This document shows, piece by piece, positions 1-64,000 of a stretch of DNA of 64,000 nucleotides. Location: positions 1 through 64,000 of the forward strand of contig JALJEE010000349.1 in assembly GCA_023231475.1 (NCBI GenBank), written 5' to 3'. Position numbers and translations under genes: made by a program. The stretch comes from Seison nebaliae. Its lineage: Eukaryota. Numbering within the stretch: the stretch's first letter is position 1; every line of letters begins with the position of its first letter. The notes under the pieces are model-generated. The model did not search any database and had not been told where the DNA came from. It saw only the letters and a list, made by a program, of their open reading frames with translations.

Positions 1-242
1 TTATCGCTTCTATCATTTCTACACAATAACAAATCTTCGATTATGAAAACTTTATAAATTACTATTTTTTGATTTTGATAATATTCTCATTTACATTTTA
101 TTCTTTTTTTTTGTATTTGGATAAAAATTTTTATTCCTAATAAAATATATTTTTCCCCCTATCGTAATTTTTCAACGAATATATTGTCCTAGTACTATTC
201 TGTCCGTTAAAGTAGGAAAAGGACTTTCAAAAAAATGTTGCT

Positions 243-402
243 TCGCCGTCCCTTTTTTTCTCCTTTTCTTTCCTTTACTTCGTTTCCCTTCGCGAAATAG
301 GAGTATGTATAGCTCGCGAAGGGAAAATGTCTGGAATTTTTCATTTATTAAAAGGGAGACGAAGAAATTAATTTCCCTTCGCCCTTCGTATCCCCATCAC
401 TA
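243..402. mobile_element. Possible degenerate end of a non-autonomous DNA transposon (hAT-like) with subterminal inverted repeats
   Basis: TTTCCCTTCGCGA (~283-295) is inverted as TCGCGAAGGGAAA (~314-326); TTTCCCTTCGC recurs at ~372. The segment ends in CCCCATCACTA (reverse complement TAGTGATGGGG), which resembles hAT termini. The partner terminus was not seen. Confidence 0.3.
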
Positions 403-819
403 ATTTCAAGATATTTTGTTAAACTAATAGTTATAAAGTTAAATTCGAAAAATTTTTATTCTCTAACAAAAACGGAATATGGATAAGTAGGATTGTTGAT
501 GATTAAATCAAATAAGTTTAAGGGAATTTATATTTTGAGGGATACGGATAATATAGAAATAGAGATGAATGGCTTCTGAATTAGGAGAATGAACAAGTAT
601 TAAATCGGAAGCAATACAACTGTTCAATGACGAAAACATTGGGAAACTTTAGGAAAATTTAGTGGAAATTTTATAAACAATCTGATGGTGATTATGATGA
701 GATTGAGAATAGATTAAAGAATAGAAAATGATTAAATTGACAAATAGGAAACTTTAAAGGGAAGTGTATAAATAATTTGAATTGAAGTCAGTTAAATTGA
801 CTTAAGGGAATTATGGTAA

Positions 820-3800
820 TTATTTTGGTTCATCCGATTTTGCTCGTTTTTGGGATTCATAATATTTAAGGACTATCCTTCTCTTGCGGTCGATACATTT
901 GGAATCGATTCGAATATCATCCTGTTCTCTTTTCTCGATATCGGATGAGGATGAAGCAATAGAATGTTTCTCTTCCATCATATCTGTCGCATCTACAGCC
1001 CATTGTTCATTGGTGTGATCATCTACTATTTCCTTATTCATTCTTTCTTCCAATTGATCATTTTGTTGATGATGTTCTTGTTTTTTTCGAATTGCTATTT
1101 CATCCTCATCGATATCAGAAAGTGGATGATTATGGAGTTCTTTACGATAAACAAGACAAGACGAATGACCATCCGCATGAATATGAGAATCGATGAAACA
1201 TTGCCGTGGACAACCATCAACGAGACAATTGAATATTGAACATTCCACTGTTTCATCAACTGGTCCCGAACGACATTCCACCAGCAATTCATATGCAGCA
1301 GCAAATGTTGGAAGTTCTATCCAAAACTTGAAATTTGACGAATCATTTTCTTCGTTTTCCATCTCATTATCTTTTACTGATTCCGCCACAGATCCATTGG
1401 TAGTGGAGGAAGAGTTGTGGTCGTCGATTGTAACCGATTCCGGTTGATTTACCTGGTTTTTTCCATTTTTACGGTTTTGTAATAATTTCTGCAATATTGG
1501 AATTATCATTTCCATATTGGACGAATTAGTATTTTCCGATTCGATTTCATTATCTTTCGATCCAAATTTATTTTTATCTGTCAATTGTTCTTGTGATTCC
1601 TGTTCTTTATGAGATGCTAATATAGTTTGTGGTGTAGTTAAATTCATAATTTTCGTTTGTCGAAAATTATCAAAGATTTCTTTATTATTACCATTCGAGA
1701 AATATTGCTCGAATAATAAATCTGAGTCAGATTTCATTGGGAATGTCAACTGTTTATTGTTGTCTGGATTAAATGTTTCAATAATCTTATTTGCTTTACT
1801 TCCAAATCCATCAAATAATTTCCTCCACATTTCTTTCCTGTTCTCTTGAAAGAGTTCTTGCTCGCATTTCTCGGTTACGAAATCTATTTGTTGTTGTTGT
1901 TGTAAAGAGGATTTAGTATGAAGCTCAATTTTTTCTATTAATTCGGCTAATTGGAATGTTGGAATGCTTGGAAGATTAAATTCTTTTGTCAAATTACTTC
2001 GAACATCACTTACTGATGCACCATCTTCCAACCACTTCCAAATAGTAGAGCAAATTTTATTATTAGGAGCACTAAACATTTCATCAATATTCATCAACAA
2101 ATGATTGTGTTCTCCCGATTCAGCAACCACATAAACATTATTATAATTCGTTGTTTGAACTGATCTTAGAGAATCAGTGTAAATCTTTAAACGATATGGA
2201 CAATTAGTGGCACGACAGAGGAAGAAAATTTTCTTATTTCCATTCGATTTCGTCACATTGAACACTCGAGCATAGCTCGAACTGGCGAACGCTTTAGCTT
2301 GCTCGACAGTCTCGAAATTTTTGAGATCGCTATAAATGATGTTGGATCCTCGTTTACCGGAACGCGTTCCGGTAGTAGGTGGATGTTGCGTGTTCTCCGC
2401 TTTTGGAGGAAGTGGATGCGATGAATTTCCGTTCGGTTGTCCCATATCAAGAATCTTCGAATAATTATGAAGAATTTGGCGAAATGGAAAATTTTTATTC
2501 TTCTTAAAATATTCCAAGAAATTATCGAGTTCTAAACGATTTTCATTTTCTATGAGTGATAATGATTCGGACGGAAGATCGATCTGATTATGATTTTCGA
2601 ATTTGACATTATTAGTATTTATTAATTGATGGATTGGTGTTATTTTACCATCTTTCTTTTGCGTCAACGAAGTATGATTATTAAGAGAATAATTGGGAAA
2701 GGGTAATGGGTTAGATGTTGGAATTAATGGTACAGCTAAATTGGTGATTGTCGATGTTGTGGTTGTTGGGTAAATAGTTGAAGATTGAATAGGAAGATTG
2801 TTAATTTCTGATGAGTTGTCTGTTTTAAAGATGTTTTGGATAAGATCCATCAAATTTCGGTTCTCTTTATTTTGTGAAAGTGAATTATGTTCCTCATCAT
2901 ACAATGGTTGTCTGTTATTATTATCAATTATTTGTGATATTACTCGCTTTAATTTCTCCTCTTCACCTAATACATTCGTCATCTTTGATCTTCCCATTTC
3001 TATTTGTTGTTCTGATGTTAATTCATTATAATGTTGATCTGGTTCTTGGTCGGATGTTTTCATTACTGTTGTTGTTGACTGGTCATGTATAAATTTAATA
3101 ATCGAATGAATATGTTCCTCAGTGAGATTGAACAATTGATGACGAGTTTCAAGATGATCTCTGATTGTTGATATTGGAACATTCTTTCCCAAAAGAAGTT
3201 GAACATCTTCAATCACTGCATTGTCGAACAATTTATCCCAATTGAACGTATTATCATGATTATGTTGACCATTCCTCCAAACCGAACATGATTTGTCATT
3301 CTCATTAAATTGATTGCACTCAATTTTACCACGGAAACCGCACGATTGTTGTGGACAACAATAAAATAATTTGTTGGGATAATTCTTCGTATTAATTGTC
3401 ATCAATTTCGATCGATCCATATATTCCTTAGCTCTTTCTAATGATGGCATATTAATCCATGGTTGATAAGGAATGAGAAAACTCTCTTTTTCATTACAGG
3501 GAAAATGGGAGAAATTATGACTATTATTTGTGGCTGTAGTGATATTGTTGTACAATCGACTATCAGAATTATGAAGAACATAGTCTTTATTTGTGAAATC
3601 GTTTGGTAGACTGGGAACGTGAATAACCGTTCTCTCCGTATTGCTGACTTTAGCACCATTCTTAATGAAAGTGAATGGGAATTTCTTATCGAAATCACAT
3701 GGATAATCATCATGTGAATGTCTCCCACTTATACTAATCAAAACGATTTCCACTTCATTTTTCCCATCCGTCAGAACTATTCCGTATCGAAACGTATCAA

Positions 3801-4562
3801 TCTTCGCTTTAAAGACACAATTGTCCGTTTTACATGTATAATAATATTTCTTTCCAAATTTTGATTTAGCTGCATTCGACACTTTCAAGTTTAAGCTATT
3901 CAAATACTTTCTAGCTGCTTTCAATCCTTGAATTTCCTGCCATCGTTCATAAATAGAATTGGACATATGAATTCCATTCATTTTCGGATCATATTGATTC
4001 TCACCGTACATCGACAAATCACGATGTGTAATATCCATTTCGTTATTAATCACATTCTTCATAGAAGATTCATTTCGAAAATTGTATCCTTCGCCTTTCA
4101 TCGAAGTTCCAATCGACTGTAACGTTGGCGAAGCGGTTCTCGAAGATTCACCGGATTTCTCTTTATTTGATGTGTCAACCGATTGACTACTTTCGGATGG
4201 ATTTGGTGAAATATTAATTTTTTTCTTATCATTTCTAAAATGGAAGAAGATCATCAAATTATTTCGTAGAAAGATTTCTAACAAATATTTTGATTTTAAT
4301 GTGAGAACTGATCTCAATGTTCCCCGTTCACCAATCTTCAATTGGGGAAATAGATTAATCCAATCTTTCTTGTCCAAATTCTTTATAGAATTATAATTCG
4401 TCAATTGGTTTTCTGGTGAATATGAAGAATGAAGGAATGTAATACACGTATCAAGTATGACCAACCAGTTAGAGTGTCGATAATTGATGAACCATTTAAT
4501 CCATGATAATTGAGTTTATTACTCAAATCCATACTCTTCAAATTAGCTGTCTCAACATTCAT
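820..4562 (-). CDS. SAM-like domain plus four WRKY/FLYWCH (MULE-type) C-x4-C...H-x-H zinc fingers; putative transcription factor
   Basis: Exon 4562-4466 (MNVETANLKSMDLSNKLNYHGLNGSSIIDTLT) joins the long ORF through GTT-AG intron 4465-4413, restoring a SAM-like motif (..TLTENQLTNYNSIKNLDKKDWINLFPQLKIGERGTL). Four repeats follow: YTCKTDNC..HSH, YCCPQQSC..HNH, FLCRATNC..HNH, FNCLVDGC..HNH. A 48-nt in-frame intron near 4235-4282 is possible. Confidence 0.75.
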
Positions 4563-7500
4563 TATATTGAGATGGTCAATCAATTAACGATGAGGTTCAT
4601 ATGAATTTAGAAGGAAACTTTCTATCAGAGCAAGAGAAGTATGACGAACGTTTAATAGTTTCATGTAATATATAAAAATGATATATAATAAAATATAATA
4701 TAATAATAAAATTAAAACTAATGGAACTAGAAAACTGAACATATGTAGTAAGAAATAACGTTAATGGAATGAAAAGAAGAAATTCGCTTTTTATATTATT
4801 GGTGTGAAATATAATTATTCGGTCTTAAACTTTAACATATTTACTTTAACATATCCTATATGTATTCGAGGAGAGAAGATAAGGAAAAGATACAACAGAT
4901 ACTCCACACGTCATTTATGAATATAATTAGAAATGGATATACATAAATATTTGTGAGAATATGGGATAATATACATTAACTACCAAACCATAATCAACAT
5001 ACAAAAATTCCCAATATGTTTTTCATAAAATTTTCTGTATATTTAGACGACCTATCGATCAAGTTAATACAGGAATAACGGTAAGAGTAAATGAATAATT
5101 GAAAGTATAAAATTTATAAAATTCTTCTCTATTAACCAAAACACGTACTAGTATAACTTTCTTTAGACTTATGTTAGTTAGATAGCTAGTAAGTTAGTAA
5201 ACTAAATAACCCAAGTAGCTAACTAAATGGTTCAGTCAGTTGAACTAAATCAGCTTAAGATAAATTTAGCTAGTTATTCAGATTTAGACAGTTCGCTATT
5301 ATGTAAAATAGATAGATAGATTTTTTTCTTTCTTCTCCATACATGTACGTAAAGATATAGCAAAAATGTAAAAAATTTGTCAATTGTCTATATCAGAGAG
5401 AAGGAAAAGAAATGGGGAAAATTCTATTCTAATGTAAAAATACTTGTTAAATTTCAGTTACACACTATACAGATATCCATTCAGAGAATACACATCGATA
5501 CATATGTATACGCATTGATATATATAGATATATCATCGATTTGTACTTTGATAATAGTACATTACGTACATCATCTCTCTATAAAATATACGTTTTAACT
5601 CATATTGACATAGAGAACTTGAATAACATTCAATATCATTTGCCATGTATAATATGTATTTTTAAGAGTATTAATGTATTTATCTTGAATATGAAGAGAA
5701 TGTTTATTGAAAGGAAACTGTACAATATATTCCATTCTATATTTTCAATCCATCTTATCATCATCATATACATAACTGAATAAATAAACTTTTTCATTGA
5801 GACACATTTCTTATTTTTTTTATCAAATTTTTCCTATTTTCCATACATTTCTAGGAACGTTTAAATTATGATATCTCTACACATATATCACAAATACTAA
5901 TATCAACAACAACAACAACAAAATGATTATCATCACCATGTTATGAAATGAGAAGATATTTTATAATTATAAATAATTTAGTAACTTATCATTTACATCC
6001 AGTTCAACATCATCTTACAGTTAAGACGCATATGAAGTTAAGATAATAAACTATTTATTTGTTATCAAAATATTTTTTTCATTAATGTATATATTTACCG
6101 TATTTGTAATGAAAATTATATTCTATGATATTTCCTGTTCATGTACGATGAAACATAGAATTTAAAACAATTGGAAATTTTATTAATAATAATTATCATA
6201 ATGTTACAAAATGAGTCCGGAAAAAGCTAAAACTATTTAAGGTTGATTCAATTTCTTATTCTTCGATTATTTTTCTAGACAGACTAACAATGAGAGCAGG
6301 TAAAAAAGAAGGAAAATGAGAATAAAATTTTATGATTAACATAAAGATCATATATTTAAAGGTTGAACATGATTATTTTATGTTACAGACGATTTTATAT
6401 TTATCTGTTTGTAAAATAACTGCACTCTAATAATAGTGTTCAATTTTATTTGCACCCAAATATCTCTTGGTGAAGACTATTTGTTTATTGATGCATTGGA
6501 AGTGCATTGGTAAGAATGCACTTAATATTACGTTTACTCCTTTACGATTTTGTTCGAATAACGAAATTTGTAAACTAAAGGTTTCGAGCAAAGTGAAAAA
6601 TTCTTAAAGCAACAACTTACATTATGATATTTTTGAATGAGAAATCAAGATTATTAAATATAAACGTCTTCAGACAGAAAATTTTATCCGAAGCTTCTCT
6701 GACATTCGTTTAGAATCTTGATGGGAGTCATTGCTTACCATCATTTAAATGTAAGTCGTTCAATCAATATATGTTTCTCCAGGTTGGTCAACTAGAAAAC
6801 ATGCAAGACGCATAAATGTATAACATTTGCGTAATATCGGTTAATAATTCCAAAATTACTATTTAGAGATTCGATTTCATATCATGTTGTTCAACTAATG
6901 GATGTAATTATTGAGAGCATATAGCCTCAGAAACAGTTTATTCAGAATTGTATGGGGGATGATTGTAAAAAATGAATAAGAAAAAAATGAAAAATTTTTA
7001 ATGAAAATATTTACATCAAATAAGGAAAAGAAGGAAAACATAATTCTTCCAATAAAATTTCCGTTTTGTTACTGATAACGCAAAATTCTTTTATTTGTAC
7101 ATTCCGATTTACTGTGATGGTTTAGTAGAGTATTTTTCTCTCCCGTTTTTTCATCTGTGAACCGATTAATAAAATTTCTAACAAAAATTGTTTACCTATA
7201 TATATTTCTTTGATACTGATGATGAGATTATTTAGAAAATAAACAGGATTCTCATTATGAATATTAAAGAATAGAGAGATAAAATTCCTCTAACATAAAC
7301 AATCGATTTGCTAGTACATATGATGGAAGTATATTCTAGGCATATATTCAAATCGGTTCCCAATCTCTAAATAAATTGTACGAGTATCTGACCCGTCAAC
7401 CTGGAACAGATATACAGTTCAAATTTAAGAAATATGGATAATTTTGAAGATGGAAAAGAATTATGATTTTAAAACTTTTAAATTAAAAGAAAGATAAAAG

Positions 7501-8705
7501 AAAGCAAATTTCATAAACAAAGTATCAACAGAAACTTCATTAATTGAGAATGTCAAGAATCAATAATTTTTTTTAATATTTGTTTTTTTAGAAAACTAAA
7601 TCGAAATAATATTAGAGGTCATTTCTTTTATATTAAGAACTTAATCTAATAACTGATTTGTTCATGTGATTATTAATCACTGACAATAATCTTAATAATA
7701 ATAATCTTGTCGACGTTAGATTAATGATTTATCACGAAAGTTTCTTCTATATTACGCACCCATTTCTAAAGATATGTCAAATGGAATTATATTTTTTGAA
7801 AGTTGATCAAAAGAGTATAGGTGTTCATGTTTACGACTGAAGGAAAAAGAAAATTTTCTTTCAATTTCTATAATGAAAGTTCAACGAACATTTTTCTTAC
7901 GAAAAATATGGTAAATAATAAGTTACAATGTTAATGGTAAAATGTGTAAAGTGATCGAATTGAGCTAAATTTCATTAAACATGACGAAGAAGCAAAGGAT
8001 AAAAATGATAAATTTATTGAGTTAGTATAGGAATAAATGAAAAATACTTAATTTTTCTTCGTTAAACAACAATCTTTTCCGTTGTTTGTAAAGAATTATA
8101 GATTATAATTATCGACATTATAGTGTAATATAATCATAAATGTTTGATATTAACAATTGTAAAAAGTTCAAATAAATCGACTGAGAATATTGGTCCAATA
8201 TTTTAGTTCGATAATGTCATATACTCTTTCCAACACACTTGAATAACTGACGCACCAAACAACACACTAAATTTCTGAAAAACATATAAAGCATACACGA
8301 AAAATTTCCTTATCGTTTTTTTCTGAAATATTTTTTTGGGAAATATACGTGCGGAAAGATATGAAAATGGTCTGTTGTATGAATAATAATGGTAACAGCG
8401 AAAATGTGAAAGAAGAAGAAATGTTAAAAACAAAGAAGAATTGTTAAACAACTAATAGCAATTTCGTAAAAATTATTAGTTTTTGTGAATAATAATAATA
8501 ACATGTAGGGAAATTAGAGAAATTATTAAAATAATTTGCTACAAGTTCTTTTTTTATTTGGAATGGTTCATTTTTGCTGAATTAAAATATTTGATATGCA
8601 CCATAATTTTTTGAAAAGAAAATTAATTAGTAAATTCAACGGTGATAAGTTATGAGAATGACGACTAACAGCAGAAAGGTATAACCACTAAATAAAAGAG
8701 GACAA

Positions 8706-8879
8706 GACAATTCTTACGAAAGTCATTTATCACACGGTACATTTCTCACCAGGACCTTTCTTATATTGTACTTTTATCACGAATTCATGTTTCATTCTTA
8801 GCCATAGTTATTTCCTTCAAGTCAAAAATGTCCTTTTGAGAAATGTACCTTGTGATAAATGACTTTCGTAACAATTGTC
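8706..8879. mobile_element. MITE-like element with 43-bp terminal inverted repeats
   Basis: GACAATTCTTACGAAAGTCATTTATCACACGGTACATTTCTCA (8706-8748) matches the reverse complement of 8837-8879 with 2 mismatches; the interior is non-coding. Confidence 0.7.
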
Positions 8880-11800
8880 ACTTCTTCTAATAAATGACTG
8901 ATATCTACATGATAAGTTAAGTCTTAACTTCCTGTGTATTACACAAATAAGCACAAAAGAGAGTGAAATTTATGATGCCATAGGAATGGTGCTAATTATG
9001 TGTCAAATAGTTGTGTCCAGTCGTAGAATACTTAACATGTTCATATAGTGTTAGTGTTAAAAAAGAGTGTTAAGAAGAATTTAGTTTCTTTCGTTTGCAT
9101 CGAACATTTAGTTGAAGAGAACATAGTAATAGAGCACGTTCTTTAACTTTTCTATGTTACATAATAATATTATTCGATAGGAGTGAAAATGATGATTAGG
9201 ATAAAAATAGAGGAAATTTTTGATATTCTCAATTTGTTGTGTGTTTTATTGTAAGTCGTTTAATGAAGTTATCGTTCTATATTTTTATGATTGTTTTCTA
9301 TTACATAATACCCGGGTGGGGAATTGTGAATTAGTTTCGGTAGAAAAAATAAAGTAGTGGGAAATAATAAAAGAACTTTATAAATTAATCAATGTTTTAT
9401 TGGAAGTGAATGGGAAATCAAAATAGAAAAAACGAGAATGAACAGATTGTAAAATACGCCAGAAATCGATGCATTTAGAAACATAAAAAAATGAACTTAC
9501 GAATGTTAGAAATAAATTTTCTATATTTTTTTCATTATTTGGAATTTATCATAAGGACAATCGTCTATTGTTATAGATGGAAAAGTTTCATGATACTAAC
9601 ACAAGCTGATGGAGCTAAATTTAGTGAAAGTTTTATTGATATAAGATGTCCATGAGAAATCTTTTCACATGAATTAAAGTAACTTTTTTTTCTTGGAGTA
9701 CCTAAAAAATATCGTGACAATACTCTATCTTCTCTAAATTTTCCAAGAAACTTATAAAAACTATAAGTACTAGTTGATATTGAGTTCGTTTCTTCTTTCT
9801 CTTCTCGTCGACGACACTCGTCCTATTAACAACTACTTAATATGATATTAACAATAATTTACATTAAAATTTGACGACTTGGTTAATAATATAATCGTTA
9901 TTGACAATATAAGTAGTAATGGAAGAAATGTCGAACAACAACCAATTGGAAATAACACCTAAATACATATTAAGAGCCAAATTGAAAAATAAATTTGAGT
10001 ATGAAGGCCACCCTAGATTTTACAAACGGAAATACATATGTTCCTCTCCATGGAGTAGACGGAGCGTGGCATAACTAGTTACTAGGCAGTTCGCTTAGTT
10101 CATATGTACATCGAACAATAAAGTATGAAGTTTATAAAACTATAAAAAAACAATTATACATATGAAGAAATTTCGGGGATTCGTAACTGAATAGGTGATA
10201 AAAAATAGAAACCTATATAAAAGACATGAGAACACTTGACTGAAATAACATTAAATGTCAAATAACATAAGGAAAAAATGTTATTGGACCAAATAAATTG
10301 AGTGTGTTAGAATTTGCATAAATTCTGCAATTACCACTGAAATGTAAAGAAGATTGTGTATGCTTGTTGAAGTTTTATCAACTGTAAGAATTTCTAATTT
10401 TCAACAAATATATAAGAATAAACTAACGATACACTTTTATCGTTTTCTTCTGTCTTACATTTAGATGAAACGAAATGTTTGATAAAAAATAAATGGATCA
10501 ACATCTTCATGAAGAAAATAATCGTTTTTTATTTTCTTTAGATAGTTATTTAAAAATGAAAAAAATAAATCCTGTCCTATCGATCGGCATTATGTATATT
10601 GAACATTATATAGTAGTCGAAGACAAACGTGTGGTAGATCAATGAGAAGAATGTAATATTACAACGTATTGAGATATTTGATTGTTACATTACGAGATAC
10701 AATAAAATTTGAATGAATCATTCAGAATGATACTAACTTTTCCAAAGTAACTTCTACAGATTATTACATTCATACAATTTCTATGATGAGAGAGGCGAGA
10801 GAGTAAAGTTATTTATAAAGAAGATAAATAAACAATTTGTATTAAATTTCTTTATGATCCTACTAGTTCTTTCGTGGGAGGTCTCTCATGTCTTAACAAA
10901 CTAACTATGATTATTATCGTAATATAGTTAGTAAATATTCGATTACATAATATTATGAGTAAAGTAAAGACTTTTATATGATATAATTAATTGTATGTTT
11001 AGGAAAATCATCGATATAAGGGAAACATTTTTTTATATTCAATTTTTCCATCTAGGGCAATTCATCTCATATTATACAATTTATTATAGACTCGCAAAAA
11101 TTTAGATAAGCAGGTTTCGTTTTCGTCGTTGTTTACGTTGAAATGATTCGTTGGTTTATTTGAAATTCAAATTTTGAATGATAAAAATATGGACAAAATG
11201 AATTTGAGATATAGTGATTGAGGAAAAGAAAATTTTAGTTTGAAAATAAAAGAAGAAATTATGAAGAATTATCTATTGAAAAGGGGAATGTTATTAAATT
11301 AAAACAGACATCGGGCGACTTATATTTGATTTTATGAGATAATTATGCAGTAATAATTATCTGTCAAAATATTAGTTAATTCACATTTATGTAAGATGTT
11401 AGTTGGAGAAGAAGATGATGATGCAATTGTGAATAAGGTAAAAATAATGTTATTAATTGAAAAGACTGAAAGAGAATGCGTATATGGACAAATGTAAACA
11501 TTCTAATATAGAATGATTCAGTAATGTTTTTCTGAGGAAAGAAATATACATTTTCAATAGAATTTTCTTTTCTGTCTATGCATGGAATAAGTTTATTTTC
11601 TAATTTTTCCGGATTATTGAACGATGGTAACATGCTTATGTCAAACGAATAATAAAACGGAAAACTGCATATATAATATAAGTATCTGGATTTTAGACAC
11701 AGGAAATTAGAATATTGAAAAGTATACAAAATACATATTCAAATTGAACAATCGAACGTCATTTCTACTAGTTTTTTTGTTGGAGGAATACCTTGAATTG

Positions 11801-14800
11801 GTACAAGAATCGTTATAAAAGTAGCAATGAAATATGGATTGAATAAATAAATACTGATATTTGATGGAAGGCCGCGCATTGTCACTCACTAAATGTTCTT
11901 TTACCATCTAAACTAACGATAAGATTGATAAGAATAATAAAAAATTTCATATTAGTAATTATATTATATAATTGTGTTCTTTAAAAAACGATGATGTAAA
12001 AGAGAACTTACTTATTTAATGTTTGGTACAAATTAGTAATACTAATTTAGTATTCCGATAAAATGGATAATATTAGGGTTGGCTGTAGGTAGTAGACTAA
12101 TAAGTGTTTAAGAGTCGGCTACGCCAAATTGCATTTGTTGTCGCACAAAATTAAAATAAACGAAAATAAACTACACTATAAAATTCTAGTATCTTCAAAA
12201 TTCAACTTGATTTTTATTAATAGTTTCTAACGAAAAAGGAATGTTTATTAAAAACGATCATCTCATTCAACATTTTATATAACTAAATTTCACACTAACA
12301 GTTTTTTGGAACTAGGGTGTATACATCTTGAATTTAAATCATTTAGACAAAATTAATATTCAGGAAAAAGAAAAGATTACCATTCAACTCACATTTCCTA
12401 AAACGATATGAGATTCTTTTGACTTTTCAAATAAAAACCGATAATGAGAATGAAAGTTGATATATTGCTTTTCGTGGACCTAAAACGAAATTTTATTAAA
12501 ATAAAAAGGAAATAGTGTAACGGATAGTAGAATCGGGATTAATAGTACTAGCAATATTAGTCGTTTGAATGAGCAAGGCTTCAAAAATATAATATATCAA
12601 CCATTCAAACATCAATTCTTCCCAACAAATTATAATAATGTTAACAAACTGTTTAACAGTTACATAACTACATTTTGTGTATACTAACATATTCAGGTTA
12701 TTCAATCCATTTACCTTTACGTTATGAATTCACAACAATTCTTATGAACATGTACATTAAGAGCGGATACATTTTACCTGTGTTAAACGAACAACCGAAC
12801 GTACAAATACTATTAGTATTACTATTTATGTATGAATAATAAATGCTTTTTGAAACTTTATATTTCGTCCTATAATATTAATAACAATTTTATAATACGA
12901 TTTCCTAATAATTTTTTCGTGTTGAATAGCAAACTGCAAATTGATTAATTATGCCATTTGGATGTGGGATTGAAAATAGAACTAATATTTTTTGTTAAAA
13001 TAAACTAAATTTGTTAAGGAAGCCATTTGGAGACATGTTACTATTTACAAACTATCATAATTTTGGAGTATCTTAATTACGAATGTTTAGGAATTTTCGT
13101 TACTTTCATGAGAGCTTTCTCTCCATAGACACAAAGAGAAGAAAAATATTTGTTATATTATTATTATAATGTACTCATTAGTTAATTTTTCCTCTTCGAA
13201 CCAAATATTTTAAATATAATAAACTTTTTATAGAAAGTGTGTGAGTGGGTGAGAGAGAGGCCTCTAAAAATTGGTAATTCTGTTTCAAGTTATTCTCCGA
13301 ACCTTGCCTTGTCTATTCTACGTACGATATTAAATCAACATGCAATTTATTAAGCGAATATGCACCTAATATGCTCAGACATGAATCTAGACTAATAGCA
13401 TAAAATATAATAAAATCGAGCAATTCATCAAAATGAGATAGATTTTTGATGAATTAAAGAAAAATAAGATTAATTGTGGAAAGGAATGAACATTTTAAAT
13501 AGATTGACAATAAATATAAACATAAGTATTAAATTTGAAATAGGATATAATTTCTTACATAATTCATATATGAATTATATATGAATATAGATTCCAAAAT
13601 TATTGAAGTCGGATAATAATTATAATTGGAAATTGCATATGTTTCCCAATAAATAATTTGTTGACTTAACATAATCTCTTTTCTTCTGCCCTAATTATAA
13701 TTTAAGATAATCATCATCTCTATTTCTCTATTTTTAATGTTTTTCAAATGCTATTCAACAACAAATGTACAAACCTAAAATTATTGGAAATCAACCTTCA
13801 ATCATATTGGATTCAGAAACAATAATTATATCATAACAACGATTTAACACGATGAATAGTTCTTCATCTTCAACCATTTTTTATATAAGAAAACAAAAGA
13901 AGAATATATTTTTATGAATGAATGAGTTAAGTAATGTTGAATACGGTCCTAAAATACTGAAATTTTGATTTGTCCCGATGAGAATTTTAAATAATCAATA
14001 ATAATAATAATGGTTATGAATTATAGTTTAAAATTTTGTTGAGAATATTAGAAATCGGTAAATGGACATTAACTTCAACAATTAATATGAGAATGAATAT
14101 GCAATAAATATAATGAATTCAGAATTAGTTACTTTTATATTTTTATGATTAATAAAAGTACTACACATCTCTTAAAAATAAAAAGAGAGAAAGATAAGAT
14201 AAGACGATTGGGAAATGTATGTAAAATACTTTCATTTAGACGACAATAAACACAACTTAAACAATGCATCATATTTTCATTCCAATGATAATTTTCACGA
14301 AGTAACCTTGGAACTAGGAGATCTTCTCCAATTATTTTCATTGTGCATGACAAACAATGATTTCTTCTAAAATCAACTTTCCTTATTTGAATATACTTGT
14401 ATCAATTTCAGTAAGCAAAACACAATTTCCGAAAATTTTTTGGTTCTGTTTAAGGAAAAAATGAAAATTTTAAGGACATTAATTTATTCGCAAAATTATG
14501 TCACAATAAATTCTTAACAAAAAATGACTTATCAGTTTTATTCTCCAATAAGACACTAACGATAACGTAAGTGCTACGATTGGACATATAAACGTCTCAA
14601 ATAATAAAATTTACAATTGTTAGTAGTAATTTAATATTTGCAGTTCATTCTATTTCCTAATAATTAACAAAAATTGTAATTCAGAAAATTAGACAGTAAT
14701 AAAACGGAAAAAAAAGACAAATTAACATTTTCAAGGAGTTTAAAATTAATTCATTTTAGTTAATTTAATGTTTTCGAATAAGCCGAATTAAGAAATAGTT

Positions 14801-14848
14801 GATATTTCTAATAGAATCTTTAGCTTTAGTGATCGATTGAGGAAAAAG

Positions 14849-15934
14849 ATGACATCGGAAGAAAAGCAACAACGAAAAGATGAATTGGAGAAGAATTTGA
14901 CGCAGTTGAATTTCGTTAATTTTAATTTTGTCATTATTCTCTTTCATTTCAGTCATTTGAATAGGTCGAATTACACCTGAAGAAATGTCCAGACGATGTC
15001 GAATATATAGGGATGAAAAATGATTTGGAAGTTTGAAAAGTCCATTTCTTCTATCAATTATTCAGATATTCATTCCTGTACATTGATATTTTTTAGGAAT
15101 TAATCGAACTATTGAAAGAAACGATTAGTGATGATGAGGATGATGAAGGAAGTGGAATAAAAACGGAGGAAATTGGTGATAAAGAAGATGGGAAGAGTTT
15201 TAAAAATATTTAAATTTCAATTGAAATTATCTTTAAAATTTAGATGAAGTAACAGAGAATGATTTGTATAAACAAGTGAAAGATCCTGAAAAGATTTGGA
15301 AAGTTGACGAACGATGTCTCGCTGTCTACACAGATAAGAAGTGAACATTCCTTTTTGAAATTTTAATTTATTTCTTTTTCAGATATTATCCAGCAACTGT
15401 AGTTTCTATTAGTAACACGGGAGAAGCGAAAGTCATTTATGACGGTTTCACTAAACCGGTACCAGCTGATGTTTGTCAATTTTTATCTGTGTTCAATTTT
15501 ACAATAATTTTCAGATTAATCTCCTTCGTCCCTACAGCGATTTGTGGACAATGAATGCAAATAAAGATCCACTTTTGGGAACGTTGTTATCGAATGATGC
15601 ACAAAAATCGAATAAACAAAAGAAGAGATATAATCAAGAGAAAAAGAAGAAGAAAATGAAAAAATTATTGGAACAAAAAAAAGAAGTGGAAGAAGAACAT
15701 GCAGCAATTGCTGCCAATTGGAATTCATTCAAAACTAAAGTTCGATTTTTAATTTTTCTTTTTCAATTGTCATAATATCGTCAGTTAACTGATAAGACGA
15801 CATACTTTCCAAAATTTGTCGATAATAGAATCACGAAAGAAGTTCCATCTCAATCTTTGAGGAATGCACAAAAAAGGAAGAATAACAATTACGCGTTGAC
15901 AAGTGCGGCATTTGATAAAAAGAAAAAAACTTAA
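14849..15934 (+). CDS. SMNDC1: Survival motor neuron-related splicing factor 30 (Tudor domain), 7 exons
   Basis: Spliced product MTSEEKQQRKDELEKNLTQLNF/VELHLKKCPDDVEYIGMKNDLE/ELIELLKE...WKVDERCLAVYTDKK/YYPATVVSISNTGEAKVIYDGF...KKEVEEEHAAIAANWNSF. This matches the SPF30 layout: N-terminal helical region, Tudor domain, then a Lys-rich stretch with a W..F motif. Confidence 0.8.
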
Positions 15935-16093
15935 AATTTCTTTCAATTCCAACAAAAAAAAATTTAATTCTCCATCAATTTTTATTACAATACTTTTTTT
16001 GTGTTTTGAAAAATATGTTCGGACTCTGGAAAAATTGGAGAATCTGAAAAAATTGTTTTCATATAAAAATGATTATAATGTGAAAAATGTTTG

Positions 16094-19000
16094 TTATTTT
16101 AAACCGGATTGGATCTTATTAATTAGTGATTGATTCATTTCGATGTTGTTGAGAGTCTTTCTTTCGAAATGACTAATTTTATCAATATATGAAATGGATT
16201 TATTAAATTGATTTCCATTCTTTGATTTGAATTCAATTGTGGGAATTGTTGTCGAAATATTGAGATTGAGATTAGTAAACTTCCATGGATTTGAATGGGA
16301 GTAAGTGGCTTTGTTGTCCAGTAACGGAAATTTTCCATTTTTCCATTTCAATTTTGATTTTTGAACTGATTTTTCCACCTTCGGTTGTTTATAACCAGTG
16401 GAATAATTTCTTTTCGTCTTTGGTGGTAATTGATCAAATGATTTATTTAAGGTGATTAACTTATCGTTAGGTAACAATCGATAATTCTTCCATTGTCTGA
16501 TGCTTGTTCGCGTTGTAGGATGTTCATTCTTTTTCTCAATTTCTAATTTTTTCGATGAGAAACTTTGTGACATTGTCCTATCAGGGTAAGTTTTGTGATT
16601 TCGTTGAAGTTCTTCAAACATTTCCAATGGAACACTTTGTGCCCTTTCGTTATTCAATTCAGTCCATTTCTGAAAAAAAGAATATTAGTCAAATAGAAAA
16701 TGATTAAAACTCGATCATCGATAGCGGAATGTGGATAAATGAGAATATTGTCTTTGTAGTTATCGTTGTTTAGTGTTTCTAGTAGTTTTGTTAGTTTCCT
16801 TTTATTTGTCTCTTTGTCGTCTCCTTTCTTTAAGTTGTTATTGTTCAAAATAAGAAAAGGTTGTTGATGGTCCGTGAGTAATAAGTCTTCGTAGTTCGCT
16901 TGTTCACATCTTGATTTGTTCAACTTTTTTTCTACAATTCTCTTATTGGATTCTTGCATAATTATAAGTTTATTATCGAAATTTTCTTTCGATTCCAAAT
17001 CCATTTGCTTTTGGAGGCGATCTCTCTCCTCGTAATGTTCCGTAACTAATCGATTTTTCGGCATTATTCCGCTCGCCGTATCATGTTGAGGAGAAGGTTT
17101 GAGAGAAACATTCGGTTCATCCTGTAGACGAATATTAGTCGAAGCATGTTGAAAACATTCGTCCAAGTTATTCGATTTCAATAAAAGTTGATCTGAAAGT
17201 AATGCTTGTTCAATGTCCAATAAAGAAGAGAATCGTCTACTAAATGATTCGTCATTAAAAATCTTTTTCAGTTCTATATATTTAACACTTCCATTACCTG
17301 CCCAACTTAATCGTCGATGATTCTTCATATTCTCCATTCGAACGACCATTGTTGATTTATCTTTCATCGTTTTTCTTTCTTCGTCATGGGTCATTCCTAA
17401 CGGCGAATTCTTATTTCTACTAATAATATTATTCTCGTCAATGCGATTTGTTTTCATTTTTTTCCCTGATTTATTCAATCGTTCATTATTCCTCGCCCTC
17501 TTATTCGGTTCTTGAGTAATTAGAGAAATTTTATTGTTATATTTCTCATCTAATTCGTCAATTACGTTCGATGTCAAATTGTCTTTATTGTTGACATTGA
17601 ACGAAAAGAGAACTATGGATGTTCGCAAACCAACGAGTAATTCATCACAATGAGCTCCCGTTAAATTCAACGACAGAATACTCTCGGAGGTCGAAGTACC
17701 TCTCCACATTCGTAAACAATTTCCACTTAAAACGTCCCATAATCGAATTTTACCGTCGTCACATCCTGTAACTAATCGGAGATGTTTGAAAGCTAAAGAT
17801 AAAACTTTAGTTGGATGTTTGAAAGAATTTAAAGTATCAGTAAACGAAGATTTCAACTCATTCGTCCACACTTTCGCAAAACCATCAACTCCTCCAGTAG
17901 CGATATGATAATTATCGATTTTGATACAAGTCAATTGACTACGATGGGCATCGATCACTTTATTTATTTCACCTTTAGCTAAATTCCAAATTCTCAATAC
18001 TCCATTCATGTCTCCGGTGTAACAGAATTCCTTTCTCAGTAAACATTTCGTTACGGGAAATTTGTGGAAGAATGATAAGATTGATGTTCGACTTGAATCG
18101 TTCCTTCTCCAAATTCTACAAGTCTTATCATAGGAGGCGGAAGCCAAACAATTTCCATAGAGATCGATATCTACCACTTGACTCGTATGTCCTTGATAGA
18201 CGAGGAGACATTTCCCATTGAATAAACTCCAACATCTAATGGAACAATCATAACTTCCCGTATAAACCACATTGTCTATTTCGGAAATGTGGATACATCG
18301 AACACTTCCACTATGTCCAATTAATTTGTGCATCCTCTTAAACGCCATCTTATTTGATACTCGATGAAAAATTACACATTCTCTTGATTTTGGATCATTT
18401 AATTGACCAATTGCCGTTACGATATATTTCGGTTCATCATTTTCTATTATATGAACTGAACTGAATGTTTTGGATAATTTTGTTGGATTAATATTCTTAT
18501 CGTCACCGATTATCGAATGTATTGAGGTCACATTATAGGAGTCAGCGACAATATTACGTTCTTCGACAATTACTCGACGATATATCGGATGTCTTTCAAC
18601 GATAGATGGCGTGAAATCTTTATCTAAAATATCTTCACTCATTTTTTCCGTTTCTACTTCAACCGATCCTTCATTCGAACGATAATCTGGTATTGGAATT
18701 CGAATAAAAGCCCGATAATCGGGATCACATCCAGTGACAGCTAATTTCTAAAAATTTTCTCAAAATTCAAAGAAAAGCAAATACTTCTAAAAAACCATCA
18801 TATTTTTCGTATTTGCATTAAATTTCGATTTGATCCGTTGTTCTTTCTTCACTTCTTGCACTAAATTCTTCCAATTTGATGATACTTTCTCAGCTTGTTG
18901 TAATGAATTGCGATCGAGTAATGAAATTATCCTTTTACTTACATTTATTGGAAGTTCACTAAACAGTGGGGAATTGTAAAAAATGAAGTTCAATTTTAAG

Positions 19001-19944
19001 AAACCTCATCGGATCTTTTCGGTGCTTATCGATGATTTGATTATTCTGCAAATTAACGAGCGATGTTGGTTGAATTAAATTTCCAAAATCGTCATTTAAT
19101 TTCGATTTATCGTGATGAATATCTTCGTTCTCTTTACGTTTTTCACCATTCATCCATATATGATGACTAAATGGTTCATCTACAGACGATAGAAGAATTA
19201 ATCGAATGTTCAAATTTCCGTAGAACTATTAGTAACAGTCACAGGATTTATTAATATATATGGAATGTTAATGGGATGAAACAGAAATTAATGTTTTGTT
19301 TCAAATATTTTTTCATTTTTCTAACACAAAACAGTGTCAGTAAAAGATGTTTTTATAATAAAAATCATTAACAATGATTTTTTACTTTAATCAACATAGA
19401 ACTTAAGAATAAATCCAAGAGAATAATGGATAAAATGGTAACTTAAATTTTTTCTTAATCTTTTCTTCTCATTCTCTTTGATTGTCGTTTCTACTGTCGT
19501 TGTGGGTCGAAGTTTAGTTTTTTTCCGTTTAATCTCCTTCCGAAAATTCAATTTGCAATTCACTCGCATATAATTGGAAAGTTGGTCCAATATTAGTAAA
19601 TCGTTCGTCGCGAATATCAAGGTCTTCAAAAGTAAATGGTAAGTATTCTCCAAGAATTCCGTATCAAAATTTTTTCTCATTCTATCAAAAGTAAATCGAT
19701 TAATTTCTTTTTGACTCATTGTTGTTCTAGCGCGATTGTTTTTCTGATAAACCATTTCTTTCGTACCAACCAGATTTCGAAGTAACTTGTAGATATAAGT
19801 CAAGAAGTTTGAGGAATCAGTTTGATATTTCCCAATCTCGTTAATTAAATGAATCATAAAACGATATTGATCGACATTGGAAGCTTGTCGAAAGAGAACA
19901 TCATGGAAATTTTGACATTTTCTTTCGTCAATCTTCAGTGACAT
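16094..19944 (-). CDS. FBXW10: F-box/WD40-repeat protein, FBXW10/CDRT1-like
   Basis: F-box KDPMS/ELPINVSKRIISLLDRNSLQQAEKVSSNW, followed by GCDPDYRAFIRIPIP and VEERNIVADSYNV (recalled as FBXW10-like motifs) and WD40 repeats (GHSGSVRC..TGSYDCSIRCW; GHTSQV..SASYDKTCRIW). Three GTT-AG introns were placed; the junction between 19387 and 19213 is unresolved. Confidence 0.75.
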
Positions 19945-19998
19945 TTCTCTCTCACAATTTCAGTCAATTGATGACTCTTATTAGGAGTAAAAGTTGAA

Positions 19999-20352
19999 AT
20001 GAATTATGAAATTATGTCAACCAGTTCCGGAAATTTTATAAATAAAATGTATCACCGAAAAAGTTAATAGAAACAGATGAGCATCATAAAGATGTCGTCG
20101 CAAATGTATTTCTCATTGGAAATATTGCGGCATCTATAAAACTTAGTGATGTAATTGTTGTCGACGCAGTTTCCTCAATATTTATAAGAAACACATTGTT
20201 CATCATTAAATTTCACACAGTTGAAAATATTGGAAAATGATTATATATTTCCTCATTCTCATCTCAAACATCAAGTAAACTGGGAAATTCTCAATAGTGA
20301 ACGAATCGAAAAGAAATGTCGAGATTGCCGACGAACAATTGTGAGAAAATAG
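19999..20352 (+). CDS. Hypothetical 84-aa protein, 3 exons (not in ORF track)
   Basis: Removing GTT-AG introns 20024-20070 (47 nt) and 20169-20220 (52 nt) gives an open frame MNYEIMSTKTDEHHKDVVANVFLIGNIAASIKLSDVIVVDALKILENDYIFPHSHLKHQVNWEILNSERIEKKCRDCRRTIVRK*. No homology recognised. Confidence 0.35.
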
Positions 20353-21039
20353 TATCATCCGTAGCGCAGTATAAAGTAGAAAGTTTGTTTAGTTGAGAAA
20401 TATGAAAATTGTTGTGCCGTATGTTCCTTCCTCTCTATTGAAGCTCATGGTCATTTCATGCTATGATTTCTTTTTTTGTTTAAAAGAACTCTCATTCATC
20501 GAATATATAAATCAATATGGATTTGGATAATGAAGGTCTCTCCCCGATAAGTGAGCGAATAAGAAAACTGAACTAAATCAATATTCGATGACTAACGAAC
20601 CAAAAGAATAAAGATTGATATTAGCAATTCAATATTTATAGGAATTTTCAATTCAAGTTTCTTTCGTTATTACTTATTTCTGTCGTGGAATAATGAAAAT
20701 TATTTTTACTGTTTGTTATTCTCTTCCTTTCTCTATAATATAGAGTCTATACAAATCCTTAACTTACCTTACACCGGTTGCTTTGGTGAAATTCCTATTC
20801 ATCGTAAATTATTTTCTTTTCTACTCACCGCCACTTTCAATTAAGTACCACTAAAATTTCTATTTAGTTAATCGAAATTTTGTCGAATTTAAATATCAAT
20901 TTACTAATTACTTATCCGAAAGAAGTGTTTAAGTTGTTAAAGGGAAATTATATTATTTTCCATCTAAATTTGAAGGAAAAGATAAATTTCCGAATTTTAT
21001 TTAATTATAACAAAACAAGAATGAAAAGATAAGAAACTA

Positions 21040-24000
21040 TTAGAAAGCATTAGTTACACGAATATCTTCTAATTTTTTCGACATCTAAAAATGAAGTTCG
21101 AATAATTTAAAATAAAGAAAAAAGAAAATTGAACTTCGTTTGTTGTGCGATCTAAATCATCAGCGACATTCTTCTTCCGAAGAAGGTCGAGAGTATTATA
21201 CTTTTCACATAAGTCGCCGTCGATACAATTCCTGATTGGAAGAAATGCTGATCGATGAGTTAAATGATCACGACCAGTCAAGAAACGATATTCTTGTCTC
21301 ATATGCATTTCCAGATGTTGGAAGAATGCATAATCCTAATAAATAAAGAATGATAATTATTAATGAAAAAAATTAAAATTATTAACTGGTTTACATTTAA
21401 ACGGAATAAATACACCAATCGATCCACTTATAGTTCCATATAAAAGAACTTCGTTATTTCCTGGAACTAAACTGACACGTTGTAATGATGTCACTGTTTC
21501 CGCTAAACGGAATTGACATAAAGTGTATAACTAAACCAAATTAAAATTGAAAGATTTTCAATAGAAGAAAGAACTTTATTATTTGCACCGTTCAATAGAC
21601 CACGATCCCATAAGCCTTTCGTTCCAGACGGATCTAATCCAACTCGCTCATCCAAATCATCATGATCATCACCAGAATTAGTGACGTGCGGTTTCAACCA
21701 ATCGTCAACTGTATCGACTCCTTCCAATCTAAGAACGGCAAATGTTCCAAATTTATCAGCAACCGCAACTGTATTGTAATCAAGAATGCACATTGCAGTG
21801 ATATATCTGTGAAAAAAGTGAAAGTTGAATGGTTTCTTTAATAAAAATGCTTCTATGTCAAACCTTGGTAAAGTATCATCGGCTAAATTGAGAAAATGAT
21901 TATCTTTATAGAGTAGTAGATGAACACTCTCACGAATGTCACCTACAAAAACGCGATTGCCAATCGCTTGAATGTCAACAATTTGATGAGGCAACAACTG
22001 AAGTTGGTTGAATGAATTTCAAAAAGAAAAATTAATTAAGATCGTCGAAAAGAAAACTGAACTTTATTCTCACATTTTTTCAATAATCTTCTTCGACCCA
22101 AATCATATAATCGTAAATTCTTTCCTACACTGATTAACACTTTGCCTTGGAATGCACAAATGGCACCAGGAACATCTTCTATCGGTGTCTTGTGAACGAA
22201 ATCTAACATTTGTGATTTGGATTGATCGGAAGAGGAGGATATGCGAAATGTGTAGATATATCCACCTTTATTCTCTTTCGGATTCAACACATAATCTTTA
22301 CTAACACCAACTAACAAATATCGTTGATTTGGTTGGAAGTCAACGAGACAAATGGAATGAGTCGCTTCATTTGGTTCGACTTCGATCAATTCCTGAGTAG
22401 ATGGGACATTGGGCGTTGAGACATTACAATTAATTAAACGAATCAATGAAGCCCATGACCCTTTTGATGATTTCGGTGCTCCAAAAACATCTTCTGAAAA
22501 TTTATTAGACTTGTCGATTAACGCTTCTGCCGTCGATTCGACAAATTGTTGTTGTTGTTTCAATTCACTTAATTTCTCCTCAGATAATTCATCTTCAGTT
22601 CCATTCGTCGTATTCTCTTTTAAGAACATTTCTTTGTTTTGTTTAGCTGCCTCTTCTAACTCTTTTCCTAACTGTTCTTTCCGTTCCTTCTTCCCACTGA
22701 TGGTAAGTGCGAGATAATCTCGTTCGATGATATATGCATGACGGTTTGCCGGATTCACAATAAATCGACGAGGAGTATGATTTAATTTCATTTGAGTCTC
22801 ATGGAATTTTACATTCAATTTCTCTAATCCTAAAATTCTTAGTGTTGCTCCACTAATCGCCACTAAACCGTCAGCACATTGTTGAGATGAAAATCCTGCA
22901 CCATATTCTAATAGATCATTATATGATAACGGTGTAATTTCAAAATGATCGTGAGACATATATCCCAACCATGATCTTGAAGACAATGCTAATAAAGCAT
23001 CACAATTGTTAATAGAAGTTCGAATTAATTTGAGCGGACGATTGCCTAAATATCTGGTTCGAGAATTGATCAATGCTCCCGATAAATCATCGACAGCCGT
23101 TCGAATTAATAATCCATTATTTAGTCCAATACATAAATATAAAATGGATGAACCTAGCATAGTTGAGGATGAAGTTGTTGTGAGATTGTGATTGAATTGA
23201 GTTGAATGTGTTCGAATGAAAACTATCGATTCAGGAATTCCATCAACTGATTGTGTCGCTAATGGTTGGAGACAATCGTCGACATCTAATGAAATTATTT
23301 TGATTGCATGATCTGAGAGACCGATAGCTAACCATCTAGCTTGTCTTTCACCTTGCTCTATTTTCGGCAATGACATACACGTCACATCAGATGATACAAT
23401 ATATTGTTCGTTATACTCTTTTAATTGCCCTTGAATATCCATTTCGAAATATATCAATTCCCCACCTGATAATGCGATAACTATTTGTCGTTCGTTGATG
23501 GCACAATGAGTTATAGTTCGTCTTCCAGGAGTCCATTCATTAACACGTTCATCTGATCGAATATGACGAATACCTTTCGGATAAACTTGAACAAGTGCAT
23601 CATCTGCCATTTGATAACAATTGATTGTCGATGTTGTTCCAATGAATCCTGAATCGACAATCTCTTCTACCGTCTCTCCAATCGACAGAACGAGTGTAGC
23701 ATTATCGAAACTGATGATGATTGATGAATCATATTTTTCTTCATTCTTCTTCTTCAACGTCCAAACAGCTGTCGGTTTATATGGCAACTCACTGACGGCC
23801 AATTCACTAATCTCCAGTCCATGACGCAAAATTCTCAATGTCGATTTAGCTGATCGGCCACATAACATGTATAATTGTAAATGATCTTCATGTGCTAAAT
23901 CGGCCCCGTACATTTGAATGATGGGAGAGAATGAAGTTAATTCATCGATCAAATTCATATTGCGAAGAGAACGAGGTTGGAAATAATCCATTTGTTCATT

Positions 24001-25221
24001 GTCTGAATTTAAGGAAGAGAATTGAATCTCATCTTCATGATCTCCCAATGAAGTTATTCGATAGAGATGATGATTGCCAAATTCGGCAGCACAGAACAAT
24101 AATCCTGATCGGAGAATATTTAGACTTGTCGCCACAGGAATTGTATCGAAATATTTTATGACCATTTCACTCACACTCAAATCGTCTTTCGTTGTCAAAG
24201 TGACTTTGAACAAATCGCCCTGATCAGTTTGAAGGAAGAAGAAGAAGAATAATCGAATTTTATGCATGGCACTTGTTGTTATGATGATTTTCCTGTTATG
24301 ATCGTCGATACTATTTCGACGATGAGGAATTTGCATTTTGATATCAGGTTGATCTCCAAAATTTTTATAAGTGATATAATTCTCCGAACATATAATTAGA
24401 CCTGATGGTCCAGTATCGCCTCCGGGGACAGATATTAAATAATTTGCTGGTTCATCTAATGGTTCGGAATATTTACGGACGACATGATTCAATCCTAAAT
24501 CTAATTCATAGAAGGTCAATTGTTGTTTCACTTCGTTTAACTGTTTCTCACTATAGTCCAAATGTCCCATTTGTCCTTCTCCACTCAATAAATTCTCTTC
24601 GATCTTCTTACGATCTTCCTCGTTCGAAATCGATGTCATATCACTCTCCTCATAATTCAATTCGAGACAAGCGAAAATTGGATTCTCATAACCGACGTCC
24701 ACTCCAATCATATGGAAAATGATTGTATTCGATTTATGTGCTTCTAAAGGTGAGGAAATCGTTAAATTTGCTTCATTATCTCGATTCATAATATATACAA
24801 ATTTCTGCTTTTCAATACTTCCCACCATAATCGCTCTACCTTTTGGATCGACCGCCAAATATTGCCCGGGAATTGCTCGACGTACTCCACTTTTCCCAAA
24901 AGTTTCCATTTGTCTAATATCCCAAATATTCTTCTCAATCGAAAACTCCAAAATGGAAACACGACCTGAATCACTTCCCACTACTAAATAGTCTTTATTT
25001 GATCCAGTCAATCGGAAAGTTGCGAGAGATCGAATTACTGAGAATGTATCGACATTATGTATCGTTACTAGTTTATTATTTTCCGTATCATATTTAATCA
25101 ATTCAATAAATCTTCCTCTTGCCAATACAATCTCTTGCTGGCGACTAATGCCGGTAAAGCTACCATGAACAGATTGTGTGATCGTCGTCGCATTCTGCAA
25201 TGTCAAATGGTACAACTTCAT
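21040..25221 (-). CDS. SF3B3: Splicing factor 3B subunit 3 (SAP130/Rse1), 6 exons
   Basis: MKLYHLTLQ..., ETFGKSGVRRAIPGQYLAVDPKGRA, FYELDLGLNHVVRK, LRHGLE; C-terminal exons FFQHLEMHMR..GRDHL and MSKKLEDIR. Five introns, all GTT-AG. Confidence 0.97.
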
Positions 25222-25396
25222 CAGAAGAAAAAAATTCTAATCTTTCAAGAAATTTTCTTACATTCACTCAAAGCTAAACTTTTCTTTTAGTAAAGATTTT
25301 TTTATTTCAAAAGTTATTCTAATTCTTCAAATTTCAATAATCATTTTTATTTAATTTTTATTTATTTAAATCATTTTTTATTTATTTCATTTCCTT

Positions 25397-27937
25397 TTAA
25401 TAGAAATGTCTCGTTCTTGATCTCGGATCCTTATAAGTTTTCAACCAACTATTTGCTCCTTCCATCGTACCTTGTGATATTTGATGAAGTTTTAAAAGAA
25501 AAAATATAAATTAACTGTCGTCAATCTTACCAGTTTCATGACTTCTTTCCATAAATTTCTCAAATTCGTTAGTATTCTTACGCTTATCTACGTAGGTGAA
25601 ACAGTATAGTTCATGTGGATTAAATGAAAGAATAACCTCGAGAATAATCTATATCTAATAACCGCGAAAATGAGTTAGATATATTCTAAACAAAATCACA
25701 GAGTCTAACTGTATCGAGCTAGAAACCGCAAGTAGCATTTGAAATTAATTTACAGTTTAATAAAACAAACTAACGCACATCTTTTGTATCCCAATTCGAC
25801 TTAATTTCAATTAACACTACAGTTTAAAAAAGTATTCTAAAAATAAAATTTAATATAATTTACCTTTCTTATTTGGATCACCTGGACCAAGGTGACTGAA
25901 AGCTGCAAATTTATGTTATTCTAAGTTTCTTTTAACAAAATCAAACGATCTTCCGTTGTTTCTTTGCTCGTCTTAACTTCTTCCGATGTAGTTGGTTTTG
26001 GAGACGTTCTTACTTTAACCGGTTTGCGCATCGGTGAAGTTGGTGGGATTATCGGTATTAGTGATGGTGTTTTAATAGTACTTTTTGGCAGATTAGGTAT
26101 ACTTTGAGCCGGTGTTGGTCCACCTAATAATGACATTCTCAAATAACTAATTTGTAGAATAATTAATAAACGTTTTCCTGCTTTGGCAGCCGCCACAGAA
26201 CCACCAATTATAGCGGCACTTGATGCTGCCGCTATAACTCCAGTTTTCAACGATGCTCGTCCCCCTTTTGTTGATTTTAAATATGATGCTTTATGTAGTT
26301 TTCCTTCACCACGTTTCATTCCCATTATATAAGCATCATCCAAATTGTCGTCTTCAGCACCTGTATAGAAATTGAGGAAATCTGCGTCATGTACATCAGG
26401 TAATAAAGTATTCTGAACTATATCCTTTCTCACTTTCCTCCTTTCGAAACAGAGAACTGCATTCGATAATTCTTGGGCTAAACTCTTCTGTATTAAATAG
26501 TCATCGAATGATAAATATGTTTCATCCACATCCTCCCTCAAATTCTCTACCATATAATACGAAGCTTCTTTATAATATGAGTATTTCAATTTTCTATTCA
26601 CTTTAACATTAATATGAGTAAATTGTTTCTCTAAAGTTGATTTGATGAGTTGTCCTAAGGAATATTTTGTTGCTGGATAAATTTTACTCTTAGTGCTTCC
26701 AATGATTCTATTCTCCCAAGTTTGACGTTGTAATGAAAATGCTAAGAACGTTAAAAGATTACTTCTCGGAAATGAGAAAGTAGATTGCTGCATTTCAGCG
26801 TGTGCCTTTGTTCGTCCGACGAAATGTCTTATCTTAAGATTAAGTGCTCGAAATTGCACGTTAAGTATCGGGTCTACTGCACTCGTAAATTTAGAGTATC
26901 TATGTTTAATTGCATGAGTGTTAATAGTGGCGTTCATTTCAAAATCTATTGAATACAAATCTCCATCTACTGACTTGTGAGAACGAAAGTTAACCTGTGA
27001 ATCTTGTATCTTCTAATAAGAAACGAGGAGTAGTGGCCATATGCTTTTCAACAATATCACTGTGGAAATCAGCATGTGGTATGAACCTTGATGAATCTCC
27101 AATATTGTTACAATATTCTCGCTAAATAATCAAAATATCATTTACATGATTGTACATCTTTTTTAACCTGTATACTTTGCGGTCTAACATTAGCACGAAA
27201 CTTTGCTGACATACGTGACCAAGTAGGACAATCGCATAATGATCTAAATCCTATTTTCTTTGTTAAAAAAGAAATTCTTTACAATAATGAAATAATTCAA
27301 ATGGAAAAAAAATTAATAATAAACTCTTTGGCGGGTGGTAACCGAAAAAAGGTAGGACATATTCTCTCAAATAAAAACGAATACTCCTTTGGACTGTTTG
27401 ACAAAATGAGACTTTTAATTATATTGAGAAGAAATAAACTTTCCTTCATCAGGTGGAAGAATATGTTGATGAATTAACTGTTTTCTAAAAACTAGAGGAG
27501 AAGAATCCTGGAAATCAGGAGAGGCTAATATATCTGCAGTATTTACTCCCAAAAATTGCATTGGATATTTTTTGACGATATTTCGTTTATTGTTGACCAA
27601 TAATTCTTTTGAATTTGCTAATGCCGTTTTAATATAAATTCCAAGTTCAGAAATAATTTTATTCTGGTTTGGCGGTTTTGGAATACCTAAAATATTTATG
27701 TTTCTTTTCAAAGAAAAAACTTAAGAAAAAACTTTTCCAAGCAGATGATGTATGAGATACATCGTCGAACCTTTCGCTTTTTTAAAAGAGAATTAATTTA
27801 TGAAAATTCCAAATGATTGATAACTGATTTCTATACAAATGATCAATATAAGATACTAATTCATCGATATACTCGTGAAAGTTTAGTCCATAAGTACCAT
27901 AGTGAAGAAGAATTAATGAAAAAATTAAAAATTTCAT
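25397..27937 (-). CDS. Orphan multi-exon secreted protein with a Pro/Thr-rich region
   Basis: Signal peptide MKFLIFSLILLHYGTYG from ATG 27937. Six GTT-AG introns link in frame through ORFs 27415-27711 and 25921-26958. The 3' exons (25397-25900) are tentative and could belong to a separate gene. Confidence 0.55.
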
Positions 27938-28410
27938 TTTTCCAATATTCATTTAATAAAGAAATGATTTTAATTCGATTTTACAATATATTGTTAAGCG
28001 AATTATGTTTATACACTTCAATGTGTTTTAATAGGGAGGTTGTCTATCATAAATAGTAATCAAAAATTAAAAAATTATATTTTGGAAAAATAAAAATGAT
28101 GAAAATATTTTTTTTCTAATTTATTTGATAATTTAGCAATGCATGATTCTCAATCAAGTGATTGATCAAGAAGCTTCATAAAATTATGATTCTTTAACGC
28201 TGTTCGGAAGTTCATTTGTAAAACTTCAATTGAACTTCACAATATTTAAAAAAATCAATTTATCGAAATCTTTGTCAAAGAGAATTTACGTGAAGAGATA
28301 TTTTGAATGAGACTTATGTATCTCTAGTTTACAACAATGAAAAAGAAAGCAAAATGATCATCATTATGCTAGGTTTTTACCTTTAGCATACTCCTAATAG
28401 TAAGAAGGTT

Positions 28411-28458
28411 GAAGTAATAGATGTAATAGAATGATGTAATAGAACGATGTAATAGAAA
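28411..28458. repeat. Short minisatellite, core GATGTAATAGAA, about 4 copies
   Basis: gaagtaatag atgtaataga atgatgtaat agaacgatgt aatagaaaat. Confidence 0.6.
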
Positions 28459-29073
28459 ATGATAGAGAACATTGGAAACGATAAGAAACCCAACCTACAA
28501 TTTAATTTTTTAGATGACAAGCAAATTTTTAGACAAATAATTGAATGACCAAACATATTTGTTAGGCAAATGATAGACAAAGTAATCCTGAAAACTCTAT
28601 TACACTGTACGAATCGAGATGTTTCTTAGAAAAAAAACAATTAGTTCGTATTTGTTACGAATCATTACACTAAATGGGACATTTACCATGTGTTAACCTA
28701 AAGGATTCAAATTATCAACAAACAGACATCTACCAAGAAACTATTAAATGAATTAACTGGTAATTATCAGATCGATTGAATGTCATCATGTTCTTCTCAA
28801 AAAACTTCTCCTGACATATACTTCAAATAAATCTTGGGCGACCAAACTAATTTTAACGGACACTCTCCTATGTATACTATAATATGGTCTATAACAGGCA
28901 TCAACTGCCTATGGCCCAATGTTTTGTGTTACAATAATAAGTACAATTGAATAAGGACCAAATAAGTTATGTTTGTTTTCATATATGACTGATTCAGAGA
29001 ATAAACTCCAGTTTCTTTTTCATTTAATATATGAAATATAATGTTTACTATTTCCGTTATTATGATGGTAGTC

Positions 29074-29391
29074 GGATAATTCTACTCCTTTTGAGTAGCT
29101 ATGAAAAAAGGACAGTTCTACTTCTTTCGTTCGGACAGTTCTATTCCTTTCTTAAAACTCCTTTGGACAGTTCTACTCCTTTTTAACTTCGTTGGACAGT
29201 TCTACTCCTTTTTAAGAAATTACGGAAAATTATACTCCACTTTTTCCTGTTTTTGAAAGTTTTACTCCTTTTTTTATAAGATAGGACATTTCTACTCCTT
29301 TTCCTAAAAATATGGACAGTTCTACAGCCAATTTGGAAATTTTATGGACAGTTCTACATCTTTCGCTAAAGAGATTTTTTACCCAGCTCTA
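29074..29391. repeat. Array of 10 conserved ~19-bp motifs (GGACAGTTCTACTCCTTTT) with variable spacers, probably subterminal repeats of a hAT-like transposon end
   Basis: Copies start at about 29074, 29110, 29133, 29165, 29194, 29224, 29254, 29284, 29314 and 29346 (period mostly 29-32). The array ends in CCCAGCTCTA (29382-29391; reverse complement TAGAGCTGGG, hAT-TIR-like). Confidence 0.75.
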
Positions 29392-30436
29392 TTTTTTTAT
29401 TATAGTATTATATTTTTTTAACAAAACATATTTAAGAGACTTCTACTTTATTTTTTGTTATACATTTAATCAATTTTAAATTCACAATGCTAGTGTTTCT
29501 GTGTTGATGGCTAAAAATGAGACTATTAAGAAAGCGGAATGATAGATTATTGTCAAATTGAAAATTCTTAGAAAGTTAGCTTAATTTCGATAATGTCATG
29601 CCAGAGAATATGATGTCAATGTTAAACATAGAAAACGAAGAAGATTTGCAAGAATATCTTTCACCTCCAGAAATACCAACGTGCTCTGCAACGTGCTCCG
29701 CGATGGAACGCATCGCAGCGCATCGATTCATGAAAGGGCTCGAGCCAAAGCATGAGTCTGGCTAGTAGCTTGGCTTGAGCCTTGTATGTATAAGACTCTT
29801 AGCATGTCTGGATTTTTTTTCCAAAATGTAAGGAGGACTCGAGTTTTATCACTTTGGACTCACGAATCATATTCACAGCACTAGAATCAATCACTTTTCA
29901 AATCAAATAGCGGATTTTCTTGGATCGAGTAAGTACTTATAATTTTCGGAGGGAAACAAAAAATCATATCATATATGAATGCGTTAATCACTGAAAAAAT
30001 GGATATGTAGGAACAATTGGATTAACTATTTCGCATATAAAGCCGCTCTAAAATATTTCACGGATCAATACCAATCGAACAAATAAAAGATATTCATAAT
30101 TGTGAATGCAGTATTACAGAAGCGAAAGTAAAAGTATTGAAAATTTATGAAAAATTGTAATTAATTGAAGGCGATTACTTCTAATTTATTACTGAGAGAA
30201 AACATTTCCTATTGCTCATTGTTCTTTCTTGAATCTAAATATATATTCATTTATTTTAATTACCTAGCTTATTTAATTTTAAAATTCTACATTTAGCTAA
30301 ATATAAAGCTAAAAAATAAAACTGAAAAGCATTCCAAAAAATATGAAGCGCACGTTGATATCTAATTCAATGAAAGAAATTAATTTGTTACTATGGTATT
30401 TGAGTAAATCGAACGTGTATAATGAAATAAGGAATC

Positions 30437-33400
30437 ATGGCTGCAAATAAATTTCTTGAGGTCAAGCCAATATTATTGTTAATATTTTATCTCATTCTTT
30501 CACATCAATCATCCCAAATATATTTAGATGGAGTTTCTCTAAACCTCAAGACATTCAATCTGTAGAAATTGATGATCATTTAATTTTCAGTTGCAAATAC
30601 AATATCCAATTTCTGAATGGAAATGATGGTAGGATTACTAAGAAAATTAAGAATGCTCCAGATGGCATCTTTAACTTGACAATGTCGAACGACGGAAAAT
30701 ATATCAGTTGGAACGATGCAGCATTCCCTACCAACCTTTATCTCCAGGGCACTAATGGTAAGAGTGTAATCAAGATACACGAAGTCGCTTTATTTGGATT
30801 ATCATCCATATCGATATGTCCTGGAGAAAAGGTCGTTTGTTGTGCTACAAAACCACCAGAAACTGTCATTCGAATATTGTTCATTTTTGAGTATTTTGTC
30901 TAATAACTCAATTATTCTTCAGCAATTACAGTTCGAATGATAAAATTTTCGAATTCGATTTGGGAGAGGAAAATTTAATATTCTGTTCATGCAATCCCTT
31001 CAATTGGAAAAGTGTTCTTGTGGTAACGTCTACCGAAATATATATGTTGAATATCCAAATATCTGAAGAAGGAAATAGTCCGACTAAAATGTTACTGGGT
31101 ATTAAAACAAAATTTCATTAAACTCATTAAACTTAATTTTATTTAGCGATTTCATAATGCCGAATTCGTCGAAGGAGAAATTTGAGAAATATGATTACTG
31201 CAATAAAAATAAAATGAGTAATGATGATAATCGAAACGTACCGATGGCAGTTGCGGGTTAATTGATTAATACTTAAATTAAAAATATAAGAGAATTTTAA
31301 AGGAATGATTGAAGATACGGAAAAAGTTGAACGAAATTTGGGACTGAAAAGATATGTAGTTCCCAAATTTGTTAATTATCTCGATATGAATCGAGCGTTG
31401 GTCATTTGTGAAGATAACGAGATACTTTTGGTTAGAATTTAGTTCATATAAAGTCTTCCATTGGGGAATTGTGTAGTTAAATTTACTGAATCATAAAGTG
31501 AAAGTTTTACATGATCCGACATCGACACCATTCTGCTCCCAAATAGATTTATCAATCATATATTTCCTTCCAACATTGGATTCAAAAATTTATTTAATCT
31601 ATGAAAACGGAGATGTACAACTGGTAATGATTAAGAAGAATGTAATTGAAATTGGTAATTTCAAGAGAATGAAAGTTAATGCTGAAAAATTGGCGATTGG
31701 TGCAACGAAATTATACATTTTATCTAAAGTTCTTCTCCTTCCTTCTTCTCAATTTCATCCTTTTTGAAGAAAAACGAATTGTCTTATATTAGTAAAAATG
31801 GTCAAGGAAGTGAAATAAGTGAAATTCAAAAATTTTACGATACACCTATTATATTTCTCTCATCTTTAAACGAAGAAACTGAACAATATTTCCTGACTGT
31901 TAGACGAAATGGATTGGTAGAAATCGCCAACAATATTGACGGTATTGTTATAAGCGATTTTCTGTTACCAAATAACAATGTTCAATCTGTTTTATAATTC
32001 TGAGAAAAATTTATTATTCTCTTTTTAGATCACAACCGCTCAGTTAGGCCATCGAACTAATGTTTTAGTTTGTGGAACATTCAGTGGAGAGTTATTTCTG
32101 TACAGTATCGCCTCTAAGAAGCCATCAGTATTCTTGAGTCATTTCCATTTATGTGATGCTTCCATTATAAGATTGACGTTTATCTTCATAAAATATTTTG
32201 ATAAAAAGAAATATTTCTTTTTTCAGATATGCACCTTTAGCACAAATCTTAATAGCATTAACTACTGATCGATTATTTATTCTGAGAGTGTGCGATCCTC
32301 CCGAAAACCATACTACAGGTACGTCATGTCATTTCAAAATCGTTGGTCATATAAGTTAAATTATTTAAGCAAATTTTATAAATGATTTAACTTGAACTTT
32401 GAAAGAAACGATCGGATTTCCTTTGGATATCGATTGTGTTGTCCGATTTCTAAAAAATTCGCTGACGAAAACTTATGAAGAATCATCAGTCAGATTAATC
32501 ATTGGTTAGATATTATTCAAAAATACGATTATTTTTTAACGATTTTCTTTTCAGGATATAATATCCAAGAGAGATTTAACAGCGATGTTGATACTGATAA
32601 ATATATTGAAGAATCTTTTGGGCCGTTAAAGAAAGATTTGAAACAAAGCATGATCAATGTTGTTCAGATTTCCGAATTTAACACTGCTTATTTATTTAGT
32701 TATTTTTTTTTCACACCCAAACTAATATATCTCGAACAGCACATATGACTGAGAGTGGAGAGAGTCCAATTTACCAATCGCTGGACATGACACTACTAAC
32801 CAAAGCTCATGGTTATCTAGCTGTATCGACTAATTACAGTTTCATACCTAAATGTGCAACTAAAATTCGATTCATCGATCCAAACACGATCGTCGCATTG
32901 GGAATTAATGCACTTTACCGAATTAAATTGCCCGAGGAATTAAATTTAGCAAAAGTTTAAACTGAAATTCATTTTTTTAGACATATTGAAAACGAATCAA
33001 TAGAAATTGAAACCGGTAAAAAAGAAGAATAAACCTAAAGAAAGAAATATAGAAGATGATAGGCATAGTCTCTCCTCCCAATCTGTCTCATCGAAACATA
33101 GTTATGTTAAGCCAGTGACAGCTGAACAGCCGCCTAGTACAGTAGAGACGTTACTTAAAACCGAAGACTCACCTGATACAGATCTAATAGAGCTGAATGA
33201 TGACGATGAAACCGGTTTAGATGTATTTGATGAGACCGAGATTCTAGCTGAACAAATTAAAAGAGATCGGAGAAGAAGAAAAAAAGCGACAGCTGTAACC
33301 GGCAGGAAACCGTCACGTCGTGCGTTAGATGACACAGTTAGAAAATTTAGGGTTACAGAAAATAAGAGTGTAATATAATTGTTTTTAGCATACTCAGAGT

Positions 33401-36400
33401 GATAAGTCAAACCATCTTGACGTTTTATCCACTAAAAGACAACCAGTACCATTTCGTCGTAAGAAATTAGTGATAACTGAAGATTTTATTAAAATTCAAT
33501 TATTATTCAAAAATCTTGTAAGTTGTTTCGTAAAAAGAATGCTCCATTTAATTTTCAGTTTTTAATCATTTCTTTAATTTAAATTTTTATTATTTTTTCA
33601 TTTTTTCATTTGAATCTAAAACGATAAATATTTTGATGATTGTTTCCTGCAATTTTTCTTCGTAGAACATACGAGTAACTCGATTGGATATTGCCGAAAC
33701 GTTGCCATCCCATATATTTTTGGGAAACGACTTGCAATTTAATTCTGAACGTGTGACAATGATATCAGGTGGAGCTGATGGATATATCCATATTCGATTG
33801 AGTAATCAACCAGAATTAGAAATTGTTCATGTGATGAATCCAGCTATCGAGAACTGTCGATTCGTTTACATTTCTCCAAAAATGAAATATCTCTATTTTG
33901 TTGGTGATGATCAGACGTATGGAATCGTTGAATTGAAGTTTCGTATATTCCAAATTTCACATTTTTCATCAATCTTGATTCTGTCAGATATGTTGAAACT
34001 ATTCGAATGTTCTCCGAACAAATGGCTATTCCAATACCAGATGAGTCTCGCATTAATTGTAATGATCCAACTGAGAGTGCTGAGATCTATGGTGATAAAT
34101 CGATGACACCATATTACGGTGAAAGTACAATTATATCAAAACCATGGTACGAAGCCTATTTAGAAACTGTTCTTAATTATATTGGAATTTAATAATATAC
34201 TTTAATCTAATTAAATTTAAGGCAAAATCGATAGAGAAAGAAAAGTATAGTGATGCACGCGAAGGAATTATGGTTTCATTGGATGAAATTCGAAAAGAAT
34301 TAGACGTACTTTTGGAAGCTAATCGACAAAAGGAGAATCCTATAGCACAATTAGAATTACATGAATTCGAATTGAATATTGAAGAGGAAACGAAAATTAA
34401 AGATGAGAATGAAAAAGAAATAAAAGAAGTTCCTCTTTCTTGGAACTATTAACTCCAAATTATTTTCCAAATATATTAGATGGTGGAAGAATATAATAAT
34501 CAAATTGCAAAAGATATTTTTGTCCGAGATATGATCAAAGCGGAATGTTGGGACGGTTTAAATACGAAAGTCAAAGGATTAGCAGTTAGTTGATTCTAAT
34601 TCTCTACATACTTTCTACCGTAAACAATTCCTTTTACCTTTAGCCATTTCTTCATGGGCAAAAGTTGAATAATTTCCCTTTATTCGCCGAAGAAGCAAAT
34701 GAACGAGAACTAAGGAAAAAACTAATCTTCCAAAGGAAAGTTGAAATTTATGAGAGGAATTTGGTGAAGAATTATTATCACATGAAAACGCACGAAGAAC
34801 TAGAATTCGAATTTAATTTGAACTCTCAAAACGATTGGTATTTCTATCCTCAATTACAATTGACGGCGAAGCATTGCAAAATGAAGCAAATAATTCTACT
34901 GAAACATCAAATTCGAGAATATATGAAGAAATTCAACAAGAAATTTGAAGAAATGACAGGAAGGAAAGAAGTAGAAAAGAGTCGAATTGAACAAAAACAA
35001 GGTCAGATACGGCAAATCCTTAAAGATATTAGTCTATTACCTCCAATAAGAATCACAGAATTAGCTAGTCAATTTTTCGAAGGTCAAATTGATAAAGAAT
35101 TATTCAATCGTATGGATGAAGACTTCGATGATAATAGTCGGAAACCGATTGCCTTGGGCAATTTATTAGAACCGCTCGAAATGATGCCAGAAACCAATGA
35201 TGATAGAATTGTTTTTGAAAGAACTTCTTTTTTTGTTGAACATCCAGAAACGATGTTCGTTGTATTAAAACAGGATATCAAATCAAAACAATATTTAACT
35301 GAACAGCAATTACAAGAATTAGAACAATTGCGATTAGCACGACTGGAAGAAATCAAGAGAAATAAAGCAGATAATTGGCGAAAACGAGGATTGATGGATA
35401 TGATGCATGGAGTCTTAGAAATCAGACCACAAGATGAACTGCGGAAAAAAGTCGATGTACCAAAATGTTTATTAGAAGGCAAACAAGAATTATATTTTTC
35501 AGCGGAAGAACGAACTCAAGTGATGAGTTATGTAAAGAAAACTTTGAAACTGAATGATGATCGTGAAAAAATGAATAATTCTTTACGAAAAGAAAAAAGA
35601 GAGATAATTAATCAGTTAATGATCGATTGTGATATATTTGATACTGATTTGGCAAAGTTACATAATGAAAGAGTTGAAGTATCTCAAAAATGTTATTCAG
35701 CTGAATTATTCATAGTCCGATTGCTGTATTCGATTATGTGTGTTGAAGAATTAAATTGGCGTATTGAGCAATTGAAGAATTTGATTGAAGAGTCAATTGA
35801 AGAAAAACGTCAAATAAGTCAATTGATTATTGATGGGAATGGAGCTTTCGATCATTTGAAAGAACAACACAATGAATTACAATTAGAAATGAAAGAGATC
35901 GATCGATCGTTCCAGAAAGAATTACACGATCTCAAACCACCACTCAAAGAAACAATGATGCATCAGTATAATCTTCGAGGAGGAATTAAAAATCAGGAGA
36001 CTATAGAAGATAATCCAAGTAACATCGCCCTATTGGAGAATGAGAATTTGCAAAATCTTTTCAAATCTTTAAAAATAATTATCACCAGACGCAAAACAGA
36101 AGTTTATCAGCGTTTAACCGATATGAACTTACCCGCTAACAAACCAGACGGATGTGATTTGTATATTTGGGATCAGTTAGTCAAATATAGACAGGAACGT
36201 TTGGACTTGGAAGATAAGTGTGATCATATAAAAATAATGATAATTGAAATCATGCATGACGTTCATCGTCATAGCAGCAAACAACAATTGATAAGTGAAA
36301 AACACAATAAATTTATTGAACAATTGGCAAAGTTAATGAAATTTGTGCGATATAATTCAACATTACTACTTCTTTTAGTGTGAAGGCGGTTAAACGGCAG

Positions 36401-37311
36401 CATTCTTTCGACTTCGAAATACAATTCGAAATGAGACAGGGAAGAATCGAAATTACAACGGAAAGTGATACGTTGAGATCGGAATCGTCCTGTTTATTAG
36501 AACGTCATCGTATTGAGGAATTGAATGCAGTTGTCAAAGTTAAATCTTATTCTTTCCTATTCCGATGTATATATGCATGAATTAATTGGATAATTTCATA
36601 AGGAAATTGGAAATCAAATTCTTAGTAAAATGAATGACAAAATGGAAACTTTAAAACGACTGAAACAGATCGAGTGGACGAATGACAAGTTGGAGATGAG
36701 AGTCCAAGATTTGCGAAAAAGAGAACACGACATCACTTTCTTCAAAGTGACTAATGAAACGAGAAAATATTTGGAGAATATTCAGAAATATGATGCGATG
36801 AAAGAGAAGGAGTTAGTACAATTAGAAAAAACTCTCGAAGTACAACAATCGGTTTGATTTTATGAAACTAATTGTAAACTAAGCATTGAAATAGATTGAG
36901 AAGAAGAAACGGAAAGAATTGGAACAAGAAAAATCTAAAATTGGAATGAGTATAGAATCAGTTCACTTTTTTTTAAATCCAATAATTTAATCAATTTAAT
37001 TCAGTTACGTAAAACCAATACCAATTTAGAAAAAACAATAAAGGATTACAACATCACTTTAAGCGAAAAAAAGCGTCCTGTGGGAACTCTCGGTTAATGA
37101 AACATTAATATATTATATTAAATTATGTATATACTAAATATGTTTTGTAGCTAAAAAAGACAAATTGGAAATGGCCCAGCAGAAATTCAAACAAATCAGT
37201 GAAAAACGAGGGTTAGAGGAACTGGCTAGACTGCAAGCTCAAGAAATTGAATTTCTTCAAAATGAAGTCGAAAAATTACGTATGAGATCATTTCCTGCCT
37301 TACATAATTAA
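30437..37311 (+). CDS. CFAP43: Cilia- and flagella-associated protein 43 (WDR96), more than 20 exons
   Basis: WD40-like N-terminal exons (ISGGADGYIHIR), then MIKAECWDGLNTK, YFYPQLQLT..KMKQIILL, RGLMDMMHGVLE, and the diagnostic C-terminus EVEKLRMRSFPAL*. Confidence 0.9.
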
Positions 37312-37550
37312 CTTCATAATGTCATAATTAATTTAATTAAACGAAATTACTAAATTTAAATAAACTTTTTCCTATAGAAATTGTCTGATAGAAAAAAAGT
37401 GGAAATAAGTCAAACTTATTAAAATATGTTATATATAGTTCAGCAATTAGTTTGTCGTCTCAATAAATAAGTGTTTCACCATTTGTTAACTTTCCCTTAT
37501 CATGTTTCTATATATGTCGTTAAAAACTTTTAAAAAAGAAATATAATAAA

Positions 37551-37850
37551 ATGAAATTGTTAGGGTCATCAATTTTTATCTTCATAGCACTATTGTTATT
37601 GAAAACAAAAGTGAGTGCGGTGAAGATATCTTTCGGAAATATTGGACAATGCAAATGGGTTAATTGTTTTGAAGATCCATGTAAATTTAGTTTCTGTGAC
37701 ATCTCTGGAGCTATGTGCTAGTTATTAAAATTATTTATTAATACAGTTTTATCATTAATTTCGATTTCATCTAGCTCAAATTATTGCAATGGTTGCAATG
37801 CCGAATGGTTTAGTCTGGCAGGTAATAAACTAGATTGCAACAACGATTAA
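37551..37850 (+). CDS. Secreted 81-aa Cys-rich peptide, copy 1 (2 exons)
   Basis: MKLLGSSIFIFIALLLLKTKVSA-VKISFGNIGQCKWVNCFEDPCKFSFCDISGAMCY/SNYCNGCNAEWFSLAGNKLDCNND*; intron 37721-37774 (GTT-AG); paralog about 0.9 kb downstream. Confidence 0.88.
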
Positions 37851-38465
37851 TACCAAAAAATATGTCGACATCCCCCAAAGATTATAATATGAATGTTGAA
37901 GAACTAAACAAATTCGTAAAACTATAAAAGAAACAAACATTTATCGAAAATTAAAATAAAATGTAGTCCTCAAGAAAACTATATCAAATGCTCTTGTAAT
38001 ACTAAAAGATTTTTAAATTTTTCTTACAAGCAAAGTATTGGATGTGTGAAAAATTATGTTGATTTTTATTTTTTGGTCTCTAAATTGGTGCAAAACTCAT
38101 AAATTATAAATCAGTACAATAATAATGATAATCTATTAATTTTGGCTTAAGTTAGTTTTATATAATTGATGTCAATTTTACAATCGATTACATGCCTTAC
38201 TACGCTTAATGAGATACGATAGAGCACAAAAGGCTCACATTTTTCCCCAATCTAATTTCAGTAATGAATATATGATTTTTCTGAAAATTTTATAAAGTTC
38301 TGTTTGCTAGCAAATTCTTAAATACATATTCATAAAACGAGTGGGAGTGTATGAAAAAAACTGAAAAATAGATTCACCCAACCATTTGCTAACTTTCTCT
38401 TATGGTGTAGTATATAAGACATAAGGAAGTTCCCCAAATTTTATCTAAATTATAAATTTTCTAAA

Positions 38466-38743
38466 ATGAAATTTCTCGCATTAATCTTCACAACTTTATT
38501 CCTATTATCAACAAGCGCAACTGCGTTTAAATTGCCATTCGGTAATTTAGGCCAATGTAATTGGGTAACTTGTTTCGTTGATCCTTGTACCGTAAGCCAT
38601 TGTTCAATTCCTGGTGCTTTATGTCAGTTAGTAAAAATTTTTTAGGCGTTGACGATATTTTTATTTTAATCTTATTCAGTTCAAACTATTGTAATGGTTG
38701 TCATGCTGAATGGTATATTGGAGGGCATATAGTTCATTGCTAA
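38466..38743 (+). CDS. Secreted 74-aa Cys-rich peptide, copy 2 (2 exons)
   Basis: MKFLALIFTTLFLLSTSATA-FKLPFGNLGQCNWVTCFVDPCTVSHCSIPGALCH/SNYCNGCHAEWYIGGHIVHC*; intron 38627-38679 lies at the same position and phase as in copy 1; 8 conserved Cys. Confidence 0.88.
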
Positions 38744-39037
38744 TTAGAAAGAACCATAACATATGAATTAACTTATCTCATATTTTGTTTATTAATAATT
38801 CATGAAAAATTTTAAACCATGTTATGACATATAATATATTCTATTATGATGATATTGAAAAAGTTCTGACTTGTGAGAAGGATTGATTTGAATTTGAATT
38901 AAGATATTTCTGTGAGATTAAAGATAAAAAATTAAACTAAAAATTGTTAATACAAAAATGTTAATTTGTTCAAATTTCATAAAATTAGCTGATAATTTCT
39001 TAAAATTTTTTAAAATCAGAATTATCCGAAAGAGAGA

Positions 39038-39933
39038 ATGATGAACATTTTAAGAAACTGGATGAAACTGACAACTCAATCGAAGTTGAATAAATTACCA
39101 ATTAAGCAATTAGTGAATTCGTCATCGAAAAAGTTTTTGTCGAGTGAAGTCACTTCGATTGGTAAAGAGAAGACGACATTAAGAGGGGAAACATTCACCA
39201 TTCATAATTTGGATACAAGTCTCCGATATTTGAAGAGTGAAGGTGTAATAAATGAATTATTTTGTCTTTCAACTATTCTCTTCAATTTCAGCATATGCAG
39301 AAGCGTATGGAACACATCGAGTATGGGAATTGTACGTCCGAAATTTTAAAGGAAATAAATTACCTTTAAAAACAAGACAACAATGTATTGTTAATTTTGT
39401 TGATAAGGGAAGACTTTATTAAAATTTTAGAGTGGGGGAATTTATAGAACGGGAAATCCGTGTCCTTTATGTCGAGATGAGTATTTGATTGTTCATTATA
39501 AAGTTAGTAGATTATTAGGAATGAGTATAACTGAATTTTATTGTAGAATGTTGAATTACTGAAACAATTCATTGATGATGATAGTGGGAAGATTTTACAT
39601 CCTAACAAAACACGTTACTAGTTTTAGAGTATCAAAATAAATTTTCCTAAAAAAACTTTTTCATTTGTAGACGTTTGTCAGAAGCAGTTTCAGATGTTAG
39701 AAATCGAAATTGGAAAAGCGAAAGATTACGGCTTTATTGTACATGAGGTACCGTTCCGGGAATATGATTATGCAGATTATTATCCGCCAAACACATTCGA
39801 TCGGAATGATATGTCTGAATCGATGAAAATTGAGAAGGGAGATTCGTTACCCAAATGGATGAGTGAGACACCGAGAAAATATTTATATGATAAAATTGGG
39901 AGAATGAGAGCTGAACTAAAGAACGGGAAATAA
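39038..39933 (+). CDS. MRPS18B: Mitochondrial ribosomal protein S18b (mS40), 5 exons
   Basis: Transit-like N-terminus; SLRYLKSE/AYAEAYGTHRVWELYVRNFKG..TRQQCI/..GNPCPLCRDEYLIVHYK/NVELLKQFI..CQKQ..EKAKDYG. Confidence 0.9.
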
Positions 39934-40160
39934 ATAAAATTTTTTCATTAAAAATAATCGAGAGAGAAGAGGAGAAGAATGTGATCATCATCGAGAGAAG
40001 AAAAAGCGGAAATAGATAAATATTATTACAAAAAAAGTGTAAAAGAAATAGACTTTTTGTGTTAAAGAAATTTTGAATTTCCATTGTGAATTTGCTTTTC
40101 ATCTTTCAATCGAAAGTTCATTGGACAATTTTCTCATTGTCGATAATAAAGAAGATTAAT

Positions 40161-41866
40161 TTACCAATTGTTTGCAATGGAGGCTACCAATGCAGCACCT
40201 TTTCCTGAACCATCTTGAGATAGAACCAATTTCGGCTGGAAGGAAAATTTAAATAGAAGTTGAGGAGAATTGAAAAAAACGAACCATCACATTAGGATGT
40301 TTCAATCGATGAATCACTTTTTCCATATACTTCTTGAATTTGGGATGGAATCGATAAAGAGATCCATCTACTCCCACAGTTATATTCGCTTTTCCTGTAT
40401 TCATATAGATTCGATTCAATAGAACTACAATTCCAGCAGCTGATAATGATGCTGCTCTTCTCGATATAATTTTGCATACGTATTGCACAATAGCACAATC
40501 GTCGAATGTCGGTGATCGAATACCGATCTCTTCAAGAACTCTCTTCGTATTAGCGAATGTAATACCGGCATCCATTTCAATTTCACTGACATATTTTGTA
40601 TAAAATGCATTCTAAAATGAATGGATCAATTCGATCGAATTTAATTTTAATTTAAAAAAAACTTTTGTATAAAGTGGTGCACGATAATCATTATAACCAT
40701 CGCTCATATGACCGATAAATAACATTTCTCGTTCCATTAAATCCAAAATGATTAAACGAACAATCTCTCCCATATACATTCCGGAAATCATTTTTTCATA
40801 CCTGCAGGAAATGATTAAAAATTGATTCAATGGAAATAGAACGTTTGTCTTCCGGGATTGAGAGACGCGCAATCGACTTCTTCGTCATAGGAAGAACGGA
40901 TGAAATTCAATTCGCCTTTGTCACCGAACGCTCCCCATTCCATATTGATGATAACTTGACTAGGCAACTTGTCTGTTTCCTGTGTCCACGTTCCCACATT
41001 TTCCAATTGTTCCATATAACAAGCATTCGATCCTGTCCCTAAAATTAGTCCAATATTCGTATTACGTTCACGATGTGAACAAGCGATCAACGTTCCGACC
41101 GTATCGTTTACGAGAGCCACAACATTCACATTAACATCGAGAGCATTGATCGATTCTTGAAGTAATTTTACCACATCCGCTCCAACCACATCAGGACAAT
41201 CGAATCCTTTCGTCCAAGTAGATAATAGTGCCGAACTCAAACTCAATTGTTCACAAGGAAAAGAGAAAGTAAATCCGAGAGGTATTTTCCCTCCAGATGG
41301 AACTTCTATTTTTTCAGAGTGAATAAAAGCGGCTAAGGAACGAGCGATATGATCAAACAATGGCCGTCCTTCACCAACCATCAGTGTTAAAGGAATGAGA
41401 AAAATTTTAGATTTCATCTCAATTTTCTCCTTCCTTAAATCAACACGGAGAACTCGGAAATTTGTACCTCCCAAATCAAGTGCTAGAAAACTTCCACATT
41501 CTTGACCAGTCGGAGTATCTCGAACGAATGTTGGGAACATTTTTATAGAAGCGTCATGATGAGTCTCTTCTGATAGACCCTTCTCCATTCCATTTAACAT
41601 TTCACTCATAATCCGAACAAGACAATCATCCGACAATTTCAACGATGCCAATAATTCTTCAATCTAATTCATTAAATATGAACGAACCTAAAAATCCTTT
41701 TAAAATATGAAACTTTATCGTTTAGTGCTGGATCTCTTAATCTTTTAGCGGCAGTTGAATCAGTAGCTATCCGATATCCAATGTAAGCAGCTAAGCCAAT
41801 AGCAGCTCCACCACCAATGATGGTGGAGGCACTCTTAATCATGGCACTACTCAAACCATTATCCAT
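40161..41866 (-). CDS. HK: Hexokinase (single domain) with N-terminal hydrophobic segment, 5 coding exons
   Basis: [79 protein letters not shown]; four GTT-AG introns. Confidence 0.96.
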
Positions 41867-43287
41867 AATTCCTAAAATATTTACCTAATTCTCTTAAAAA
41901 TTAAATTTGCTAAATAAAAATTTTGTTTTGTCTACAACCTCCGTAAAAGAAAATAAATAAACAAATGAAAAAGTCTATTGTGGTGATGAGAAGAAAAAAG
42001 TAAATTCCATTACTCACAAATTTCATGACGGTTTCTTCCCATTGGAGAATCGTTCCGTTTTACATTATAACTCCATTGATGGAAACATCTTTCACAGAAG
42101 AATATTTTCTGTTATTAGACATATTAATAAATAATTACACTATTCCCAAATTCGTACATTTAAATTGAAGAAATATTAATTGGTCGACATCATTCGAAAT
42201 TTATTCCATTCTCATTACAAGTTCAAATAATCGAGCTTACTAGACAGTCAAACCAAATGACTAGAAAGAAGTGGAGGAAATAAATAAAAAAAATTGTCTG
42301 AAGGCGTTTCTGATTAGCAGAAATGGCATAACAACTGACATTTTACTGATTTTTATTATTCAACATTTTCTTCTTCATCAAATGGCGAACAGTATTTACA
42401 ATATTTTCATTCAGTAAAACATAGTTCCATCAAAATAATTCTATACGGAAACTGTTGAATTGATTTCTTCCTAATATTCCATATGATTATGGACAATTTT
42501 TTATACAGAATTATCTTATAATAATTAATATACTAAATCTCTAGAAAGAATTTGCTCTGTAGATTTTTCATTTTGACGTTTCCTTTTCATTCATTCATAA
42601 CAGTAGTGTGTATAGCATGTTGTAGAACTGTAGTAAAAAAAAAACACAAATAGCAGAAGATATTCTCTTTGTTATTCGATCAGATGACCTACAACAACAT
42701 GAATTGAATATATCAAAATAATGGTAATAGCGTAGTAGAAATTGTAAATTATCTTCTATATCTATTCTTCTTACGAATGTCAATATGTAGATTATAAACC
42801 ATAAAAACTAATTCATTAATGAAAGGAAATAATGAAAGTGGATAAAATTTTTAGAGTTCAATCTCAATTCATCTGGCCATGTCAATTTATCAGCTTATGA
42901 TCGCTTAATTAATATAAAATTCCGATTTATTTAGAACGATTAGATTAGATAGATCTGATGGATTTAATTTCTTTATTAGATCATTAACTTATCGTTAAGA
43001 ACAATGTGGTAATTACATGGTAATTCTTTTAATTTATCAAATATGTTTCCTACAAGAAAATAATCAATTTCTTTTAAAATATTGTTTCAAAAAAAGGCTT
43101 ATTAAAGTTGAATAATTCGCAATGAAAAGTTTACCAATGTTCTGACAAATAGGAGTTACGTGGAAGTATTTACGATGTTTATTTGTTATTCAGTTCTATT
43201 AAATTTCGTTGCATAAGAATATTGGTCAAACTGACCAACGTGGAAACATTGACGATGTTTGTATATTGTCAATAATGTATAAATTGA

Positions 43288-43959
<672 letters not shown>

Positions 43960-44103
43960 ACTAATGTATTTTTCAATTTTTTCATATTAAAATTTTTTCG
44001 ATCTATTTCTCTCTTAAATTTCATCTGTCATCATCACTATTTCCAAAATTCAAGCTCTTAACATCCATGTGAACTTTTAATTAGGGTACACACTGTGAAT
44101 TTG

Positions 44104-44898
44104 ATGGATGGAAAATGTGAAGTTTGCTTCCAAACTGACTTCATATACAAATGTCCAAAATGTTTCAAGAAATATTGTTCATTAACTTGTTCAAATAATC
44201 ACAAAATAATTCATAAATGTTCAGGAAAAACAGATATATGTGACTTCTTTCCATTGACATCATTCAACGATCGAACTCTCACGAATGATGTTGAGTTCAT
44301 TCGGAATATAGAAGTGGAAAAAGAAAGAAAATTTCCCTCGATGAAATTTAGTAGAAATTTCAAACTTGAAAAAAAGTTGACTAATTTTCGACATTTATTG
44401 AAAAGACGAAATATCGATTGGAGATATCAACATTCGAGAGACATGTGGAAACGACGTGTCAATCGTCTCAGAGTTTCTCGTTTAAAAATTCTTTGGACAA
44501 TTGGAATTCATTTGAGAATTGAAGAAATTGACAGAACAATTATTTGTCATGAAATTAAAGAAGAAATGAAATTATCAGAAATTTTGGAGAAAGTACAAAT
44601 TAATTCGAATTATCACATTTATCTGATTAATGAACAATTTTACGAATTTCATGAGGATGAAGATCGAAAAATTGTCCGTCATGTTTTGGAAGAAATAGTT
44701 TTTAAAATTTCTAACAAATCGAAAAAATTCGAAAAATATTTGAAGATCTCTAATTTACAGGAGACAATTGAAGAAATGGTCGTACGAACAAATTGTAAAA
44801 TTGTTGAATTTCCTTTTCTTATTATAACAGACGACGAATCGAAATTGAAAAGTTCGTTAATTTTGAAAAGAAAAATTTCTGAAAAAATTTTTAAATAA
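44104..44898 (+). CDS. ZNHIT6: Box C/D snoRNP biogenesis factor BCD1/ZNHIT6-like (zf-HIT)
   Basis: CEVC..YKCPKC.KKYCSLTCSNNHKIIHKCSGK, L.SFNDRTL.ND..F, ILWTI, and C-terminal IVEFP. Confidence 0.85.
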   Translation: MDGKCEVCFQTDFIYKCPKCFKKYCSLTCSNNHKIIHKCSGKTDICDFFPLTSFNDRTLTNDVEFIRNIEVEKERKFPSMKFSRNFKLEKKLTNFRHLLKRRNIDWRYQHSRDMWKRRVNRLRVSRLKILWTIGIHLRIEEIDRTIICHEIKEEMKLSEILEKVQINSNYHIYLINEQFYEFHEDEDRKIVRHVLEEIVFKISNKSKKFEKYLKISNLQETIEEMVVRTNCKIVEFPFLIITDDESKLKSSLILKRKISEKIFK

Positions 44899-44902
44899 AT
44901 TT

Positions 44903-45830
44903 TCATTTTTTATGCTTTTTCTTTTTTCGTGCAATGATGAAAGGTACGAAGAAAAGAACGATAGAACATAATAAAATGATAAGAATACTTCCCAAAAATA
45001 ATAATCGTGGTTCCAATTTAACTTCGAAGAGAGGATTATCTACAAAAAGAAAAAATTTTAATCGTTAGAAAATATTAATATAGAACTTTCTTCTTCATCT
45101 TCATTGACATTGTCAGAAATTTTTACTTGTAAAAGATTCGGTTCGAAGTAGATATTCATCTGAAAATGATTGTGATATGTAAATTTTCCATAAAAATTTA
45201 TAAGAACAAATTTCTTTTGAGAGAACTAACTCGTTTTATATCGATGGAAATAGAGTTATTGCAGGACGTTCGAAGTATAGGCAAATCCAACTTCCAACTT
45301 GCATAAATATTTCTTCCTTCATTTTTCGTTGTTAGTTGAATCTGTGAAATATTAAACGAATATTGTAATGTATATTATTTTGTGGAAGAATTGAGAGACT
45401 TGAAGAAAAAAGTCCTCTGAGGATGAAGTGAGTAATGTGCAGAGTTGACCCAATCGAAATAAAACATAATCCTGATCAATTAAGAGGTCGCCTAAAACAT
45501 TAGTAGATTCGTAGAAACAATAAATCTTTACATCATCAACACAATATTTCTGCATTTGTATAGAGAACATCCGAATACGATTAATCCCGATCGGTTTAGC
45601 ATATTTGGTGAGATTATAAGCCATGGATTGACTATAAGTTGAAAACAAATGGGCAAATTTGATATGATTTTCAAGTTGAATGAACATTAGAACTTGCTTT
45701 TGATAAAGAATCGAATGATGTCATCCTCATAAGCGAAATGTTCCACCGATTTCTTTTTTTTAAAGCGAGATTCAATTCCATTAGTAGAAGAATGAAGAAG
45801 AAGAAAAAAGAAAATTGAAGAAAAATCCAT
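44903..45830 (-). CDS. Orphan type I membrane protein (signal peptide, C-terminal TM helix, basic tail), about 5 exons
   Basis: Signal-like MDFSSIFFFLLLHSSTNG. Exons join through ORF 45352-45687 to IQLTTKNEGR.., MNIYFEPNLL.. and ..PRLLFLGSILIILLCSIVLFFVPFIIARKKKKHKK*. Confidence 0.6.
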
Positions 45831-46091
45831 TTATTTTCTTTTTCTTTGTGTGATCAAGTTGGAAAATAGGATATTTTCCATGTTTTTCGATTTTCAATTT
45901 TATAATTGAAAAAAGAAGAAATAAGATGAACTGGTATGAAATTATGAAAAATAAAAATATTCAAAAAAAAAATCTTTCTTTTCATTGTCGTGGTTTTTTT
46001 TTTTGGGTGAAGGAGAAAAAAGTGAAATAAATGGTCTTCATCCATAATTCAATTGTTGAACGATCTTGGGGGGGGAAACAAATTGTCATTT

Positions 46092-47194
46092 TCAACTAAA
46101 TCCAACATCATTCGCATTCAAAACGAGACGGAAAGCCTTTCTCATCAATTGTTGTTTCTTATAATAAATTTTAAAGAATCCTAAAAATATTATGAAGAAA
46201 GTTGGAAGAAGAATAAAAGATGGACCTTTTATTGTAACGAAAGTGATGCCTCCAAGTAATGTTCGTTGGATGTTAGAACAAACACGTTCAAAAAATAGTT
46301 TTCCACAAGCAGTGGCAGCTGTTGGTAAAAGAAGTCCACCCATCACATTTCGAATAACTTTCAGTAATGCAGGTTGTTGTTCTCTATCTAGTTTCAATTC
46401 TTCGTCCAATTGTTCGAGGAAGAAGTGTTGCAATTCACATAATTCTCGTTCTTGTGTCGGATTACTCGATCGAGTAGTTGTCTTAGCTAAAGAAGGACGG
46501 AAACTGCCGAAGATATATTTACATAGATCCATGTTCGCCATGTAACTTCGCCATACGCGGAAAATGGCAGTTTCCCATTTAATCATTCGAGATGCGACTA
46601 GTAAAACAGGAATTGCAGGTAATCCCATCAGAAGAAAAATTGGATCGGCATTTTGTATTAATTCTAATCCTTCGGAATGACCGAGCACTTGCATGATAGT
46701 TACAGCACCGAAAGTAACAGCAGTCCAATAAACTGATCCGATCAATAACGCACCGGCTAATGGTGGACAGACTTTTTGGACGAAAAGGTCGAATAAATCC
46801 AAAATCTTCCCTGGAAATGATAAGGGAGCGGAATAGATTTGATAAGCTGTACGACATTGTGGACATGTCACATTCACATTAGAAATGCCGTTCTGTTTCT
46901 GATTAATCCATCGTTGGAGACAACGTTGATGGACCCATCTCATCGAACCACGACAAAGACATGGTTGCACCCACACTGTACAATCAGCTAATGAAGTCAA
47001 TTGACATTCATTGTTCGTGAATGGACCATTTGGATTTATCGATACTTGAGCGATCGATGTCGTTGGTGAGACATGGAAGGTTGACCAATCCTCCTCTTGG
47101 TAACAAATCCAACAAAAATATTTTCTCGAAAAATAAAATTCATTTTATTGGTAAATTGATAAAAAGAAAACTTATTCTCTGTAGTATCGGACAT
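46092..47194 (-). CDS. MARCHF5: Mitochondrial E3 ubiquitin ligase MARCHF5 (RING-CH), 3 exons
   Basis: CWICYQEE...WVQPCLCRGSMRWVHQRCLQRWI..CPQC, YWTAVTFGAVTIMQVLG, LLGGITFVTIKG/FFKIYYKKQQ. Introns follow MSDTTENK and lie at 46181-46225. Confidence 0.95.
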
Positions 47195-50100
47195 GTATTT
47201 TTTGGGGTTTTCAAACTTTAATTAAATATGTTGATACTTCGTCAAAACAAATAACGAAATTTCATTTTTTTAATTAAAAAATATTTGATCCTTTTTTTTA
47301 TTTCTTCTTAACGAGCTTTTTATTCGAATTCAATAAATGAAAGAAAATCGAAATAAATTGAGATTGATGTGTTTACATCGAATTATTTTCATGAGATTAT
47401 ATTAATTGAGAAAAAATTGTTGATTCTGATGTTTGTCGAGAATTAATTGTTATGAAATTACTGGTGTATGGACAGGAGTAGAAGGGAATGATGGCCTCCT
47501 ATGTCAATGAGTCCAGTTTTAATTTTGTTTAGATTCGGATAACTAACAAAAATATGGAACGGAAAGACATTCATTTATTCTTTGTGATGAAAAGAAATAA
47601 TAGACGATTTATTTTAGATTTATTATTTGTCTCATGATAATTTTGCAGTAGGAGAATCGCTTATTAATAGAGGGAGATGGCACAACTTCGGAATAGAAAG
47701 AAGAAAACGTTGACACACATTCATCTTGGCTGATAAGAGAGTCGTAGTTCTGAGTCGACAATAAATTCATTTCCAATATATTGAATATATATGAAATGAT
47801 AATTAAGAAATAAATTGAAACCGACAAAAATAATAAATTGGTTGATGGAAAGAGAACTTATCCATTCACATAAATTATTATTAAAATAATTTTTTACTTC
47901 TTTCAATTCATTATTGAATTGTGTGTTCTTTTCTTCTCCTCCTTTCTCTTCCATTCGTCATATTATGAAGTACACATTATATTTTTATTCAGACGCACCT
48001 TCTTTTGTGATTTATGAGAATTGCATCAACATACATATAATGGTCTCTTATCCTTCTTTCCTCCCTCTCTCCTCCCCTCCTATCACACAATAGGTTAAAT
48101 ACTAATTAATTATCTCTCACAAACAACTGACATTGTAAATTGGACAATTCATACGCGTCACTTAAAAACGAATGACGGACAATTGGTACTTGGAATTTTA
48201 GGAAATTGTGTAATTTGACATATTTCAGTTGAAGAACTGATTGGAAGACCTTAATCTTAAATTTTTACTAGTAAAATTTATTATTCATCCAAATTACCAA
48301 ATGTCACGTTTAAAATAAGTTTTATTTATTAGTTTCTGCTTTTACAAATCGAATAATTTAATAAAGTTAATTTATTTATGAGAAGGTTTTTATTTTAAGC
48401 TAAAAATTTTAATGCGAAACATGAATGAACATTCGTTTTCATTGTGTAGAATAAGATCAGGAAATATATTCTTCGAGATAAGCCAAGAATGAAAAGACAT
48501 TTGGGACAGAACAACGAATTTTTGATAATCAAATCAATGGACGTATGTAACCTAGTTTTTCTTTATTGTGTTATGAACTTTTGTTGACCTTATAAAACAG
48601 CGACTTGATAGAGAGAATAAATTGGATCGATGATATGACTCCCTTCCCTTTTCTCCCATTCAACATTGTATTCATTGTTACAGAATGAATTAATTCAATG
48701 TTTCTCTCTTCTCCCCTTCCTCGATTTGGAGAACTTCTGTTTACCATCAATCATTTGCATTCGCCTACACGTATACTTCTACTCAAAGTCTTATCATTCG
48801 GTTTGTGAATAGAAGTCGTTCATTTCTCATTACTTGAATGATAAGTACGAGGAGAGAGAGCAAATATTGGGTGTTTGTTGGAAGAAGAGATGATATAATA
48901 ACATTACTAACATACACGTACATCACGACACATAGTGGGACATGTAATAGGGCCTCTTTTGTATCAAGATGTAGGTATTCGTCATACGAGAAGAGTTGGA
49001 AAGAATACATTAAAATTGTTATACAGATATTTACATTCTAATATAATTTCTTCACATATCGAGAAATGGATGAGAAGTGTAATGTAGAGAAATTGAAATA
49101 TAACAGACAGATACATAAGAATGAAGAATTTGAGAAGGGAGGAATAAATAAATTTTATTTTGTGTTCGATTAATGAGAAATGAATTCAAAGACATCTCTC
49201 TTTTTCCCCCTCTCTCTCTCTCTCTCTTTAACTTATTGAAGATGTTTACCTCTTGTTCTTGAATGGTTGGAAATGTTTCTTTGTAGTCGTGTCTCTTCAG
49301 TCGATCATATATCAATATATTGGTCTTGTCTCCCGTCTCTGTGTATGTATGTGATGTGCGGATAGGAGAAATTGAGGCGTCTAAGCTCCGACGAAGTTAG
49401 AGAATGAAAATCTCGAATGAGAATTTCGGGTAGAAATTGAGGGAGAAAAGAAAAATAGAAAATGAGGACGACGAAGGAGAGTCGATTCTTCTTAGGGAGA
49501 TGGAGCTGCCAACCATCGTATGGGGTGGGGAGAGGAGGAAGAGGAAGTATAAGAGGAAGGAAATTTCTCAGCCTTCAATCATGGCAACGAGGACTCTTCT
49601 ACCCGAATGCTGCCCTTCAATTTATTTCTTTCCTTATTTTTTTTCTTCTTTTCCTCGAAAGGTGACCTCGAAATAATTTGCACCTTATACATCTTCCCCG
49701 TCATCCGTTCACTGCCGTCCTTCTGTGTTCGCCTTCACAATTTATTAAACTAAAATTAAGTATATACAAAATAATGATTATCATGATTATTATCATGATA
49801 ATAATCCGGGAGAAATAATAATTGAAACTAATTAATTCTCAGGAAATAATTGTGTAAGGAGCAAGAACGAGAAATTCGAATGGACTGCAATCCCATCATC
49901 AGTTATTCGTCGTCGATCGAATGATTGCTTCATCGGAAATATTTATGAATCCAATTCGTTTAGATGTTTCTAAAATATGATCTATTTAATCATAATCATT
50001 CTGGGAATGGATGATGCAAATTTGAATGAAATTAAAGAATATATAATTAATTTTTAAATTCTTCAATATAATAGTGAACGAGATGAAAAAGGAATGGAAA

Positions 50101-50880
50101 TGAAAATGATATAGGAATGGTGAGAATGAAAGAGATTATCTGATGCAACAAGTACATTAACATCCGAAATGATTACATATGAAAATTAGTTAGTTAGTCG
50201 AGTGAGTGAATGAATGAATGTTTTGAAAATGAGAAAGAAGAATGAGAAACCAAAGAAGAAAATGTAATTATATTTATATGTATAAGCGATCGTCCTTCTC
50301 ATTCTTCTTGTGCCGCTGAAAACTAAAATGTAAAAATAGGAAGGTGACGTTTGCCTTGGAATGAACCTTGATGCACATAGTCGCCGGATTAAATCACCAA
50401 AATTATGACATTGTATATGAAAGAGAAGAAGTGAATGAAGAAATTGTCCACTGACCTTGTCTCTTCTGATTGAGGGTGGGAGAGAGGAGGGAAGAAAATG
50501 AATTAGAGAGAACTTGTGGAATGAATGACGTTCTTGTCGTATCATTCGCCCTTCTTTTCAAGGATTACCAGACAAAACATGCAGATGATGTCGGTGATGA
50601 ATTGTCATGTGTATGCAAATGGAAAATGTCCATTTAACTAATTCCTCATCATTATCTTCCATCCAAATCATATATATATATATATATATATATTCATTCC
50701 TTTCACTATTGACGACAATATCAGCTGATTCATATAACATGTTCCAATTCAATCTCTTTCTAATCTGCAGATGGCCGTATGCCGTTAGTTCGTCAAGAAC
50801 AGTTATCTCATCATTCACATATTCATCCATCATTCAGTGTTGTTGTTATCTATCTCTGATCACCTAATCGAAGTGGAATA

Positions 50881-52305
50881 ATGACCAAAATCAAAATGTC
50901 TCCAACAATGTCACCGAAAGAAGAGATGCCATGTTTCGGTTCATTCATCCATTCTTCTCTTATCTCATTCGCTTCTTTCATTTTGTTGAAATATCATCCA
51001 AACAGGTCCAAATGAACATTATAGCGATTTGCCATTCGATGTGAAATTGGGTTTGAACGAATTATGCCCGATTTGTGGAGACAAGGTGAGCGGATTTCAT
51101 TATGGTCTACTCACTTGTGAGAGCTGCAAAGGTTAATTTCTCTCCTTGAGAGATGATGTGTTTATGAAAATATATATTTGTCGAATGATATTCAAGGATT
51201 CTTCAAGAGGACCGTGCAGAACAAGAAAGTCTACCAATGTGTTGACAAGCAGTCATGTCCAATCGATAAGACTCAGAGAAAACGATGTGCTTATTGCCGT
51301 TTTCAGAAATGTTTACAAGTTGGAATGCGTCTTGAAGGTTATTTCAATTATTCACCTTGTCTCTTACACAACCACAACCATTTCTACAAATGATATGAGT
51401 GACCTTTTATATATATTTATTAATGGACAATTGAACGATTCATCCAATATTAATTCTCTGTTTTGTTGTAGCTGTGAGAGAGAATCGGGTAAGAGGTGGA
51501 CGAAATAAATTCGGTCCGATGTACCGAAGAAGTCGAGCACTTAAACAACAAGTGTTAAGGCAACAATATCTGTCAATGGTCAGGCAGTCAGGTTTGAAGA
51601 ATTGTTTTAAAATTATTTCAATTATTAATTAGGTGCTCCGAATGCTGAAGAATTGCTAAAATGTGATGTGAAATTGGATGGACAGAATAATTCATCGACC
51701 ACCAATTCAACATCGTATGATGCCACATGTCATAATGGAGGTCGAAGTAATTCACAATTGTGTAAAGATGAATTATATTCTCCTACAAGTTTATAGTTTT
51801 TTTTTCCATTTTATAAATATAAATTATTCTCATTTTTCAAAAAGGATATTCTTCTAATACAATTTCATCATCATCCGTCCAATCAACACTTTCCGTTCCA
51901 TTTCCTTTGCAACAACAACAACAGCAACATCCTTCTTCTCAAACTCATTTACATGTTCAACAGCAACAACATCAACAGCAACAACATCGACCACCTATGA
52001 TCCATAATCCGACTCAAGCATATACTCATTTGTCTACTCTATCATCGTCAACAGCTATAGCGGCTGGCGTTGTGGCGACATCATTAGTAAATAACAGTAA
52101 TACAAATGGATCATCCTCATCATCCGTATCATCAACGAATGGTAATTTCAATATAAATAATCTGAAGATGGAATGTGATGTTCCTGGATATTATTATGGA
52201 GTGAAATCTGATAACACAAATAATTATTATTTGTTGAATGGACAACAGGATCGATGTCTATTATCGTCCAATCATTCACCTTCCAACAACAACAACAACA
52301 ACAAC

Positions 52306-52339
<34 letters not shown>

Positions 52340-53548
52340 GTACAGTGACTAATGATAATCGAACACCGAATAATTCTTATCAATATTGTTGTAATAATAA
52401 TAATAATAATAATAATATGAATGAACTTGATTTCAAGACGACGAATAATACGGTGAAGACATCGTCATCGACGACAGTTCTGACGAATGATATTTTGGAG
52501 AATAGAGGACCCAATAGAATAATAGATTATCATCAAGAATTCTCATTAAATAATAAAGGACAAGATACTTTGAAGAAAGTGATGGAATCGAAAGAAAATT
52601 ATGGAAAGACACTCATCGATATGGATGACGTGGAGAATAGAAGTTTAGATAGGAAGAACATTCTCTCATCTACACCCACTTCACATCGATATTCATTCGA
52701 TATACCTAAAAATAATATTTCCTCCAATTCTCCTAATTATCCGAACAATAATTTCGAACAATCGAATGCAGCACATCGTAAACGTAGTTCAACAATAATG
52801 CATCCTTCTGATCTTCATCGAATGACTGCATCTTCATCTTCATCCTCCTCCAATTTCATTTCACATAATAGCAACAACAATTCTGATATCCATTTAACTA
52901 ATTCGATATACGGCGACGTTCAACAACAACAACAACAACAACAGCAATCGAGACAAATGGCATCGCAAGGTCCACACCGAACAGCATCGTTTAATATACA
53001 ACCTAATAATAATTCAAATAATAATTCGGAGAATATTCAAGAATCTTTCTCTCAGATGAGACACGCAAGTTTATCCATCTCATCACCAATGATGAAAGCC
53101 ACACACCACTCTCACTCTCACTCTCAACAACAACAACAACAACAACCATACAGTTTAGGCAATTCGTCTGCATCTTCATCTCCCTTACCTTCATATCCGA
53201 AATCTGCAGGTAAATTAGAAAGTGATGAATTATATTCAGTTCAAACATTCAATACGAATCATCCCAACAACAACAATAATAATAATAACAATAGTGCTAA
53301 TAATAATGGGAGGACACATAATAATACGTTATTAGGAAATAATGAATCGAAAACTTCACTCGATACAATAAACAATAGTAACAACAGTCATATCTTTATA
53401 TCAACATCGAAAGATGAAAGAACTTTGAATAATATACATTATGATTCGTCCAACACCCAACAACAACAACAACAACATATTCAACATCAATTGAATAATT
53501 CCCAACAGTCACATATCATTCATCATCAACAACAACAACAACAACAGC

Positions 53549-53589
<41 letters not shown>

Positions 53590-55787
53590 GTTCCATCTCA
53601 ACAACATCAATCGACATCACAACAATCTGATCAATCAAATACGAATAAACTTCCAATGAAACATAGTAGTACAACAAATCTTATTGAGTCTACCTCACAT
53701 CAATATCGTTCTCCAGAACTGAATAATGGATCACATGATTCTATTATCAAACGTCGCATGACATTACAAGGACCGTCAAATTTCCATTTGAATCGTCTCC
53801 ATCACCACAACTCGGTGAATGGAACTAGTGGAAATATTCAGTCTGGGAATAATTCGCAAGTAAATCAAAATTCTGGAGAATATTCTAACGATGAAATGAA
53901 TGTCAATTCTCCAATGATCTTTTCCAACGATCCCCAACCATCATCGTCATCTCGTTATTATAATTCGGAGCAGAGTAGCAAACCGAATAATTATGAAAAT
54001 TCACATTTGCATCGTAGTTTCTCTATGTCTCTAGTTTTCCCTCCTCGAAATCAATCGTCAGTTGACGATTGTCTCATAACTCAACCGTCCACTAATTCGA
54101 ACGGAATGAAAATTGATGATTGTTGTTTTGCTGATTATACGACTGCCTCTGTCACTACACCTAAATCAGATAATTTTCATAATGATTTTCGTTCACCATT
54201 CATTACGAACGAGTTCTCTCCAAAATTGTTAAGACCGAAATTGATGAATATCAATCTCGCATATCTCTCCGAACTATTGGCATATTTATTGCAAACGGAA
54301 GATCAATATAAATGTACGGAAATTAATGAATTGAAAGAGTTGTATAAGATTCATTGTATTCTTCCATTACTATCCACCATTGACGATATGGATATTAAAC
54401 GTTCGAGATATGATGAAAATCATTCAATGATCGAGAACGAAGAATCTATCGTTATTGGTTTCTTTAGTCTCGTCAATAAACTCTTATTCATTGTCGTTGA
54501 TTGGGCAAGACAAACGGCCTACTTCAAAGATTTACCAGTTACTTCACTTTATTTTCTTTTCACTTCAATTCAATTCATTTCATCTTTTTTCATATTAGAT
54601 CGAAGATCAGATTCGATTATTAAAGAATTGTTGGGTAGATTTGTTGTTGATTGAGAGTATGTGGAAACAATATGGAACATATTATAACGATTATGTTAAT
54701 TTGAATAATATTTCAACATTTGTTGCAGTTTGAAATTTTCATTGGAAATTTTTGAAAAATTTTATTTATTCTTTTCAGTTAAACGATCAGGAAATTCGAA
54801 TATCGGACATGCAACAATATTGTATGTCTCAATCGATTTTCAATAAGATTCTCGATTCGATTAGGAAATTATCATCACTCAAATGGAATTATATCGATTA
54901 TATTTCGTTAAAATATCTTATTTTATTTAGTTCAGGTTCAATTTATTCATTTATCGAAATTTTCGATATATTTCAATCATATTTCAGATGCAAATGATTT
55001 GGAGAATATCGGAAGTGTGGAACAATTGCGTGAAAGAATCAGTTGTAGTTTAGCTGAATGTATTTCCAATTATCAGTATGGAGATCAGATGAATGGTGGT
55101 CAATTAAATGAAATGAATCGGAAACGGAATGCTAATTCCATGTCAGTCTCTTCGACCGTCGATGATAAGATAGGAAATCTGCATATGCAATTATTAGAGC
55201 TGAAAGATATTGGGAATCAAATCAAAAACATTTTCATTCATTTGTGGCGAGATAAATATTATAGTTCTCGTTTACGTGATGAAATTGATGGAAGTTTACT
55301 TGCCGAACTATTATCCGGATTAGATGTCACTTCCCAACGACAACAACAACAACAACAAGATAATCTATCATCAATATCACAGGAAATGAAATCAGATTAT
55401 TCATTGAATGATCATCACTCAACGAATATCATCACAACGAGAACAACGCCATCATCAGCTTCATCATCATCAACACCAGCAAATCAGATGATACACAACG
55501 GTACAACAGATCTCTCGTCTGATACGAATAAGAGTAATCATTTAGAAAGAAATGATGTTTCCGGTGAACTCTCAATGTCATTGGCGTCACCTGCATCCTC
55601 ATCCATCATGGTACAACTAAATTGTTCATCAATCGACAACATCAATAAAGATGGAATAGATAATAATTTTGAAAATGAATTATTGATAAATGATTCGAAT
55701 AATGACGTATTCCTCTCCGACTCCTTAACTACGACCACTACAGGAACCACTTGTGTTGTAACAGACAGTGGAGGACGGTTCGATTAG
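50881..55787 (+). CDS. NR5A: NR5A / FTZ-F1 family nuclear receptor, 9 coding exons
   Basis: [50 protein letters not shown]1 box [62 protein letters not shown]-2-like SLLAELL. Eight GTT-AG introns. The start codon is uncertain. Confidence 0.93.
52285..52338 (+). repeat. (AAC)n(AAT)n microsatellite encoding poly-Asn (18)
   Basis: Read directly, within the NR5A hinge. Confidence 0.95.
53527..53589 (+). repeat. (CAA)n microsatellite encoding poly-Gln (21)
   Basis: Read directly, with one CAG interruption, within the NR5A hinge. Confidence 0.95.
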
Positions 55788-57567
55788 TATTCTCCTTCTC
55801 AAAATAATTCGAGTTTCTATGTCAACCAATAATCTGATCATTCATCCTCATATTTTTTATGGAGCAGCAGCAACCCATTAGCAAATATCAATACGACTAC
55901 ACAAAAATATTCTTTTTCTTTTCCAAAAAAATAAGAGCTCCATTTTTTTAGAAATTCATTTCCTCTGACTAACTTCATCTTTTCTTCCTCATCCAAAAAT
56001 CATTTCCCAATTCTCATCATTTTCATAGAATTCATCGAATTATCGTCAACACTACCGTAAAGACTAACCGAGTCATCCACTATTGTACTTTTCCCCTTCC
56101 AATCATTAGGAATACCATTCATTCTTTTAAGAGATAAGAAAACTCTGATTGGAAAATTGATATTCCATCGAGATAAAAACTATTGACGGAATGTTACGAT
56201 AAATTTTTTTCCTAAAATAAGGAGAAATTTTATTTCCAATCTTTCATCGGATTTTAAGATAATTTTTCGTCGATCTATAAAATTGACAACAGATATTGGA
56301 ATTATATTCATTCTATAATTTCTCTTATTTATTATTCATATTTGCGATTCTTTGTTTTTCCACATTTTTCCTCTTCTCTTTTTTTCTCAATTTCATTCAA
56401 ACTTCTCATATTTTCATTTTCAAAGTAAGTTTCAAAAAAAAAATCACAATTCTCCTGTACAGATTTTTTTTTCCTGAATGATTAAAATTCGATTTTCAAA
56501 ATTAGATGAAATTATCATTCTTTCTATAATTTGTTTCCATTCCTATCAAACAGACATACACATACATACACACACACATATACACTCAACATCCATCAAA
56601 CATAAATTCTATGCATAGTACTCTCGATCTATTTCTTTCCACTTTTCACATATTCTTCGATCTTCTTCAAATAATAATTATTTGTATTATTTGACTTGCG
56701 TAGATATCATACATCACCTTTTCATAATTTAATTAAAACACTCATATCAATTGTTACAAAATGAAGAAAGTTATTTACATTTTCTATAAAATACACAAAT
56801 TTTTCATCGTCATCAACTAACATCAACACCAATACTATTACTATTAATTATTATTATGAATTGCAGCTTTTCATCCTATTTTCCAGGAAAGATAAATGAT
56901 CGTATTTTCTATTAATTTTATTTAATTTTCCCCAAATCAAAATAAACATGTGTTCCATGATGTTATTCTATTCATTTCCAAAATTCCTATTCACTCAGCT
57001 ACAAGTGCTCTAATGTTTTATAATAATTTTTCTCCATTTCATTTTAACCAATTCTTGAACAACTATTATTCTGAAAAGAGAAAATTATTCGCATAATTTC
57101 AATATAAGAAAGAATTAATTAAGTTAAAAAAAACGGAGAATTGAAGGCGGATAATTCGATTAATATTTTAATATTTCAAATGGAATTCTACCATTATTTG
57201 CAGTTATCCAAAATTTCCTGTCTTCTTCCTCCATATCGCTAACCTAACAATAAGAATTGGGAAAAATTTTGGGTCGCCATAATTTCGTTAGTTGTTACTC
57301 CATATTCTAAAACTATGTAATAAGTGAATATTCATGTTTGCTTTAATTGATTAATAGAAAGTTAATGATATAAGAAAATGAAAATTTAATGGAATTGACT
57401 TCATTTTATTCTTAGAACTTAAAGTTTATGATATTCTGAATAATTGAATGCGAGAAATATATGCGAATGTGAAGTGTGGCGTTCACCGGTTTTCATTACT
57501 TGTTTTCACTACTTTAGGTTCAGTTACTGTTTTCTGATATTTAATTAATCATCATATAAACGTCATA

Positions 57568-57725
57568 TTTTTTTTTTAGGGAAATTCCTGTCGGGATAAA
57601 TTGAAACTTTTGATCAATCTCCTCTACGCTCGGCGGTAGGAGATCTCTACGTTGCGTGAGACGTGTGTCCCATCGTTGTGGCGTTGGGAACGTGCGTAGA
57701 CCACTGGGCTTCACACGCCCCAGAT
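57568..57725 (-). other. GC-rich structured island ending in an A tract (candidate SINE, retroelement 3' end or ncRNA)
   Basis: Three hairpins (ATCTCCT..AGGAGAT; TCTACG..TCCCA..TGGGA..CGTAGA; CTGGG..CCCAG) in an AT-rich background. The T tract at ~57568-57577 is an A tail on the minus strand. Confidence 0.4.
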
Positions 57726-58047
57726 ATTGTTAGATGTTTAACTCGAAATTGAGATTATTCCTCGTGGAAAACGGAAAACATGTTTCGACTTTTCGGAACA
57801 ATAAATAACTATGTTTTTCCCCGTTAATTTCCGATTAGTTAATTTCCAAGTAAGGGAATTCTGTTTATTTTAAAAGCTACTTAAACGATCTTTATGAAGA
57901 GGAATGTTGACTCAGAATATTCAACTGTATATCTGGTTAAACATACAGCAGTAGAAGAAGGAAATATCAATATATTGATTGATAGTTGTAACCGAAGTGG
58001 CTGTTAAACCAGGAATACCGGAGCTGTATTCGGTTTAGAGCAGAATT

Positions 58048-58311
58048 TACTCTCTATTTCATTTTCGGAGAGGAATTCACGCAAATATCCGAGCGGAATT
58101 CCGTCGACTATCGAAATATTATTCGGAGAGGAATGCACCTAAATAGTGAGAGCAGCATGTTCAGCTCAGGTTCCAAGCGCAGTTAGAATGATTTTCTCGC
58201 CGAAATGGAGTTAATATTAAACTGCATTTGCCTCTCTGATATCCAAAGATGAGAGTGAATTTCTCTTCGAAAATCAGAGTGAAATCCTCTCCAAAAACAA
58301 ATTAGAGGGTC
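58048..58311. mobile_element. Degenerate MITE with ~33-bp terminal inverted repeats and internal subrepeats
   Basis: TACTCTCTATTTCATTTTCGGAGAGGAATTCAC (58048-58080) versus the reverse complement of 58279-58311, GACCCTCTAATTTGTTTTTGGAGAGGATTTCAC. Inner copies lie at 58124-58138 and, inverted, at 58255-58269. Confidence 0.6.
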
Positions 58312-58982
58312 AATGAAAACAATGGGTGAATACCACTCCGTGCCATATAAAAAATAAACTTAAAACTTTCTAACTAACCAGAGAGTTTCTCACAATTGTC
58401 AGTACAATTGTTTAAAAAAAAGCTGTCTCTTTTTACCAATTAAAGTATGCTTTAAATAAAAGATTTAACGAAATGTTTATGGAAGTAAAAATTTTGATTG
58501 AATGAGGAGAAGGTATGAAACAAAAAAAGTATTTAAGGTCTTTTTTTCTAATTTCCGATGAAAGGAAGACCAATCTCACGCCCAATCAAAACTTCCATAC
58601 ATTCAATTTTTATATTGAACCAAGTATCAAGTTTCACTGGAAATTATGTTGAAATGGGAACCTCGTAGAACAAACACTGTGCTGACTGATTGCATGATGA
58701 TAATTTATAAAAGTCTTTTCTATTTTCCTCGAGTTGCGTGATAATGTAAATTAAAATTGCTAGTTTTTAGTTGGAATATATTGTGGAAGATTTTTATTAA
58801 TCGCAATTAACAGAATCACTTCATTCATTTCCTGTTTTTTGAAAAATAAAAAGAAATCACGCTTATCTCGAATAGAATTCTTATTAATTCTCAAAACAAT
58901 TAAAATTCTGTTCTATTAGTCGGATAGTTATTTCACGGTGGATTCCACGTTTGATTATATTTCTAATTATTACGACATAGAA

Positions 58983-60647
58983 ATGTTGAGAAAAAATGAC
59001 AATGTTGAAGAAGATGATGGTGAAAATGATGATTACAATCAACCAGTTTATGGTCTATGTTACGAGATCACAGAATTGCAGGAATTGAAGAAACAATTGA
59101 TTTGTTTGAATGTTGGAGGTGTACGGTTTAAAGTTATGCAGTGTACATTGCAACGATTACCAGATACTATATTGGGTAATATCAATGTACCGGGTCAAGA
59201 GTGGGTGAAAGAAGAGTTTTATGATAATATCAATAAAGAGTATTTCTTTGATCGGAATCCTGTAATTTTTGGTTATATACTTAACTTCTTTCGAACTGGA
59301 GAATTACATATCCCACAAGACAAATGTGGTGCCAGCATTAGAAAGGAATTCGATTTCTGGGGAATTAATGATGGTGACATCTCAGCTTGCTGTTGGTTAT
59401 CATATTCTCAAGTGAAGAAGAATCGTATACTTCTTGAAGATTTGGAGAATGAACTCAAAGCCAAATTATCCCATATGAATAAAGCACTACCGTGTGATTT
59501 GAGCAAAATTATGGAATCGGATACAATGGATAATGCGAACGTACAAATGTTATGGAAGAAATGTTATGAAGAACAACAAAAAAGGAATGTAATGGCATCA
59601 CAAAAATTGTCTTGTTATAAGAAATTTCAAAGATTCCGACAGGAAACTTATGAGATAATGAACGACCATCAAAAATCTTTGGTCTCCATGGTTACCACAT
59701 TTTTGAATTTTATTTAACTCAATTTAATTGTTAATTGCCCACAGATTTATGCGGTTTTCCTCATGATTGTTACTTTAACATCGATTGTGGTTTATGTATT
59801 TGAAACGCACAAAATAACTATGACCGGTTACTTGAAGAATGAGACAACTTCAGAATTAACGATCTTTGAAGATCCACTACAAGATTTAATTGGTTGTCTT
59901 AATAATAGTCAATGTGAAATAAGGAGAAATCGAAAATTATTCGAATTTGATTTTTGGATACAAATCTTCTTTTCTTTCGACATTTTCGTTCGACTTTGCG
60001 TCTGTCCATCAATCAAAGTTTTTTTCAGGAATTTTTTCAATTGGAATGATCTATTATCAATTGTTCCATTTTATGTTAATATCGGAGTGATTATTTTAAA
60101 TGGACATACTAATTTGGCGGACATCATCACCCAAACTACTATCCTCTCACATTCGAAAACATCCCTAACCGGTATCCTAAGAATCCTTCAAGTGACACGA
60201 ATTCTGAAGTTGATGAAACATTTTTCAGGAACGAAAGTTCTTTTCTATACCTTCAAGTCCAGTGTCAGTGAAATACTATTAATAATCGTTTTCATCGCTT
60301 TACTGACTTTGTTATTTGGAGCAACGATGTTTTTCACCGAATCGACCCATCAGTATAAAAATATCGGTGATGCATTCTGGTGGGCGGTTGTCACAGCGAC
60401 CACTGTTGGATTTGGAGATTTTGTTCCCACGACTGTTATCGGATATATAATTGGAGGTATTTGTGCAATTAGCGGAATGTTGGTCGTTGCGTTCACGGTA
60501 CCGGTTGGCGTAAGTAACTTTACATTGTTCTATGGACATGCTCAATCTCGATTGCAGCATGGAAAGCGAATGAAGAAGCAGAAAGATCGAATGAAAAAAC
60601 TTGTTCAATTAAATACAATGAACAGACTCGCTTATTCGAAACATTGA
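58983..60647 (+). CDS. Voltage-gated K+ channel, Shaw/Kv3-like, copy 1 (GFG filter), 2 exons
   Basis: T1 domain EYFFDRNP..LNFFRTGELH..FWGI..ACCW; intron 59691-59744; S4 LRILQVTRILKLMKH; pore FWWAVVTATTVGFGD. The start codon is uncertain. Confidence 0.92.
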
Positions 60648-61421
60648 ATATAATTATAGATTTGATCTAATTTTCTCTGCATTTGTTCAATTATATCGTA
60701 CGCATGTTAAGAACAATGCTTAAAAAAAATTTCTCCTTTCTTCTTTATAAAAATATAAACAAGACGCTTCTCAAATGATTGTTTTGGAGGTAAAATAAAA
60801 ACTTTGGAAAGAAAATCGATAATTCATAGAGTCTGATAATGCTACTACATCTTTCAATCTATGTAATGCGATAGTCCCTTCAATGACCGAGGTAAAGTTA
60901 TGTTGTTTTTTTTTCGAGAAGTTAATCGATATTTTCAGCAGTTATTTCTCCTTACATTCGTGTTATCTTGTATTTTACTTGACTATGACTATGGTTTCCA
61001 ACGTAACTATGCAATTATAGGATATAAGAACAATATATTGATAATAATCGACGGCGCCTTTATTTCCTCATGAAAAGACTAACAAGTCTTATTTACTTCA
61101 AACGTCGGGAGGAAGGCAAACGAGAGGTAACTGCTAGGAACGAGTAATTTTGCATGTAATCACTCTCATTAAATCCAATTGGGCTATTTGTTTCTAAAAT
61201 AGGTATTATTCATGAAAATTCTTTGAAAAATTTTATTTTTTTAATTTCCAAGTTAGACAATGTCATAACATTTCCTCGAAAACTTCCAGCAACAAATTTC
61301 TATGAATCATCGACCATATCGAACAAAACTTTCCACCTTTATTTGCTCATAATTCACAATTTGTTTTCCAGTTTTTTTGTTATGATTTAAACTTTTAGAC
61401 TTTCAATTCACATAGTCAGAT

Positions 61422-63143
61422 ATGCCTTTAGGAAAATTAAACCCATTAGAGACCGATGAAGATGTTGATGAACCAGCTTCGATGGCTCCTGTTATCCACG
61501 GGAAAGATCGAAAAGAAGCTAAGAAACAAATGATTTGTATTAATGTCAGTGGAATTCGGTTCAATGTCATGAAATTTACTTTAAGACGTCTTCCTCATAC
61601 GATATTGGGGAATATCATAATGAAAGAAAAGAGTTGGGTACACGATGAATTTTATGATCCGATAAATAATGAATATTTTTTTGATCGGAATCCTTTAATT
61701 TTCGCTTACGTCCTGAACTTCTATCGCACTGGCGAATTGCATATTCCTCACGATAAATGTGGTTCAAGCATCAAACGGGAATTGGATTTTTGGGGAATAA
61801 ATGAGGGTGACATTCAAGCGTGTTGTTGGTTGAATTACAGTAAATTTAAGAATCATCGAAACATTCTTCATGATTTTGAGTTGGAAATGAATGAAATTCA
61901 ATACAAAGTAAAATCTTCAAATAAAGACAAAGATTCGAGGAAATCGAAGAGAACCTTAGATGATTCAGATACCGAACTGAAAATAGATGACGTGGTGACA
62001 GCGTCCTTAAATTATGATATTGATTTGAAGGAATTGGCAAGTAAAGTCCACCAAATTAATTCAAGGAGTAATAATAATTTAAAAGATGAGAAAGAACATT
62101 CGACGAGTGTGGATGTTAAAGAGAAAGGAAATCTGACGAAAGTTCGTTGTTGGTTGAATCGAACGATCGAGAACTCGTGGTCTACTCCTGCGTCGATTGT
62201 TTATTCGGTTTTATTTCTACTTTTAGTTGCCACTTCGATTAGTGCATATGTCCTTTCAACACACAAATATTATATGAAGGCACATTATAACCAAACAGTG
62301 AGTGGTGGTTGGATGACTTATATCAGAGACGTAGATTCGATTAACAGTTGTAAATATGATAGTTCATGTCAATTATATATTAGTAGGACGTTGATTGAAA
62401 TGGATTTTTGGATACAAATATTATTCACGTTGGAATTGGTTCTCAGGATAATAATTTGTAAATCGCTGAAGAAATTTTTCAGTAATTTTTTCAATTGGAA
62501 TGATATTTTATCCTTATTACCGTTTTATGTGGAATTGGGGATGATCATTCATATGGAACAAGAGATTATTTCATATTCATACTTATTAGAACAATTATGC
62601 AAATATCCGTCCGTTATTACTTGGATGAACTTATTCCGAATACTTCGTGTTACTCGAATTTTAAAGTTATTGAAACATTTCTCCGATATCAAAGTTCTTT
62701 ATTACACAGTCAAATCGAGTATAAAAGAATTATTTTTAATCAATATACTTATTGCTATTCTCACATTATTCTTTGGCTCTATCATGTATTTTGCTGAAGA
62801 TAAAAAGAATTATCCGAGTCTTCCCGAATCACTTTGGTGGGCTCTAATAACCGCAACTACTGTCGGTTATGGGGATTTCGTACCCAAAACCTTTTTCGGA
62901 TATGTAGTTGGAAGTGTCTGCGCGATCACCGGAATGTTAGTCGTCGCTTTTACCGTTCCGGTCGGTGTGAGTAATTTCACTTTGTTCTATGGCTACGCAC
63001 AATCTCGATTACAACATAAGAAGCGAATGAAGAAGCAGAAAGAGAATCTGAAGAAAATGGTAGCCCAAAAAAATAGAAAGAGAAAAATTCGGGTTGCTAA
63101 TTTGTTTGGAGCATTTAAATCGAAGAAAAGTTTAAGAAACTAA
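61422..63143 (+). CDS. Voltage-gated K+ channel, Shaw/Kv3-like, copy 2 (GYG filter), intronless
   Basis: T1 domain, S4 FRILRVTRILKLLKH, pore LWWALITATTVGYGD, S6 VVAFTVPVGVSNF. Confidence 0.95.
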   Translation: MPLGKLNPLETDEDVDEPASMAPVIHGKDRKEAKKQMICINVSGIRFNVMKFTLRRLPHTILGNIIMKEKSWVHDEFYDPINNEYFFDRNPLIFAYVLNFYRTGELHIPHDKCGSSIKRELDFWGINEGDIQACCWLNYSKFKNHRNILHDFELEMNEIQYKVKSSNKDKDSRKSKRTLDDSDTELKIDDVVTASLNYDIDLKELASKVHQINSRSNNNLKDEKEHSTSVDVKEKGNLTKVRCWLNRTIENSWSTPASIVYSVLFLLLVATSISAYVLSTHKYYMKAHYNQTVSGGWMTYIRDVDSINSCKYDSSCQLYISRTLIEMDFWIQILFTLELVLRIIICKSLKKFFSNFFNWNDILSLLPFYVELGMIIHMEQEIISYSYLLEQLCKYPSVITWMNLFRILRVTRILKLLKHFSDIKVLYYTVKSSIKELFLINILIAILTLFFGSIMYFAEDKKNYPSLPESLWWALITATTVGYGDFVPKTFFGYVVGSVCAITGMLVVAFTVPVGVSNFTLFYGYAQSRLQHKKRMKKQKENLKKMVAQKNRKRKIRVANLFGAFKSKKSLRN

Positions 63144-64000
63144 TTAACATTTGCTTTTTACATTCCCTTGCATAATGACATCTTCACTTTCAATTACTTA
63201 TCAAATAAAATATTTTATTCTTCCTAACCATCCGTCCATTAGTGGTACGAAGTGGTCATTCCTTAGTACTTCTAACAGTCTTTTCACATTTAATTGAGAA
63301 AGAATGAACATAGTTTCAATTTGACTCTTAATTGTCACAGGAACGCAAGGATAATTTTTTAGTTCAATGTCAATTTATTATTATTCTCAACATTCTTCTT
63401 TCTTCTGATATTTTAGTCTGTCTGATGAGACATCCACTACATATACTATCACTAAGATACTAGTTGGAGAGATGATGGAACTGCATGAATGATAAGAACT
63501 ATCAACTTCCCCCTAAATAGCAGATGTTGCGAACGTAATTTCTTTTTGAATCTCTTCTCCTATGCAATCTTATGAACATAGATGTCACTCTTGAAAAATT
63601 TTTCCAATGTTTAAATTTATTTACTGATATACATGAGAAAATATTGCCTGAACAATTTCATTATTTTCAAACAAATTTCATTTTTTTCATCGGTATAAAT
63701 TCTCTCATATCAAATGTTTGGACTCAAATCATAATCGTTACCTTAAGAAAATAAGCATTTTCTTTTTTATCATCATCATTGCCATCATTACAATTCTATA
63801 CAACTAGAAAAGTTTTAACAATAACTTTATATTTCTTTTAATATTCAAGGTCTCTCACTCTTTCTCTCATAATGACAACGTCATAGGAGTTTCCTATCAT
63901 AGGACAAACATGAACGGATTTTTTCGTTAAATGTATACATGATCTAATGTTTCCGTTCGATTCACTATCTATAAAATTTATTTTACTTTTTCCCATGTCA

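Follow-up and report, generated by a model that had tools for sequence, protein, structure and literature searches.

Introns in the 64-kb stretch of DNA that we analysed (hereafter, the window) are real, and ~90% of them begin with GTT, a donor pattern that is likely to extend genome-wide and that supports a lineage-specific change in donor recognition. In the full set, 72 of 79 introns are GTT and the remainder are GTA (3), GTG (2), or GTC (2), which bears out an initial annotation of the sequence that had placed about 70 introns and found about 60 GTT, a few GTG or GTC, and rare GTA. A purine at +3 is so standard that, according to PMC12766944, spliced aligners default to GTR. The window encodes proteins of Seison nebaliae: in protein searches, an SF3B3 exon had its best match in S. 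nebaliae P0001 at 100%, the next SF3B3 matches being at ~52%, and a CFAP43 exon had its best match in S. nebaliae P0121 at 99%. S. nebaliae is a small marine rotifer; according to PMC8351084, Seison lives epizoically, belongs to the Rotifera-Acanthocephala clade, and has a compact genome, ~46 Mb in size. All Seison intron counts given here come from this single 64-kb window, and the controls from separately fetched loci.

RNA-derived junctions were taken from PMC8351084, whose Additional file 2 maps Trinity transcripts to the assembly of this species with GMAP; there, contig k141_1992 has the same coordinates as the window and 79 rows are listed for it. Among the map rows listed, we found 36 junctions in the window, comprising 32 GTT, 2 GTA, and 2 GTC (32/36 against 0.5, binomial P = 1e-6), and all 36 distinct transcript gaps of at least 30 nt in these rows have exactly one GT-AG placement. 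In the same rows, 35 of the junctions are on the minus strand and one is on the plus strand; CFAP43, NR5A, and the Tudor-domain gene are covered by models alone. When the earlier models were compared with RNA, 16 matched exactly, these being all 15 minus-strand models and one on the plus strand, and no minus-strand model was contradicted. The other 20 RNA junctions were absent from the earlier models and 16 of them are GTT, indicating that the ~90% figure is no artefact of selection. The transcripts were assembled from STAR-mapped reads, which may bias them toward GT-AG, but gives no reason for a bias toward T at +3.

The full set combines these 36 RNA introns with 43 modelled ones (Table 1). 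For SF3B3, splicing of the NCBI model P0001 on the window gave GTT at five of five introns. For SF3B3 and hexokinase, GT/GC-AG alternatives were enumerated and scored against profiles built from homologs outside Seison, 60 of them in the case of SF3B3. Every SF3B3 intron came out best as GTT, with a margin of at least 14.4 bits. GTT also ranked top for each of the four hexokinase introns, although for the first and third of these the margin over GC-donor rivals was just 0.9 and 0.1 bits and it is the RNA that decides for GTT. The initial annotation had reached the same counts for both genes, and for SF3B3 the same hexamers (GTTCAG, GTTTGA, GTTCTT, GTTAAT, and GTTCAA), with which the RNA agrees. 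A gene finder that requires GT and leaves later bases unmodelled placed GTT at 48 of 53 window introns (hand count). In a set of 56 curated introns, 53 of them testable, those with a single frame-compatible GT donor had GTT in 17 of 17 cases, and frame-compatible but unused donors were GTT in 20 of 61.

For CFAP43, placing the NCBI model P0121 on the window gave GTT at 23 of 25 introns, and a 308-nt gap in this model joins CFAP43 to an adjoining small gene. This 308-nt intron, which starts GTATGA, was dropped before counting because the CFAP43 frame continues to its own stop, and the gene was counted with 23 introns in 1877 codons. The 22 GTT among them, obtained from models, are in line with the 21 of 22 or so reported initially. 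The eight of eight reported for NR5A is likewise recovered on models alone; both junctions in its DNA-binding domain fit solved NR5A chains, and the donor chosen for the seventh intron is one among three GTT options.

Table 1. Genes and introns placed in the window, with their donors and the evidence used (window coordinates).
Feature	Position	Strand	Introns and donors	Evidence and remarks
Two introns	4282-4235, 4465-4413	-	both GTT	RNA junctions; outside the span of the initial annotation
Tudor-domain gene (presumably SMNDC1/SPF30-like)	14849..15934	+		donor-agnostic gene finder; weak Tudor match, E 0.006
Tudor-domain gene introns	14915, 15031, 15197, 15341, 15471, 15740	+	5 GTT, 1 GTG (15341)	models alone
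F-box/WD40 gene	16094..19944	-		Pfam
F-box/WD40 introns	19442-19180 (263 nt), 19004-18959, 18795-18748, 16710-16670	-	all GTT	RNA
SF3B3	21040..25221	-		RNA; profile of 60 non-Seison homologs; NCBI model P0001
SF3B3 introns	22062-21998, 21863-21807, 21574-21531, 21386-21336, 21134-21085	-	all GTT	RNA and profile
Unnamed transcript	25300..28045	-	13 introns: 12 GTT, 1 GTA (25863)	RNA junctions
CFAP43	30437..37311	+	23 introns: 22 GTT, 1 GTAAGT (33518-33665, 148 nt)	models alone: NCBI P0121 spliced on window, gene finder, open frame to own stop
Small cysteine-rich gene, intron	37721..37774	+	GTT	NCBI model spliced on window
Paralog of small cysteine-rich gene, intron in same place	38627..38679	+	GTT	sequence
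Gene taken to be MRPS18B-like	39243..39670	+	39243 (GTG); 39390, 39503, 39614 (GTT)	frame enumeration; 39503-39546 also RNA
Hexokinase	40161..41866	-		RNA; homolog profile; intron positions compared with bdelloid-like loci
Hexokinase introns	41713-41664, 40842-40802, 40662-40612, 40284-40236	-	all GTT
Unnamed gene	44763..45821	-	5 introns: GTT 45693, 45230, 45086; GTA 45531; GTC 45399	RNA
RING-variant gene (assumed MARCH5-like)	46092..47194	-	47171-47125 (GTT), 46225-46181 (GTC)	RNA; Pfam RINGv
NR5A nuclear receptor	50881..55787	+	8 introns, all GTT	models alone
NR5A introns	50939, 51132, 51338, 51592, 51789, 54538, 54695, 54936	+		gene finder and frames
Voltage-gated potassium channel gene, intron	59691..59744	+	GTT	picked by hand; in-frame GTC at 59682 too; ambiguous

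The introns are short, with a median of 49 nt, and the initial description of lengths of mostly 41-60 nt holds for 65 of 79. Their interior is 47% T, 32% A, 13% C, and 8% G. Relative to this composition, both A and C are depleted at +3 (T 72, A 3, G 2, C 2; expected A 24.9 and C 10.5). Position +4 has A in 38 introns (24.9 expected, P = 2e-3), T in 23 (37.4 expected), C in 17, and G in 1, and position +5 has G in 20 (6.2 expected, P = 2e-6), A in 32, and T in 17; positions +6 to +8 are at background, and T does not exceed ~56% at +4, +6, +7, or +8. The earlier statement that there is no +4/+5 consensus was thus overstated, although the weakness of these positions is confirmed. Exons end with A at -2 in 45 of 79 cases and with a purine at -1 in 61 (A 39, G 22). 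The preference for -2A remains against a phase-matched coding background (31 observed, 20.5 expected; 56 introns), and we found no association between -1G and +5G (P = 0.19). The ancestral signal, namely -2A, -1 purine, +4A, and +5G, therefore persists weakly at its normal positions, a single letter having been exchanged. We also considered a size rule by which long introns would keep GTAAGT, and rejected it, as the 263-nt RNA intron and a 134-nt NR5A intron begin GTT.

At the other end, the acceptors are TAG (42), CAG (25), AAG (11), and GAG (1), with T-rich positions -5 and -4. No branch motif stands out: YTRAY occurs in 23 of 52 introns compared with 22.1 in shuffles, and TCAAY is about twice as frequent as in intergenic DNA, yet weak against Markov nulls. 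With GT-AG ends and a T-rich 3' end with YAG, the introns fit the U2 type. U12-type introns have the fixed donor GTATCCTT, which is absent among the listed donor hexamers and octamers of the window introns.

The strongest control comes from a relative: metagenome contigs were scanned with a bdelloid hexokinase, which returned 45 loci. Nine genomic loci (GC 27-36%) were called bdelloid by similarity alone, their best matches being Rotaria and Didymodactylos proteins, and introns in these and in other loci were placed by homolog guidance without a +3 model. In the nine bdelloid-like loci, 29 of 29 hexokinase introns, at ~7-8 distinct positions, begin GTA, whereas eight other eukaryote loci gave 18 GTA, 7 GTG, 3 GTT, and 3 GTC (n = 31). 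A donor-agnostic gene finder run on seven of the bdelloid-like loci and their flanking genes gave 30 GTA and 5 GTT among 37 introns; the flanking genes are mainly from one locus, and bdelloid-like loci make up the whole rotifer control. The bdelloid-like introns are mostly 45-63 nt long, have an AT content similar to that of Seison, and carry -2A in 27, -1G in 12, and +5G in 10 of 29 cases. Since this +5G frequency does not differ from that of Seison (10/29 vs 20/79, Fisher P = 0.35), the description of +5G as mostly absent stands, but not as something special to Seison. In these sequences, weak +5G and -1G are rotifer traits common to both, and the +3 letter is the feature that differs. Neither base composition nor intron length can account for GTT, given that introns matching in size and AT content begin GTA in the bdelloid-like loci. 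The first, second, and fourth of the four Seison hexokinase introns coincide in position and phase with bdelloid-like GTA introns. The Seison introns are dissimilar to one another in sequence (77 compared; of 21 cross-hits, the 15 listed span 12-20 nt). Shared positions together with unalike sequences indicate old introns that were converted in place.

How the new letter is read is a question of mechanism, for which the initial annotation had suggested rewired donor recognition with a broad list of causes. RNA, the composition and length controls, and the converted introns uphold a lineage-specific change, but not the whole of that list, from which an altered U1 or U6 appears the best fit. We propose that these ordinary short GT-AG introns had their third base changed in place, A giving way to U, and that the new base is likely read by an adenine now facing +3, predicted to be U1 snRNA position 6; the pairing of +3 with this position in the standard register follows our own indexing, with the U1 5' end and donor consensus as given in PMC9311317. 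A putative U1 recognition hexamer ACUAAC would then replace ACUUAC and pair with GUUAGU in the normal register. Even so, pairing would be weak, and the first step in intron definition probably rests on the narrow length range of 41-60 nt together with the T-rich interior; U5 loop 1 would then grip the end of the exon, which is rich in A, and the cut would be set by the G-U-U core. At a later stage, +3 faces G44 of U6, with which A or G interacts weakly according to PMC11732430. An Rfam search of the window returned nothing at gathering score and, with E up to 5, seven hits that include no spliceosomal snRNA, and the U1 sequence given here is a prediction.

In support of a U1 change, +3 in Seison is near-invariant, as it is in the bdelloid-like introns, with another letter; that invariance was kept while the letter is new suggests that the partner was altered rather than lost. 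Moreover, +3C is depleted although C is the best partner for G44, and the about equal rarity of A, G, and C fits an adenine partner. In Entamoeba, the one published +3U precedent that we found, U1 matches the donor (ACAAAC) and the U6 box is a normal ACAGA (10.1101/2022.06.08.495308); by this parallel, U1 position 6 is the simplest candidate. With the changed U1, predicted duplex energies would go from -2.1 to -2.9 kcal/mol for Seison donors and from -5.5 to -3.4 kcal/mol for bdelloid donors, a shift that derives from the +3 counts and is no independent evidence for them. Against this step, the predicted pairing of Seison donors stays weaker than that of bdelloid donors even with the changed U1, about one in ten introns is spliced without +3U, and among the modelled introns there is one with a perfect GTAAGT. 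Weighing these points, we regard an adenine opposite +3, probably in U1 position 6, as having about even prospects. We hold with moderate confidence the broader proposal that the major spliceosome was recoded, in that U1 (or U6) gained a new adenine and thousands of ancestral introns went from GTA to GTT genome-wide with no prior intron loss.

The strongest competitor, which we nevertheless think unlikely, is that the snRNA pairing regions are standard and that a protein (U1-C, LUC7, PRP8, SNU23, or DIM1) or a changed snRNA modification imposes +3U. Precedent speaks for it and against the U1 step: most lineages with changed donors covered in 10.1101/2022.06.08.495308 keep a standard U1, among them yeasts, Giardia, Trichomonas, Thecamonas, and Micromonas, and the tunicate Fritillaria, also with changed donors, is described as having a standard U1, with m6A patterns and U2AF changed instead (PMC13326754). 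The predicted weakness of U1 pairing under either the standard or the changed sequence points the same way. However, those cases involve +4 or the terminal dinucleotides, and we found none that involves +3. Two causes named initially, METTL16 and SNRNP27K, act at +4 toward U or from +3G toward +3A, and such a cause predicts +4U (PMC11732430). The Seison donors differ from those expected after METTL16 or SNRNP27K loss in both letters, +4U being depleted (23 vs 37.4 expected) and +4A enriched (38 vs 24.9), which argues against either as the cause. Neither term occurs in the supplements of PMC8351084 that were searched.

Distinctly less probable is that U6 reads +3, either through an unchanged G44 that wobbles with +3U after U1 lost weight or through a change of G44 to A. 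According to PMC11732430, +3 faces G44 and both A and G pair weakly there, and in Entamoeba GUUUGU is reported to pair better with U6 (10.1101/2022.06.08.495308). An unchanged G44, however, should accept +3C at least equally, and +3C occurs in 2 of 79 introns; the other positions read by U6 (+4U, +5G, and +6U) are weak, and the ACAGA box is described as intact in both Entamoeba and Fritillaria (10.1101/2022.06.08.495308; PMC13326754).

A third possibility involves no changed reader: introns would be defined by length, leaving +3 free to become T by T-rich drift or mutation bias. Uniform length (65/79 at 41-60 nt) and 47% T make this worth weighing, as does the observation that GTT accounts for 55 of the 105 GTs within the 79 introns, compared with 41% of intergenic GTs. 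The signal was also weak when the sequence ahead of acceptor-like words was scanned without any model, with just 50% GTT against 39-41% farther off, which leaves room for drift. However, +3U reaches 91%, which exceeds both this intronic GTT share and the T content of neighbouring donor positions, +3A is avoided, and GTA is retained in the comparable bdelloid-like introns. Decoys other than GTT that lie as far from the acceptor as a donor would are also skipped: at 38-72 nt from 35 RNA acceptors, the used donor was GTT in 31 of 35 cases, 15 of 35 unused GTs were GTT, and choosing at random among the GTs in this range would give 25.4 of 35 (P = 0.003), which argues against length-based definition alone. 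We consider the drift explanation very improbable and largely refuted.

Still less probable is that a standard U1 reads these donors in a shifted or bulged register of the GUUAAGU type. Registers of this type are described at rare human sites (PMC9311317), and those atypical human donors share the GTT start. The Seison donors differ from them in showing no one-base downstream shift: such a register requires +6G, which is found in 3 of 79 introns, below the 6.2 expected, GTTAAG occurs in none of 79, and G is enriched at +5, which excludes a shifted-register reading in the window. Least probable of all is a recent insertion wave of one element starting GTT, since, although transposon-derived introns occur in other lineages, the Seison introns share little sequence and three of the four in hexokinase occupy positions common with bdelloid-like GTA introns.

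Among known systems, the closest parallel is Entamoeba, for which Roy and Bowser describe donors of the form GUUUGU(U), with +3U, a U1 that co-evolved to ACAAAC, and a normal U6 ACAGA (10.1101/2022.06.08.495308). In both, the major spliceosome removes GT-AG introns in which +3U predominates (in Seison 72/79, and 32/36 among the RNA rows listed). According to the same source, Entamoeba has few introns and its hexamer is rigid (88-90% GUUUGU and 97-98% GUUUGN), whereas Seison is an animal and intron-rich (79 introns in the window, 23 of them in CFAP43 and 13 in one 2.7-kb transcript), with faint +4A, +4U in 23/79 and below background, +5G in 20/79, GTTTG in 6/79, and GTTNGT in 8/79. Compared with the standard animal GTRAGT, the Seison donors keep the GT-AG ends and residual -2A, +4A, and +5G at the same positions, but have a +3 purine in 5 of 79 cases, -1G in 22, and -1A in 39. 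With the bdelloid-like donors they share AT-rich introns, the latter of 45-63 nt, with -2A strong and -1G and +5G weak; they differ in +3, which is A at all 29 homolog-placed bdelloid-like junctions.

Animals with non-canonical donors are described in Fritillaria (PMC13326754) and, as GA-AG, in Oikopleura and Eurytemora (PMC7072748), where the terminal dinucleotides changed. Seison resembles them as a small, fast-evolving animal with a large-scale donor departure, but its GT-AG ends are intact (36/36 among the rows listed) and it is the third base that was swapped, for one specific letter. A +3U donor pattern in Seison or another animal was not found in the literature searched, which included few subscription journals and so leaves its absence unproven; in the main text of PMC8351084, the stem 'splic' was found once and 'intron' twice. 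Donor transformation has been linked to lineages that had already lost most of their introns (10.1101/2022.06.08.495308). Seison, by contrast, is an animal rich in introns, the swap is seen at intron positions that are ancestral, and the near relatives sampled keep GTA. Seison would thus offer a directly testable case for the co-evolution of a splicing reader with thousands of targets and, if the recoding proposal is true, the code linking snRNA and donor can be rewritten within an intron-rich genome. In practice, tools biased toward GTR can misplace S. nebaliae junctions.

Some minor observations concern the transcripts and contigs themselves. In the unnamed gene at 44763..45821, the map rows show both the GTA intron (45531) and the GTC intron (45399) retained in other isoforms, and over the map rows listed, counted by hand, a retaining isoform exists for 2 of 4 non-GTT introns and 3 of 32 GTT introns. 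Contigs of a lineage ~10-20% divergent, present at low depth, end exactly at +3 of two GTT donors of CFAP43, 31091 in three records and 36961 in one, and begin at modelled acceptors, which at two sites is suggestive and was kept out of the counts.

Among the few introns of the window that do not begin with GTT, a GTC and a GTA intron adjoin each other (45342-45531), and according to the published transcript-to-genome map it is exactly these two that are retained in the alternative isoforms of the gene. The sole perfect GTAAGT donor starts a 148-nt intron (33518-33665) modelled within the CFAP43 gene; this intron contains an unused TTTTCAG 43 nt downstream. If this intron model is correct, the old donor signal may still be read there. 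In L013 and the other bdelloid-like hexokinase loci, which are assigned by similarity and served as the rotifer control, A is nearly fixed at donor positions -2 and +3, and -1G and +5G are weak. The bdelloid-like donor is itself a reduced donor, a type that may have made the later A to U switch at +3 in Seison nebaliae easier.

In a search for a possible branch site, 58 introns of the window contained TCAAY 26 times in the sense orientation, at 9.9 per kb as compared with 4.6 both in intergenic sequence and on the antisense strand. Its placement is loose (11-26 nt ahead of the acceptor), and Markov nulls left the excess weak (9, 13 and 66 of 300). A non-standard branch-site preference is conceivable.

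Low-depth contigs from a lineage roughly 10-20% divergent overlie exons at 30400-37300 and 14500-34400. Their ends tend to fall at modelled splice sites, in two cases directly after GTT.

The NCBI model SNEBB_006729 joins CFAP43 to the next small gene across a 308-nt gap (37280-37587); the reading frame of CFAP43 continues up to its own stop at 37311. Upstream of the gene lies a high-copy repeat region of short tandem units (29080-29900), in whose bins mean contig depth is raised about 18- to 38-fold.

The NR5A gene contains a 2.7-kb exon (51823-54537) with many runs of Asn, Gln and Ser. This exon separates the DNA-binding domain from a C-terminal part that is divergent and in whose scanned pieces no Pfam ligand-binding match was found. 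Two tandem gene pairs were also recorded:

Tandem gene pairs and their positions in the window
Feature	Positions	Characteristics
Short paralogs	37550-37850; 38465-38735	Hydrophobic N-terminus, cysteine-rich body
Potassium-channel genes (matching segments)	60405-60518; 62862-62975	Matches to the Rfam potassium-channel RNA editing signal

Both editing-signal matches are under the gathering score (E 0.007 for the first, 9e-5 for the second) and may merely reflect conserved coding sequence. Each short paralog carries one GTT intron, at an identical position in both.
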